This document shows positions 1 through 58,926 of a stretch of 58,926 nucleotides of DNA, one piece after another. Location of the stretch: NCBI GenBank assembly GCA_905331295.1, contig CAJNYD010000480.1, positions 1-58,926 on the forward strand, written 5' to 3'. This stretch comes from Rotaria socialis. Taxonomy: Eukaryota. A model generated the notes under the pieces. It saw only the letters and a list, made by a program, of their open reading frames with translations, did no database searches and had not been told where the DNA came from. The position numbers were made by a program, and so were the translations under genes. Positions within the stretch are counted from its first letter, which is position 1. Each line of letters starts with the position of its first letter.

Positions 1-699
1 TTATTTTATAGCTTTCACGAGAATTGTTAAAAATTCATAACTGTGAAAGTTATCGAGGTCGGGTGGATTTCAAATTAAAGCTAGCCTCCATACGCAACGC
101 TTCATCGGACGGAATTTTGAAATTCGCTTCTATTTATTTTTATCAGCACTTTATTCCGTATGACACCCAAATTAGGTATAAAAAAACGCACTAAATCAGA
201 CTTTTCTCAGTCCAGGAATCAAATATCGAAAATCTGGTCGACGAAAAGTTAGCTCTGATTCAGACCTTTAAAATACAAAAAAAATATCGGGGAAAGCTAA
301 AGCCAAACGAAAGTTATAAAACATTTTCTGCTTGAGGCCCATGTTTTCAGACCAACATTTAGGAATTTTTAGAAAGGTGTGTGGGAGTAAGGGGGATGAA
401 AGAGTATTTGTTCAATAACTCTGTCAAAATTTAACCTTTTTTCAAAAATTTATATATATTCTGAAAGAGGAGATCATGGAAAATTTTCCTATGATAAAAA
501 TTCGATTTCGGTTTTTTCGAAAAATCATCTTTCCTGAGGGGGGCCTTAAATAGTTCACTGATTCTTCAATATATAACTGATCATTCAGTCAATCAATAGA
601 TTTTATAATGTTTTGTGAAACACGATCTGAAAGGAGTGTTGAAGTATATAGGGTAGAAATTTGGACCCATCCCCCCCCCCCCCCCAGACCGGGATAGAG

Positions 700-810
700 A
701 AATNGATGGTTTGTTAATTCTCTGTCCCGGTCTGTGATGGTTTGTGAATTCTCTGTCCCTGTCTGTGATGGTTTGTGAATTCTCTGTCCCAGTCTGTGAT
801 GGTTTGTATA
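700..810. repeat. ~30-bp tandem repeat (tctgtgatggtttgtgaattctctgtccc), 3-4 copies, next to a poly-C run
   Basis: Directly visible repeats. Confidence 0.8.
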
Positions 811-3256
811 GGCTTCATATATCATAATACAGGCTGTAATAGAGCAGCTCCACCGACCATCACTGACAGTGATAGACAGATTCCAGAAAATCAGCTTCAT
901 CGTGTTTCACACTTTTAATCCCACAGGGATTGCGCTAAAAGCTTTTTTTCCTGATCATACCATTTTTTTTACCGATAATCAACGTAAATCTATATCATGT
1001 TTTATCGGTCACTGTCTCTGAACATAACTGCGCTAGTTCATTATGATTCACATGTTAGCTATCAATGAATCCTAATTCAATAGCTGAGTTTTAATAGGAT
1101 AAATTTACTTTGAAATATTCGAAACTCACTTATTCATGATATGTATTCATAGTGAATTAAAAATTATTAAGAGGATTCTTAACGAACACTTTTACGTAAC
1201 TTTGTAGTATCAAAATGATTCGAATATTATATCCAGAGGAATTTTAATTGGTTTTCTGTAACTAGGAGTGATCCTTTACTTTTACTATCATTTCAAATAA
1301 AACATAAAGATAATTGAATAGCTTACACTGAAAAAAAATTAAATGAATAAAACGCTCTTCGTCATAAACAATTATTTGGTTTTAAGTGTCTCGGGCCATA
1401 GAACTTATATTTAGGAAGATTTTTTATAAGTGGACAAATACAATGTGAATAAAAACGAAGTAGTATGGAACGAAATAAATTTATATGTTTTACAGATATC
1501 TAGCAGATGTCAACTACAAAAATGACAAATGGATCGATACTAATAGCATATTTGTTAGGATAGGAGATAAATCGTATTGTTATCTTTTCTTTTTCTTTGC
1601 TTCGTTTTTCTGTTATTTTATGACTCATAGTTATTAACTTATTTGTTTTTTTTTTCGTTTTGGTAACCAGAATAATAGAAAAGGAAAAGTTGAAGGAGAA
1701 CGTGGGAACGAGAAATCTAATTGTATTCTGAATCAGCATAATAATTAGAGTTGAGTTATGACAGTTTTCGAATATCGTTGAGGTATTTTTGGCTTGATTG
1801 AACAAGTTCACTTTTAGTCGTCCTCAAACTGCGCGACCATAAAAAGAATTCAACAGCCAATTCGTTTTCATCGTTTAAGCATAAAATGATTTTATATACA
1901 AGAAAGTATTCGCGCAGATGAAATTACACTTTATTCGATTTGTCATATCATTAATCGTGCCGATAACATATACAGCATACGTTTTTCTAACAATCATCAG
2001 AGAGAACGAAATAGCATGAACAACAAGGACAAAATGTGAAGCGAGAGAAAATTACATATTTAGGAGAAAACGCATATTAAGGACGAAATAATACGCCGTA
2101 AGGTCAACTTTGAGCTTTAGAATACATTCTCAAGTTAGTGATCTACTATTATTTAAAACTTGTATAGCTTGTTCGTTACTTTCAAAATCACTTTCTGATA
2201 AAATTGGTCTTATGATTCAGTAATCCTGAGAATGGATTTAAGTGAATTTTTTCAATGAAAATAAAAATGTCTCAGAGAGATGTAAGACTCTCATAGCCCA
2301 ACTCTATTTGTTATGCTGATTCAGAATATGCTATTAGTTTTGGTCCATATGTCGTTTTTGTAGTTGATATCTACTAAATAACTGGAAAAAGTACAAATTT
2401 ATTCCGTTTCATATTACTTCGTTATTATTAATAATAAATTTGTTCAATTAAAAATAGTCATTCTGTGTATAATTTTTATGGTCTCATACACAATACTAAA
2501 ATATTGTATATGAAAAGAACGTTTTCTTTCTTTATTTTCATTTATTTTCAGCATAAATTATGCATTTATCTTTATAGTGTAACGATAAATGATTCATAAA
2601 TCGTTATTTCATACAACAATACTAAAGCATTATCGTTAGACGAGAACGATGAAGATTTTTTGTCATGCATCATTTGATATCGCACGATAATTTTATTTGA
2701 TAAATGCGTATGTAATGTATCGTTTATATAATATTTTGCTTTCTCATTTAGCTAACAGGTGCATCACCGCATTTATCAGTTGATTATTTGGTTCATAATT
2801 TATTCAGGTCATAATTTTCTCTCGCTTATACACGCCAACGAACTTTAAAGTAATATCAGCAGTCGAAGTTAGCAGAGTAACCTTCTTTATCATTATTATT
2901 ATTATTATTGACTAACTAACTGCAGTTACTATTAAGTGTGCCAAAAACGTTGTAAACTCGTATGTTCTAAATCTTACTGAGTCTAAGCAGTCAAAAATTT
3001 CGATTATTTTTCGCAATACAATGGGTAAAAAATCTCAAAGTAAAAAGTAAGAAATCCAGTGTCTTTTCCTTTGCCTATCGTACAGCTAGATGAAAAACTT
3101 CGCTTCGTGTTCAATAAATAATGAAGATTAAAGCATTCAAGTTAGGACGGAGAAAGCGCATTTATTAAAATGGAGGTGTCTGTATTGTGAGTTAAATTTA
3201 CCAGATATTTTTGCATCGATAGAAAATCCTTACCACCAAACTAACAATGTTAAGAT

Positions 3257-3494
3257 TAGGGGTGTGACAGTTCTCAGATCTAAGTTCAGATCAAATGAGC
3301 GAAAGAACTGTTTGGGCAGATCAGATCAGATCTAAGAACTGTTAGGATCTACATTGGGATGATGTCGATCTCGATATAGGTGTCTCTTATGGGATCTGAT
3401 CTGATCTGATCTACTTGAACAGTTCAGATCAGATCTAAAGATCTGTTCAGATAGTTCTAATGATCTGAACTAAAACTGAATTGTGATACCCCTA
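3257..3494. mobile_element. hAT-type MITE
   Basis: Imperfect TIR TAGGGGTGTGACAGTTC...GAATTGTGATACCCCTA; perfect 8-bp TSD GTTAAGAT (3249-3256 and 3495-3502); internal AGATC repeats. Confidence 0.85.
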
Positions 3495-6397
3495 GTTAAG
3501 ATATGAGCGGCTTTTGGCGTACTCTTATGGAGATATTCAATTTTTAAGATATTCATGGGTTGGATATAAATATAAATTATGATTATTTATATTAATATTT
3601 TCATGCAATTAACCGAGTACTTTACAAATAGACTATTAGAATATTTGTGAAGTTTATTAATAGAATTAAGTTCATCCTCAAGTTCAATATCTTTTGGAAC
3701 TTAAAGGTGTGGGTATGGGTGTGACAAAAGACATGTCTAACACTCACACCTGGATTGTTACAGATATCAGTATTTTAAACATTTTAACTCGATCTTTCAA
3801 AGATTCTTCATAGATTTATTGAGCACATGGTACCTTTCCCGGTTTCAATGAATAGTATTCACTGATAATCTGATATGCTATTTGTAACAATCAAAGTTAA
3901 GCGTAACTATTATTTTGTCTTTGCTCTATGTTTTGTATTTTATTTTGATGTTCTTGACTTTTGTCTTCAACTTTCATCCTCTTGGATGGTTCATTATTTA
4001 AATGTGTGCTTTTTGTAAAATTGGTGCGTTTCATGATATGCAGAAATGAAGTAAAGCATAGTTCCATCAATGCACGTATTTTTTCTATCGGGAATCGTCA
4101 CACTATTATTAGTGTAATATAAGGTAACGCGACGTTAGCGTCACCAACCCTCTACTGAAAGGATTTAGTCATGTAGAACGTAGCTATCCAAAACTATCTA
4201 GCTGAGAGACTTCATATTTGATAACTTTGAAGTGATTTTCATGGAAAAAGCGGCGGATAACCGAGAATAAATAAAAATCTTGCTTGGAATTATCACCAAG
4301 AAAACAGCATTTAAGTACTACTTACTAATATTTTATGCCGATAGCGAAGTTGAGTACACTTGATCTGCTGCAGTTCAAGCAATGCTCCAAAATTTTCGAT
4401 CAGCTTGATAACGGAGTGAAGAAAAAGACTCATTCAAATGAGCTCCAATCGAAATACTCCATTTTAGTAAAGTTACAACTTCAACTCGTCTGTAAAGTAG
4501 ATACTTAACATGAATCTGCACCAGTAAATCATAGATCAAAGCAAACTGGCTTTGTCTAACTGGATTTCGGTTAGATTCGTCCTTAGTTTTGCTCAAATCC
4601 ATCTGGGTTCATGTTGTTTCGGTGTGTTTTCCGTCTCAAATGAATATATTCATTCCCATGTGCACGTTCACCGATACAAAAATCTAACATTTACATATTT
4701 TCAGTCAAATCTAGTCTCAATCAGGAAAAAGTAAACATATTAAGATAATGACCACAAAGATAAACTTCAAAGATTTCACACGAGTTGAGCAATTATTTCA
4801 CGAACTTCCGTTGGACGAACTTGAAGATTTCTACTACTTTTGTAAATGATTTCAACTATTCAGATCGAGACATAGTGTAGCTATTTTATAAGTCTACAAG
4901 GCCTGCAGTCTTATGATCAGAACAAATCTTTAACTGAGCGGGTATTCGCGTGTCGGCGCCCCTCCGAAGCACCACTCGCGGCTAGCCGTTGCCAAAGTGA
5001 GAATCAATTCCATAGAAACATGCCGATAGCATATTTCTGATAAGATCTCATACAAACATACGATACATCTACCACTATGAACGTCATCGAATAGTACCCT
5101 TAAAAGATTTCCCTACAAAGAATTCATATCACGAAAATGGGACGATCTTAACACCTCCTAGTGCATTACAAACTTGCTTGGATTATAAAAGACCATTAAA
5201 CATTTAATATTCAATGTAGCGAAAGTCGTTATCTTATTTGCAGCAACTTAATTTATTTGTTTAGAATCATAACCGCTATTAATGTTTTTATGCTAATCCT
5301 AAATACTTTCGTAATACTTTTGACTCGTCAGTTGCTAGTCACTTAGTTTTATTTTTTCAAAAATCTCATCTGTTCATTTTTTGCAGTAGAAATCTTGCAA
5401 CTGTCTTTGTTCACTATAACACTGAGCAAATGTTTTTAAAAAAAACTTGACCATGAATAACTCCCCATCAAAAACCTTTAGTCAAAGTTTATAAGAAACA
5501 GTTATTATCTCAAAACAAGATATGTTTATAAAAAAGTGAGGACTAAAAGTTTTTGTAAATCAGACATTGGATTTGAGTTCCCCAACCCCGGACGCCTTTA
5601 GTCTAACTTTAAGCGAAACAATTACTTTCGAAAAACAAATATTGTTTTACTAACAAATTGAGGATCACAAATTTTCAAAATCTGACACCCGGATCGGATT
5701 CTCTGACCTGAAAAACTTACGCGAAACGTTTTAGAGCATTTTATTTGTGCTGTGCGAACTAGCAGATACACGCAAACGAATGCATTTAACTCACTTTTCT
5801 TAAGACCTCCTTTCACTAGAGGGAACAACAATCCGGTGCGGTATTTCGAAAACTCAAATGTGGCTCTTTTTTACAAAAGCGCTGAAGTGTTTCTAGGCAC
5901 ACACATCTATATCGAAATATAAGAAACAAAACTATAAAGAATATACTGCAATAAAATAAAAATCAATTGAATCTTTTGAGCTGTATAAGAAATATTTCCG
6001 TTAACTTTCCGAAGGGACATTTTTAATATCGTGTATATTTAATAAAACGATATGCAACTAATTGACAACACAAGATGTATTGTACTTAGGGATATCCAAA
6101 AGTAGTGGCAACGACATTTTAGTGCCACATATGAAGCTTGATAAAAGTTTATTTTTACATAAGATGATAGAGAAAAGAATGCTCTATTTTTCTATGCTAT
6201 TTGATCATACTTCAACTAATATCATAATAGTAGAATTTCGATAAGATCTATTTTGTTCCAATGTGCCACGGTTACATAAGGCTCATTTTTGAAAAAGGGT
6301 GGATGAGTGTTTTTTGGATAGCTATTGTTAGACACAAAATACAGAATTGCGATTTTCACTGTTGAAAAGAGGAGATGAAGACACATCGAACCGTGTT

Positions 6398-7000
6398 CCC
6401 TAGACTGAAAGGCTAGGGTCTAGAAACCGTAATTCACCTGTGTCTGTCTGTCCGTCTGTCTGTCCGTCTGTCTGTCTGTCTGTCTGTCTGTAACAATGGC
6501 AGAAATGACCATTTCAGTGGCAGAAATGACCATTTCAGTGACAGAAATGACCATTTCTATGGCATCTAGGGCATTGTTACGGCACAAACCATGGGCGGCT
6601 GCATGACATGGTCACGGGAAACAGTCCGCTCTCGATATGTCTTGAGTGGAGGGGTGAGCTGATCCCCCTACGGAACTTTGAGCTTACCATCACGAAATGT
6701 CTAGACTGTGTATTTTTGGGTAAGTAACACAACCTCTCCGCCGATTTATGCGTCTTTGAGTACCATTCTGTCCGTTTTCGTCTTCACTTTTAGTGCTTTT
6801 ACTTGAAACCTTTAATTTTCGTCTAATTCTTACTTCAGTTTCACTTATTCCCACCCCGTTTACAGATCTGTTTAAAAATATCACCACCAGCTACTGGCAC
6901 AAACAACCGATTTTCTGTCCTGTCCATGCATTTCTTCTCCTCAGCACTGTCAGTCTAGGGCCCAGTGAATCGACTTTCGATGTCGATGAACGTTACTTGT
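6398..7000 (+). mobile_element. Helentron-associated (HINE/DINE-1-like) non-autonomous element
   Basis: Sub-TIR CCCTAGACTGA...TCAGTCTAGGG, adjacent partial inverted repeat, (CTGT/CCGT)n microsatellite, 20-bp tandem repeats, and a 3' hairpin ATCGAC-N7-GTCGAT. Confidence 0.65.
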
Positions 7001-7325
7001 ATTATAAAGTTTCCTGGTCCAGTTTTTTATAAGCTTTTCAAGTGACCTTTTTAAGAGAAAACCTGTCAGGAAAGTTGTTTACGGTGAATTTTCAATTTTC
7101 AAATATAGATTCAAAGCACTAATGGAAGATCTATACACTGTGGAAATCATAGATCAATAATGTGTATTTCAGTTGAGTTTCTAATTCTTTTTTCTAATGA
7201 TTTCTGTTAAAAAAGTCTCGTTTTTGTGCCTTTCTTTTTTCTTATTAAAAAGAACATTTTTCTGAGAGTTAGAAAATTGAATAAAAATACTTCAGATATC
7301 AATATTTGAAATGTCGATAATACAT

Positions 7326-9151
7326 CCCATGTAAATATTTTTTGCCTCGAAACGCGTCTGGAACGCGTTTCATTTGCGTGCGAAACGCACACAGAGAACG
7401 CGTCTAAATGCGTCCCCAGTGAAAGAAATGAAGCGTTTAGACGCGGTTGCAGGTAAAATCTCATTTAGACGTGGTTGTTCACAAAATCGAGAATAAACGT
7501 GTTTTAAAATAAAACGCGTCTCAACGCTTGGAATGTTTCACCGGGGACGCGTTTGCAAAGAAAACTGCGTCGAGACGCGTTCCATACAATTTATGAAAAA
7601 TGAAAAAAAATATTTCAGTTCGTCTCAGGTTTGATCTGAGTCACCATCGATATCTTCTATCGCATGGTCTTTACCTAACTGCAGGTCAACGAACTGTTAG
7701 CATATCGACATATCGATGAATCTGAAATGATAGAAATGAGATTAGAACATGTGAACTAACGTTTAAGAGACATGTATACGTACCATGAAACCATATATGA
7801 CTACAATCGTTGTCTGATGGCATGCAAAGTCTACGAGGGTTATAAACTCATATAAAATTTACAAAATTTAGAAATGATAGAAATATAGAAAAAAAGATAA
7901 TTTTTACAAATTATTAATTATCAATACACATATCTATCAGAAAAAATATTTTCACAAAACTAATTTTTATTCAATATTTTTTTTGATTTCAAACACTTAA
8001 TTTGACAACCTTTTCCATTTAAGAGAGAATGCGCAACAATGTTTTTTTACATAAAATCACCGGCGGTACTATCAGAATTCAATGTTTAATATCAGTTTAC
8101 TTTATTTTATTAAATAGATTTTCGTTTTTTTTCTTAATAAAATTATGAATGTAACTGAAATAAGAACTTTCAATAATCACTGATATCAACTGAAAAACAG
8201 AATTCAGATTTATTCATGAAACGACTTAATATTGATCATTTAATGTTATCAAAATAATAATAAAGAGCTTTGATAGCAAAGTTCACCTAAGAAAAATCTA
8301 ATATTTATTTTCCAAAAATATAATCGTCATATTAGCAATCTTAAATAAGATTCATTAATATGATTCAATCTTTCATCTTCAAACCACCAACACTAAGTAT
8401 GTAAAATAATAATACTATAACGTGTAAAAGTTACAGATACCAAATACTATACAAATAGAATAGAACAGCAACTTAATCAATTTTCTTGTCTCATTACTAT
8501 CGAATGTGAGCAAATCTACGTCTGATACTCTTACTAGGCTCTATCACGAACATACAAGCAGTATAAAATATCAATATATAAAAGCACTTTTATTTAAATG
8601 AATAGAAAGAAAATGTATAGATTTAATCATTTTAACGATACCTATTTCTGGGTTTATGTCCGCTAGGAATATTTTTTGTCTGAATATTTATTATGTATTT
8701 TTTTCTTAAATTTAGATAAAGGTAAAATGATACAATCATCTATTGCCTACAGGGACCCTTAAAAACAAATTTTCTTGACTAATTTAACTTGATCTAGTTC
8801 ACTTATAGTGCACGTCTTATAGAATCTGATGCCGTAAGTCGCATGTCAATGGGACTTTAAACAAACGAGCGTTCAGACGCGTTTCATATTTTTTCGAAAA
8901 CGCGCTCAAACGCGTGTCATATTACATCCCCGTTAGAACGCGTTCAGTCGAATTTTATCAACTGCGTATAAACGCGATTTCAATATCAAACGCGATGAGA
9001 CACGATTAATATTGTTTTCAAATTACTGTTAAACGTGTTGTGTTCAAAATCTGCGTTCAGATGCGTTTCATACTGAATATGCGTGTGAACACGGTATAAA
9101 ATCGTTTCACGCGTTTCAGCGCATCGATTTTGCGTTTCGTGTTTACATGGG
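7326..9151. mobile_element. Non-autonomous element with CCC termini (EnSpm/CACTA-like), nested in 6085-9445
   Basis: TIR CCCATGTAAA...TTTACATGGG, 2-bp TSD AT, and dense ACGCGT subterminal repeats at both ends. Confidence 0.7.
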
Positions 9152-9618
9152 ATATTTCTATTCAACTTCATGTCTTGTTTCCAACAGTGAAAATCGCAGC
9201 TCTCTATCTTATTTGTATCAAAAGTTATTCGAAAAAGGAATCACTGGTATTCGTGTAACCGTCACACAATGGAACAAAATAGATCTTATCGAAATTCTAT
9301 TATTATAATATTAGTTGAAGTATGATCAAATAGCATAGAAAAATAGAGCATTCTTTTCTCTATCATCTTATGTAAAAAGAAACTTTTATCAAGCTTCATG
9401 TGTGGCACTGAAATGTCGTTGCCACCACTTTTGGATACCCCTAAGTATTTCACATTTTTAACCTACATCCTCATACCTGCAGCTATTACCATCAAACAGT
9501 TCTTCAACAAATAAGTTATCCTATTCTGAAAACTTTTCAATTGAATTTAGTCAAAAAATTCTGCTTTCTGTTTTTAGATTTGAAATTAATATATTTCGAA
9601 AATTCAAAGTTAATTGTG

Positions 9619-10185
9619 ATGGTGAGCAAAAGTGATTCTAATTATTTGGATCGAACCATTTCTACATGCCCAGACCGAATCCGATGCTTCCATGAATATT
9701 TATATGAAATGGAAGCTGATGGAAACGAACAGAAGCTGGCCTTAATTCTTAACCAGCAATCATTGACATATGCCGAACTAATCAATTGCACACAACAAAT
9801 TTCGTCAAGCTTACTTACAAGCTATCAAGTCAAGCCTCAGCAAATCATTTGTCTTTGTGTCGATGCGTCATTCGAAATGGTGATCGGCATTTTAGCGATT
9901 GTCACTTGTGGGGCAATATATTGTCCATTAAATTTGAACGAATCTAATGAATATCTTTTATCAGTTGTTGATCGAATTCACTCGAAGTTAGTGCTGATTC
10001 AGAAGACGACGAAAGGTGAAATATTTTCTAAAAACAAGAATATCTCTACATTTGACATTAGCAACCCTGACAGTTATCACTCGTTGGACAGTGATAATTT
10101 TCATTTACTTTCGACTATTCCACTTAATGCAAATGGTACTTGTCAGCTAACGTTCACCAGGGGTTCGACGGGTCCCTCTAAAATC
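9619..10185 (+). CDS. NRPS exon 1: N-terminal part of adenylation domain A1
   Basis: A1 motif SLTYAEL, A2-like CGAIYCPL, deviant P-loop FTRGSTGPSKI; donor gtgagt at 10186. Confidence 0.8.
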
Positions 10186-13100
10186 GTGAGTAAACTGTTA
10201 CTGAAATTCTCTATAAAACTAGATCATAGATTTTCTAATGAGAAACATCTCACACGTATGACTGCTCAGACAAGTAGGAACCATATACAGTGCAAAAATT
10301 CATAATATTCCGTTCTTTGAAGCTAATAAATTCTTAATTAGCGTGTTAAGGTACTTATTTTCCCCATATTAACAAGAAACACATACTAGATGCGTTTATA
10401 TAGAAAAAGGCTTACGTGAGCCAGTTGAGATCTCAATAGGGTACTACTACACAAGGGAAAACATCATTTTTGATAATTAATGAAAAATAACAGAATAAAA
10501 TAACATGTTTCCCACTGGATTCAAACTCACTTCAAGTTATATCCGCTCTCAGCCACTCAGCTATGTTCGATTTGATCGTGTTTCCTCTTTCACTCGTTTT
10601 CATTTCTTTAGCTATTAAGACTATTTATATTTTAACGACCGGAGCTTTTCTATTACAAATCAATTCGCCGCGATATAATAGTAGTGATATGCGTATTTTC
10701 TGTTAAATTAAGTGCTTTAAATATTGAATAGCAGCGAGCAATCAGTATTTATTCAGAGGAAACCTAAAATAGAATGACGTAAAAAGATATGCGTACCTTT
10801 TTGCAGTTTGTCAATTTTCACAAACGTCTGAGGAAAGTGTTTATGTTAAACAGTCCCAGAAAAAATTATCGGAACAAGTTCTACAAGCATACACTCTAAA
10901 AACAAAATTTCCATACCGAATGTAAAAGGGTTCAGCAAAGAGTACGAAACCTGAAAGGGTTTTTCCCTCAGCCATACGGGAAGAATCTTTTTTTTAGATT
11001 GTATAGAAGTCTTTGTAAAGAATTTGCATTGGTCAACAACATATTCAAAGTTGCATAGAATATATTATCTAATCAGGTTTTAAATATGCCACATTTTTCT
11101 GAGTCTTAATTAATGCTATACCTCAGGCAAAATTCTCAATGACCCCAAAATGCTGCTAAGTTCTCTTTAAATCACGATAAATTGAAGTGAAGATCATGAG
11201 TTTAAACTCAACTGTACCTTGATTATATCGACATTTTTCAATCTTGTCCCTCTAAACTTGAACAACAGTATCGCTGCAATATGTTACTCTTGGCACTTAA
11301 ATAAGAACATACAGAACAGAGAAAGAAGAAAAATATTAATTTAGGATTCTCGGATGCAGGTTAAAAATTTGAATCCAAGTCTCCTAGGAAAGCATTCTTT
11401 CCTGTTTTTTTTTTATGAAATAAAAATCTGATATAACAACTAATAAAAGTGGTAAACTCAATTTATAAATCCCTGTGACAGCGCCAATGCATTGCTACAT
11501 TGTATAGAAAGAAGCAAATCTATACGTTTTTCAATTATATATCAATTGGAGATCATGAGCAACAATTCAAAAGTTGAGTTTAAACTGAAAAAATTCGAAT
11601 CCAAAACATATTTCAACTGAAAATCTATCTTTTATGAACTATTTATTAAGATAGTCTTTCCAAACTTATGGATATAAATTTGAGTTTGACTTCAGTTATT
11701 TTCCAAAACAGTATAATGTCATTCATATCACAAAATTGGCATCAAGAGTCGAGTAAAATATTTCTTTTGATTGTAAATTTATATTATTAAATAAAAATTC
11801 TCACTGTAAACTATATAGAGATGACTATGAAATCAGTGATCGAATGTCATTTACAGCGTTGATAATGGCTGCCTTTTTCCAAAGTCGTTCATTGTATCTT
11901 AACGACAATAAAAAGCGATTTAGCCTTTAATCTTTTTATTTGGTCTGATAAGCAATGACTGGGAGTTGTAACTTAAGCTTTACTTCAGAGCTAACGTAAA
12001 AGTAGATTTTTTATTCAGAGAATTATTTTGTTTTTCGGAAGCAAATTTTTCATAGAACAATCGTTTTATTTGAAGTTTTTTCTAAAGTTAGAGTGCCATT
12101 CTAATCACAATTTCAAGCTGATCACTTTCGAAATCTTGAAAAGTCACTGATGTTTTTATAACACCAGTTAGCAACTAAGAAGAGATTTAATTGAATTGCA
12201 AAACCTAGATTTAGGCATGTAGCAATTGGCACTCATTATTTTTCAGTTGATTTTCGTAAATTAACACTATGGTTCTGTTTTTTTATAATAATCTGTCATA
12301 CAGTTTTTTTTTTGAAAACAATTTTACCAGCAATAATTCGATAGAAACTAGAATTATCCTGTCAGAGTTCTAATCATAATTCGAGGATCAAATCAGTCGA
12401 TCTTTCATAGAATAATGAGTTTTTATATCACAAGTAACGCTCATTGTACGGATTCCCCGATCCTTGTTTGAAAGAATGTTTTTTCATCAATACAAAGAGC
12501 AGAAAAATCCAGTTGATTGCCAATAAGATATTTGATTTAGTCGATTCGCGACTCTTATAGATAGTGGCTATTAGGATGTTTTTGCGGGATGCCAGCTTTT
12601 TCTAATTCTATTAAATGCTTCCCCATATTTTGTTGTTACTGATAAGCTAAAGTGCTATGTGAAAAAAAAACATTTTAGGTATTTACAGTTTTCAGCCGTA
12701 TTATAACAGATATTTGTGCTAACGCGTACCGTGTAAATCCAAAGTGCCATTTGAGCTGGATTTGCCTTACTATTACTTGCTTTCGGAAAAAGAAATGTAT
12801 AAATCTTTACTGTAAGGGTTATTGGAGTTTCTGATCATTTCACATATTAGTATATATATATCACTTTTGTTTTCAATTGAAAAAAATGACACTTGCTGAA
12901 ATTAAAGGTGAATAAATGAAAGAAGAACTAGATGCATCTGTAATATTGGTAAAATAGTTTCCATTTTTTTTTGGAAAATAGCAGCGAATAAGCATATACA
13001 GAGAAAAATAGATAGCGATAGAGAGTGAAAAAATATTAATACACGAAAATGAATTTTTCCGTCCATTTTATTTGTTATTTCTCGATTGTTTAGCAGTAAA

Positions 13101-16100
13101 GACCTTCGAATTAAGCCCCAAACATCTTTATCTGTGGACTTGGGTCCTGTTTAGAAAAAAGTGATTTTGTAGCTTTCTATTCCGCACAAATATAATGATG
13201 AAGGAATACTTTTGTACTTACATTCCTGGCACTTTCATATTTATTCAATGGCGTTCTTTTTCAGATTCAGCATCAAAATGTTTTATTTCCACGTCAGTAT
13301 TTCCAGAAATTCGTATGTAGAAAAGTCTTTCAGTTGTTAACCGATGTGAAATACTATTGCAATCAGCTGCATTAGCAGACTTCGCATTTTTCCTATTAAT
13401 TACAACCTTATCTTAAAGAGAATGTAGCACCACAATGTCTAGTCGTTTGTCGGTGGTCCTATGGATCGCCACTCACGGCTAGACATTCCATAGTTAATTA
13501 TCTTTCCTCTACTAATGGTCAATTTCCATACATCGTCGGGGCAATTTAGGTGTTCTTTCTTGCAAAAATGATTTTTCTTATAATACAGGAATTTAGAGTA
13601 GCAAATTTTTACATCTAAGCTTCTTATTGAATTATTTGTCAGAGTTTTTATTTGATGATACTTCTTCAAAGTAATATCTTAGTAGAATTGTTCATCAGCA
13701 AAGTCTTGGTGGAATTCTTTTGAAAACCACTCTATATCTTCTCTGAATCTTCACTTAAGTATACCTACGGTAAAACTTCAATATCGACGTCTAGTCATTC
13801 GTGGATGGCCCTACGGACTGTCACTCACGACTAGACCTACGACAGCTCTCGGTTCTTTGAACCGAATCTTTTCGAAGAACTGTTTCCAACACACAGTTCC
13901 TTTCCAGGAACTGTAGTGAATACACAGTTCTCTGTCGGGAACCCAGATCCCCAGAACAGTTCCTGCCCAGGAACCAGATCCTCCGAATAGTTCCTACCCG
14001 GGAACCGTCTCTACCCGAACAGTTCTTGGCCCGGAACTGTGTCAGCCCGAACAGTTACTTCTCAGGAACTGTGTCCACCCGAACAGCTCCTGCCCGGAAC
14101 TGTGTCAACCCAAAAAGTTCTTGGCTGGGAACTGTGTCAGCCCGAACAGTTACTTCTCAGGAACTGTGTCCACCCGAACAGTTCTTGCCCGGAACTGTGT
14201 CCACCCGAACAGTTCTTGCCCGGAACTGTGTCCACTCGAACAGCTACTTTTCAGGAACTGTGTCTTAGGGAATTTTTCGATAGGGTTCAGGTCGAGCTGT
14301 GGGGTGATTTTTCTCAAAGACAAGTGGGGTTGTGCTCGTAACAAAAGATGCTTAGAATCCTGTTTCATGAAGACAAAGTAGGTTTGACCCAACGAGAACG
14401 ATTATACACACATACGAACTTTCTCATTGTACAGAGCAAGCTCTTTACATATTTAAAAGACAACATGTCATTTTAGGCAATGGGGGCTTTGTGTCCCTGT
14501 GCTGGAAACATTAGAGTTCCTGAAAATTTTAATTTCGCCGCAACATCGATACATACGTATGTGTAACTTTCACAAAATGTACAATCGAAGGAAAATTTCC
14601 ATTCTTTCATGAATCTAGGGTGTAGTGTGTTTCCAAATAATATGCATATTGTTTGAAAAAAAACTTTTTAACGGACTAGGGTTGTGACAGTTCCGTTTTA
14701 GTTCAGATCTGATGATCTGTTTCGATCAAAGAACTGTTCGAACAGTTCAGTTCCGACCAAAGAACTGTATGACACAGATTAGTTTCGATCAAAGAACTAT
14801 ATGACACAGATCAGTTCCGATCAAAGAACTGTTCGAACAGTTCAGTTCCGATCAAAGAACCGTTCGAGCAGTTCAGTTCCTGCCGATGAACTGTTGGACA
14901 GAGTTCAGTTCCTACCGAGGAACTGTTTGGCATAGATCAGTTCCGATCAAAGAACTTTTGACACAGTTCCAAAGATCGGAACTAATATGGAACTGTCGTA
15001 GGTCTACTCACGACTAGCCGCTCCAGCTCTCGGTTTGTTTTATTAATATATTAATCATCTTTAGAACACAATATTGCATTCAGTTTGAACTCTTGACACC
15101 AAATTATTTGTGTTAGTTAATCTGCAGACCCGAAAATCTCCCTCTTATTGTCGGAAAGATGAATTCACTTCGATTTTCTCTGTAGAATAAACGCCACGGA
15201 TCATTGCATTTTAGCACATCAAACTGACTATTTCTATGTGTCACACTTATCTACATATTTAACTATTATCGATATTTTGGCCCTTAACTCATTCTGTCAG
15301 AAGACACACATATTAAAGCTCAGTAAATAGCTCTAAATTATTTTAATTAGTGATACTAATTTATTATAGATTGCAATCTCCAACTTGACGCTAGCGTCAA
15401 ATGTGAAACTTGAATTCAATTGAAAATCGAAATTTTCAACTTTCAGCTTTCAACTAATAGCAATATATGTGTGAGCCACCAATGCTGCTGGTTTAAAAGT
15501 TTGAAAATTGCAAAATTTCAAATTTCAATTGAATTCAAGTTTCAAGTTTGACAAATATGAATTTTTATTGGTTTACCGCATACTGAAATCCGATTGTATT
15601 GTCAAGCATACAAAAACGTTTAAAGATTTTTGAAGCTGCGTATAACCCGTTGTTTCAGAAAAGGGAATAAAATACAACATTTATGCAGGAAACACAACTT
15701 TTTTTAATTGTAGCTCAATATAAAAAATATCGTAATAAACGGAGCTTTCATTTTGAAAAATGTTCATTATAGGTTGAATGTTCTCATCGAAGTATTGTTT
15801 CCTGTTTGGATTCTTTATCTCAAGTCGACATGATGACTGCCAATTCGATTGTTTTGCAAGCGAGTCCGTGCTCTTTTTATTTTCACTTTGAAGAGATCAT
15901 TGGTGCTTTATATTTTGGTGGTACACTTGTTATGCTTCCTTCAAACGGTAATCGTGATGCACAATATATCTGCGCTTGCATTGAAAATCAACAAGTTACG
16001 GTTGCTTTCTTTGTTCCATTATCTATGAAAAGTTTATATGGTTATGTGCAAGATTCGTCGAATAATTATCAACCAGCTTTACAATCAATAAGAAGATTAT

Positions 16101-19100
16101 GCTCAGTTGGTATGTAAATATTGCTTCGATTAGTTTATTTTCTATAGAGACTAACTTATGATGAACTCAAATATATTAATTGTTCGCATTTATCTTTTTT
16201 ATCCTTATTCTTCGTAGTGAATCGCGACATGACTGAAATCAGTTTATGTTTGGGCAATATATTTCTCTGCACGAGTAACATCAACTTAACATTTGATTCG
16301 TAAAAAAATTAATATATTGCCATATCTATCTGGCTGCTCTAATATATTTCTTGTAAATTATGTGCAGTTTCTCGTCATCCACATTCCACCGTGAGCATCC
16401 ATGTTTGGTTTAACAGAGCTTTCTACTTTTCATTCATTAATCGACTGAAACTTACATAAAATATAGTTAATTCATAGTTATAAGCGAGCGAAGACGTACG
16501 GGTATGGATGTGGGTACAACTCTTTATTAGCCAACACACTGTAAAAAAAAAGGTATTCCACGGAACCAAAAAAGGATCTGAGCGCGGGCACACGGTCAGA
16601 TCCTTTTTAGGTTTCGTAGAAAAAAGGTTCCGTATGGAACTTCTTCTTGGTAAATGGAAAAAATGGTTTCGTACACATGGTTCCGTACGAAACCTCTGTG
16701 AAATTCTGCTAAAAAGGTTTCGTACACATGGTTTCGTATAAAACTTTCCGAATCATACTCATCTGATGAGGAACCCCTTGGAAGTGATGCATGGTTTTTG
16801 AGTTGAGCTGCCGTACATATGGTCGATTTCAGTGAGATATGGAAAACCCTGAAGGATGCCTTTTGTTAGTTCTTCATTCGAAAGTTATCATTATGTTATC
16901 AAAATTTCAGTGAAATGCCGAGGAAACCTTTGTAGCTGTCGAATTGGTTTTGAGTTTGAGCCCAGTTTGTCAGATAGATCTTAGTGAAATATAAAAAGCT
17001 CGAAATGAACGATGATTCATAAGTATTCTATAGAAAGTTGCAGACATTTTCTTGAATTTTAACCTATAGTGTGGCTGATATCAGTGAATTGAATGAGGCT
17101 ATTTCTATTTGAGATTTCGTGAAGAGAGTAATTCACTTATCAGGGAAATGCTCTAAAGGTTTTCCTCAAAAGCACACATCTTTTCCAGAGTTTTCAAAGC
17201 TCAACAATACCACTAGTCTCTAAAAAAAGGATAATGAAATGTGGTATTTTCCATGAACTTTACTATCCCTAGGAAATGTGCATTCTTGTAAAATAAACCT
17301 TTTGGGACATTTCCCTAATAAATCAATTCTTCTCTTCATTAAACCTTAAATAGAAATAGTCTCATTCAATTCCCTGATATCTGCAACACTAGCTTAAAAT
17401 TCAAGAAAATATCTGCAACTTTCTACAGAAGACTTATTAGCCATCGTTCATTTCGAGCTTTTTATATTTCACTAAGATCTATCTGACAAACTGGGCTCAA
17501 ACTCAAAACCAATTCGACAGCTACAAAGGTTTCCTCGGCATTTCACTGAAATTTTGATAACATAATGATAACTTTCGAATGAAGAACTAACAAAAGGCAT
17601 CCTTCAGGGTTTTCCATATCTCACTGAAATCGACCATATGTACGGTAGTTCAACTCGAAAAACCATGCATCACTTCCAAGGGCTCCCTCTTTAGACAAGA
17701 AAGAGAAAATATTGTTTACCTCAAACCCGTGAATAAGTCTTCCTAAAAAAAAAACCCGACAAAAAGCATAAACTTACTTCCATATCAAGATTGCGAACTC
17801 GTCCACAGGAAACAAATAACCAGTTATTTTGACCAATAAACTAACATGAAAAGTAGCATCTCAACCAAGTCTGAAACAGAAAAACAATCATTTGTAAAAC
17901 AAAATAGATTAACTTCTAAATCGAAAAAAGGAATCGATCATGAACGGAAATAAGACTATATTTAAAGAAGAAAACTTACATTTAAGCTTCCATTGAATAT
18001 TCATCCGTGTCCGGTTAATATAAGCATTAAACGAATAGAATAGTTGCTAAATCTTATCACTATGTGTTATATTTACCTAGATTTGCTGGGAGTAGAATAC
18101 GAGCTAGAATTTTCTCCGCTATTCGCACGAAAGTGGCATCCTAGTTAGTTGTTTTTGAGACAATCCTAAATAAGAAAAAAGAACAGCAACTTATATTGTA
18201 AGATTCAACTTACGATTAAATGAATTATTCCCATATACCTAAAATATTTAAAAAAACACCAATTCCTTATATCATATTAAATTTGCAATTCAATTGACCA
18301 GAGAGACATTACCTGCGTATTCATAATTACATGTGACGTATCGTAGAAGATAAAAGAACGATCATACTTGGAAAGATATCCATAATTAATCAATCGATTT
18401 TGGAGATACCACTAACCGGCTCTACCATTCAGCTATCGCATCCATGTGATCGATAAAACGATGAAGGATCCCGATTCCTCGACCACAATAAACTAGTCTA
18501 AACTTCGATCAAAATTAAGATCGGAGTTGAAATGAAATGTCTAAATTTACAGCACTCGATTTTTTGATGGACCCAATATCTGACCAATGGGCGCTCGGAT
18601 GGAAAAAGTAATGACGGATTCGGATTCCTTGACATTGATAACCTATTTCGAACTTCAATCCGAATTGAGATCGGAGTTGAAATGAAATGTCTAATTTCAC
18701 AATCCTTAATTTTTTAATAGACCCAATATCTGACCAATGGGAGCTCAGATTGAAAAAATGTTAACAGATTTAGAATCCTCGACATCGATAGCCTAGTAAT
18801 GTTTTATATGACTTAAATCACATTGCGAAAATATAGAATCTGGCTTCAAGCCAGACCATGTTTCGAAAAATGGTTCAGCATTTAAAAAATTGATGCAGGA
18901 CGGATCCTTTTCAAATATCCGCAACTGTTGAGGATCTGAGATGGGTCTGTAAACTAGCCTGAACCCTGGATGGTTAATTAATGAGCGAATGAAACGTTAA
19001 AAGGTTCAGTATCTTGGCTAAAGCCATAACTGGTTCCCTATACTTTGTACGGATCTATTGGTGGTTCCCCGAACTATTTCATGGTGTCGTATACAGTGTA

Positions 19101-22100
19101 CGAAAGCAATAGGTGTTTCACTACTTATTTTGAGGTTTGGTATACATACTTCAAAACTACAGATAGTTTCCAAAGCCAGATATATGATTTATGTGAATTA
19201 TGTAACACGATTGATGGTTCCGTATATCTGTTACGAAACCATGCATGCCTCTATAAGGGTTGCAAAAGTATCGCATTCACGTTACGAAACTATTACTTAC
19301 TTCGAAAGGCATCAATTGGTTTTGGATATCTTTTGCGGAACCATTAACGGTTTCGTTCAGTTGTCTGAAGGTTCAGCAGACATACTACGAAACTTTTGGC
19401 AGTTTCATATAGTATCTAAAAGTTCCGGAGAGACTCTACGAAACCATTCTCAGTTGTTTAAAAGCTCTAATCGTTCCGGACATGTTTCACGAAACTACCC
19501 ATGGTTTTGCAAAAGATATACTGAACTATTATATCATTTACGAAAGTATAAATGGTTTCGTGTGATGCATGCCGAACCTTTGGATGCTTCGCGAAACTTT
19601 CCATTGATTCGTATAAGATACACGAAACCTTTCCTTGTTAAACGAAACTCTCATTAGTTTCGTAAGACATAAAACAGTTCAGCGTAGATCGTACGAAACT
19701 ATTCACTGTTTCATAAGTGACACAAAGGTTCAGTATTTCTTTGACGGAGCCGGAAATAGTTTTGTAGAATGTGTCCAGAACCTTTATTGTACTTTCGCAA
19801 CCCTGAATGGTTTCGAAGAACCTATGCGGAACTTTTAAATGCTGTTCAGAACTCCCAATGGTTTTGTATGAAGAATACGAAACTAGCAAAAGTTTGGTTC
19901 ACACTCAACGAAACTTCTAGATGGTTTCGTAGTGAAACTTCAAAACCCTTTACAACTTTCGGAACTTAAAAAGGTTCTTTATGGAAGTTCCGAAACTATT
20001 TTCATGCCAAGGAACTTAAAATCGTTTCGTAAAATAGTACCAAACCTCCAAAGTTCGGTAGAACACTTATTTTTTTTACAGTGCACCCGCACCCTCAAGA
20101 TAGATTTGATTTGTATCAAACATGCGTTTGTTTGTTTTTAGGTGATATAATGGAAGTCAAGGCAGCAGAAATTATTCGTCATCTGCATTCTGATTGTAAT
20201 CTATATAACATTTATGGATCTGCTGAATGTCCATTAATTACTACTTACCATGTCAGTAATGATGAACTTTTTTCTTCGAACAAAATCGATTCCTTATCTA
20301 TTGGGCAACCATGCCCCAATATAGACTATGTCATTATCGATAAGAAACAGCACTTAGTTTGTCCTGGTGAAATCGGCGAACTGTGCATTAATAGTCCAGG
20401 ATTGTTTGCTGGTTATTTTGAACGTGAAAATTTGATGAATGAACTGAAATTTCAAGTCAATGATGCTATATTTTATAAAACGGGTGACATGGTAAGAATC
20501 GATCAAAACCATAGCCTTCATTTTGTGAAACGATCTATTTTGGAATTAAACTTACATGGAAAATGTGCTCGAGAGAAAACAGTAGAACGTACAACCCCGA
20601 AGACATTCAACGGCATCGATAAGAAATTGAATTTACAATACGCTCCATCGTGGAAATCTATTGCAGAGCTGCCCATCACTCTTCCTGAGGAAGTACAACA
20701 AATGAAATTTCATCGGATATCAAATATTGTTGATAGAGGTATGCTTCTTGGTCATTCTCTTGACTTTTTCGTTTGAAAAAACAGTTCAGTAGGAATCGAC
20801 GAGAAATAGAATGAATAGAAGATAACTTTCGAAGTGTCGCTCATTAAAATGGTACAGTTCAATTCTTACTCGTAATTTCGGGTTTTCGTCCAAAAAAAAA
20901 ACATTAATATAAGAATAGGATAGTCTGACATCATTTTTAAGAACAACTCATCGACAAGTTTTTAAATCATACCACCCTAAACTGTTGTCAGCCCGCTACA
21001 TCATTTTAAACGAACATTGCGGCATACCTATTAACGACCGTGTGAATAGAACAGTACTTGGTGTAATATATCGCGATCTACTGTAAGATAATCGCGTCAT
21101 GATATCAAGCGAGACCAGGAGGCTTCAAGCAATACAATTTCTTGAAGTATAATCTATTTCAGACGCTACACGTTTTTAAACACTGAAAAAGTGCATAACA
21201 ATTTCTTTCAATCTTGATAATTTTGATATGATCGTGGTACTACTCCTGATCATCACGCTTTGTTAAATTCTATCAAAGTTTCTCAGCATTTCTCATGTGA
21301 ATTTGAATATATATTGGTGAGATTCTACTGGTCGCTGAAAATTTGTTTTATTGAATGATCTTACTCCAGTATTAGAAGGCATAGCTGTGCAAGTACGTTC
21401 TTCTTTTGTTTGTTATCTAAGGCCGTTTAGTGCTGAAGAAAACAAGTTTTGATTAACGATGGTTTGTGTAGTACATATCATTTTTACTAGGTCCATAATT
21501 TGAATTAAGTTTTCTCACTTAAAGTTAATGTTAAGCCTTAATTGATTCATTCCTACTATCCATACCGACACTAACAATACCAAATTTAGCTATTCGAGCT
21601 AAAATATGATCCCATGCTATTTGTAGGGGTCAAACCTATTTCGTAAGAAGTACTGCCTGGCTCTGACTTGGTTTTAGGTAGCTCTATAAAAATTGTTCAT
21701 GAATTTATGCTTTCTGATGGAAAGAAGCCTAACTTTCCCTAGGAGAAGATCGAGGCGTTTCTGTTTTTTTTATTGATTGCACATAAGTTATAGAAGCATT
21801 CGCATTCAAAAAGTACATTCTTCAAAAATCACTATCTGTATCTTTTAGCTCCGGCTTCTTCTGCGCAAGCTCGCATCTGGCTTGACGAACGTATACGCTT
21901 CAATCCGGAAAACCCAGAAGTTGCCATTTATAACATGTCATTTCCGTATCGAATTGCTCCTGGGAGTAGCATTCAAATAAAACAATTGCGGAAAGCATTG
22001 CAAATTATAATTTTGAAACATGAATCACTGCGTACAGCCATCTTCTTTGATTCCAATGATAATATATTGATGCAGAAAATTGTTGATGCTACGAATCCAA

Positions 22101-25100
22101 ACAATCAGCTATTTGAATTTGTTGAAAGCCAATATACTTCGGAGGAAGAATTGAATAGTATAATGCATGACGAACGTGGTAATCCTAAACACTTTAATGT
22201 TTCCATCGGTCGCGTGTGCCGATGTCGTATCGCTCGTCATAAAGAAAATTTTAACGAAGATTGTCTTCAAGGAGGGGATCTTTTGGTTTTTACGATTCAT
22301 CATTCTTTATTTGACTTTCCATCTTTGAAGGTGTTCCTTTCTGATCTCAGTGAAGCGTATATCACAAGACGGTTGCCAAGTCATAATGAAATATCTCTAC
22401 GCTATATAGACTGTAAGTTTTTTGTCTCATAGTTAGGATTAAACTAACAATATTTCTCGATGAATGTTTCAGATTCTCATATTGAACGAGAAGATTCTAT
22501 GACTATGGCTAGTAAGTTCTGGTTAGATGCTCTCCGAGATTGTGAAATCGATCAACTCTTACCGTTACCATTTGATCGACAGCGCACAGCTGAAGAATTC
22601 CATACCGGGCGTGGTCGATTGATCTCGATTGATTTCGGAGAAGAGCTATCACAATCGTTTCTTACCTACGCATCTGCAATAGATACCACACTAGAAAGAT
22701 TGGCTCTCACCAGCTTCTATATATTTCTATTCAAATTAACCAATGGTGTATCAGATTTGTGTGTAGCAATGAATATTGAAGCTCGATACAAATTAGCATT
22801 GTTTCAAATAATTGGAATGTTTGTTAATGCGATTCCTGTACGATGTAAAATTAATCCCTTTTCTCAAATCACTCAACTTATTTACACTGTGAATGCAATG
22901 TTAGAAGATACTCTTAAACACGCCTATTTCCCATTACAGCGTATTCTTGCTCAACATCCATTTTCGTCGAAACCAGCTTTTCTTGATACAGCGTTCGAGT
23001 TTCAATCGAATTCTCCTACTAACGCTTATGGTCAAAATAGTCAAGAGCTACTGGGTGATGCAAATATGTGTACTGTACCATTTTCAGTTAACATCAGCCC
23101 GCATGAAGTTGTTTGTAAGTATGACTTTTTTCTGAACGTCCGACACTGTCCAGTTACTGATCAAATGTCACTAATTATTCATTCATCTGTCGATTTGTTC
23201 GAGATGTCTACAATCGACAAAATCTCGTCCCGATTCTTCCTTTTACTCAAACAAATGCTTCTAATAAAAGAACCTGGACCAATCTGCGAATTATCGCTAA
23301 TACTGCCTGACGAGACATTTCTCATCAAATCAATAAATAACACGCAAGTATCATTCTCTCCGTTCATGTGCATTCATCATCAATTTGCTACTCGGGCCGA
23401 TGAGCAACCGCAGAAAGTGGCTGTTATTTTCGATGAACAGAGTCTCACTTACAGTGAACTATTATACTATGCTCATCGACTTTCAAAACGTTTCGAAGAT
23501 CGACAATCCCAAATCATTTGTCAATGTGTACAACGAAGTATAGAGATGATCATAGGCCAATTAGCGATTATTTTTTGTGGAGCTGCTTACTGCCCTTTGT
23601 CATCAGACAATTCATCGCTACGCCTGGCAACACTTGTCAAGGACACGGGAAGTGAACTGGTTCTTGTGCAAACATCAACTAGAAGTAGTTTCAGTGAAGA
23701 ATTTAATGAATTTCTACTTGATATCACCACCGAAATTCGTAGCATGATTGATCTCAATATGAATAGTTTACTGGAAGAGGTCAAAAAATGTGACAGTTCT
23801 CTTGATGATCGCGTCTGGTGAGTTAATCATTCTATTACCCTTTGATTAGAAGTCATAGTGCATTCCATGGCTTATTGTTTTATTTGAAAATAATATAATA
23901 CTATCCGTTCATGATTTTTTTAGGGTTTCGCTTTTCTTCAAGATCATCGATCTCAGCTATGATAATCAGTTCTATCATTTGGATTGTCAAATTTAGGATT
24001 GCAATAGTGTAGATTCATTTTTCAGTTCTCTGCCAAGCAGTAGCTCATATCATTAAGCATTTTTTAGATAGAAAAAATGGAATAAAGTCCAAGGGGAAAA
24101 AATGATTTTTTTGTCCCAAAAATCACTTAAATTCATTAAACAGTGGTCGGACGAAAATAACGGCAGAAAATCGATTTTGACCGTTAGAAAAACATGAGAA
24201 GCCATTAGAAATCACTGAAAATCACTAGAAATCATTTCATATAAAAAACTCTCCAATTATACAGTTAAAATGAACATACTGATTTATAGTGATTTCTGGC
24301 GATTTTTCTGAGTTTCTTATTATCAATGAGGATCCCCAAATTTGATGGCTATCCTTAAATTCCATCGATTTCTCATCGATTTGATTCATTAATAAACATT
24401 TTCAACGACTTTCGACAATGCGACTTTTACATATAAAACTGATTTCCTGTGATGGAAATCACTAGAAATCAAGAAATCAGTTTTCTCCTTGTTAAAATCA
24501 CTCTACAGTAATGCTCTGTTGCTTGCAGCACGATTTCTAATACTTAGCATTGGTTTCTTGCTGATGCCTGCAGAGTGTAAGCAATTAGATTTCAAGATTT
24601 GTTATTTATTTCATTAAAATTTCACATTTTGTCTTAATAGTTAACTCACGAGTTTAACGTGAACAATTTAATGTTATATTCTTATTTTTTTTCTGAAGCA
24701 CTTCTCAAAATAATACTACTGCTGATTTAGGCAATCGGTAGGATGGGCTGAACACGTATTAAACTGAGCTTGCACAAATTCTCTTGACTTCAAAGATAAA
24801 TTTCATAATCGAATTAAATCATCATTCGTCCTCACTAAATAATTCCCTATCATAATAAAATCAAAGATCAGCCATGGTAGAAAGCTGACCGTAAAGCAGT
24901 CTTTGACATACACTAAGTTTAAATGTGTCGCATGTGTCGTGATTTGCGACACAATGTACGACACATTCGAGTGCGACATCAGGTGCTCGTTGCGACATAT
25001 TAGCTCCAGCGATGGCATAACACATTTTGTACGACACATGCGAGACATTCTGAAAACACTTTTTTGAACCCACTAGCCAAAACCTTTTTAAATTTGTATC

Positions 25101-28100
25101 AAAAAGATCATGCTAATTTTTACGGTTTTAGTGTCTATTGCACAGTTTTATTTCTGAAAAATTCAACAGGCCAGATCTTGAGATCTGTCCAGTCTCGAGT
25201 CGTTCCGGTTTTTACTAGACCATTTTCGGGTAGTCCCACCAGGATCAATGACCAAGATAGGCATTTTCTCGACTAATTATTAATCAAGAAGTTATCTAAA
25301 ACATATTTAAATGAAAATACAATACTTTCGAATGTTCAATTGGGTTCTCTATATATGATCTTTTACGCAAAAGAAAAGGGTAAATCGATAGTCGACACAC
25401 AGAATGAGACAGAGGTTTTAGCGACACTATCTGTTGTGACATATTGTCGACACTGAACCTGCGACACTATTACTCGCAACACGTATATGCGACACATTTT
25501 AATTTAGAGTGTAGCACTAACGATTCTGACGATCACGCGTGTGCAACGATCCCAAACATTTTATATGATATAGAGACATAACGTATTAGGAACATACCAT
25601 ATGTGTCATAATTAACAGTTGGATTTCACTGAATCTTTAACTTTCAAACACATTATATTTCATATAACTGTTCGCCGTTACTTGAAAAGTATTAACAGCG
25701 GAGATCAAGAATATACCAGATGTGTAGAGATATACTCGACATTGGTATATGAGTGCTGTGAAAGACGATCAAAGTCCATCTCTCCAATTGTGGATGTATT
25801 GAACGGTGGAGAAACAAAGTCTTGCCTATATACCCACCATATCTAATACCTCAAATATCTCTAACATGTCCTAAGTTGATACTCAGTTGAGTTTTCAAGT
25901 TTCAAGTTTGAAACTACTGTAAAAATATCGATACCATATGAAAAAAGTATTTCACAGTATATGTTAACTCTGAATGTCGGGATACTTTTTTGCCATTGTA
26001 AAAAAAACCAGATGATTTATATAAATCTATTGTAGAGAGCAATATTTATTATTTATATCTTTTTTGTTTAGTCTTCTCTTCACTAGTGGTTCCACTGGCA
26101 CACCTAAAATGGTAATAATTTACTCCTCAGTAATCGCTAGATCTTAAATTTTATCTTTTATTTCCTCTTATTAAGTTGCAAATTACTCATCGAAATTTTG
26201 CGGCATGCATGGTATCCTTCGCACATATTGACAACTTTCATGGTAGTGAAGTAGTCATTCAAACTGCGCGATGCTCATTTGATATACATGTCGCACAAAG
26301 TTTAGGTACTCTGATACTCGGTGGCTCGGTTGTTCTAATTCATGAAGAAGGCCAATTAGACCTCGATTACCTTACCACAACAATCGAGAGACACGATGTT
26401 ACTCATATTATGATTGTCCCATCACTCTTGTCAACTCTATGCGAACATTTAATGATTTCAGATAACTTCTCCCGCCTCGCGAAGCTTCAATGGATTGCTA
26501 TTGGTGGTATGTTTTCGAGAGAAACCTTTTCTTATTATCAAATTCATTTAGATTGAAACTATTTAAAAGTTACATCTCATTTAACTGTTAACTAGAGTTT
26601 TCAATGATTTGCAACTATCAGCCACGATTGATAGTCATAATCATGATTAATACGTATGAAAGTGCATATGTTTCAACACCAATAGAGTTCATTATTATCC
26701 ACATACATAGTATGCCATTACAATTTAAAATTTCTCGACTTTCTACGTTTTGTCTTTCTTTGATCTCACTAGGCAAAAACCTTCTGCGGCAAAGAATAGC
26801 TAATATCATATGTTTTTAAATAGAATAAAACTCAGTGACAGAAAATTTAGACATATACCCTTGCTCTGAAGCACTGTGAAAAAACAACATGTACTCAAAA
26901 ATTAGCTGTTTAATTAAAAAAACTCCTGTGATGGATCAATTTTAATTTGTTCTATAAAGTTTTTTATTTTGTAGTATGAGCAAAAGCTCATAATCATGTG
27001 ATAAAGATAAATAAATATCTTACTGGAGAAGTACAATCATAGCCTTTTTTCTTTAAGAAAAGAAGCATTAGGAAGATTGTTTTCCAAGAATACAAATTTT
27101 ATTGCTAATTTATAGAAAGTAAGAGTTTCGGCTGAAAAAAAAATTAAATGTTCCTTGATGTCCATGATAGTCTAGATCTAGTTATCGTAGACTTTGATCT
27201 TATTGCACCTACTTTTTAGGTCTGCAGAATTCCTCATGTTTATTTTATTGCTGAAGTCTAATATAAAGATACCAGAGCATTCATTTCTACATCGGTTTCA
27301 GTCTACCAAAACCTATGAAAAATTTATCCTAATGACTGCACAAATGATTTCCTTGTTTTAAAATACTCGTATGTCAAAGCATAATTACAAAGCAACAATT
27401 GAAAGTCTCCTTGAGACAACGTTCATAGTAAGGAGAGAAATTGAAAAATATGAAAAGTATGATAATAATATTAATTGCATTGGACAAAGCATACTTTTTC
27501 GATTAGTTCTATAAGAATTATATTCTCTATTCTTTGTATGAAATTGTCCCTCGCTAGTCAAATTTTACCAGAATAATATTTCAAACTGCAAAAGATGTTT
27601 TGATTATCTCAATTCATTAGCTGATTTATTTATATTTATTCATTATCTGCGACTGCTCGTCATATCCTGCACTCAAAACAAAGAAAAATATAATATTGAT
27701 CTAATGAATCAATAGAAAGAGTGGTTAAGTTCATTGAGTTGATCTATGAATACAATTAAGCTTAGAGATAATTTAATCAACCAGATACTGAAGAACGAAT
27801 CAATATTATTATTTTTTACCCTTTTTGTATCGGTATGGTCGCAGACTATTTCTCTGATTATATTTTACTTTAGATCATGTTTCGCATTTCATACTATGGA
27901 TTTATGAAGTCGAAGTAAATTTTTAAAGTTTTCAGTAAACATATTTATAATAAGTTAAATTAGTAAACATATATGAACTATGACCAAGAATGAGCACAGA
28001 TACAAAGGGTGAAGTGAAGCCAGGAGTTAGTGAGACTCCTGATCTAGTGGAATTACTGAAAATGTAATATATATGGTAGTCAGTCTGAACTCCATGCGCG

Positions 28101-31100
28101 GTGAAAAATATAATTTATTTCAGCTGTATGAGTATGCTAGTTTTTATTAATAGTTGAAGTACAGAATGATAATTGCTTTTTGAAACACAATGATCTCATA
28201 ACTTGTGACTGATTTTTCTCAGCTACCAAAGTTTAATTATTAGTCTCGATTATATCGGTAATCACTATAGAAAATCATTTTTTCCTTAGGTGAGACGATA
28301 TTTCCCAAAACCCTATCACAGCTGGCTGCTCATCTGAATTTCCAGAAAATTCGTATTGAAAATTCGTACGGACCTGCCGAGTGCACGATAGCTACGTTTT
28401 ATCATCGAATAACAATGAATAATATTGAAGAAAAGCGGATTCCGATTGGAACACCTTTTCCCAATACAATAATTCAAGTATTAGATGAATTCCACCAACC
28501 AGTAATACCTGGGGCTGAAGGGGAATTGTTTATTGCGGGCCTTCAACGATTTTTGGGCTACTATCGTCACGATGAACTGAACAATCAAGCTCTTTTTAGT
28601 TCTTATTATTACTCGGGAGATCTTGTTCGAATTGATACAAATGGACTCCTTTACTATATAGGCCGAAAAGATCATCAAATCAAGCTAAAAGGGCAACGCA
28701 TTGAGCTTGGCGAAATCGAACGATGCTTACTTGGCGTATCTTCACAAGTGACAGCTTGTATTGTTGTGAAATGGAGGGATAACTATCTTGTGGCCTATGT
28801 CCAAAGTCAGAGTATCGGAGAAGAACAACTCCGTCAACATTGCCATTTTCACCTTCCACCTTATATGGTTCCATCGATCATCATTATACTTGATCAGTTC
28901 CCATTGACTGTTAATGGGAAAATAGATCGCAAGCAACTTCCTTCGCCTGATTTTTCGTCAACAACTCTATCCTGCGAAGTCTCGATGGATGCACCACGCA
29001 ATCATGTAGAGGAAAAAGTCCATGCTTTGTGGTGCCAAGTAATAAAAACTAATATCGTTCATATTCGTATTACAGCTAACTTTTTTACTGTCGGAGGTCA
29101 CTCTCTACTTCTAACAGAGCTCTACTACCGATATCAATCTGCTTTTGGATTCGATAGTCAAACAATTGGTATCACACCATTTCTCAGGCAAGCAACTATT
29201 GTTGAACATGCAAAGATACTTGAAAACATCAAAGTTAATTGTTCCGACTCAACAACATGGTTCCCATTAAATATCAATGAAGGTAATATCTATTTTGAAT
29301 TTGCTACATCAGCATAATTATTGACTGTCATTAAGGTATTGCTTCATTTGCGCAAGAGCGAATCTTCCTTGATGAATGTAAACGCTTCACAAACCGTGTC
29401 GCCGTTTATAATATTGTATCCGTATGGTATGTTGTGTCAGGTGAACTATCACTGGTACGCCTTCAAGAATCTATCCAATCATTGCTGATCAAACATAAAA
29501 TATTAGACACTTCCTTATTTTTCAACAGTAGTAATAGTGAGCTTGTACAGCGCACAAACTTTACACAAGTGCTATTGAATATCGAAAATCCAAAGACCTT
29601 CTTAAATGACGAAGAACTTCACTCAATTATTCGGCGATCAAGTACTGATTCTAATCTTTTCGATTTAGCTAGTGGTCGTGTATTTTATTGTGAACTTCTT
29701 CGAAATCAATCATCAGAAAATAGTAGCAACTCGATTGCTAGATTTATGAGTCCCGGGGATGCATTCCTGTTTGCTTTTCATCATGCTGCAGTTGATCGAA
29801 CCTCCTTGTCATTCTTCTTTGATGACCTTTGTGAGATCTACAACTGCAATACATCAGTGTACACCAATGTGAATGCATTTCAGTACTTAGACTATTCAGT
29901 GCACGAACGAACACTTGATACGAGTTCATCGCAGCAATTTTGGCGGTCCCAAATGAATGATTACGATTGGAATCGTCACATCACATTACCAGCTGATAGG
30001 CACCGTCTATCGACTGACGAACGATTGGGATTAGGCTCTATTGCAGAATTTTCATTTGATAATGAGCTTTCGCAACGCCTTCTGGCATATTGTTCATCTC
30101 ATCAGATGACATTGTTTCAACTTGGTCTTGCCATATTCACTGCTTTTCTATTCAAACTCATCAGTGAACAAACCGAACTGTGTGTCACTTGTCTACATGC
30201 TAATCGATACAAGCAAGAATTGAGCAAGATGATTGGCATGTTTGTCTCCACATTACCCTATCGCATTCCGTTCAATGCTACCGATTCTTTCCAACAACTC
30301 GCAGAAAAAGTGCGAGACCAGTGTCTATCAGTTCTTGAGCATTCACATTATCCACTTCAGCACATTTTGGCTGACTCGCAAAAACAACAATTGTCAAACA
30401 GTTTCCTAGAGACTGCATACGACCTTTTAACTGTGACTTCGGACGATGACAAGTTGAATTTTGATGGAACTGAAGCCAAGCATGTTTCATTATCTGAAGA
30501 ATATGAAGCAACCAAGTTCGATTTCATGTTAATGGGCTTTTACAATCCATCGGCATCACGCAATATAATTTCATTTTCGCTCATCTGTGCAAGTGATCTC
30601 TTCAACCAATCTACCGTTGAAATATTGGCTCGTCGGTTTTCATCAGTTACCAATCAATTGTTTGGGTCAGAATTGTTGTCATCTCCGTCAAAATCGCTCT
30701 ATCAACTATCTATCATGCTACCTGAAGATTTGAAAGCCATCGAAGCTTTGAATTGTAGTAGCCACAATACAAAACAACTTCTCAGCAACAACATTGTCGA
30801 ACGATTCAATCAAAGGGCTTCAATGCATCCACAAAAGATGGCAGTTGAACTCGATAATCAATCTCTCACATATGGCGAACTACTTTATCACGCACAGTAT
30901 CTTGCTCTTCGTCTTCTTGAGAAGTACAATATCAAGCCAGGTTACATTATTTGCCAGTGTATGGAACGCAGTATATCAATGGTAAGTTAATTCAAATGAG
31001 GAGAATTTTTTCATATACAACGTGCACTTTTCATAATTAGGTTATTGGTATTATGGCAATCGAGATGTGTGGAGCAATCTATTGTTCATTATCTCCTGAT

Positions 31101-34100
31101 GATCCACAGGAGCGTCTCCAAAAAATCATTGAAAAAACGCAACCTCATCTTGCACTTTTCCATGCCACAACACTAGATAAAATGAATCTGTTGGATACCA
31201 AAATACAGATCGAGTCGTTTGATAATACCTATGATTTGTCTGGTGGCATCAATCTGGATAGACTCTCAGCTAATATGATTACAGGCGAAAGTATAGCTTA
31301 TGCTATCTTCACAAGTGGTTCAACTGGTACACCAAAAGCAGTTAGTTAAAGCTTTGCCGTCTTAAGATAACATTCTGCTATTTATCCTTTTTAGGTCCGA
31401 ATAAGACATCAGAATTTCATTAGTTGCATCGATTCTCTTGTTAGTATTGGTCTATTCAGTGAAGAAGATATAATAACGCAAATGGCTCAATGCTCATTTG
31501 ATGTTCATACACAAGAAATCATTGGAACTTTGATCATTGGTGCGACTATCATTATGCTGCATCCTCATGGGACCAAAGATCTAGAATATCTTATTAGTGA
31601 ACTAAGACAAAAACAAGTTACGTACATCCAAATGGTACCAGCATTCATAAACTTTCTTATAGATAATTGTCAATATCACGATAACCTGGTATTGCCCACC
31701 ATTCGCACAATTGACATCGGTGGTAAGAGTTGTATTGAAAGATTATTGTGTTTTATATTTCTTTTTTTTGTAAGGAGAAATTGTTTATACATCATTAATT
31801 CGTAAATTACGACCTCTATTTGATAAAAATACTCACGTATACAACTTATACGGACCAGCTGAGACAACAGTAGATTGTACATGCCATTACATAGAGATCG
31901 AAAGCGATGGGCAAACTGTTCCAATCGGACAACCACTTCCACACTGTGAATGTTTTCTTGTTGATCAGTATTTACAGAATGTTATTGTTGACCAAGAAGG
32001 TGAATTGCTTGTTGGTGGTTGCAGTGTCTTTGCCGGTTACCTTGGACGAGAAGACTTAACATCAAAAGCGCTAGTTAACATAGATGGGCAACTTTTTTAT
32101 CGTACAGGGGATCTTGTGCGGCTAAGCAAGAATAGTCTTCTATATTATGTTGGACGAATAGATTACCAAATTAAATTACACGGTCAGCGCATAGAAGTGG
32201 CTGAGATCGAACAATGTGTGATCAAAGCACCAGGTCAAGTACGAGGTTGCGTGGTTATCAAGTACGGTAATCACAATCTAGTGGCGTATGTTGAAGGTAG
32301 TAGTCTCAAAAAAGAGAAATTACGTGGCCATTGTCGTTCTAATCTTCCATCGTTTATGATTCCTTCGGAATTCATTCTTCTCGACCGATTCCCATTGAAT
32401 GCGAATGGAAAAATAGATCGTTCACAATTTCCTACACCAAACTTATCAGTATGTTCAACTGATCCAGCAGAACAGCATCAAGAACCAATCGGGGAACTCG
32501 AAATACTTATCCATAAGCTATGGTGTGAACTTCTAAATTGTTCTCGAATCTCAAGGTACGAGAACATATTCAGTATTGGTGGTCATTCATTACTGCTAAT
32601 GAAACTATATCAACATTATAAGAGATCATTCGAATTCGATTCGCACATTCTCGGAATCGCTCAGTTTTTTCAGCATCCAACTCTGGCTAATCATGCTGGT
32701 CTTATTGAACAAGCAACTAAAAAACAATGTAATGACTTTAATTCTTCATTTAAATCACATAGAAATTCCGGTATAAAATCTATACACTCATAGAGATTAA
32801 ATCTTTTTGAGTATGTTTTATTATAGGAAGCACATTGTCCGCACCAGAGACGCTGGTAACATGCGATGTAAATAGCCGTTACAATCCTTTCCCATTGACC
32901 AATATCCAGCAAGCCTACTTGATTGGACGTATTGGAGTTTTTGAACTTGGCCATGTGTCTTGTTATGGCTATGAAGAATATGATTGCCCAACATTAAATA
33001 TAGAGAGATTTGAAACAGCGCTGAATCAAATTATCCAACGACACGAAGCACTACGACTCATCTTTCCATCGGAAAGTGAACAACAGATCCTTGAACATGT
33101 GCCATATTATAGAATTCATATTGTAGATCTCAGGGATCAATCAGAAGAATATGTATATAACCAGCTTGAAATAGAGAGAAATCGTCTTTCCCATCAAGTC
33201 TTGCCTGCTGAAAAATGGCCATTGTTTAATTTTCAAATTACGCTTTGGGATTACCAACATCTGCGCCTACATGTCGGCTTTGACGCTCTTCTAATGGACT
33301 GGACAGGTTATCATTTGATGTGGTATGAATTATGTCTACTTTATCTAAATAATAATACTATTTTACCGACGCTAAGATTTTCTTTTCGTGACTATATTTT
33401 GGCAGAACAGGAACTTCGCAAATCGTCCAGATACGAAAATGATAAAAAATATTGGTTGAATCGCTTGAAGACATTTCCTTCTGGACCAAATATGCCAATG
33501 AAAACGTTACCGAGTCAAATAGAGAATCAAAAGTTTGCCCGCCTTTCGAAATTTATAGACGTACACAGCTGGAATATGATCAGAGAACGAACGATTGGGC
33601 TCAAACTGTCTCCAACCGGCGTCTTAGCAGCTGTGTATGCAATAATACTGGCAAGATGGAGCCAACAAAATCATTTTTCTTTGAATTTACCTATTTTCAA
33701 CAGAATACCTATGCATCCAGATATTGACAATATTATTGGTGATTTTACGTCCGTTGTTACACTAGAGATCAATTTAGAGAAAAGTGAACAAACAACTTTT
33801 GTTGAACAAGTGCGCACAATTCAGACGCAGTTATGGGAAGACTTTGATCATGCAAGTTTCAGTGGAGTTGCTTTCATCAATGAACTTAAGCGATCTAATC
33901 ATAGTCAAGAAATACTTCTACCAATCGTGCTCACGTGTGTTATAGATGCCACTAGTGATGATCGAAATAAATCTATGTTTCTTGCTGAACATCTTTTTCA
34001 CGATCCACCAATATATGCTATAGCTCAGACACCGCAAGTATTTCTAGATAATCAAATCTATGAAGAAATAGACGGGAGACTAGGAATTGTGTGGGATTAT

Positions 34101-37100
34101 GTTGATGAGTTATTTCCAACAAACATGATAAATGATATGCACAATGCATTTATCGATCTTCTTCATCATCTCGCATCATCGGATGAAAGTTGGCATCAGC
34201 CCTACAAATTTTCTCTTAGTCTCAGTCAGCAAGAACATCGGTTTGCATTTAATTCTACCAAATGGGATACTCGTAGACAGGATACTCTACTTCATGAATT
34301 AATTATCGAACAAGCAGAGCGCACACCTCATGCTTTAGCTGTTCTATCATCACGTAGAACTTTTACTTATCGAGAATTGATGAGCCGTGTCTATTCTATG
34401 GCAAATTATTTACATCAGCAAATGGCGACACATCATCAATTTATCGCAATTCTAATGGAGAAAGGTTGGGAACAAATAGTAGCTTGCTTGGCTATTTTAA
34501 TGTGTGGAGTTGCTTATTTACCACTTGACATTGATTCTCCTGACGACCGAATATCTTGTTTGATCGAAGAAAGTAATGTAAAAATAATTCTTACACAATC
34601 TAATCAACAGCGCAACTTCGACCATTTGTCTTGCATATCAGTGGATACATTTCTGACTGAGGACTGCTATTCTACCACATTTTTCGTAAAAAATCAAAAG
34701 GCAACTGATTTGGCATATGTTATTTACACATCTGGTTCAACTGGAAGACCAAAAGGAGTTATGATTAGTCATGAATCTGTTATCAACACAATTCTTGATA
34801 TCAATTCTCGACTGGATATTAATGACACTGATCGAATATTTGCGTTATCTCATTTGAACTTTGATTTGTCCGTTTATGATATATTTGGAGCCTTGAGTGC
34901 AGGTGCAACTGTTGTCATACCCGATCATCACGATTACAAAAATCCAAGTCATTGGTATGAATTAATTCTTGAACATCGGGTAACAATTTGGAATAGTGTA
35001 CCAATGTTGATGCAAATGCTAGTCGAATTTTTGCATGATAAAAGTAGTAGCAACCAACTGCGACATATTTTATTAAGTGGAGACTGGATACCAATATCCT
35101 TGCCAAAATCAATAAAAACAACATTTGGTAATGACGTCATAATTACAAGCTTAGGTGGCGCTACAGAAGCTTCCATTTGGTCTATAGCTTATACACTACC
35201 TGAAAATATACCAACCGAATGGAAATCAATTCCATATGGAACACCACTACGTAATCAGCATTACTATGTTTATGACTCTGATCTAAGTGATTGTCCTGAA
35301 TGGGTCACTGGTGAATTATATATCGGTGGTATTGGTCTGGCCAAAGGCTATTGGAAAGATGAGAAAAAGACCAATGCTAGTTTCATTACCCACCCTCACA
35401 CTAGTGAACGGCTTTATCGAACTGGAGATTATGGACGTTTCGTTCCAGATGGCTATATTGAATTTATTGGAAGAACCGATTTCCAAGTGAAATTACACGG
35501 ATATCGAATAGAACTAGAAGATATTGAATATAATCTCCAACAGCATCCAGATATTAATCAAGCATTCGTAACTTTCGATAAACAATCACATAATCTAATT
35601 GGTTATGTTTTACCTTACAACCATGCTTCTCAACAACACCACTACAATATATCAGAAAATTTTATCAAGAATTCAAATGAATGTACCGGTTTAAAATCTG
35701 CAAGACATAACTATTTGAATTCAAAAACTTTAAAAAAGAGATTCTACTTGAGAAGACCCGAGCAAACCGAAGAGTTGGTAGATACTTATTTCGCTCGCAA
35801 AAGCTATCGACAGTTTACAAATCAGCCGATTACAATTTTAGAAGTTGAAATGTTATTAAAATCGATTATTCCATTAAATAAACCCACATTTCCATCGTCT
35901 CCAACATTGTGTGACTATGATAGTTTGAGTCGACTTCTGGCTGCTTTAACTAGCTTAATACTTCCTGACCGAACTTTACCAAAGTATCGTTATGCATCCG
36001 CTAGAAGTCTCTATCCTATACAAGTTTTTGTTGAATTCTCTTCAAAGATAGATAATATAGAGCCTGGTTTTTATTATCATAATCCTGATGAACACTCTCT
36101 CGAGAATATAGGTGAAGACAACTATGATTGTTCGTATGATCATCTCAACAATGACAATGGTATTCGATTTCATTTGGTTGGAAGACAATCGGCTAGTCTG
36201 TCTTTATATGTTGAAGAATCAGTCTCAGCATTATGCTTACTAGAAACTGGATATATTTTTGGTTTATTAGAGAAAGCAGCTCTTACCATGGGATGGCACT
36301 TTGAACAAGTATATAGCGTTGATAGAGAAAAGTACTCGCCATTCATAAATTTGCATACAAATGATACACATTCTTGTTTCTCTCTTAACTGTTCAGTTGT
36401 GATGGATGAAGAAACCATGGAGCCAAAACTTAGTGATTTTCCTTCATGTTATCTTTGTTTTCGATCTTCATACAGTCAAAATGTTGATAAAAATCAATGG
36501 TATGTGCTCGAAAATCATACAGCAAAACTAAAAAAACTTTCTTGCTACTCTACGAAACATAATCTCTCGCAACATAAGTCACTTGTTTTAACTGAAACTG
36601 ATGCCATATTTATGAGTTGTCAAGTTGCTTTATTTATTGTTAGTCAAGCGAACCAATATATAGAAGCAGGAAAGATTGGACATTTTTTGATGGATGCAGG
36701 AATTCAAAAGAATGACACGGACAATAATGGTTACAATATTGGAATGTGTCCCATCGAGACTTGTTCTAATTTATGTGATAAATCAGTACTAAATACATTA
36801 GATGAAATTCTTACTTTCAAACCTCATTCCAAGCTATTGCATACAATTTTTATTGGAAAAATAGGTGAAGATCAGAAAAGAGACAAAATAATATCGAGTT
36901 CAAATAAGGAAATACATTTGATACAAATGTTACAAAAATATCTAGCCACCAAGTTACCTTCCTATATGATACCGTCTTTATTTGTCAAATTAAATGAGAT
37001 CCCTATCAGTTCGAACGGAAAAGTTGATAGAAAATGTTTACCAAAGCCAGACTATTCAAAATTACGATATTCTGATACTACTTCTATGATAATTTCTAGT

Positions 37101-39384
37101 CCACTTGAGACACAAATACAATCGATTTTTTCTCGCGTTCTTGGTAAAGAATCTCCAGCCATAAATGTATCGTTCGGTCAACTGGGAGGTACTTCATTAG
37201 ATGCAATAAGAATTGTGTCAATAATTCGAGAAGAAATTCATGAAAACGTTAACATCGGTATTTTGTTGTCGAATCCATCAGTGCACCAATTGGCTGAAGT
37301 CATTAACAGATTACCGGTTAGAAAAGAAGTTTCTGCAGATGCAATGCCAGATCCGTCAGAAGAAAAACGAATTCAACCGAAACCATCCGTGTTAGTTGAA
37401 ACTTGCGGGATTTTGTTTCTCGCATGCCAGTGGTTATTTCCGTTCTGGATGACACATACGCTCCCGAATATGTATTTTCTTCTTTTTGTGCCTATCTTTC
37501 ACCTAATATCATACGTCGCGTTTCGATTGATTCTATTTGGAAACGATCAAATTCAGAATGAAACTGATAATTTATATTCAGGGAGATATTATCGTTGGTG
37601 GTTTTTAGATCGTCTTTGGTCAATCAACAATACATATTGGTTACAGCATCTACTAGGTACACAATTTTACAATTATTATTTGCGACTATGTGGTGCCAAA
37701 ATCAGTTCTCATGCTCATATTTATACAACAGCAATTGATGCTCCATGGTTACTCGAAATTGGGGATTCGACGTACATTGGCAGCGAGACATTATTGTCTG
37801 CTCTGTCATTGTATGATCAATCATATAGACTCCAAAAGATTAGCATTGGATGCAATTGTTCCATTGGCACTCGTTGTGTATTATATGAAGGGGTTAAGAT
37901 GTCAGATGGTGTGTTTATAGAGCCTATGACTTCCATAACCGGTAATATCCTTCCTTCCGCTATTGGTTTATCAATCGAGAGCAGAGCTCTAGCATGGCAT
38001 CACATAATCTATCAATTTATTTGTCTGGTGTGCCTTGGCTATATTCATTTAATTCTTCTGAATGTAACCCTCCTGGTTTATACATCCTATGCACCACTCA
38101 AGATAGCACTGCCTATCTATCTTGCCTTTATTTGGCTTTTTTGGAGCCTTTCTGGCCTTTTCGTAGTTATAGCTTTGCTTAAGTTTGCTGTAGGTTCAAC
38201 AAAACCTGGTCAGTATAGAATAAATTCCTATTACTATTTACATAAATTGTGGCTTCGCCAATTGATTATATCGTCTTTTCAACATTCTATAAAAGTCTTA
38301 CCCGTATATAGTACACTATCAAATTATTTACTTCGGTGGTTAGGCGCTGATATTGAAGATGATGTGAAATTAGTAGAATTGCAACCACTATTGTATTTTC
38401 CATCAAATCTTCTCAAACTTAATCATGGCGTAACAACATTTTCTGCAGTTATGTTCGTTCCGCTAGAGTTGATGCAATCAGGACACTGTTTTCTTGACCA
38501 AATAGTTCTTGGACAGGCAGCGAATCTTGGAAACTATTGTACAATTATGCCGGGTACAAAGCTTCGTGAGAACAAGGTCGTCGGATCTTTGACTTTAATA
38601 AACAAAGATACAAAATACTTTGATACTAGTAAGGTCTTACTAGGTATTCCAGGTCGTTCCGTATCTTTTGCAATCACCAATGATGCACTTTACAGCGACA
38701 ATTCATTATCATTGGAGTCACCTTGTCTTTTCGATCTGTTCGCTGCATGTATGTTTTTCTTTATAGGCAAGAGTATTTTAATTGTTATTTACTGGTTTCT
38801 GGCGGCTCCTACTGCACTTTTTGCTCAAATAACTTTATTCTGTGTACTGCAACGCTATAGAACATTCAATCAAAGGATACTTGGAAAGTTTGCGTATTCA
38901 GAAATAGTCAATCCTATCACATCACTTATCAATAGCATTACAGATGATTTTGATCGTTTTATAGCACCATTCATTTGTCGGACACAATTTCTTGTTTTTC
39001 TATATCGTGCGTTAGGTGCTCGAATTGGTCACGATGTTATTTTATCAGATAGACAATGTCTGACTGATCCTCAGCTTGTGACCATTGGAGATCATGTCCG
39101 TTTCAACACGGGAGCTTGCATTCAGGTAACATTTCATCTCACTATACCATCATAGGAATTATTGTTTATTTTCTTTGAAGTGTCACACATTTGAACAGCG
39201 TGTCTTCAAAGTAGCACCAGTCACAATTCATCATTCAAGTGTTCTCATGAGTGCTTCATTGGTGTTCCCTGGATCAACACTCGATGGACGAAACCGTCTT
39301 TTTCCGCTTACATTGGTATTGAAAAGTGATCGGCTACCTTACAATACTCACTGGTCAGGAGTTCCAGCTCAACAAATACAATAA
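9619..39384 (+). CDS. Multi-exon non-ribosomal peptide synthetase, ~4,848 aa: A*-C-A-T-C-A-T-Cy-A(Ox)-T-Pls-like terminal domain
   Basis: Hand-assembled exons: 9619-10185, 15773-16109, 20142-20738, 21849-22412, 22473-23817, 26072-26111, 26176-26506, 28290-29282, 29336-30981, 31041-31340, 31395-31722, 31775-32770, 32827-39125, 39181-39384. All introns are GT-AG with matching phases; total 14,547 nt. Splicing restores split motifs (YIDYS, CLLFTSGSTGTPKM, GGE, IQCHTFE). The start codon is uncertain because of an in-frame acceptor at 9577. Confidence 0.88.
13832..15006. mobile_element. hAT-type non-autonomous element in NRPS intron 1
   Basis: TIR TAGACCTACGACAG...CTGTCGTAGGTCTA; perfect 8-bp TSD CTCACGAC; ~30-bp subterminal tandem repeats (GAACAGTTC/GAACTGTG). 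Confidence 0.88.
15396..15552. repeat. Palindromic MITE-like hairpin
   Basis: GTCAAA..TGAAACTTGAATTCAATTGAAA is the inverted match of TTTCAATTGAATTCAAGTTTCA..TTTGAC. Confidence 0.6.
15773..16109 (+). CDS. NRPS exon 2: A1 substrate-pocket region
   Basis: Acceptor ttatag, then VECSHRSIVS...SPCSFYFHFEEIIGAL...RRLCSVG; donor gtatgt at 16110. Confidence 0.8.
16537..20083. mobile_element. CACTA/EnSpm-like non-autonomous element filling most of NRPS intron 2
   Basis: TIR CACTGTAAAAAAAA...TTTTTTTTACAGTG, 2-bp TSD CA, and many GGTTTCGTA/TACGAAAC subterminal repeats. Confidence 0.82.
16775..17682. repeat. ~900-bp foldback (long inverted repeat)
   Basis: Arms ~16775-17190 and ~17270-17682; outer portion nearly perfect, inner portion diverged. 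Confidence 0.88.
20142..20738 (+). CDS. NRPS exon 3: C-terminal part of A1 (A5-A7 present, A8-A10 degenerate, no T domain)
   Basis: YNIYGSAEC, GELCINSPGLFAGY, FYKTGDMV; no GRxDxQVK and no GGxS carrier motif before the next C domain. Confidence 0.8.
21849..29282 (+). CDS. NRPS module 2 (C-A-T), exons 4-8
   Basis: C domain: SSAQARIW, KHESLRT, HHSLFD, IGMFVNAIP. A domain: FTSGSTGTPK, SFDIHV, NSYGPAE, YYSGDL, GRKDHQIKLKGQRIELGEIE, PLTVNGKIDR. T domain: NFFTVGGHSL. Confidence 0.9.
24090..24491. mobile_element. Probable MITE in NRPS intron 5
   Basis: Imperfect TIR CAAGGGGAAAAAATGATTT / AAATCAGTTTTCTCCTTG; internal GAAATCA repeats. Confidence 0.5.
24911..25511. mobile_element. CACT-terminated MITE in NRPS intron 5
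   Basis: CACT...AAATGTGTCGCAT / ATGCGACACATTT...AGTG, TA flanks, and TGTCGC/GCGACA subterminal repeats. Confidence 0.68.
29336..32770 (+). CDS. NRPS module 3 (C-A-T), exons 9-12
   Basis: C domain: SFAQERIF, HHAAVD, IGMFVSTLP. A domain: YAIFTSGSTGTPK, SFDVHT, NLYGPAET, YRTGDL, PLNANGKIDR. T domain: NIFSIGGHSL. Confidence 0.9.
32827..37320 (+). CDS. NRPS module 4: heterocyclization (Cy) domain, Cys-specific A domain with embedded FMN oxidase (Ox), and T domain
   Basis: Cy: FPLTNIQQAYLIGR, DALLMD (DxxxxD), IGDFTS, QTPQVFLD, WDYVDELFP. A: YVIYTSGSTGRPKG, FDLSVYD, TIWNSVP, LLSGDW, SLGGATEASIWS. Ox: RKSYRQF, KYRYASARSLYPIQ, PGFYYHNP. A10: SSNGKVDR. T: LGGTSL. Confidence 0.92.
37380..39384 (+). 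CDS. NRPS C-terminal Pls/PosA-like membrane domain (three repeats of hydrophobic helices plus hexapeptide/beta-helix-like segments)
   Basis: Three repeats YLRLCGAKIS / LLRWLGADIE / LYRALGARIG, each after hydrophobic stretches. The end QCHTFEQRVFK...VTI...LVLKSDRLPYNTHWSGVPA resembles the C-terminus of the Pls-type NRPS terminal domain. Confidence 0.82.
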
Positions 39385-40854
39385 TCCTTCTGAAAATAAT
39401 ATTGACAATTACTTTAGATGTAGCATTCTACCCACTTACTAGATTGAGAAGTTGCATTGCCTCTTTGTTAGATGGACCTTACTTTATTCATAACTAACTT
39501 ACATGCTAATCACTTGAATAAATCTTGAAAAAATAAGTTCCGATTCTTTATTTACTAAAGAACCGTCGAAGCAAGAGTTCTATTTCAATCGCTTAGTTTA
39601 CATATTTTTCATATCATGCATGCTATTATACTTTAGATTCAGAGTAGAATACGACGCGTTTCGACAACTTACATTGTAATCATGAGTCATCTTTAGAATC
39701 TAATGTTGCAGAATAAAGTTTAAAATATATTATGAGATCGCCTAATTCATTAGAAAATTTCTCAATTAGCATGGAAGTCAAAGAAAACCAAGCCAGGTGG
39801 ATCAGTGAGGTTATCTGAAAGATGAAATTTAATGGTCTGTATCAGTTCAGAAATGGCGTCACTAACGTCCTACACGATTAAAAATACGGTGCATTTCGAT
39901 CTTGTTTACGAGTTATCATCAGGTATATTCGAAATCATCTCTATTTTTCTAGTCTCTAGGCTTCATTTGTATAGAACAACTGCAAAATTCAGGATGATTT
40001 TAGATTGGTTCCCTATAACGTATAATAGATCAGTTTCATCTACAGTTTCCTATGAAAGATATGTTTGACTCGAAATACAGAATTTATGCAGAAAATTGAA
40101 AGTTTTATTACTAAATTCATTCATACGACTGACAGATAAGTTTCGGATGCGATCTGCTTTTCGTTTCGTTGCTGGGATGAAGATTTACTGATCACTTATT
40201 AGTTTGTACGTGTTGCTTCCAAGATAGTTGTGGGTGGTTTCCTATAAATTAAATATTCTTCGAGGATTTAATTGATATTTCGTATCAATCTAATTGTAGC
40301 GTTTTTCAACGTTGACATTTCATATCCTAAGTGCTTTTTCCACCATGCAATAAATGTTTTGTGTAGTTGATTGAAAAAGGTGGAATCATATACATAATGG
40401 GATGCATACTATTTCTATGTGAAGTCTTGGTTGTACCACCGCCCCGTCATTATAGAAAATCCATCTTTAATTAATTCATCTTTATGATAATTAGGAATTT
40501 TCATTTGTTTTTCTCCATCAAAATATACCTGATTGTCAGTGCTTTCAGCTATAAATATTAAGAGAGTATATTCACAATTATACGTATACCCTTAAAACCC
40601 TGAATATCCTTATGAAAATCCTAAAAATTGCTTTTGCTTGTTGAATAACTATTTTAATTTAGTCTTCAGAAAAACAAATTGGAACTTAATGGGAGACCTT
40701 CTTGAAGATATTTATGCTAAAACATAATATAGGACGCTGGGTCTTTTACTGTGGGAAGGAGGAAGTAATCGGTTTGTTAAAGTAATCAAATAAAAGCTTT
40801 AATAGGTGCTTTTCAATATTTTTATTAATCTTCTATTTACGGATAGACACAATA

Positions 40855-43800
40855 CTATAATTCTTCACTGTCTCGAGAAACCATGCGATAATAGGCTGCA
40901 CGACGCTGCATCAATTCGTTGTGTGTATCACATTCGACCAGATATCCTTTGTCAAGTACACCGATGAGATCACATGAACGAATGGTAGAAAGACGATGAG
41001 CAATTATAAGTGATGCTTGATGAGGATCACTCGTTTGAATTTCTTCAAGGACTTTTTGCACAATCTATAAACAATCGCTGAGTGTTTTATTAGAAAATAG
41101 TAACGAACGAACTTTTTCATTGTGTGAATCCATTGCACTTGTGGCCTCATCAAGTAGCAATACTTTTGGCCGACGAAAAAGAGCTCGAGCAATAGCAATA
41201 CGTTGCTTTTGACCACCAGACAGCTGGCTACCTTTTCTTCCGACCCTTGTCTGATAGCCCTGATGGCATAAACAAAAATAAAAAGACGTTAAGTATAAAT
41301 TTTAAACGTACCTCTGGAAGATTTTGAATGAACTCGTGAATGTTAGCTTTGGTAGCTGCATCAATTATGTCGATGATAGATGCATCATCTCTACTATATG
41401 CTATATTCTCAGCGATTGTTAAATCGAAGAGGATCGGCTCTTGACTGACAAGACCAAAACAAGATCGAACCCAATGTATATTTAGCTGCCGAATATCGAC
41501 TCCATCAATGCACTATATTTGGTAAAGAAACACTCATTTAAAAATGTTGCCATCTGAAATGGATAGTATTTTACCAATTTACCATTTGTAACATCATAAA
41601 ATCGTTCTAAAAGTTGAATAACTGTTGATTTGCCTGAACCAGAAACGCCTATAAAAATAACAATTTATTATCGATGGGGAGAAATAGTTATTCGTCAAAG
41701 CATACCAACAAGAGCAATTCGTTGACCTGATCCAGAAAGTAAATAAGCCAAAATAGATGACTCATAATATCGTGTCTTACTTACCTGACTGGATGGAGAG
41801 TTGAAAATTGTTTAACACACGTACTTGTGATCGAGTGGGATATGAAAAATTGACTTGAACAAAATCAATTTGACCACGAAAGTCAACCTATATGTGAAAT
41901 TTGGAATGAATGAAAACATTACATATGCATAACTTGATGCATTTTTTCAATAGTGACTGACTAGTTCTTGACCTGTTGTTGAACCATTGTCAATAAGTGG
42001 CGTTCGATCAAATAATTCAAAAAAAGAATGAATAGCAGATAGAGAGGTACCAAAGTCCTCAATCCTGTAAAAAGAGAACGAAATGTAGGCAGAATGTATG
42101 ACGTTAATCACTTACATGGTCAAGACGCTACGTATAGATTGAATGAAAAACATAGCAAAAGCGAAAACTCTAGCATAGAATATTATCAGTAAAGGATTAT
42201 TTCTTAGAGAGTTTCTTACTTTATGATGTCGTTCATTTTCATTTCGTTGTGTTCGATAAGTACAAGAACACACCAATATATTATCGCAATGTTGTATGCA
42301 ATCATGGCCCAAATACCACTCATGATTAATCCAATTATTATCGAATAATTTCGGGTGATTCTGAAAAACGAAATTACCGATTAACTTCTTACAATATAAA
42401 TAAGAATACTCACCTAAATTTCTCCCAGATGAAATCAGAATATTGTTGTAAAACAACATCTTCGATTGTCAACTGTTTTATGGTGCGCATATTGTGAAGA
42501 ACTTCGACAGCCAGCTGTACAAAAGAAAAATATTTGAATGAATACTTATCTTTTTGAATCGAGAAACAGATATGTAAGACACAGAGTAAGTAACTATTGC
42601 TTTTATGCAACATAGATAATCTAGAATAGACAAAACCTACTGAGCCCGCGCGTTCTTGTAACATCCCAGAATGTTTGGATAGTTGATCTTGAACCCTAAT
42701 ATTAATGTAACCGAGAACACATATCAGTAGAATGCACAAGAAGACGATGCATGCTATTTGCCAACTGTAGAAAAATCCAAGTATCATTGCAATAAGGAAC
42801 ATAGAAAAAGTTTCACAGAATATTCCCAATCGAGGGCCAGTCATTTGTTGCACAGCCGATCCATCAGAGGAGAGGCGAGTACAAACAGCACCACAACTAT
42901 TTTCGGGTCGATCGAAATAAGCAACTTCCTGACGAAGAAGACATTCAAAAGTTTTGACACGAATGCGTTCAGTTAATTTTGAACCCGATACGGCAAAAGC
43001 AGTGAACTACGCACGATAATGATGAAAAATGATTTCTCTATTCAGTTAAACACGTACTTGTAAGAAACGAATTGCAAATGTTGCAACACCTAACAATAAG
43101 AATATGATGCTGAAAATGAGAACCTGATGCTGACGTTCAGCGCTAGTGCAACTTTCGAATCCCTGCAACAATGAGATAAAATTTTATTATCATAAAATAA
43201 AAATTCTATGAATGAATAACTTGCTTGGATTATCTTTGCTAATAGAACGACACATATTGGCTGAGTTACTCCTGCAGCTAAACACGCGAAACAACCGATC
43301 AGAATAGCAATTTTCTCCGGACTATTCATAGACACTAATCTTCGAAAGTCAGTCCATCGATTCGACAATAATCTTTTCTGAAAAGTAGTCTCTGATGATG
43401 ATTTATCATAAATTCTTCTATTTTCAAACATACCTCTCCTTTTATAGTATTCTGCTCATCACTATGACACCACGGAAGTCCAACTGTTCAAATAGATATT
43501 ACATTATTCGTTGTACATGACAATTTAATCAAAAACTAATTACATACCAGTTTGCTTTTCATCACATATTTTACTAGTACTTTGATAATTGTCACTTTCC
43601 ATATGCTCTTTCTGTTGTGTTTGAAATAATTCTTGATATGCACTTCCTTCATTTGCCATAAGTGTTTCATGTGTACCATGCTCAATCACAGTTCCGTTGT
43701 CAAAAACATAAATTTGATGTGCATTTCTTATCGTAGATAAACGATGAGATACAACAATTGTCGTGCGGCCTATAAATAATGATTTAGAAGTGAAAAATGA

Positions 43801-46800
43801 CAAGGAATATAAAAACCAATGCTGGCTCGATCTAGGGCTTCTTGGACGATTCTCTCACTGACATTGTCAAGTGCACTGGTTGCTTCGTCTAGTAGGAGTA
43901 ATGCGGGCTGTTTAACAAGAGCACGAGCTAACGCTATGCGTTGTTTTTCACCACCACTTAGTTGAACACCAGACTCTCCAACGAGTGTTTCGTATTTCTA
44001 CAACAACAACAACAACAACGAGAAGAACTTTCATTTTTATTTTTAAAAATATAGATATGCAATACAAACATTGGGCAGTGTCATAATAAAATCATGAGCG
44101 TTGGCTTGCTTCGCTGCTTCTTCGATTTCTATATTGCTCGCATCTTCTTTGCCATAAAGAATATTATTGTAAATACTGGTACCAAACAGATACTATTTTT
44201 AAAACTAATATTAAGAATATATAAACATGAAGAATAGATTACCGGCTCTTGACTGACAATTCCTATGTTTTGTCGAAGGTTTTTTATGTTGTAGTCCGAG
44301 ATTAGTTGATTGTTAATCTTAATATGACCCAGTATGGGCTCATAGAAACGAAGCAACAATGATATAGTTGTACTCTTCCCTATTTATTTTAACGATTGTC
44401 GTGCCATAGACATATTTTTCTTTAGAAAAAAAAATTTACCTGAGCCACTTTTGCCCACCAATGCAGTTGTCTCGCCAGCACGAGCCACTAAATCAAGATG
44501 ACGTATAACTTCCACATCCTTTCGAGCTGGATAAGCAAAATTCACATTTTCGAACTGAATATCACCATTTATATCTGTTGATTTGTGGCCTGACTCATAT
44601 TCATCCAATATTTGCATCTCAGTGATATTTTCCTTGAATTTTTAGATTGTATATGTAAATGGAGAGCGCTGTAGTCAATGGATAAGAAAGATAGTGTGAA
44701 ATAAATTTACCTCTTCAATTAGTCGATATACCGCTGTTGCTGCAGCACGAGCTTCTGCGAGAGATTGCAAGAACGGGCCGACATAACCAATAAAACTGAT
44801 ATCTTGTGCGAAAATCATCACAACCTGTGCACGAATAGAGATATATTATATTCATTATCATTAAATGTCCGAGAGAATAACTTACGGCAATGATATTACC
44901 TATGCTTCCTTTTTCATGCTCTGTGTACGTGAGATATGATCCTGTTATAAAGCCAACGAAGTATATCACATAAAGTATAAGACAGTTCCAGCCAAAAAAA
45001 ATACCAAGCGCGATGCCTTTGCGAATATTACTCTCTCTAGTTGTAAGTAAATTCGTTTGATATCTAAAGATAATTCATGTCACAAGGCTTCTCTTGCCAC
45101 AGAAAGGATTATTTCAGTATGTTTATATAACTTACCGCTTTTTTTCAAACTTGCCACCATTAAGCGACAAGACAGTACGCAGAGAGCTGAATACTTCTTG
45201 AACAATTTCATCTGCTTTCGAATATGCTTTTAACTGATTTATTGTTTCTTTAGCTACAAACTGTTCTAATATATAGAAGTCATATATATTCGAAATAAAA
45301 GTGTATACCTTGGAAAAAATGCTTGAACCGACGATGACTAGTGGTATTAAACATAGCATTATTAACGACAACTTCCAATCGAGAAAGATAGCCACGCCAA
45401 TGCCAAATATGGCATTTATTATTGCGTCAACTGTCATTGCCAATTCGAAACCGATGCCTTTGCCGATTTTGTCAATATTACTACGAAAGACAACGCAAAA
45501 ATAATGCACGTTGCATAATTTAGAACTAAAGTACTCAAATAGTTTGCTGTTCAGCTGACTAGTTGCACCCAAATCGAAGTAAGAAATTTTCTAGATAAAA
45601 AAGAAATGCAAACATAAACTTCTAAAAAGATGAAATTTTTAAGAGATTCTACAGTTTTTACCTACAGTTTTCTTTCTTTCTTGCATCAGAAAAGAGTCAT
45701 CGCCCATGTAAAAATATAAGAGAGCAACAACTAGCTTCGTAAGAATAGAAAATATTTTTCGCTAATATATCTTTCTGGTCGAGCTGTAAAGACGAAAGCT
45801 TTCTTCTTTTCTCGAAGATTTATTCTTACAATCTTTAGAAAATTAAACGTGAAAATTTGAAGTTGAGATTAACGCAAGACCATAAGTTGACTGATTCAAG
45901 TTCAAGTATCAATGAAGAGGTGAATAACTTCAATGAATTCGAATAATAGTATGAATAAAAAGAACCAGCACGCCTGTTTCAATGACAGACCAGTAAACAG
46001 TAACAGATAAATTTTATACAAATTATAAATTTATACTTCGGAAATGTTGCGACACTAAAATCAGCAAAACTCATCCCTAGACTAAAATGATAAGGGCTAT
46101 CAACGATAATGTAAGTGTGTGTGTATAGCGGCGGCGCCAGAAATTTTGATCTGGGGTGGCTGAGCCCCTCGCTTATATTTTCTAGGGGGCTGAAAAAATT
46201 TCNTTTTTTATCAAAATTTTGAAAAATTCTGGGGGGCTCAAACAGAATCTGAGGGGGCTCAGCCCACCCTAGCCCCCCATGGCGCCGCCACTATGTGCGT
46301 ATGTTTGTCTGCCTGTCTCTATCTTCATAAAACACATATGACATAAAACATATGGTGCAATTGACCCTATTTATTAACTGTAGTATGTAGAACCTTCATA
46401 GGAAGCAGTGCCCATGTCGTCACTTTTTCATAGATACCGCCGGTATACCGCGGTTTCGAGAATACCGGTGGTTAACCGTCCGTTTCTTCCGGTTATTAAA
46501 AATACCGGCAGTCTACCACAGTTTTCCGACGGTTCTATCTCTAAATTCGGTTTTCCGGATATCTATACCAAAAATACTTTTCTTCACCATGGTTCCATCT
46601 TTTTATCAACACAGAGCGCTAACTAATCCTCATTACATTTTTCTCAGATATAAAAAAAGAATGTGTGCTAGAGGGTACTGTATAACGGTAAACCGTTAGA
46701 ATCTAATGGTTACATTCTACATTTTCTCTTCTCTCCGTATTGAATAGATTGATCCGTTCAAAAGTATTACTCTCAAATTTGGCGATTCAACAACTCACGG

Positions 46801-49800
46801 TAAACCTTGCACAATGAACAACTCATTTGAAGATGCACTTAGCAACTACTCTCAGCTAATTTGTTTTTCTTCTAAATAATATATTTTTCCTTTTTAAGAA
46901 AACAGTTTCACGATAAATTCCTTTTTTTTAGATATTTATTTATTCCCAGAAGAGTCATTCCGATGGTAGGATCCTATCAGATTCCGACGGAAATCTCATC
47001 GGATTTTATAAGGAATTCAATAAAACGATGAAATCCTACGGGATTCCCGGTGACGGATCGACTGTCGGACCTTCGGATCCTACCAGATCCGATAGGATCC
47101 GGTTTAGGATTCATCCACCTGGGTTTATTCAACAGGAAATTCATTTACGAAATATTTAATTTTCTATGGTAAATAAAAATTGTCCTATTTTTATAGGTTG
47201 AATATTTTTGTTTTGTTTTGTCTTTCTAGATATATATTTGTTTCTCATATTGTTGTTCAACAGGAAATTCAGTTTGTATATAAGCTATTTTAAAATAAAC
47301 GACGAAATTTGAAGAAAAGTTAAATATCCTCTAGACGTGCTGATGCAGTTCCCAATCAGGATTCAAATGAATCTGATCAATGATGGTCACTGGCTAATAT
47401 GATTATGTATAGTTTTCTTTTCTTTTATTGTAAAATATGTCACGACAGATGATGATCGTCCACTTAATTAGATATAGAAGTATATGTTTTACTATACTTT
47501 TTTCTACTTTGTGTTAAAATTGCTTTTAATTGATTATTCAGAAAGTTTTTTGTGTTCGTGTGTTGTCTCTAATTTACTTGTATGTGTTATTCAAGTGAAA
47601 TATTTCTTTCGTGAAATTGTATGTCTATCGTATTGTGTATACTTTCATTATGTGAAATTGGTGATAAACTAAAAAAATATTTTTTGAAAATTTTCTGGTA
47701 AACGTAAATTTAAAAGCAAATCCCATACTAAGATTCTTTCAGTTCACAAATAACCGGTGGTACACCGCGGTTATTTGCCGGTTAACTGCCGGTTTCGGTC
47801 ACATGGGTGGTACTAAGTATCATTAATTGAGATGTAGTATAAATTAGAAAAATTTATAGATGAAAAAAAATTCGATACCGTGAAAAGTTTTTCAATTCAC
47901 TGACGAAAGTGAGAATCTTATGTTAGAAAAGATGAAAACAGTTTCTCATTACAATTCTAAAAATTTGTTGGTAGAATAGATAGTTGCAAATTTCTTTTAT
48001 CATTATTATTTTTCTATTGAGTCATTGTTTTACTCAATAACTATCACTGTTTTTCTTTGTAACTCTATGTAAGTATATAGTACATTACTGTAGAGCCAAG
48101 TAAATCGATTTTCGATGATTGTTACTTATTTGCTAATCGTACGAGAATATGAATGTAACTCGACTGCCTAACGCAACATGTGCACGTGTAATTGACTTTT
48201 TATTCCAGTGTTACATCGGAGGGGTGCACATTGTCTCATATAGAACCACGACTCGTGCAGTACCCTGTTTTTACAGAAATTTGAACATTCCTACAGACAC
48301 TAAACTTAAACATCAAATGCTATTTTTATCTTCTGTGTCTTTTTGCTGCTTCATGAGTTATAGCCTATCCATTTTATACATTAGTAATGAATAAAATAAA
48401 TTATCTTTTACATTTTCCCTGTGAGAATATAAGTGCTTTTATACAACTTTTGATATGTATCTGAACTGATACTACTGCGTACTCACCAAGGTACTAAAAG
48501 CAAAAATTGTGTACTTCAATCATATACGAAACTTTTCTTTTCATTATCAGTTTCCATGAATTTATTCTCGTAGTATTTAGTTTCGATTTTCAACAGACTG
48601 GTGAATCAGTTAGCATTTAGAGAGTAAGGGGATTTAATTATCACCAACTTTCAGTTGTTTTCTTTTCAAAGAATTGCAAATAAAAATTCCTAGTAAATTT
48701 GAATTCTAGAATTATGTTTCAAGTTCAGGAAAAGTGGGTGAGTTGTATCTGATAGATAACGCTGTGTAATTCCACTCTTTATCAAAGAAAGCCTGACAAG
48801 GTTTGAAAATGATTACACCTAGCTACCAGTTCGTACTAATAGAAGATTACTAGCAACGATTGAGACTAGACCTGTTACAGTTAGTGAAGCGAGAGCAAGA
48901 GCTGCTATCATTTTCTCAGCGCTTTTGAGAAGAACTGGACGCACTAGAAAGTTGCTTTTATGCGAACTGGATCAATGCCTGAATAAAGTTGGTCATCAGT
49001 AAAATAGAAACAAAAAGTCTGATTGAAAACAATCCTTCTGGGGACAGCATTCTTGAAAGGAAACGAATGAATGGTACCAGTTCTTAAAAAACGTACTTGT
49101 CACTAGTACTGTCTCATAGAAGTGTTACATGGCACAGACTAAATTAAGACTCTTTATAACACTTAATTTATTTCAAATTTCTTCAATAGTAATTCTTTGG
49201 TGAAGAACTTGTTTATCTTCAAATTATGTGAAGCAATTACTTGGATTCTGCAATATCTACTGCTGTAAGCTAAATCGAACTTACTCGCCGAAGAAGTGAA
49301 CGAAAGAGTAGCACACTAATGCGTGAGACTTGTCGTCTGGCAGCCAGTGTTGGTGCATAATATTCGAAAAACAAGCATACAAATTGAAAAGTCCCAATAA
49401 CTGTAAATTAAGAAGCCAGAATATTTTATTTCAGTCATATGAACATAGATATATATGTATATGATTATATTGTATCGAAGTTACCGTATTCGAAGAATGT
49501 ACAGTTGTATCAGGCATAATTGAAGAATCTGCAACTTCGCCGCATGCTTGTGAAAAAATTTCTAACTTTGATAAATAAATATCATCTCAGTACCTTCAGT
49601 TTAGTTAGCATAACAATGATCATCGATTGATTCATGACATTATCAATATTTATGTCTTCAGTTAGCTTTTCATTGAAAAAATGCACGAAATGTTTCTCGA
49701 ATACAATTTCAAACATTTGAAAAATTGAAGCTGGTACTTTTGAGCGCTGAAGAAAAATTAGGCCTAATGTATATAAATTCAACATTTAGTTTTATATAGA

Positions 49801-50785
49801 GTATGACATTATGGAAGTCTGCTTTTTTTCGATGGAAAACTAACTGCGAATAGATGAATTTTTTTATCATGTCATGAACTAATCAATAGTTTTTTCTAAA
49901 GCAATACAACTGAAGTGACTTCAGCGGCTTTAATTTGTCGAAATTAAAATTTTTAAACAACTATATGAGATAAAGTCACGATTTTATGAATTTTCTCCGA
50001 CTAAGTTATAACTTCGTTGATCGATGTAATTTTAATATTGCATATAAAATACTTACCGAATAACCAAATCACTTGGTGAATTACTTTAGCTCGAAATGCA
50101 GACATGTCTGAAATAAGTATGTGAGATGAGTTAGTACTGACATTATGACAAAATCTAAAAATAGCAATGAATCGCAACAATTAAAGTTCAAGATTGAATT
50201 AATCATTAATTTAGTCACAAACCTCTCGAATCGATCATAATTAGACGAATGAATATTAATACCAAGTGGACATTGAATGTTACTTGTTTTTGTGATTGAT
50301 GCATTTTTCTGTTGAACATAGCAGTTTTCAGTGAAGACTTTTTCAACCAATGTACCAGTGAGTTTCGCAAAGATAATCATACTTGTGATAAAACAAACAC
50401 CTCCTAATGCAGAAAAAAACCACCCAGCCAATGTTAAAACGATATCAATCCAATCAGCATAACGAAACTTAAATTATTCCGAATAATAGATACAAAAAAT
50501 ATATTGTTTCGTGCTGACATACCAGTTGCAAAAAACCAACAGATGAGTCGTCTAGAACATTTTCCACGTGATCACCGAGCGACTCATATCTGTCACTATC
50601 GTGTTCGCTATATCGACGCTGTTTGGTAAAGCTAAAATAATAACATTCATATTGAATTTCTCGCGAATGATCTATGTATATAAAAAAAAGGCTTACAGGT
50701 TTGCGACTTTTCGGCTCACTTTGCTCACGATACCATCATCCAAAGATTTTCTTGTCGTCGATAGTAAAGTCTGTGTTTCTTCCAT
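40855..50785 (-). CDS. ABCB1: Full-length ABCB (P-glycoprotein/MDR1-like) transporter, ~29 exons, TMD1-NBD1-TMD2-NBD2
   Basis: Start MEETQTLL at 50785; VGFLQLFRYAD across exons 2/3. NBD1: [45 protein letters not shown]2: [31 protein letters not shown]. Stop at 40855. Junctions checked keep the frame; one GC-AG intron near 43224, a 21-nt micro-exon near 41706-41726, and a 3.7-kb intron 45591-49284. The symbol denotes the subfamily, not proven orthology. Confidence 0.9.
46126..46293. mobile_element. hAT-type MITE in the large ABCB intron
   Basis: TIR TAGCGGCGGCGCCA...TGGCGCCGCCACTA; 8-bp TSD TGTGTGTA/TGTGCGTA (one mismatch). Confidence 0.8.
46945..47123. mobile_element. CCC-terminated MITE, shorter opposite-orientation relative of 54100-54468
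   Basis: CCCAG...CTGGG ends, TT flanks, GGATCC/CCGA repeats; its reverse complement matches both ends of 54100-54468. Confidence 0.72.
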
Positions 50786-53700
50786 TTTTTATCCGGCAAG
50801 AAAGCAAGCAGAAAATTCGATCTAAAAAGTTACGCATTTATAACTCATTAAAATCTCATTAATACGTCTGACAAATCACATGAGTGCTGCCGTCTTATAC
50901 AAGAGCATGAGTGCCATATCTCCTGTATCAGTGTCATCTATAATGGAATGGAACTAATAATTTCCATACAATCTGGTCATATAGTAAGTTCTAATCACAA
51001 GCACTCGTTACTCTTCAATATATGTATGTAAATTGGTGCTCATACTTCAACGATATCATCACATTTATAAAAATAACAGATGTTGATCATCTTTTAAATA
51101 CATAACGGTATAATTCTGGTGCTTTCTTTAAAAAAATAGTGTCATACTGAGCTTGTTTTCGGTACCGTTTACAAGTTCTAGTGAAAAATTCTAGAACCTA
51201 AAATGATTTTAGGCAGAACTGTTGGACTTAAAAGGTTCGAGACCTCCATTAAAACTCTAAATGGTTCAGTATGACAACTTTTTTTTCAGAGAGTATAAAT
51301 TAGAATTCCATTTCTTATTAATCCGTTATATATAGCTTGCATAAAAATTATTATATTACGACCTATACACGCAAGAAAAGTTCAAAACAAAAAAAATACA
51401 ATAGATGTAATTAAAGATTCAACACATTTGTCGTTAAGTGCTCATGCACCGTCACGCATCTGATGTGGCTGAGTTGCTGATCAATTTTAAGAAGATTGAT
51501 AAGTTCGTTGTGTCGATATTGATGGCGCACTTCGATGATTCTCTTTCCTCTTCCTTCTGTTCTCTTTCCATTGTTATAATATCTCTCTCCTGTCTCCCTT
51601 CTATCTCTTTCCTATACTCTCTAAAAAAAATCCGTTTCCTAGAAAACCCAAACCGGTTCGGAAACCCACTCGGAAACTTCTAGGGGTTTGCGAGTGGGTT
51701 TCCGAAAACTAGAACAGTTTTTTAAAATACCTTTCTGGTTTCCGAGGGCTCGGAAACCTGTTGGTTTCCGTAGACACCAATTCTGACACCCTTAAAGTAT
51801 TGTGGAATACCTTTTTCTTGATGCCGAAAACCGAATCGTATTCTCGGAAACCGTAGTGGTTTTCTAGGAAACTAATATTACCCGAAAAACTGAGTTGGTA
51901 TTCGAATGAGTTTGCGAGGATACCTTTTTGGTTTCCGAATAAAGACTTCGGAAACCTTTTCGGTTTCCGACCATACTTTATATCAAAAAGTACACTGGAG
52001 AACCGAAATCAGTTTCCGAGTTCTTTGTGATTTTGTGAAAGGTTTCAAAACTTTTAAAAATCTTCATAATCCTTCATAAAACCAGCCTGATTCGAATTCA
52101 GCAAGTCCCAGAGGAACAATATAGATGTTCGACTTTTATTTTTCGATCGTCGATTTCACGCAGTTTTACATATTTTTAACATGATGGAAACTTTATTTAC
52201 TTTATATGACTTGTTTCAGTGTGAATCGTTCTTTTATTCATCAATTTAAAAATCTAAAACTGTTTCATCCTTTCGAAGTAATATAGTATTTTCTTGAAAT
52301 TCTTGGTTTAACCTCAATGTTGAATATTCGAAGATAAATATTTTGTTAACATTTTGGAAACAATCAATTACTACTATTGAAAAACCTATGCAATTCTTGC
52401 TTTCAGCAATATTTGTATATTGTTCTGAAAATAGCTTTCAATAGTCTTTCTCAATTTATTCTCGTCGTCTGATATTTTCATCACTTTTATTGTGCAGTTT
52501 AATAACAATGAAAGATTAAGGCTCTAACGCACGTGTCACTCTATGTCGATGTACTTATGTTGGACTATTATTCAGTTCAATTCGAATGGAATATGCCGTA
52601 TTCATATAGAGATCTGCTGTTGACTAAATTAAAGGCACGTTTTGATTTTTAGTATATTGCATCGTGCTATGTGATAGATTACATTCTTTTTTTAAATCAT
52701 GTTCTTTTCATTTATTATAAGATAAAGTTATTTAGTGATCGGATATCATGTAAATGAACGTAATTTTCAATTAACGTACGATATATCAAGTTCCTGCGGT
52801 GGCATGTATAGAACGGGTGGAAGAAAAAACCGAAATAATCAAAACTGATTATCAAAATAATTCATTCAATGATCCAGATTTTAAACGATTGTCGCTCAAT
52901 ACTTATCAATTTTGATAAAGCTATACATCAGTTAACATCATTTTTACTTTCGTCGTATCTCATTTGAACTGTGAATCAATATTTTGGGCATTAACTAGTC
53001 ATACTTGGTGGTTAACTATAGAAAACATTTCAAGTCAACAATCACTTCGTTTTTTGTTCTAGATCGTTAGCATCATAGTTAATTTCATATTGTACGGCTA
53101 TGTCTAGTTATGTTTCAAAGTTCATCGCATAAGAATGATGAACTTAAAATAATGAAGATGACAATGAAAAAATACTTTGAAAGTTTCCTAAATCTGCGAG
53201 TCACCTTACAGGTTATTCGCAAAAAAAATGATAGTGATCAATTCAAAAATCAAGTTCATATAACACCATCTCAACTGACCTCAACAAATCATCAACCTAC
53301 ACAAAGACGAAAAGCCAATCAAATAGATGATTCTGAGCAGTTAGTTGAAGAAAATAGTCCATCAAAGAAAAAGACTCAGAATTACTCGACGAAAATGACA
53401 TTTTGATTGAATCATTTTTCTATTGAAAAAATAGTATCTAAAACTCCTTTTTTGTGTCCATCGTTTTCATTGAAAGTGTTTTACTCTGTACAGAAAAAAA
53501 TTATACACTCAATTGAAACTGCACATGTTCACACGCTCGTATCATCAGAAAAGCTAGACTAGAGCCAAGTATAAGAAATTGACTATTCTTATCAAGATAA
53601 TTTTCAAAACGTAGCACCAGACAAGGTAAATTGTATGATATGTATAAACAATACAATTTCTACTATTTTAACTTATCACGGACTACCATTCATTTTGTGA

Positions 53701-53950
53701 AAACAATTACGAAAACAAAACCAACAATCGTAATTAATGTCTAATTTCTAATATATCTATTAGTTTAATCACTTCCTACACATACTGAGAAACTAATGCA
53801 TATTGTTTGCTTGATTTCAAAGCTGGCCACAACGTACAGCTACAGTGATTTATATCTAATACAGCTAAGCCACCAGCTCATTTACAACGAACTCCGCTAC
53901 TCTAAAGTATAACTCTATCCGTAATTTCAGTTTCTTATCTTTCTATTGAG

Positions 53951-55410
53951 GTTGTACATGGAATGAGCAAATAATAATAGTGAGTTCCATTTCAATACGT
54001 AAGACATATTCTTTTCTTTTTCTATATAGATCTTTCCAAACACAAGCAAACTCATCTAATGAGCTTCATATCGAAAACTCAGAATATTTCGATTCTTTTC
54101 CCAGGTGAATGAATCCTATGACGGATCCTATCGGATGTGATGGGATCCTATCACTCAACAGAATCCGATGGGATTCAGGGTTACGGATCGACGGTCGGTT
54201 CCGACGGAAAAAAACATTTTCTTAATTACGGGTGAATATGCATATTTACTCATAAGAACACTAGGGTCATTCGTTCATGTCGGATTCCGTTAATTTCCAA
54301 CACTGGGTCCTATGGAATTCCTACACCATGGATCTGACTGTAGGTCCTGATCCCGGAATCCTATAGGATTTTGTTGGTTTTATTGGAATTCATGGATATT
54401 TGGTATATTCACGGGCTGACCCTTGTCGGAATCCGATAGGATCCTACTCTCGGAATGACTCTCCTGGGTTTTTCAATATTTAGATCATTTGACACAATAA
54501 CATATGATTCTCGTGAGTTTGCTTTTTATAATTCAATACCATTCATTTCTGTTCTTTTACATTTAGATTCTTCGTAATATTGAGAAACAATCATGGTGAG
54601 TTTAATTTTAAAACTAAAAAATTTATTTATTTCTATTCTTTATATTTAGAAGATTTCAAACATTACAAGATGATTATGGTGAGTTTCAATTCAATCAATT
54701 AACACAATTTGTCTCTCTATTTTATATTTAGATTGTTGCTACCATTGGAACATGATTCTGGTGAGTTCATTTCAATAACTGAAAGCAATTCATTTTTTTT
54801 CTTTATTTAGATCGTTACAAACAATCCAAGATGATTCTGGTGAGTTTCAATTGAATCATTTAACGCAATTTATCTCTCTCTTTTATATTTAGATTGCTGT
54901 TATCATTGGAAAATGATTCTGGTGAGTTTATTTCAATAATAAAAAAAACACTCCTGCATTTGTTTTACGACTTAGATCATTATGAACATATCGGAATGAT
55001 TACGATGAGTTTATTTCAATAACTGAAGGCATTTATTTATTTTTTTATATTTAGATCATTGCAAACATTCCAAGATAATTCTGGTGAGTTTATTTTAATC
55101 ACTCTAAGCAATACATTTCTTTTTTTATTTAGGTCGTCACAAACATTCCAAGATGATTCTGATGAGTTTTAATTCAACAATTTAACACAGTTTATCTCTC
55201 TATTTTATATTTAGATCGTTGCATACATTCGAAGATGGTTCTGGTGTGTAATTTTATTAATTCAAAAGAATTAATTCTCTTTTAAACACTTCTAGATTGT
55301 TACAATCAGTGGAACATGTTTTCAGTAAGTTTCAATTGAATCATTTAAAACGATTGATTTCTTTTTTTCTATATATAGATCGTGGAAAAACATTCGACGA
55401 TGATCATAAT
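53951..55410 (+). repeat. Tandem array of ~80-bp units, each an acceptor, a 29-nt micro-exon-like core, a donor and a ~50-nt intron-like spacer
   Basis: Cores start at 53951, 54030, 54484, 54567, 54650, 54732, 54811, 54893, 54976, 55055, 55133, 55215, 55296 and 55379, each preceded by a T-rich tract plus AG and mostly followed by RTGAGT. Confidence 0.8.
54100..54468. mobile_element. CCC-terminated MITE inserted into the micro-exon array
   Basis: CCCAGG...CCTGGG ends, TT flanks, GGATCC/ATCCGA repeats. Confidence 0.72.
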
Positions 55411-57033
55411 GAGATTCATTTCGATCGACAAAAACTGATCGCTCATGTCGAGCATTCTCAGTTCCATGTGAGTGAAAGCAGACCGATTACCGTTCTCTCG
55501 TGATCTACGATTAAGAACGTTGAGAGGAAATTCTCGTAAGCGTTTCTATACGTTTCCGAAGCCGGTTTCTTATCGGTATTATTAATGGTATGGTTAGGTT
55601 GCCGAAGCTTCAGTAACTTGAGCTCGGAAACCCAAATAGGGTTTCTGATGGTTATTGTTATTTGCAGTTTTGGGTTTCCGAGGCCTCGGAAGCCGTTGAT
55701 CGGAAACCCTATTAAGGTTTCCGAATTTGTTACTATCGGAAACCTATTCTGAGTTTCCTAGAATACCTTTTTTTTTAGAGAGTATATACGTGTGTTATGT
55801 ATGAAGTTGTTACACTCAGGATATGTGAAGAAGCTAATAAACATCATTGTCATGAGTGGCGGTATGCTACTCCACCTCTATCCAGTTTGTCATTACGATA
55901 TAAACCCAACAGAGTCCTATTAATCGTTACATTCGTCTTTTTGGTTGTATTGAAAATATTATGGATATATTTTATTTCAACCTGCCATATTATCTTTGAT
56001 ACGAAAGACAAAAACGAATAACTAATCTAAATACATTTGAATTTTCACAAGTTAATGGTTTCGTTACTTGGCTATATGTTAGATTTTACTCTCGATTCAC
56101 TATAATAAAAACCCGATTAGATTTGTATCTTTGCCACATAAATATTCTCTAACCAAACTTTACTAGTAATTTGCTGTACAATTTACAGCGTACATCAGAC
56201 TATTCGACGAATTCAACTGATTTATTTCATCTTTCAAATAATTTCATGTAACTCTAACATCAATAATAGAGAAAGTTAAAAACTGGTTTTATGTTGTCAG
56301 CTTTTTTTCTGAAAATTCGGTTTATTGTTATAAATCACAGAAATATACATAAATTTAATAGAAACTATGTAAAATATTTTGTTCATGAAAGCTATTACTA
56401 GGTTTCATTACATGAGAGATATTTTTAGGACTTTCGATCGATAGAACTCAAAACTTTATTCCCTTTGATTGAAATTCTAATGTCGCAGTAATGTGATTTC
56501 TCGATGATAACTATACATAAGTATTTAAACATAATATTCAAGCAACAGACCAGCGGATATTTTAATTTTTCAATTATATTGCACAGGTTTTTTTCGTATT
56601 TTTCACGCTACGGTTGTTTCAAAAAAAAAGTAATCACGACAAAGACATATGTACAAAAAACAAGGGTCAACATCTACCGGGGAATCGGAGTTTTTCTTCA
56701 AAGACTACACTCTTTAAGCATCAATTGTTCAGATTTGTAAAGCACTTGAAATTTCTCATTAGAAAAAATGTCTTCTACTGAATTTTTCAAAAGGCGCTAT
56801 TTTATAGGAGCTTTAATAAAACAAACGAAGTGCTGTCAGTAGTTAGGATTCTTCCAGAAACGACGAACATTTTAGAGCTCTTATTTTAGTATTCAGAATC
56901 AACATATTCAAATATGCAAGCTCGTTTGATTTTGACACGTAAAAATAATGATATCCGCCGAGCTACGCAGACAGAAAAATCTTTCATACCGTTTTTCGAA
57001 GCGAAAAATTCAAATAAAATACTATCCGTCTCA

Positions 57034-57330
57034 CCCATGTAAAAATAAATCGCGAAAAATCTGATTAAATTTGATTTTGTTCGAAAAATCGATTAAAACA
57101 GCTAATATTAGATTACTTTCCCGTAAATAATCAATTAAAACCGATTTTCATGTGCAATAATCAATTAAAATCAATTTTAATCAGAAAAATTTAGATAATC
57201 GGCCAGAAATTAAATCTATTTAAATCAGTTCCTAGAATAATCCATTAAAATCCATTCTAATCAGAAAAATCTAGATAATCGTCTAGAAATTAAATCTATT
57301 TCAATCAGTTCCTAGAATAATCCATTAAAA
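57034..57330. repeat. Left end of a CCCATGTAAA-type element with subterminal tandem repeats
   Basis: Same terminus as the 7326 element, followed by AATC(A/C)ATTAAAA repeats and a ~80-bp duplication; the other end is not identified in the window. Confidence 0.5.
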
Positions 57331-58926
57331 TCTGTTTAGTGTTATCTTCTCAATGTGTGTTTTAAGAAAATCTTTTTTTTTCTGAGTATTGTAAATGTAG
57401 TCTCCATCGTAGATTTGTTGTGGTTCCGAGTTATTTGATTGCGAACAATTTCTCTGTCGTTGCATCATTTTAAATGAATGCATCTACATGATATTTTTTA
57501 ATGCTTGTGTTCTGATTAGAAAAGAATTTTTTAAAAAATACTTGAATGTATTTGTAAAGCTGGTATTAAATAATCTACGAAGAATGAGAAAGGTTAGGAA
57601 AACGGAAATAATGGTTCATGTTGTCGGAAGATCGGAAGTAAACAGATTTTTCAATAAAATCAGCGACCTCAATGACATGAGACAGACTTTACTTTTTCTG
57701 TAGAATCGTCTCGATGTCTGATGTGTTCACTCTTGATGATTTTACTATTTAAGCTTGTAGTGCATATCATTAAAAATCAAAAATAATATCAGTTCGAGTT
57801 ACCATAAACATAGACTTACAGACTATATAAAATTTGCAACAAATACACTTATTAAACTTTTTATCGCATAGATGTCGCTGTGAAGTGCTTCTCTTGATTC
57901 ATTTTTCATTTTTGAACACCTTTTGTCATAGGCGGCGGAGTCATTAAGCGTGGGTAGGCGCAAGCCTACCCTAGAATAAAAGTGGGTAGGCTTCGGTAGG
58001 CTCAAACTACGGCAGACCAAAGGCGTGGGTAGGCTCAAATTATAATAGATAAAGTCTTGAATAGGCACTATTAAATGTAAATGTGTCCTATTATCGTTTA
58101 ATTTTTGTTTTTTTGACAAATGACACATTATTACAAGATCAGTCGATATTTTCTGTACCAATACCAATTTCTTATTTAATGAGATACTGATTGAACGTCA
58201 CTGGCATTATAGGCGGTGAACCTATGAGGCTCGTAAGGCTCAAGCTCAAGCCTGCCCAGAAATAGAGGACGGTAGGCTCAAACTAGAACAGATCAAGGCT
58301 TCGGTATGCGTGACTACATGTAAAAAGTTTCTAGTATTGTTCAGTTCTCGATTTCTTGTGATAGCTGACGTATTGTTATACGTTCAGTCCATATTTTCTC
58401 TATTAGCAACTCAAGGCTCAATGAGATATTGATTGAACTTTATTGGCATCTTTATCGACATCGAATTCTTGCTTCTTAATATAAGACAGTGAAATTATTT
58501 TCCGTACATTTCTATTCGAATTGACTTGTGCATTTTAGATATCTAAGTAGCATTATTCCTTCTATATATATACCAATATCAGCGAATTAAAGCCCGATTA
58601 TGTTTTATTTTGCAGTATAAAACAAAAGCCCAATCATGTATTAATGAAAATCCATCATCTATGGGAATTTTATTTATGACGCATTAGATCGTAATCATAT
58701 TCATACCGAATTAAAATCTAACAAGAAAATCTATAGCGTTCAGCCTTATAAAGAAATGAGGAGAATCATTTTCAAAGCCGATTCCACCCACGTAAAAGAA
58801 TTAAAATTGATATCAGATTAAAAATGATTAATAATTGATAATAATCATTCGATTTTAATCGAAACTATTCGAAAAAATAAAAAAATTCATCGAGTATAAC
58901 GATTAGTTCCGATTATAATCAATAAA

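Follow-up and report, generated by a model that had tools for sequence, protein, structure and literature searches.

An intron-containing bdelloid NRPS gene that joins a predicted cysteine-type Cy-A(Ox)-T module to a divergent Pls/PosA-type terminal domain

The window, a 58,926-nt stretch of Rotaria socialis DNA, holds on its forward strand an NRPS gene whose start and end coordinates (9619..39384) are exact, and, tail-to-tail with it, a full-length, intron-rich gene for an ABCB1/P-glycoprotein-like transporter. The NRPS gene has 14 exons and 13 introns, all of them GT..AG, and its coding sequence of 14,547 nt runs to a single terminal stop, yielding a predicted protein of 4,848 aa:

9619-10185, forward strand: exon 1
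15773-16109, forward strand: exon 2
20142-20738, forward strand: exon 3
21849-22412, forward strand: exon 4
22473-23817, forward strand: exon 5
26072-26111, forward strand: exon 6
26176-26506, forward strand: exon 7
28290-29282, forward strand: exon 8
29336-30981, forward strand: exon 9
31041-31340, forward strand: exon 10
31395-31722, forward strand: exon 11
31775-32770, forward strand: exon 12
32827-39125, forward strand: exon 13
39181-39384, forward strand: exon 14
about 40855..50785 (ends approximate), reverse strand: ABCB1-like transporter gene

Residues 305-4848 of the gene model are 100% identical to an annotated R. socialis protein (P0388), and a second annotated protein (P0385) matches it at 99.9% from residue 209, so that annotation independently supports exons 2-14. 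None of the 12 R. socialis models with which it was compared, all of them full-length or long, includes exon 1; introns 1 and 2 share positions and phases with introns 6/10 and 7/11 in A2/A3, and the join of exon 1 to exon 2, drawn from this intron-position homology, is otherwise unsupported. The Cy-A(Ox)-T module and most of the terminal domain (TERM) lie within a single 6.3-kb exon, which makes the key fusion independent of splicing. A contig from run X5, possibly the source of the DNA itself, covers 25485-39600 with two differences. Run X15, presumed to be RNA, matched intronic repeats of the gene only and carries no weight as to expression. Among variants from four metagenome runs, 19 of 40 were synonymous against an expected fraction of 0.28 (p 0.006), a selection test of little weight given the low depth and the 40 of 194 variants counted; the two stops among these variants both fall in one 89%-identical fragment. 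Metagenome scans found no conservation of neighbours at the locus, nor did a scan of GTDB genomes, in which the pattern traced to A-domain columns.

The protein reads A*-C-A-T-C-A-T-Cy-A(Ox)-T-TERM, with A, C and T domains assigned from Pfam matches, and profile searches of the gene product returned no TE or reductase domain:

9619..20738 (exons 1-3), forward strand: A*, degenerate adenylation domain (Pfam match, motif reading)
21849..23287, forward strand: C1, condensation domain (HHSLFDF)
23360..29236, forward strand: A2 (code DIAMAGSIA) and T2 (GGHSL)
29336..32721, forward strand: C2 (HHAAVDR), A3 (code DVQQDGLVD) and T3 (GGHSL)
32880..34202, forward strand: Cy, heterocyclisation domain (DALLMD, Thr3051, Asp3089, Gln3091)
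34284..37067, forward strand: A4, interrupted by Ox, A10 Lys present (code DLYNLSLIW)
35619..36914, forward strand: Ox, 433-aa pseudo-dimeric FMN oxidase insert within A4
37095..37316, forward strand: T4, carrier domain (GGTSLD)
37368..39381, forward strand: TERM, Pls/PosA-type terminal domain (TIGR02353 match, AF2 model)

The earlier note had proposed this domain order, in one spliced frame lacking a TE or reductase, and, noting that bdelloids carry horizontally acquired NRPS genes, had pointed to a bdelloid host; both proposals hold, the first through the exon structure and profile matches and the second through the identity to an R. socialis protein, top-ranking relatives from Adineta and Rotaria (78 of the 120 matches listed are so named), the 13 introns and the intron-rich eukaryotic neighbour. 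A six-frame scan with a 236-sequence HMM found exactly three T domains; the idea that the large introns conceal a further T domain, or an overlooked exon, was rejected.

A* is predicted to be inactive: Tyr stands in place of Asp235, the A10 Lys is missing, Asub is truncated and no T domain follows. C1, a type that in bdelloids usually comes after a non-T domain, retains HHxxxD and is possibly a starter (acylating) C domain. The substrates of A2 and A3 are not assignable from their codes.

The Cy domain carries DxxxxD (D2834/D2839) and the Thr/Asp dyad (T3051, D3089) together with Q3091, at motif positions that are in part presumed. The A4 code, which we take to be that for cysteine, is common to 38 A domains of the sequence set, and A4 is confidently predicted to be cysteine-specific. 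The module as a whole is 54% identical to a non-rotifer Cy-A(Ox) module. The best PDB sequence match to Cy-A (E 2e-202) is the bacillamide synthetase BmdB/BmdC, a system in which a Cys thiazoline is oxidised on the carrier and amide release occurs onto free tryptamine, but in which a soluble C domain performs release, oxidation falls to a separate dimeric enzyme and a membrane domain is lacking (PMC8795117).

Ox sits between A8 and A9, as in EpoB-type Cy-A(Ox)-T modules, and has the long pseudo-dimeric form seen in indigoidine synthetase IndC; whereas EpoB feeds a PKS and a TE closes IndC, the present line ends in TERM and has its Ox flavin-site glycines substituted. Its profile match is to TIGR03605 (E 1e-11, short of the cut-off), and it also aligns with BmdC at E 1.5e-8. 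Relative to the expected flavin site, SAG has become SAR, AIAPLYG has become ASLSLYV and CPIG has become CPIE, such that, by alignment, BmdC Gly185 (a backbone FMN contact) corresponds to Arg and Gly294 (at FMN N5) to Glu. The Ile and Pro of the I-x-P-x-Y-G motif, altered here, are kept in all 34 rotifer and all five other Ox domains, and two of the changes are fixed in 12/12 R. socialis models. Because two flavin-site glycines are substituted, thiazole is uncertain as the ring product. Of the earlier suggestion of a thiazole/thiazoline peptide, the cysteine-specific Cy module thus stands, on its code, DxxxxD motif and dyad, and the thiazole is in doubt.

An otherwise working line with an inactive Ox would deliver thiazoline, a reading that touches the oxidation step only, is compatible with our main explanation and seems to us evenly poised. 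Besides the substitutions, the nearest TERM relatives (P0002 and P0005), which are Cy-A-T-TERM without Ox, lean towards it. Conversely, Ox retains the RKSYR phosphate clamp (R-K-S-x-R) and catalytic Tyr3809, its predicted fold is still that of a nitroreductase pseudo-dimer (pLDDT 71; fold match 3EO7), the BmdC contacts may be backbone-mediated, and the changes are not all peculiar to this gene: among 36 rotifer-like Ox domains, 15 lack SAG as well, and CPIE is shared with P0156.

Departures at otherwise invariant columns number 12/64 in Ox and 11/80 in Cy, against 0-4 and mostly 0-3, respectively, in 23 relatives, although this leave-one-out test is biased in that most relatives are A. steineri paralogues. 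With Cy similarly divergent, the column test is not decisive for decay specific to Ox. The same counts, along with the degenerate A* and the frameshifts in some Adineta vaga clusters, would suit a decaying or silent copy that makes no product, its A* dead and its Ox and Cy drifting. We consider this quite improbable: the 14.5-kb frame is open, ten other R. socialis models also have full-length frames, and the line retains every T serine, three A10 lysines, the His motifs of both C domains, the Cy dyad and the His of TERM.

The exon-13 part of TERM matches TIGR02353, the family of Pls (epsilon-poly-L-lysine) and PosA (delta-poly-L-ornithine), at E 2.6e-35 (121.9 bits, far under the cut-off of 423.1), and at E 1e-13 (50.3 bits) the last exon accounts for positions 631-695 of the profile, so that all three repeats and the profile end are covered; identity to a PosA-type protein is 22%. 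An AF2 model of 582 aa, made without the last exon (pLDDT 88.6, pTM 0.90), consists of three helical hairpins, which appear as paired segments in the hydropathy profile, and three left-handed beta-helices, in agreement with the six helices and three beta-helices predicted for PosA in published work (PMC10522769). Searches by sequence and with Foldseek returned no solved structure at E<=0.001, and a search of the ESM Atlas returned uncharacterised Hexapep clusters only; the structures that come closest are N- and O-acyltransferases of the LbH type (for example 3ect: Z 10.9, rmsd 2.5, 122 aligned). In repeat 3, the motif Q|CHTFEQR spans intron 13, with the His4783 codon at 39184, and, set against QTHLFEDR, preserves the Q-x-H-x-F-E-x-R of Pls/PosA. 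His4783 is kept in 60/64 rotifer-clade and 14/14 other TERM domains, Glu4786 in 59/64 and 13/14, and H-[ST]-[FY]-E occurs in 75 of the 92 rotifer-clade TERM records; several acidic and basic residues conserved across bacterial Pls are not kept in rotifers. By profile, motif and model, TERM reads as a divergent Pls/PosA-type domain, as the earlier note had proposed.

Like the present gene, Pls and PosA have a T domain followed by a three-repeat membrane/beta-helix domain with Q-x-H-x-F-E and no TE (PMC10522769, PMC9205021). They differ in having a single A-T, whose A domain selects a diamino acid, in making polymers and in the length of the terminal domain (714-768 aa, against 653 aa here), whereas the rotifer line has three elongation modules, with two C domains, a single Cy and three T domains, a cysteine code in A4, a predicted terminal Cys ring and introns. 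Single repeats of TERM share the beta-helix fold (Z 8-11) with LbH acyltransferases such as LpxD, maltose/galactoside acetyltransferases, AntD and QdtC, which use thioester donors (a carrier protein in the case of LpxD); those enzymes are soluble homotrimers with three sites, whereas TERM forms its pseudo-trimer from one chain, has membrane hairpins and carries the His motif in one repeat only.

TERM caps a large family of bdelloid NRPSs and is not particular to this gene. C domains occur in 72 of 85 long rotifer-clade TERM proteins, compared with 2 of 64 other TERM proteins, and TERM always comes after the last T domain. The supplement to a 2024 study assigns "NRPS_term" to 14 of some 40 clusters in A. 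vaga, including a locus with an oxidase in the same gene and the pathogen (fungus)-induced PKS-NRPS of cluster 5.2 (PMC11258130). That cluster begins with KS-AT-DH-KR, and other NRPS_term lines are estimated at 17,794-20,965 aa. The earlier point that no characterised enzyme combines these parts stands for the literature searched, in which none with this architecture was found. An architecture search showed, however, that many bdelloid NRPSs regularly end in TERM and that P0010 and P0156 share the Cy-A(Ox)-(T)-TERM junction, which disposes of uniqueness. A. vaga P0331 (ACD54728.1, 4,805 aa), about 45% identical to the present protein, reads C*-C-A-T-Cy-A(Ox)-T-C-A-T-TERM; its Cy-Ox module is internal, whereas here that module is terminal and would hand its product straight to TERM. 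The texts and supplements searched of the two Adineta cluster studies (PMC11258130, PMC10531068) assign no function to NRPS_term, Cy or Ox, and the literature searched on multimodular NRPSs, in which subscription titles are thinly covered, assigns none to this terminal domain.

In Pls, the terminal domains link the unit carried on T to an amine that diffuses freely and at no stage becomes covalently attached to the enzyme (PMC9205021), and amide release is plausible for TERM as well. The explanation that we favour, with about even confidence, is a three-module synthetase in which TERM likely releases a predicted X1-X2-Cys(thiazoline/thiazole) chain from T4 once, to a small amine at the membrane. 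From their intact motifs, A2 and A3 would load two amino acids, while A* would be idle and C1 may, more tentatively, acylate the N-terminus. Cy, with its conserved motifs, would join Cys to the dipeptide and cyclodehydrate it to thiazoline, which Ox may or may not, with little to choose between the two, oxidise to thiazole. The beta-helix pseudo-trimer of TERM, held by its three hairpins, would then accept the T4 thioester for acyl transfer, with His4783 of repeat 3 as the base; by analogy with LbH acyltransferases and Pls chemistry, we infer that this residue is catalytic. The adjoining ABCB1-like pump is a candidate exporter of the product, and ABCB1 neighbours have been reported for one Adineta cluster (PMC11258130 and supplement; PMC10531068).

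Amide release is itself open to objection: TERM scores below the family cut-off, LbH enzymes also O-acylate, and fusions resembling the fatty-acid O-methyltransferase Mtf2 fit release of a free acid. Such fusions occur in 46 of the 92 rotifer TERM records, whose C-terminal methyltransferase domains have O-methyltransferases, Mtf2 among them, as best NCBIfam matches. Together with the O-acetyltransferases among the top fold matches and the charged Pls residues not conserved in rotifers, they speak for release through an oxygen or internal nucleophile, whether by hydrolysis to a free acid, by transfer of the acyl group to an oxygen of a membrane lipid or sugar, or by side-chain cyclisation. This we regard as unlikely, though worth weighing, in that the methyltransferase matches are below cut-off, the present gene has no such domain and amide formation is the only known chemistry of the Pls/PosA family. 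On the side of amine transfer, eight relatives have a polyamine-aminopropyltransferase-like domain fused after TERM, also matched below cut-off.

The earlier note had offered iterative oligomerisation alongside amide transfer to an amine; the latter remains plausible and the former has fared poorly. Were each tripeptide unit joined to its predecessor through the latter's free amine, a thiazol(in)e heteropolymer would result, as known Pls/PosA behaviour might suggest; the N-terminal amine could be free if A* is inactive, and the two Asp in the A3 pocket might, on an unreliable reading, bind a diamino acid. Polymerisation is implausible, however, for the PKS-started cluster 5.2 and the lines of some 17,000-21,000 aa that the same domain ends, C1 with its HHxxxD could cap the amine, and no A code here matches the Pls/PosA-type codes compared, all of which leaves oligomerisation highly improbable.

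Single release to an amine, by comparison, could extend beyond this gene. With slightly less than even confidence, we propose that bdelloids have repurposed the polymerase domain of polylysine synthetases as a general membrane-anchored release class for multimodular NRPSs and PKS-NRPSs, one more in addition to TE, R and terminal C domains, that couples peptides to amines or polyamines, here giving an animal-encoded thiazol(in)e peptide amide. If so, it would decide the actual structure of the product of the pathogen-induced A. vaga line, so far predicted only as a cyclic depsipeptide; and with the same domain ending that PKS-NRPS and the 14 catalogued clusters, TERM chemistry constrains product predictions across the family. 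The present gene offers a tractable test case: the line is short, Cys is predicted for its last module, and the fusion lies largely in one exon. His4783 would also point to a candidate catalytic residue in the terminal domain of Pls/PosA, for which no structure has been solved, and NRPS engineering might draw on TERM for amide-forming release.

In a FastTree phylogeny of 75 chosen TERM rows, the rotifer domains fall on one side of a branch with 100% SH-like support (39 vs 36 rows). P0073 was rejected as a bacterial donor, as it nests inside the rotifer clade; P0083 is placed close to the rotifer branch, a position that is weakly supported and involves long branches. Bdelloids, we infer, acquired a single Pls-type domain, fused it to multimodular lines and shuffled the modules ahead of it. 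In the present gene, phase-1 introns lie immediately 5' of C1, C2 and Cy, a placement compatible with exon shuffling.

Six-frame ORFs and Pfam searches placed fragments of A, C and T domains in order along the plus strand, and GT..AG joining gave a predicted model of 14 exons (9619-39384; 14,547 nt; 4,848 aa) with a single terminal stop and the order A*-C-A-T-C-A-T-Cy-A(Ox)-T-TERM, where A* is a degenerate A domain predicted from its sequence to be inactive and TERM is the Pls/PosA-type C-terminal domain. An HMM built on 236 T domains found exactly three in the six frames, tblastn with relatives found no missed exon, and Pfam and profile searches found no thioesterase or reductase in the gene. 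The earlier note was thus right about the domains, the missing thioesterase and reductase, and the coordinates 9619..39384. Searching at greater length turned up a protein from Rotaria socialis that is 100% identical and whose cluster has 13 members; P0388 matches model residues 305-4848 exactly, P0385 starts within exon 2, and exon 1 is absent from 12 of 12 models compared. Introns 1 and 2 share motif positions and phases with the corresponding introns of A2 and A3; this speaks for exons 1-3 having once been a single A domain and is no proof of one transcript. The NRPS gene is real and intact, and we consider a silent or decaying copy quite improbable.

Introns 3, 8 and 12 (20739, 29283, 32771) are phase 1 and lie just ahead of C1, C2 and Cy, such that modules would form symmetric units, as exon shuffling would allow. 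No intron interrupts the Cy-A(Ox)-T block: a single exon holds Cy, A4, Ox, T4 and 582 TERM residues. Compared against 80 proteins, a set in which such modules are enriched, A4 shares 54% identity with a Cy-A(Ox) module from outside the rotifers, and A1-A3 reach 29-33%; this higher identity of A4, together with the absence of introns, suggests that the cysteine module was acquired separately from the rest of the NRPS. Its A4 specificity code, DLYNLSLIW, is the cysteine code. The Cy domain retains DxxxxD and the Thr/Asp dyad with helper Gln (described in PMC9547227), and differs in 11 of the 80 columns that are invariant in the rest of the alignment. The predicted fold of the 433-aa Ox domain resembles the pseudo-dimeric nitroreductase 3EO7 as well as BmdC, the separate oxidase of bacillamide synthesis, a form described for IndC in PMC8795117. 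Of the residues that contact FMN in BmdC, the Arg/Ser phosphate clamp and the catalytic Tyr are retained in Ox, whereas Gly185 is replaced by Arg and Gly294 by Glu. The second of these glycines is found in 34/34 rotifer and 5/5 other aligned Ox domains, although Glu also stands there in P0156, a relative left out of the alignment. The SAG motif occurs in 21/36 rotifer-like and 9/9 other domains. Thus, the proposed thiazole-forming module stands as Cy-A(Ox)-T with a cysteine code, but its oxidation step is in doubt, and on these residues thiazole and thiazoline appear about evenly balanced.

The Pls/PosA profile TIGR02353 matches TERM in three stretches (E 2.6e-35, with a score far under the cut-off), the end of the profile falling in the last exon, and TERM is 22% identical to a PosA-type protein; by score and by architecture, the NRPS lies outside the Pls/PosA family. 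In an AlphaFold model of TERM without the last exon (pLDDT 88.6, pTM 0.90), a beta-helix comes after each of three helical hairpins, as predicted for PosA in PMC10522769. Hydropathy gave three segment pairs at a threshold also passed by nine windows in soluble domains. The closest solved structures are left-handed beta-helix (LbH) acyltransferases (3ect: Z 10.9, rmsd 2.5, 122 aligned), and Foldseek returned the same families, all at E>0.001. The repeat-3 motif Q|CHTFEQR, which intron 13 interrupts, is the counterpart of QTHLFEDR in bacteria; its His is conserved in 60/64 rotifer-clade and 14/14 other TERM domains, and 75 of the 92 rotifer-clade records contain H-[ST]-[FY]-E, the other 17 not showing it in the sequence on record. 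By analogy with LbH enzymes, this His may be catalytic.

With T4-TERM as query 135 proteins passed, and among the 120 matches listed, 78 carry the name Adineta or Rotaria and take the top ranks; an exhaustive TERM search yielded 1,076 representatives at E<=0.001 (150 listed). In the retrieved set of TERM proteins with at least 1,250 aa, a C domain is present in 72/85 from the rotifer clade versus 2/64 others, and outside the rotifers this set has just two multimodular NRPSs that carry TERM, P0085 (a Pseudomonadota MAG protein, A-T-C-A-T-TERM) and P0083 (formyltransferase-led). A 75-row FastTree separates the rotifer TERM domains from all others by a branch whose local support is 100%. Tandem C-C domains occur in many bdelloid modules (P0011-P0080, A. 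steineri and others; HHxxxD kept in 33/33 and 42/44). Of 48 Cy-A(Ox) matches, 36 were bdelloid or bdelloid-like, usually with more C domains downstream; a cysteine module lies directly ahead of TERM in five of 92 TERM records: the window gene, P0010 and P0156, in which the module contains Ox, and P0002 and P0005, in which it does not. A. vaga P0331, reportedly linked to the 2008 HGT paper, has the same parts, but its Cy-Ox is internal.

The combination, for which the earlier note knew of no characterised enzyme, is therefore neither unique, recurring in P0010 and P0156, nor unrecorded: supplementary file 4 of PMC11258130 lists heterocyclization matches and the label NRPS_term (15 rows, 14 loci), among the latter a 4,811-aa entry for A. 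vaga region 5.1 annotated "Nitro_FMN; NRPS_term". The words thiazol, cyclization, transmembrane and thioesterase are all absent from the main text of PMC11258130, and none of these terms occurs in the searched passages and one supplement of PMC10531068; PMC10522769, whose network is restricted to 1,100-1,800 aa, mentions metazoan homologues and not rotifers. A literature search, with most subscription papers outside its reach, found no functional account of NRPS_term/TERM in multimodular NRPSs. The window gene is a member of an expanded family already known from bdelloids; parts of its architecture, the terminal domain among them, are catalogued, and that domain is unexplained in the literature searched.

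Pls terminal domains couple the unit carried on T to an amine that diffuses freely (PMC9205021), and by analogy the NRPS probably has one catalytic step in common with Pls. Performed once on a fixed three-module line, such a transfer would be the release step, with tryptamine capture in bacillamide as chemical parallel; C1, which keeps HHxxxD, might acylate the N-terminus. We give a single transfer of the finished chain to an amine by TERM around an even chance. C-terminal tails fused to rotifer TERM, all matched below cut-off, comprise 46 O-methyltransferase-like (e.g., P0016, P0061) and eight aminopropyltransferase-like (P0068-P0074, P0078); the eight favour polyamine acceptors and the 46 release as an acid, and on this contrast the use of oxygen or internal nucleophiles by TERM is unlikely, though it carries some weight. 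The iterative oligomerisation raised earlier is very unlikely, because TERM also ends PKS-started lines and lines of 17,794-20,965 aa. In A. vaga cluster 5.2, KS-AT-DH-KR stands at the start, the last CDS has an NRPS_term match, and the predicted product is a cyclic heptadepsipeptide (PMC11258130); its supplementary file 9 maps pathogen-induced g48151 to this cluster, with the same coordinates repeated once for another gene. Since this fungus-induced PKS-NRPS ends in NRPS_term, the cyclic prediction may need revisiting. The window gene offers a direct way to test how animal NRPSs, the pathogen-induced one among them, release their products.

About 1.5 kb away, tail-to-tail with the NRPS, lies an ABCB1-like gene, as reported near other bdelloid clusters (PMC11258130); repeats occupy several introns.

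Neighbouring gene and repeats in the window
40855-50785, minus strand: full-length ABCB1/P-glycoprotein-like gene, many short introns and two long
16753-17704: MITE-like foldback element of about 950 bp in intron 2; 272-nt arms, 96% complementarity, plus nested arms
13931-14264, 14716-14967, 18448-18747: tandemly repeated sequence (about 32/95, 126 and 150 nt) within introns 1 and 2
about 20000-20076, 24145-24470, 24910-25511: high-copy repeats within introns 2 and 5; in sequencing run X5 their contig depth sums to 340-950, against about 30

Follow-up and report, generated by a model that had tools for sequence, protein, structure and literature searches.

NRPS genes of bdelloid rotifers are proposed antifungal defences, and how an asexual animal diversifies them is an open question. 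The stretch of Rotaria socialis DNA analyzed here (58,926 nucleotides, referred to below as the window) carries one such gene, and raises the question of how many bacterial sources contributed to it and by what route its modules were joined. The original prediction, made from the sequence, was that modules 1-3 had expanded inside the host after intron gain, and that an intron-free Cy-A-Ox-T-Pls unit had been acquired separately and fused by exon shuffling. Genes of this family were reportedly described in bdelloids in 2008. The accessible parts of a recent study (Nowell et al., 2024; PMC11258130) describe a family of bacterial origin with tens of copies per genome and ABC transporter genes located beside NRPS clusters in A. 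ricciae, and its supplement records tBLASTn matches in A. vaga to heterocyclisation (6) and NRPS_term (12); another study (PMC3846280) mentions, in its accessible part, some 50 copies in A. vaga that have introns in common. The gene family and the presence of heterocyclisation and NRPS_term domains in bdelloids are thus already known. In the openly available literature searched, bdelloid NRPS were not found to have been analysed for their module junctions or for a second bacterial source. What this locus adds is a probable mosaic history involving two sources, with joins that are mostly internal to exons and one junction that is possibly intron-mediated.

Gene model, intron map and the remains of module 1

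The predicted NRPS gene has 14 exons (9619-39384, + strand) and 4,848 codons with no stop inside, and its 13 introns are all of the GT...AG type. The domain order is A1(dead)-C2-A2-T2-C3-A3-T3-Cy-A4(Ox)-T4-Pls-like (Table 1). The public R. socialis model P0403, which is itself a prediction, agrees with the rebuilt protein at every position from residue 305 onwards (0 mismatches) and covers introns 3-13, and a second predicted model (P0400) carries the agreement back to residue 209, covering intron 2. Exon 1 is absent from all 8 public models aligned, so that intron 1 (10186) is known from the rebuilt model alone. The only possible RNA run matched covers repeats and no NRPS exon, and is uninformative on expression. 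The best relatives are bdelloid rotifer proteins, the A, T, and C domains were all found, and a 100% protein match labelled R. socialis belongs to a cluster with 13 records of this species. The gene is a member of the known bdelloid NRPS family and lies in an animal genome with spliceosomal introns. Bacterial contamination was rejected in view of the introns and the 13 R. socialis records, and an assembly artefact was rejected because one DNA contig, from a run that is possibly the source of the window itself, covers 25485-39500 with 2 differences.

Phase-0 introns occur one codon past the P-loop lysine of A1, A2, and A3 (10186, 26112, and 31341), and phase-1 introns within the G preceding D/E of the same domains (16110, 26507, and 31723; called G-GE introns below). 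The probability of two intron sites being common to three A domains by chance is about 7e-12. A4 carries no intron at the sites matching either of these. All 9 of the splice sites named in the original prediction are present with the correct phases, and exon 13 (32827-39125) does measure 6,299 nt; the Poisson probability of its being intron-free ranges from 8e-5 to 6e-3, depending on how the host introns are counted. Module 4 therefore lacks both A-domain introns and lies in this one exon as predicted, apart from its end: the Cy-A-Ox-T-Pls stretch as a whole is not intron-free, as intron 13 (39126-39180) splits the Pls-like domain.

The three introns proposed to mark every module boundary (20739, 29283, and 32771) are all in phase 1, but the first of them does not separate modules: it is the intron found between the tandem C domains of bdelloid NRPS. 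Introns 20739 and 29283 occupy the same position, six codons ahead of the Q in the C-domain start motif; since they are the same C-start intron, the three phase-1 boundaries amount to at most two independent events. The agreement in phase is weak evidence, as chance easily explains two events.

Module 1 itself is degenerate. The Asp of the amino-binding site is missing from A1, which has neither a C-terminal subdomain nor a T domain behind it. In an alignment by eye, the C-tail remnant in exon 3 matches the end of P0153 as well as the C-C junction in 9 bdelloid proteins, and the ends of three read-through proteins (P0153, P0304, and P0387) stop at this same site. The read-through proteins, which appear to have been called on unspliced DNA or mis-spliced, give the introns of relatives through protein ends that enter introns, not through DNA, and for those without a species name, the assignment to bdelloids relies solely on similarity and placement in the trees. 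Exon 3 closes with what remains of a lost C domain, so that intron 20739 is the C-C intron located behind an exon-internal deletion; this deletion would have killed module 1 at a later stage.

Table 1. Coordinates of the features discussed, as positions in the window
Feature	Position	Strand	Remarks
Degenerate A1 (exons 1-3)	9619..20593	+	P-loop altered
Introns 1 and 2	10186-15772, 16110-20141	+	Repeat-swollen
Apparent remnant tail of deleted C domain	20648..20738	+	In-frame fusion behind A1, putative deletion scar inside exon 3
Phase-1 intron at C-C junction (host C-start intron)	20739..21848	+	
Host-type module C2-A2-T2 (exons 4-8)	21849..29282	+	P-loop intron 26112, G-GE intron 26507
Phase-1 T-C intron	29283..29335	+	63 codons past T-domain GGxS; same register in 9 read-through proteins
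Host-type module C3-A3-T3 (exons 9-12)	29336..32770	+	Introns 31341, 31723
Phase-1 T-Cy intron, candidate 5' graft site	32771..32826	+	64 codons past GGxS
Probable second-source piece, heterocyclisation (Cy) domain and A4	32874..37067	+	Azoline-oxidase-like insertion (Ox) at ~35700-36902
Putative 3' junction in A-T linker, inside exon 13	37040..37100 (approximate)	+	Inferred, not sharply resolved
Host-type T4 and Pls-like membrane domain	37095..39384	+	Split by phase-0 intron 39126-39180
ABCB1-type ABC transporter gene, tail to tail with NRPS	42410..50473	-	Exons seen; possible exporter

Three private introns (22413, 23818, and 30982) come in addition to those named in the original prediction. 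Introns 1, 2, and 5 are long because of the high-copy repeats inside them; introns 1 and 2 contain a 940-bp near-palindrome (16762-17695) and several tandem arrays (13938-14969, 18501-18795). The public models disagree by 13 residues at intron 5, where the gene is broken in the model of one assembly. The complete P-loop of A2 is held by a 40-nt micro-exon (26072-26111). Just upstream of exon 1, a 3.4-kb high-copy element with no long ORF (6083-9447) is flanked by 194-bp terminal inverted repeats that are 95% identical, and is likely to be a non-autonomous DNA transposon. At 54484-55381 (+ strand), a tandem array consists of units of about 82 nt; in each, a micro-exon of about 30 nt, flanked by AG and GT(G/A)AG, is combined with a ~52-nt intron. 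The 7 units seen form one open frame, and the array looks like a gene with duplicated symmetric micro-exons.

Two groups of A domains and the T-Pls end

In the A-domain tree (IQ-TREE, 47 rows hand-picked from a larger set), A1-A3 fall inside a 15-row bdelloid clade (support 100/99), and A4 belongs to a separate 7-row bdelloid clade (100/100) nested among bacterial Cy-linked A domains. A FastTree analysis of 206 rows gave the same split of A1-A3 vs. A4, and a single bdelloid A clade was rejected (p=3e-5). The A-domain phylogenies thus place A1-A3 with host paralogues and A4 with bacterial sequences, as the original prediction had it, and A4 did not nest among A1-A3 in any of the A trees. Best identities to non-bdelloid proteins amount to 44% for Cy and 52% for A4, as against 23% for Pls, 24-27% for C, and 29-33% for A1-A3.

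The three host-type A domains share only 32-39% identity, other species contain closer relatives of each of them, and the AU test rejected a clade restricted to A1-A3 (p=0.009). Because of this low identity and the lack of a clade of their own, they are best regarded as old paralogues of the family which were brought together, rather than as local tandem copies. The idea of an expansion after intron gain holds insofar as the shared introns are older than the spread of host modules, but not as regards copies made within this gene.

The two separate A clades, the occurrence of T-Pls ends behind many host A domains and the shared introns are the firm elements of this picture. We think it probable that this bdelloid NRPS is a mosaic, formed when a Cy-A-Ox piece of a second bacterial lineage recombined into a position between an intron-bearing host module and the T-Pls end that is usual in the host family, so that exon 13 would be chimeric. 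Among the bdelloid-type proteins with a Pls-like end, many of which are near-copies from one species (Adineta steineri), so that counts are not independent, the preceding A domain is of the host type in 39/42 and of the Cy type in 3/42; with the same proviso, the 38 modules of the A4 type are followed by C (16), Cy (1), or Pls (3), or by the end of the record (18). T4 scores with host Pls-linked T domains in both halves, and so do the T domains of 3/3 other Cy-A-T-Pls proteins. The T domains behind internal Cy-A-Ox modules are split: the first helix is nearer to bacterial T in 20/22 (by a margin of less than 3 score points in 8 of these 20), the second half is host-type in all 22, and 21/22 have an insertion at the join. 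Rows missed by the motif search were dropped from this comparison, which covers 26 of the 38 modules along with the present gene. In P0129 and P0413, a bacterial-like T is kept ahead of Cy, behind a host A.

The alternative contained in the original prediction, namely that Cy-A-Ox-T-Pls came whole via the phase-1 intron 32771 and that T-Pls then spread to host modules, strikes us as unlikely. In the bdelloid Cy-A clade, the Cy-A part of this gene does branch off first with both models (100/99 and 100/98), the next branch, with two more T-Pls proteins, is also Cy-A-T-Pls, which an original T-Pls would lead one to expect, and intron 32771 lies within one codon of the host T-C register. The T-Pls tree has no resolved root; the T-Pls of this gene groups with those of P0001 and P0004 (93/91), and its position as first branch was not rejected (p=0.06). 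The four Cy-linked T-Pls ends do not form a single clade, however (rejected at p=2e-5): on these trees P0187 appears as an independent Cy-A to T-Pls join, and T-Pls would have been joined to Cy-A at least twice. Host-type genes as strongly diverged as P0033 and P0034 already end in T-Pls, the distance to the bacterial counterpart is much greater for Pls than for Cy-A, and the internal copies retain an ordinary bacterial-like T helix after A. Cy together with Pls occurred in 0/316 non-bdelloid proteins (Cy with Ox in 39, Pls in 9), a limited candidate set in which the absence counts as moderate evidence, and the architecture was seen in none of the three bacterial loci, so that no bacterial homologue with the entire colinear order emerged. 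In a search with long proteins, likewise in a limited candidate set, Pls was present in 7/13 matches, all 7 of them bdelloid. In A. vaga P0375 (C-C-A-T-Cy-A-Ox-T-C-A-T-Pls), T-Pls stands behind a host A and the protein end reads into the same Pls intron. Accepting a separate bacterial origin for Cy-A4-Ox while leaving T-Pls out of it, we consider that T-Pls was probably not part of the graft and that exon 13 is probably not one acquired unit.

A domains sort by substrate; the AU test alone is therefore no proof of two transfers. This leaves room for a single transfer of a multimodular bacterial gene with C-A-T and Cy-A-Ox-T modules, whose A domains had split before the transfer and whose Cy module gained no introns through slow evolution or by chance. 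The bacterial relatives of A4 (P0145, P0325, P0328, and L001-L003) do have both types of modules. Their non-Cy A domains nevertheless fall outside the host A clade in the case of the closest relatives, which argues, though not conclusively, against a single multimodular donor; the host C and A domains have diverged much further from those of bacteria; and the split T domains mark a two-source join. We regard a single transfer as improbable. As regards the sources scanned, the metagenomes yielded one locus (L001), which reads as bacterial, and the genomes two bacterial loci, both with Cy-A-Ox-T and, in the available DNA, without a match to Pls; no relative was found in the viral contig scans, and a search among representatives brought up mainly long bacterial NRPS and few additional relatives.

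Loss of the module 4 introns via recombination with a reverse-transcribed copy, a 3'-biased process to which the position of the intron-free stretch at the 3' end of the gene would be suited, is very improbable and largely refuted, as the most 3' intron (39126) is retained, A4 belongs to the other clade, and its unnamed, ORF-like relatives cross the P-loop site (10/10) and the SGD site (11/11 of those covering it) without any insertion. Since the A4-type relatives cross both sites in this way, the lack of introns is a property of the whole Cy-A clade.

Several features of the relatives are also worth recording. P0001 and P0004 are Cy-A-T-Pls proteins without the Ox insertion, which was likely lost in them, because the present gene and its closest bacterial relatives have it. 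Many copies among P0007-P0031 (Adineta steineri) show a methyltransferase Pfam match and extra residues past the Pls-like domain. A group of mostly plant-labelled proteins (P0056, P0058, P0060, P0062-P0064, and P0066) carry oxidoreductase, A, T, Pls-like, and catalase-like Pfam matches, and their Pls-like domain is 20-29% identical.

Junctions between the two kinds of modules

In 9 read-through relatives, the T-C intron lies at codon 63 past GGxS, and intron 32771 lies at codon 64; the probability of such a match to the host register arising by chance was estimated at about 4% (3 of roughly 75 slots). The G-GE intron was recognized in P0146, and the Pls intron in P0001, P0004, P0187, and A. 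vaga P0375; none of these read-through proteins from other loci showed the P-loop intron. In P0001 and P0146, the linker between T and Cy is so short that it could not accommodate an intron, and the join of P0129 is at A-T: with these other 5' joins, a route through an intron is not general. A possible intron read-through before Cy, at the start of P0138, was discarded, as this stretch is similar to the last part of the bacterial-like T of P0129 and P0155.

At the other end of the piece, the C-terminal remainder of A does not sort by class, so that the 3' join is placed only roughly. Cy-A-Ox is not bordered on both sides by introns of one phase: its 3' junction falls within exon 13, and the next intron is in phase 0. 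Because of this location, the 3' join cannot be due to exon shuffling. Of the fusion by exon shuffling that had been proposed, what is left is the 5' side, where intron 32771 is compatible with intron-mediated grafting; it does not extend to the exon-internal 3' junction, nor does it hold as a general mechanism. The data fit spliceosome-assisted grafting at one junction at most.

The mosaic history which we favour would have unfolded as follows. The family would go back to an early bacterial NRPS that entered bdelloids, acquired the C-start, P-loop, G-GE, and Pls introns, and expanded. A second bacterial NRPS would then have supplied an internal T-Cy-A(Ox)-T piece, before the sampled Rotaria and Adineta copies split, and this piece would have stayed intron-free. 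DNA recombination, with joins in A-T linkers or T domains, may have linked it to host genes repeatedly. In the present gene, the join at the 3' end would fall within exon 13, in the A-T linker, and that at the 5' end would coincide with the host T-C intron, a possible graft site, or lie immediately behind it. Whether two routes were used at once, namely DNA recombination at the A-T and T-domain sites used by engineers and docking at a phase-1 T-C intron, a site available only to eukaryotes, with one junction of each kind in this gene, is a tentative proposal to which we give rather less than even credence.

Predicted product and comparison with known systems

Module 4 combines a Cy domain, an A domain of predicted cysteine specificity, and an insertion modelled with an FMN oxidase fold, as thiazole-forming Cy-A-Ox modules do. 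The A4 pocket residues, read by eye from the motifs, match what we take to be the cysteine code; the A2 and A3 pockets match no assignable specificity code. The insertion in A4 gives a weak match to TIGR03605, and its structure model resembles BmdC, ThcOx, and McbC. In the oxidase motif, Arg is found here vs. Gly in many relatives, and other bdelloid copies are also variable at this position. The terminal domain scores 120.8 bits against TIGR02353, which is below the curated cut-off of 423 bits. In the model of its first 612 residues, beta-helix repeats alternate with three helical hairpins, and the hydropathy scan detected 4 segments in the domain, as compared with the six membrane helices between three acyltransferase-like domains of Pls/PosA synthetases; Foldseek gave no match to this model at E<=0.001. 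According to these models, A2 and A3 would load two residues, Cy-A4-Ox would add a cysteine and make a thiazole, and the membrane-bound Pls-like domain would release the product by acyl transfer, after which the neighbouring ABC transporter might perhaps export it. The product is likely to be a short thiazole-bearing peptide released at the membrane.

The locus suggests that at least two bacterial sources were mixed after transfer, leaving scars that can still be read, and it provides intron and T-domain markers with which the whole family can be tested. It also predicts a thiazole-bearing animal peptide, with a Pls-like membrane domain as its releaser.

The closest system is the bdelloid family itself, which includes the A. 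vaga NRPS-like proteins ACD54728.1 and ACD54724.1; the present gene has in common with this family a bacterial origin, introns shared between members, varied domain order, and ABCB1-type neighbours. Unlike A. vaga P0375, where Cy-A-Ox is internal, the present gene has a terminal Cy-A-Ox directly joined to T-Pls, and the nearest Cy and NRPS_term matches, which are 8 kb apart in the accessible A. vaga supplement (PMC11258130), are separated by 4.5 kb. As regards bacterial NRPS recombination at XUT sites I and IV, the accessible part of the preprint (bioRxiv 10.1101/2022.12.02.518901) describes joins in the A-T linker or next to FFxxGGxS and T halves with different histories, which resemble those of the bdelloid genes. 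The bdelloid case differs in that it occurs in an animal genome, combines an old intron-bearing family with a later piece, and often involves an insertion in T. The epsilon-poly-L-lysine synthetase Pls (TIGR02353), according to the accessible part of PMC8117764, likewise has a T domain and, behind it, three helical hairpins in alternation with acyltransferase-like repeats of the beta-helix type. The Pls-like end of the present gene differs from it in being only 23% identical, far below the cut-off, and in ending a multimodular line with C and Cy, whereas Pls itself is a single A-T module without C and Cy domains. Lastly, thiazole-forming Cy-A(Ox)-T modules and their oxidases (bacillamide BmdB/BmdC, ThcOx, and McbC) resemble module 4 in their Cy motifs, in a pocket which we presume from the code to be of the cysteine type, and in the oxidase-fold insertion; unlike them, the module described here is embedded in a spliced animal gene and is predicted from sequence and model.
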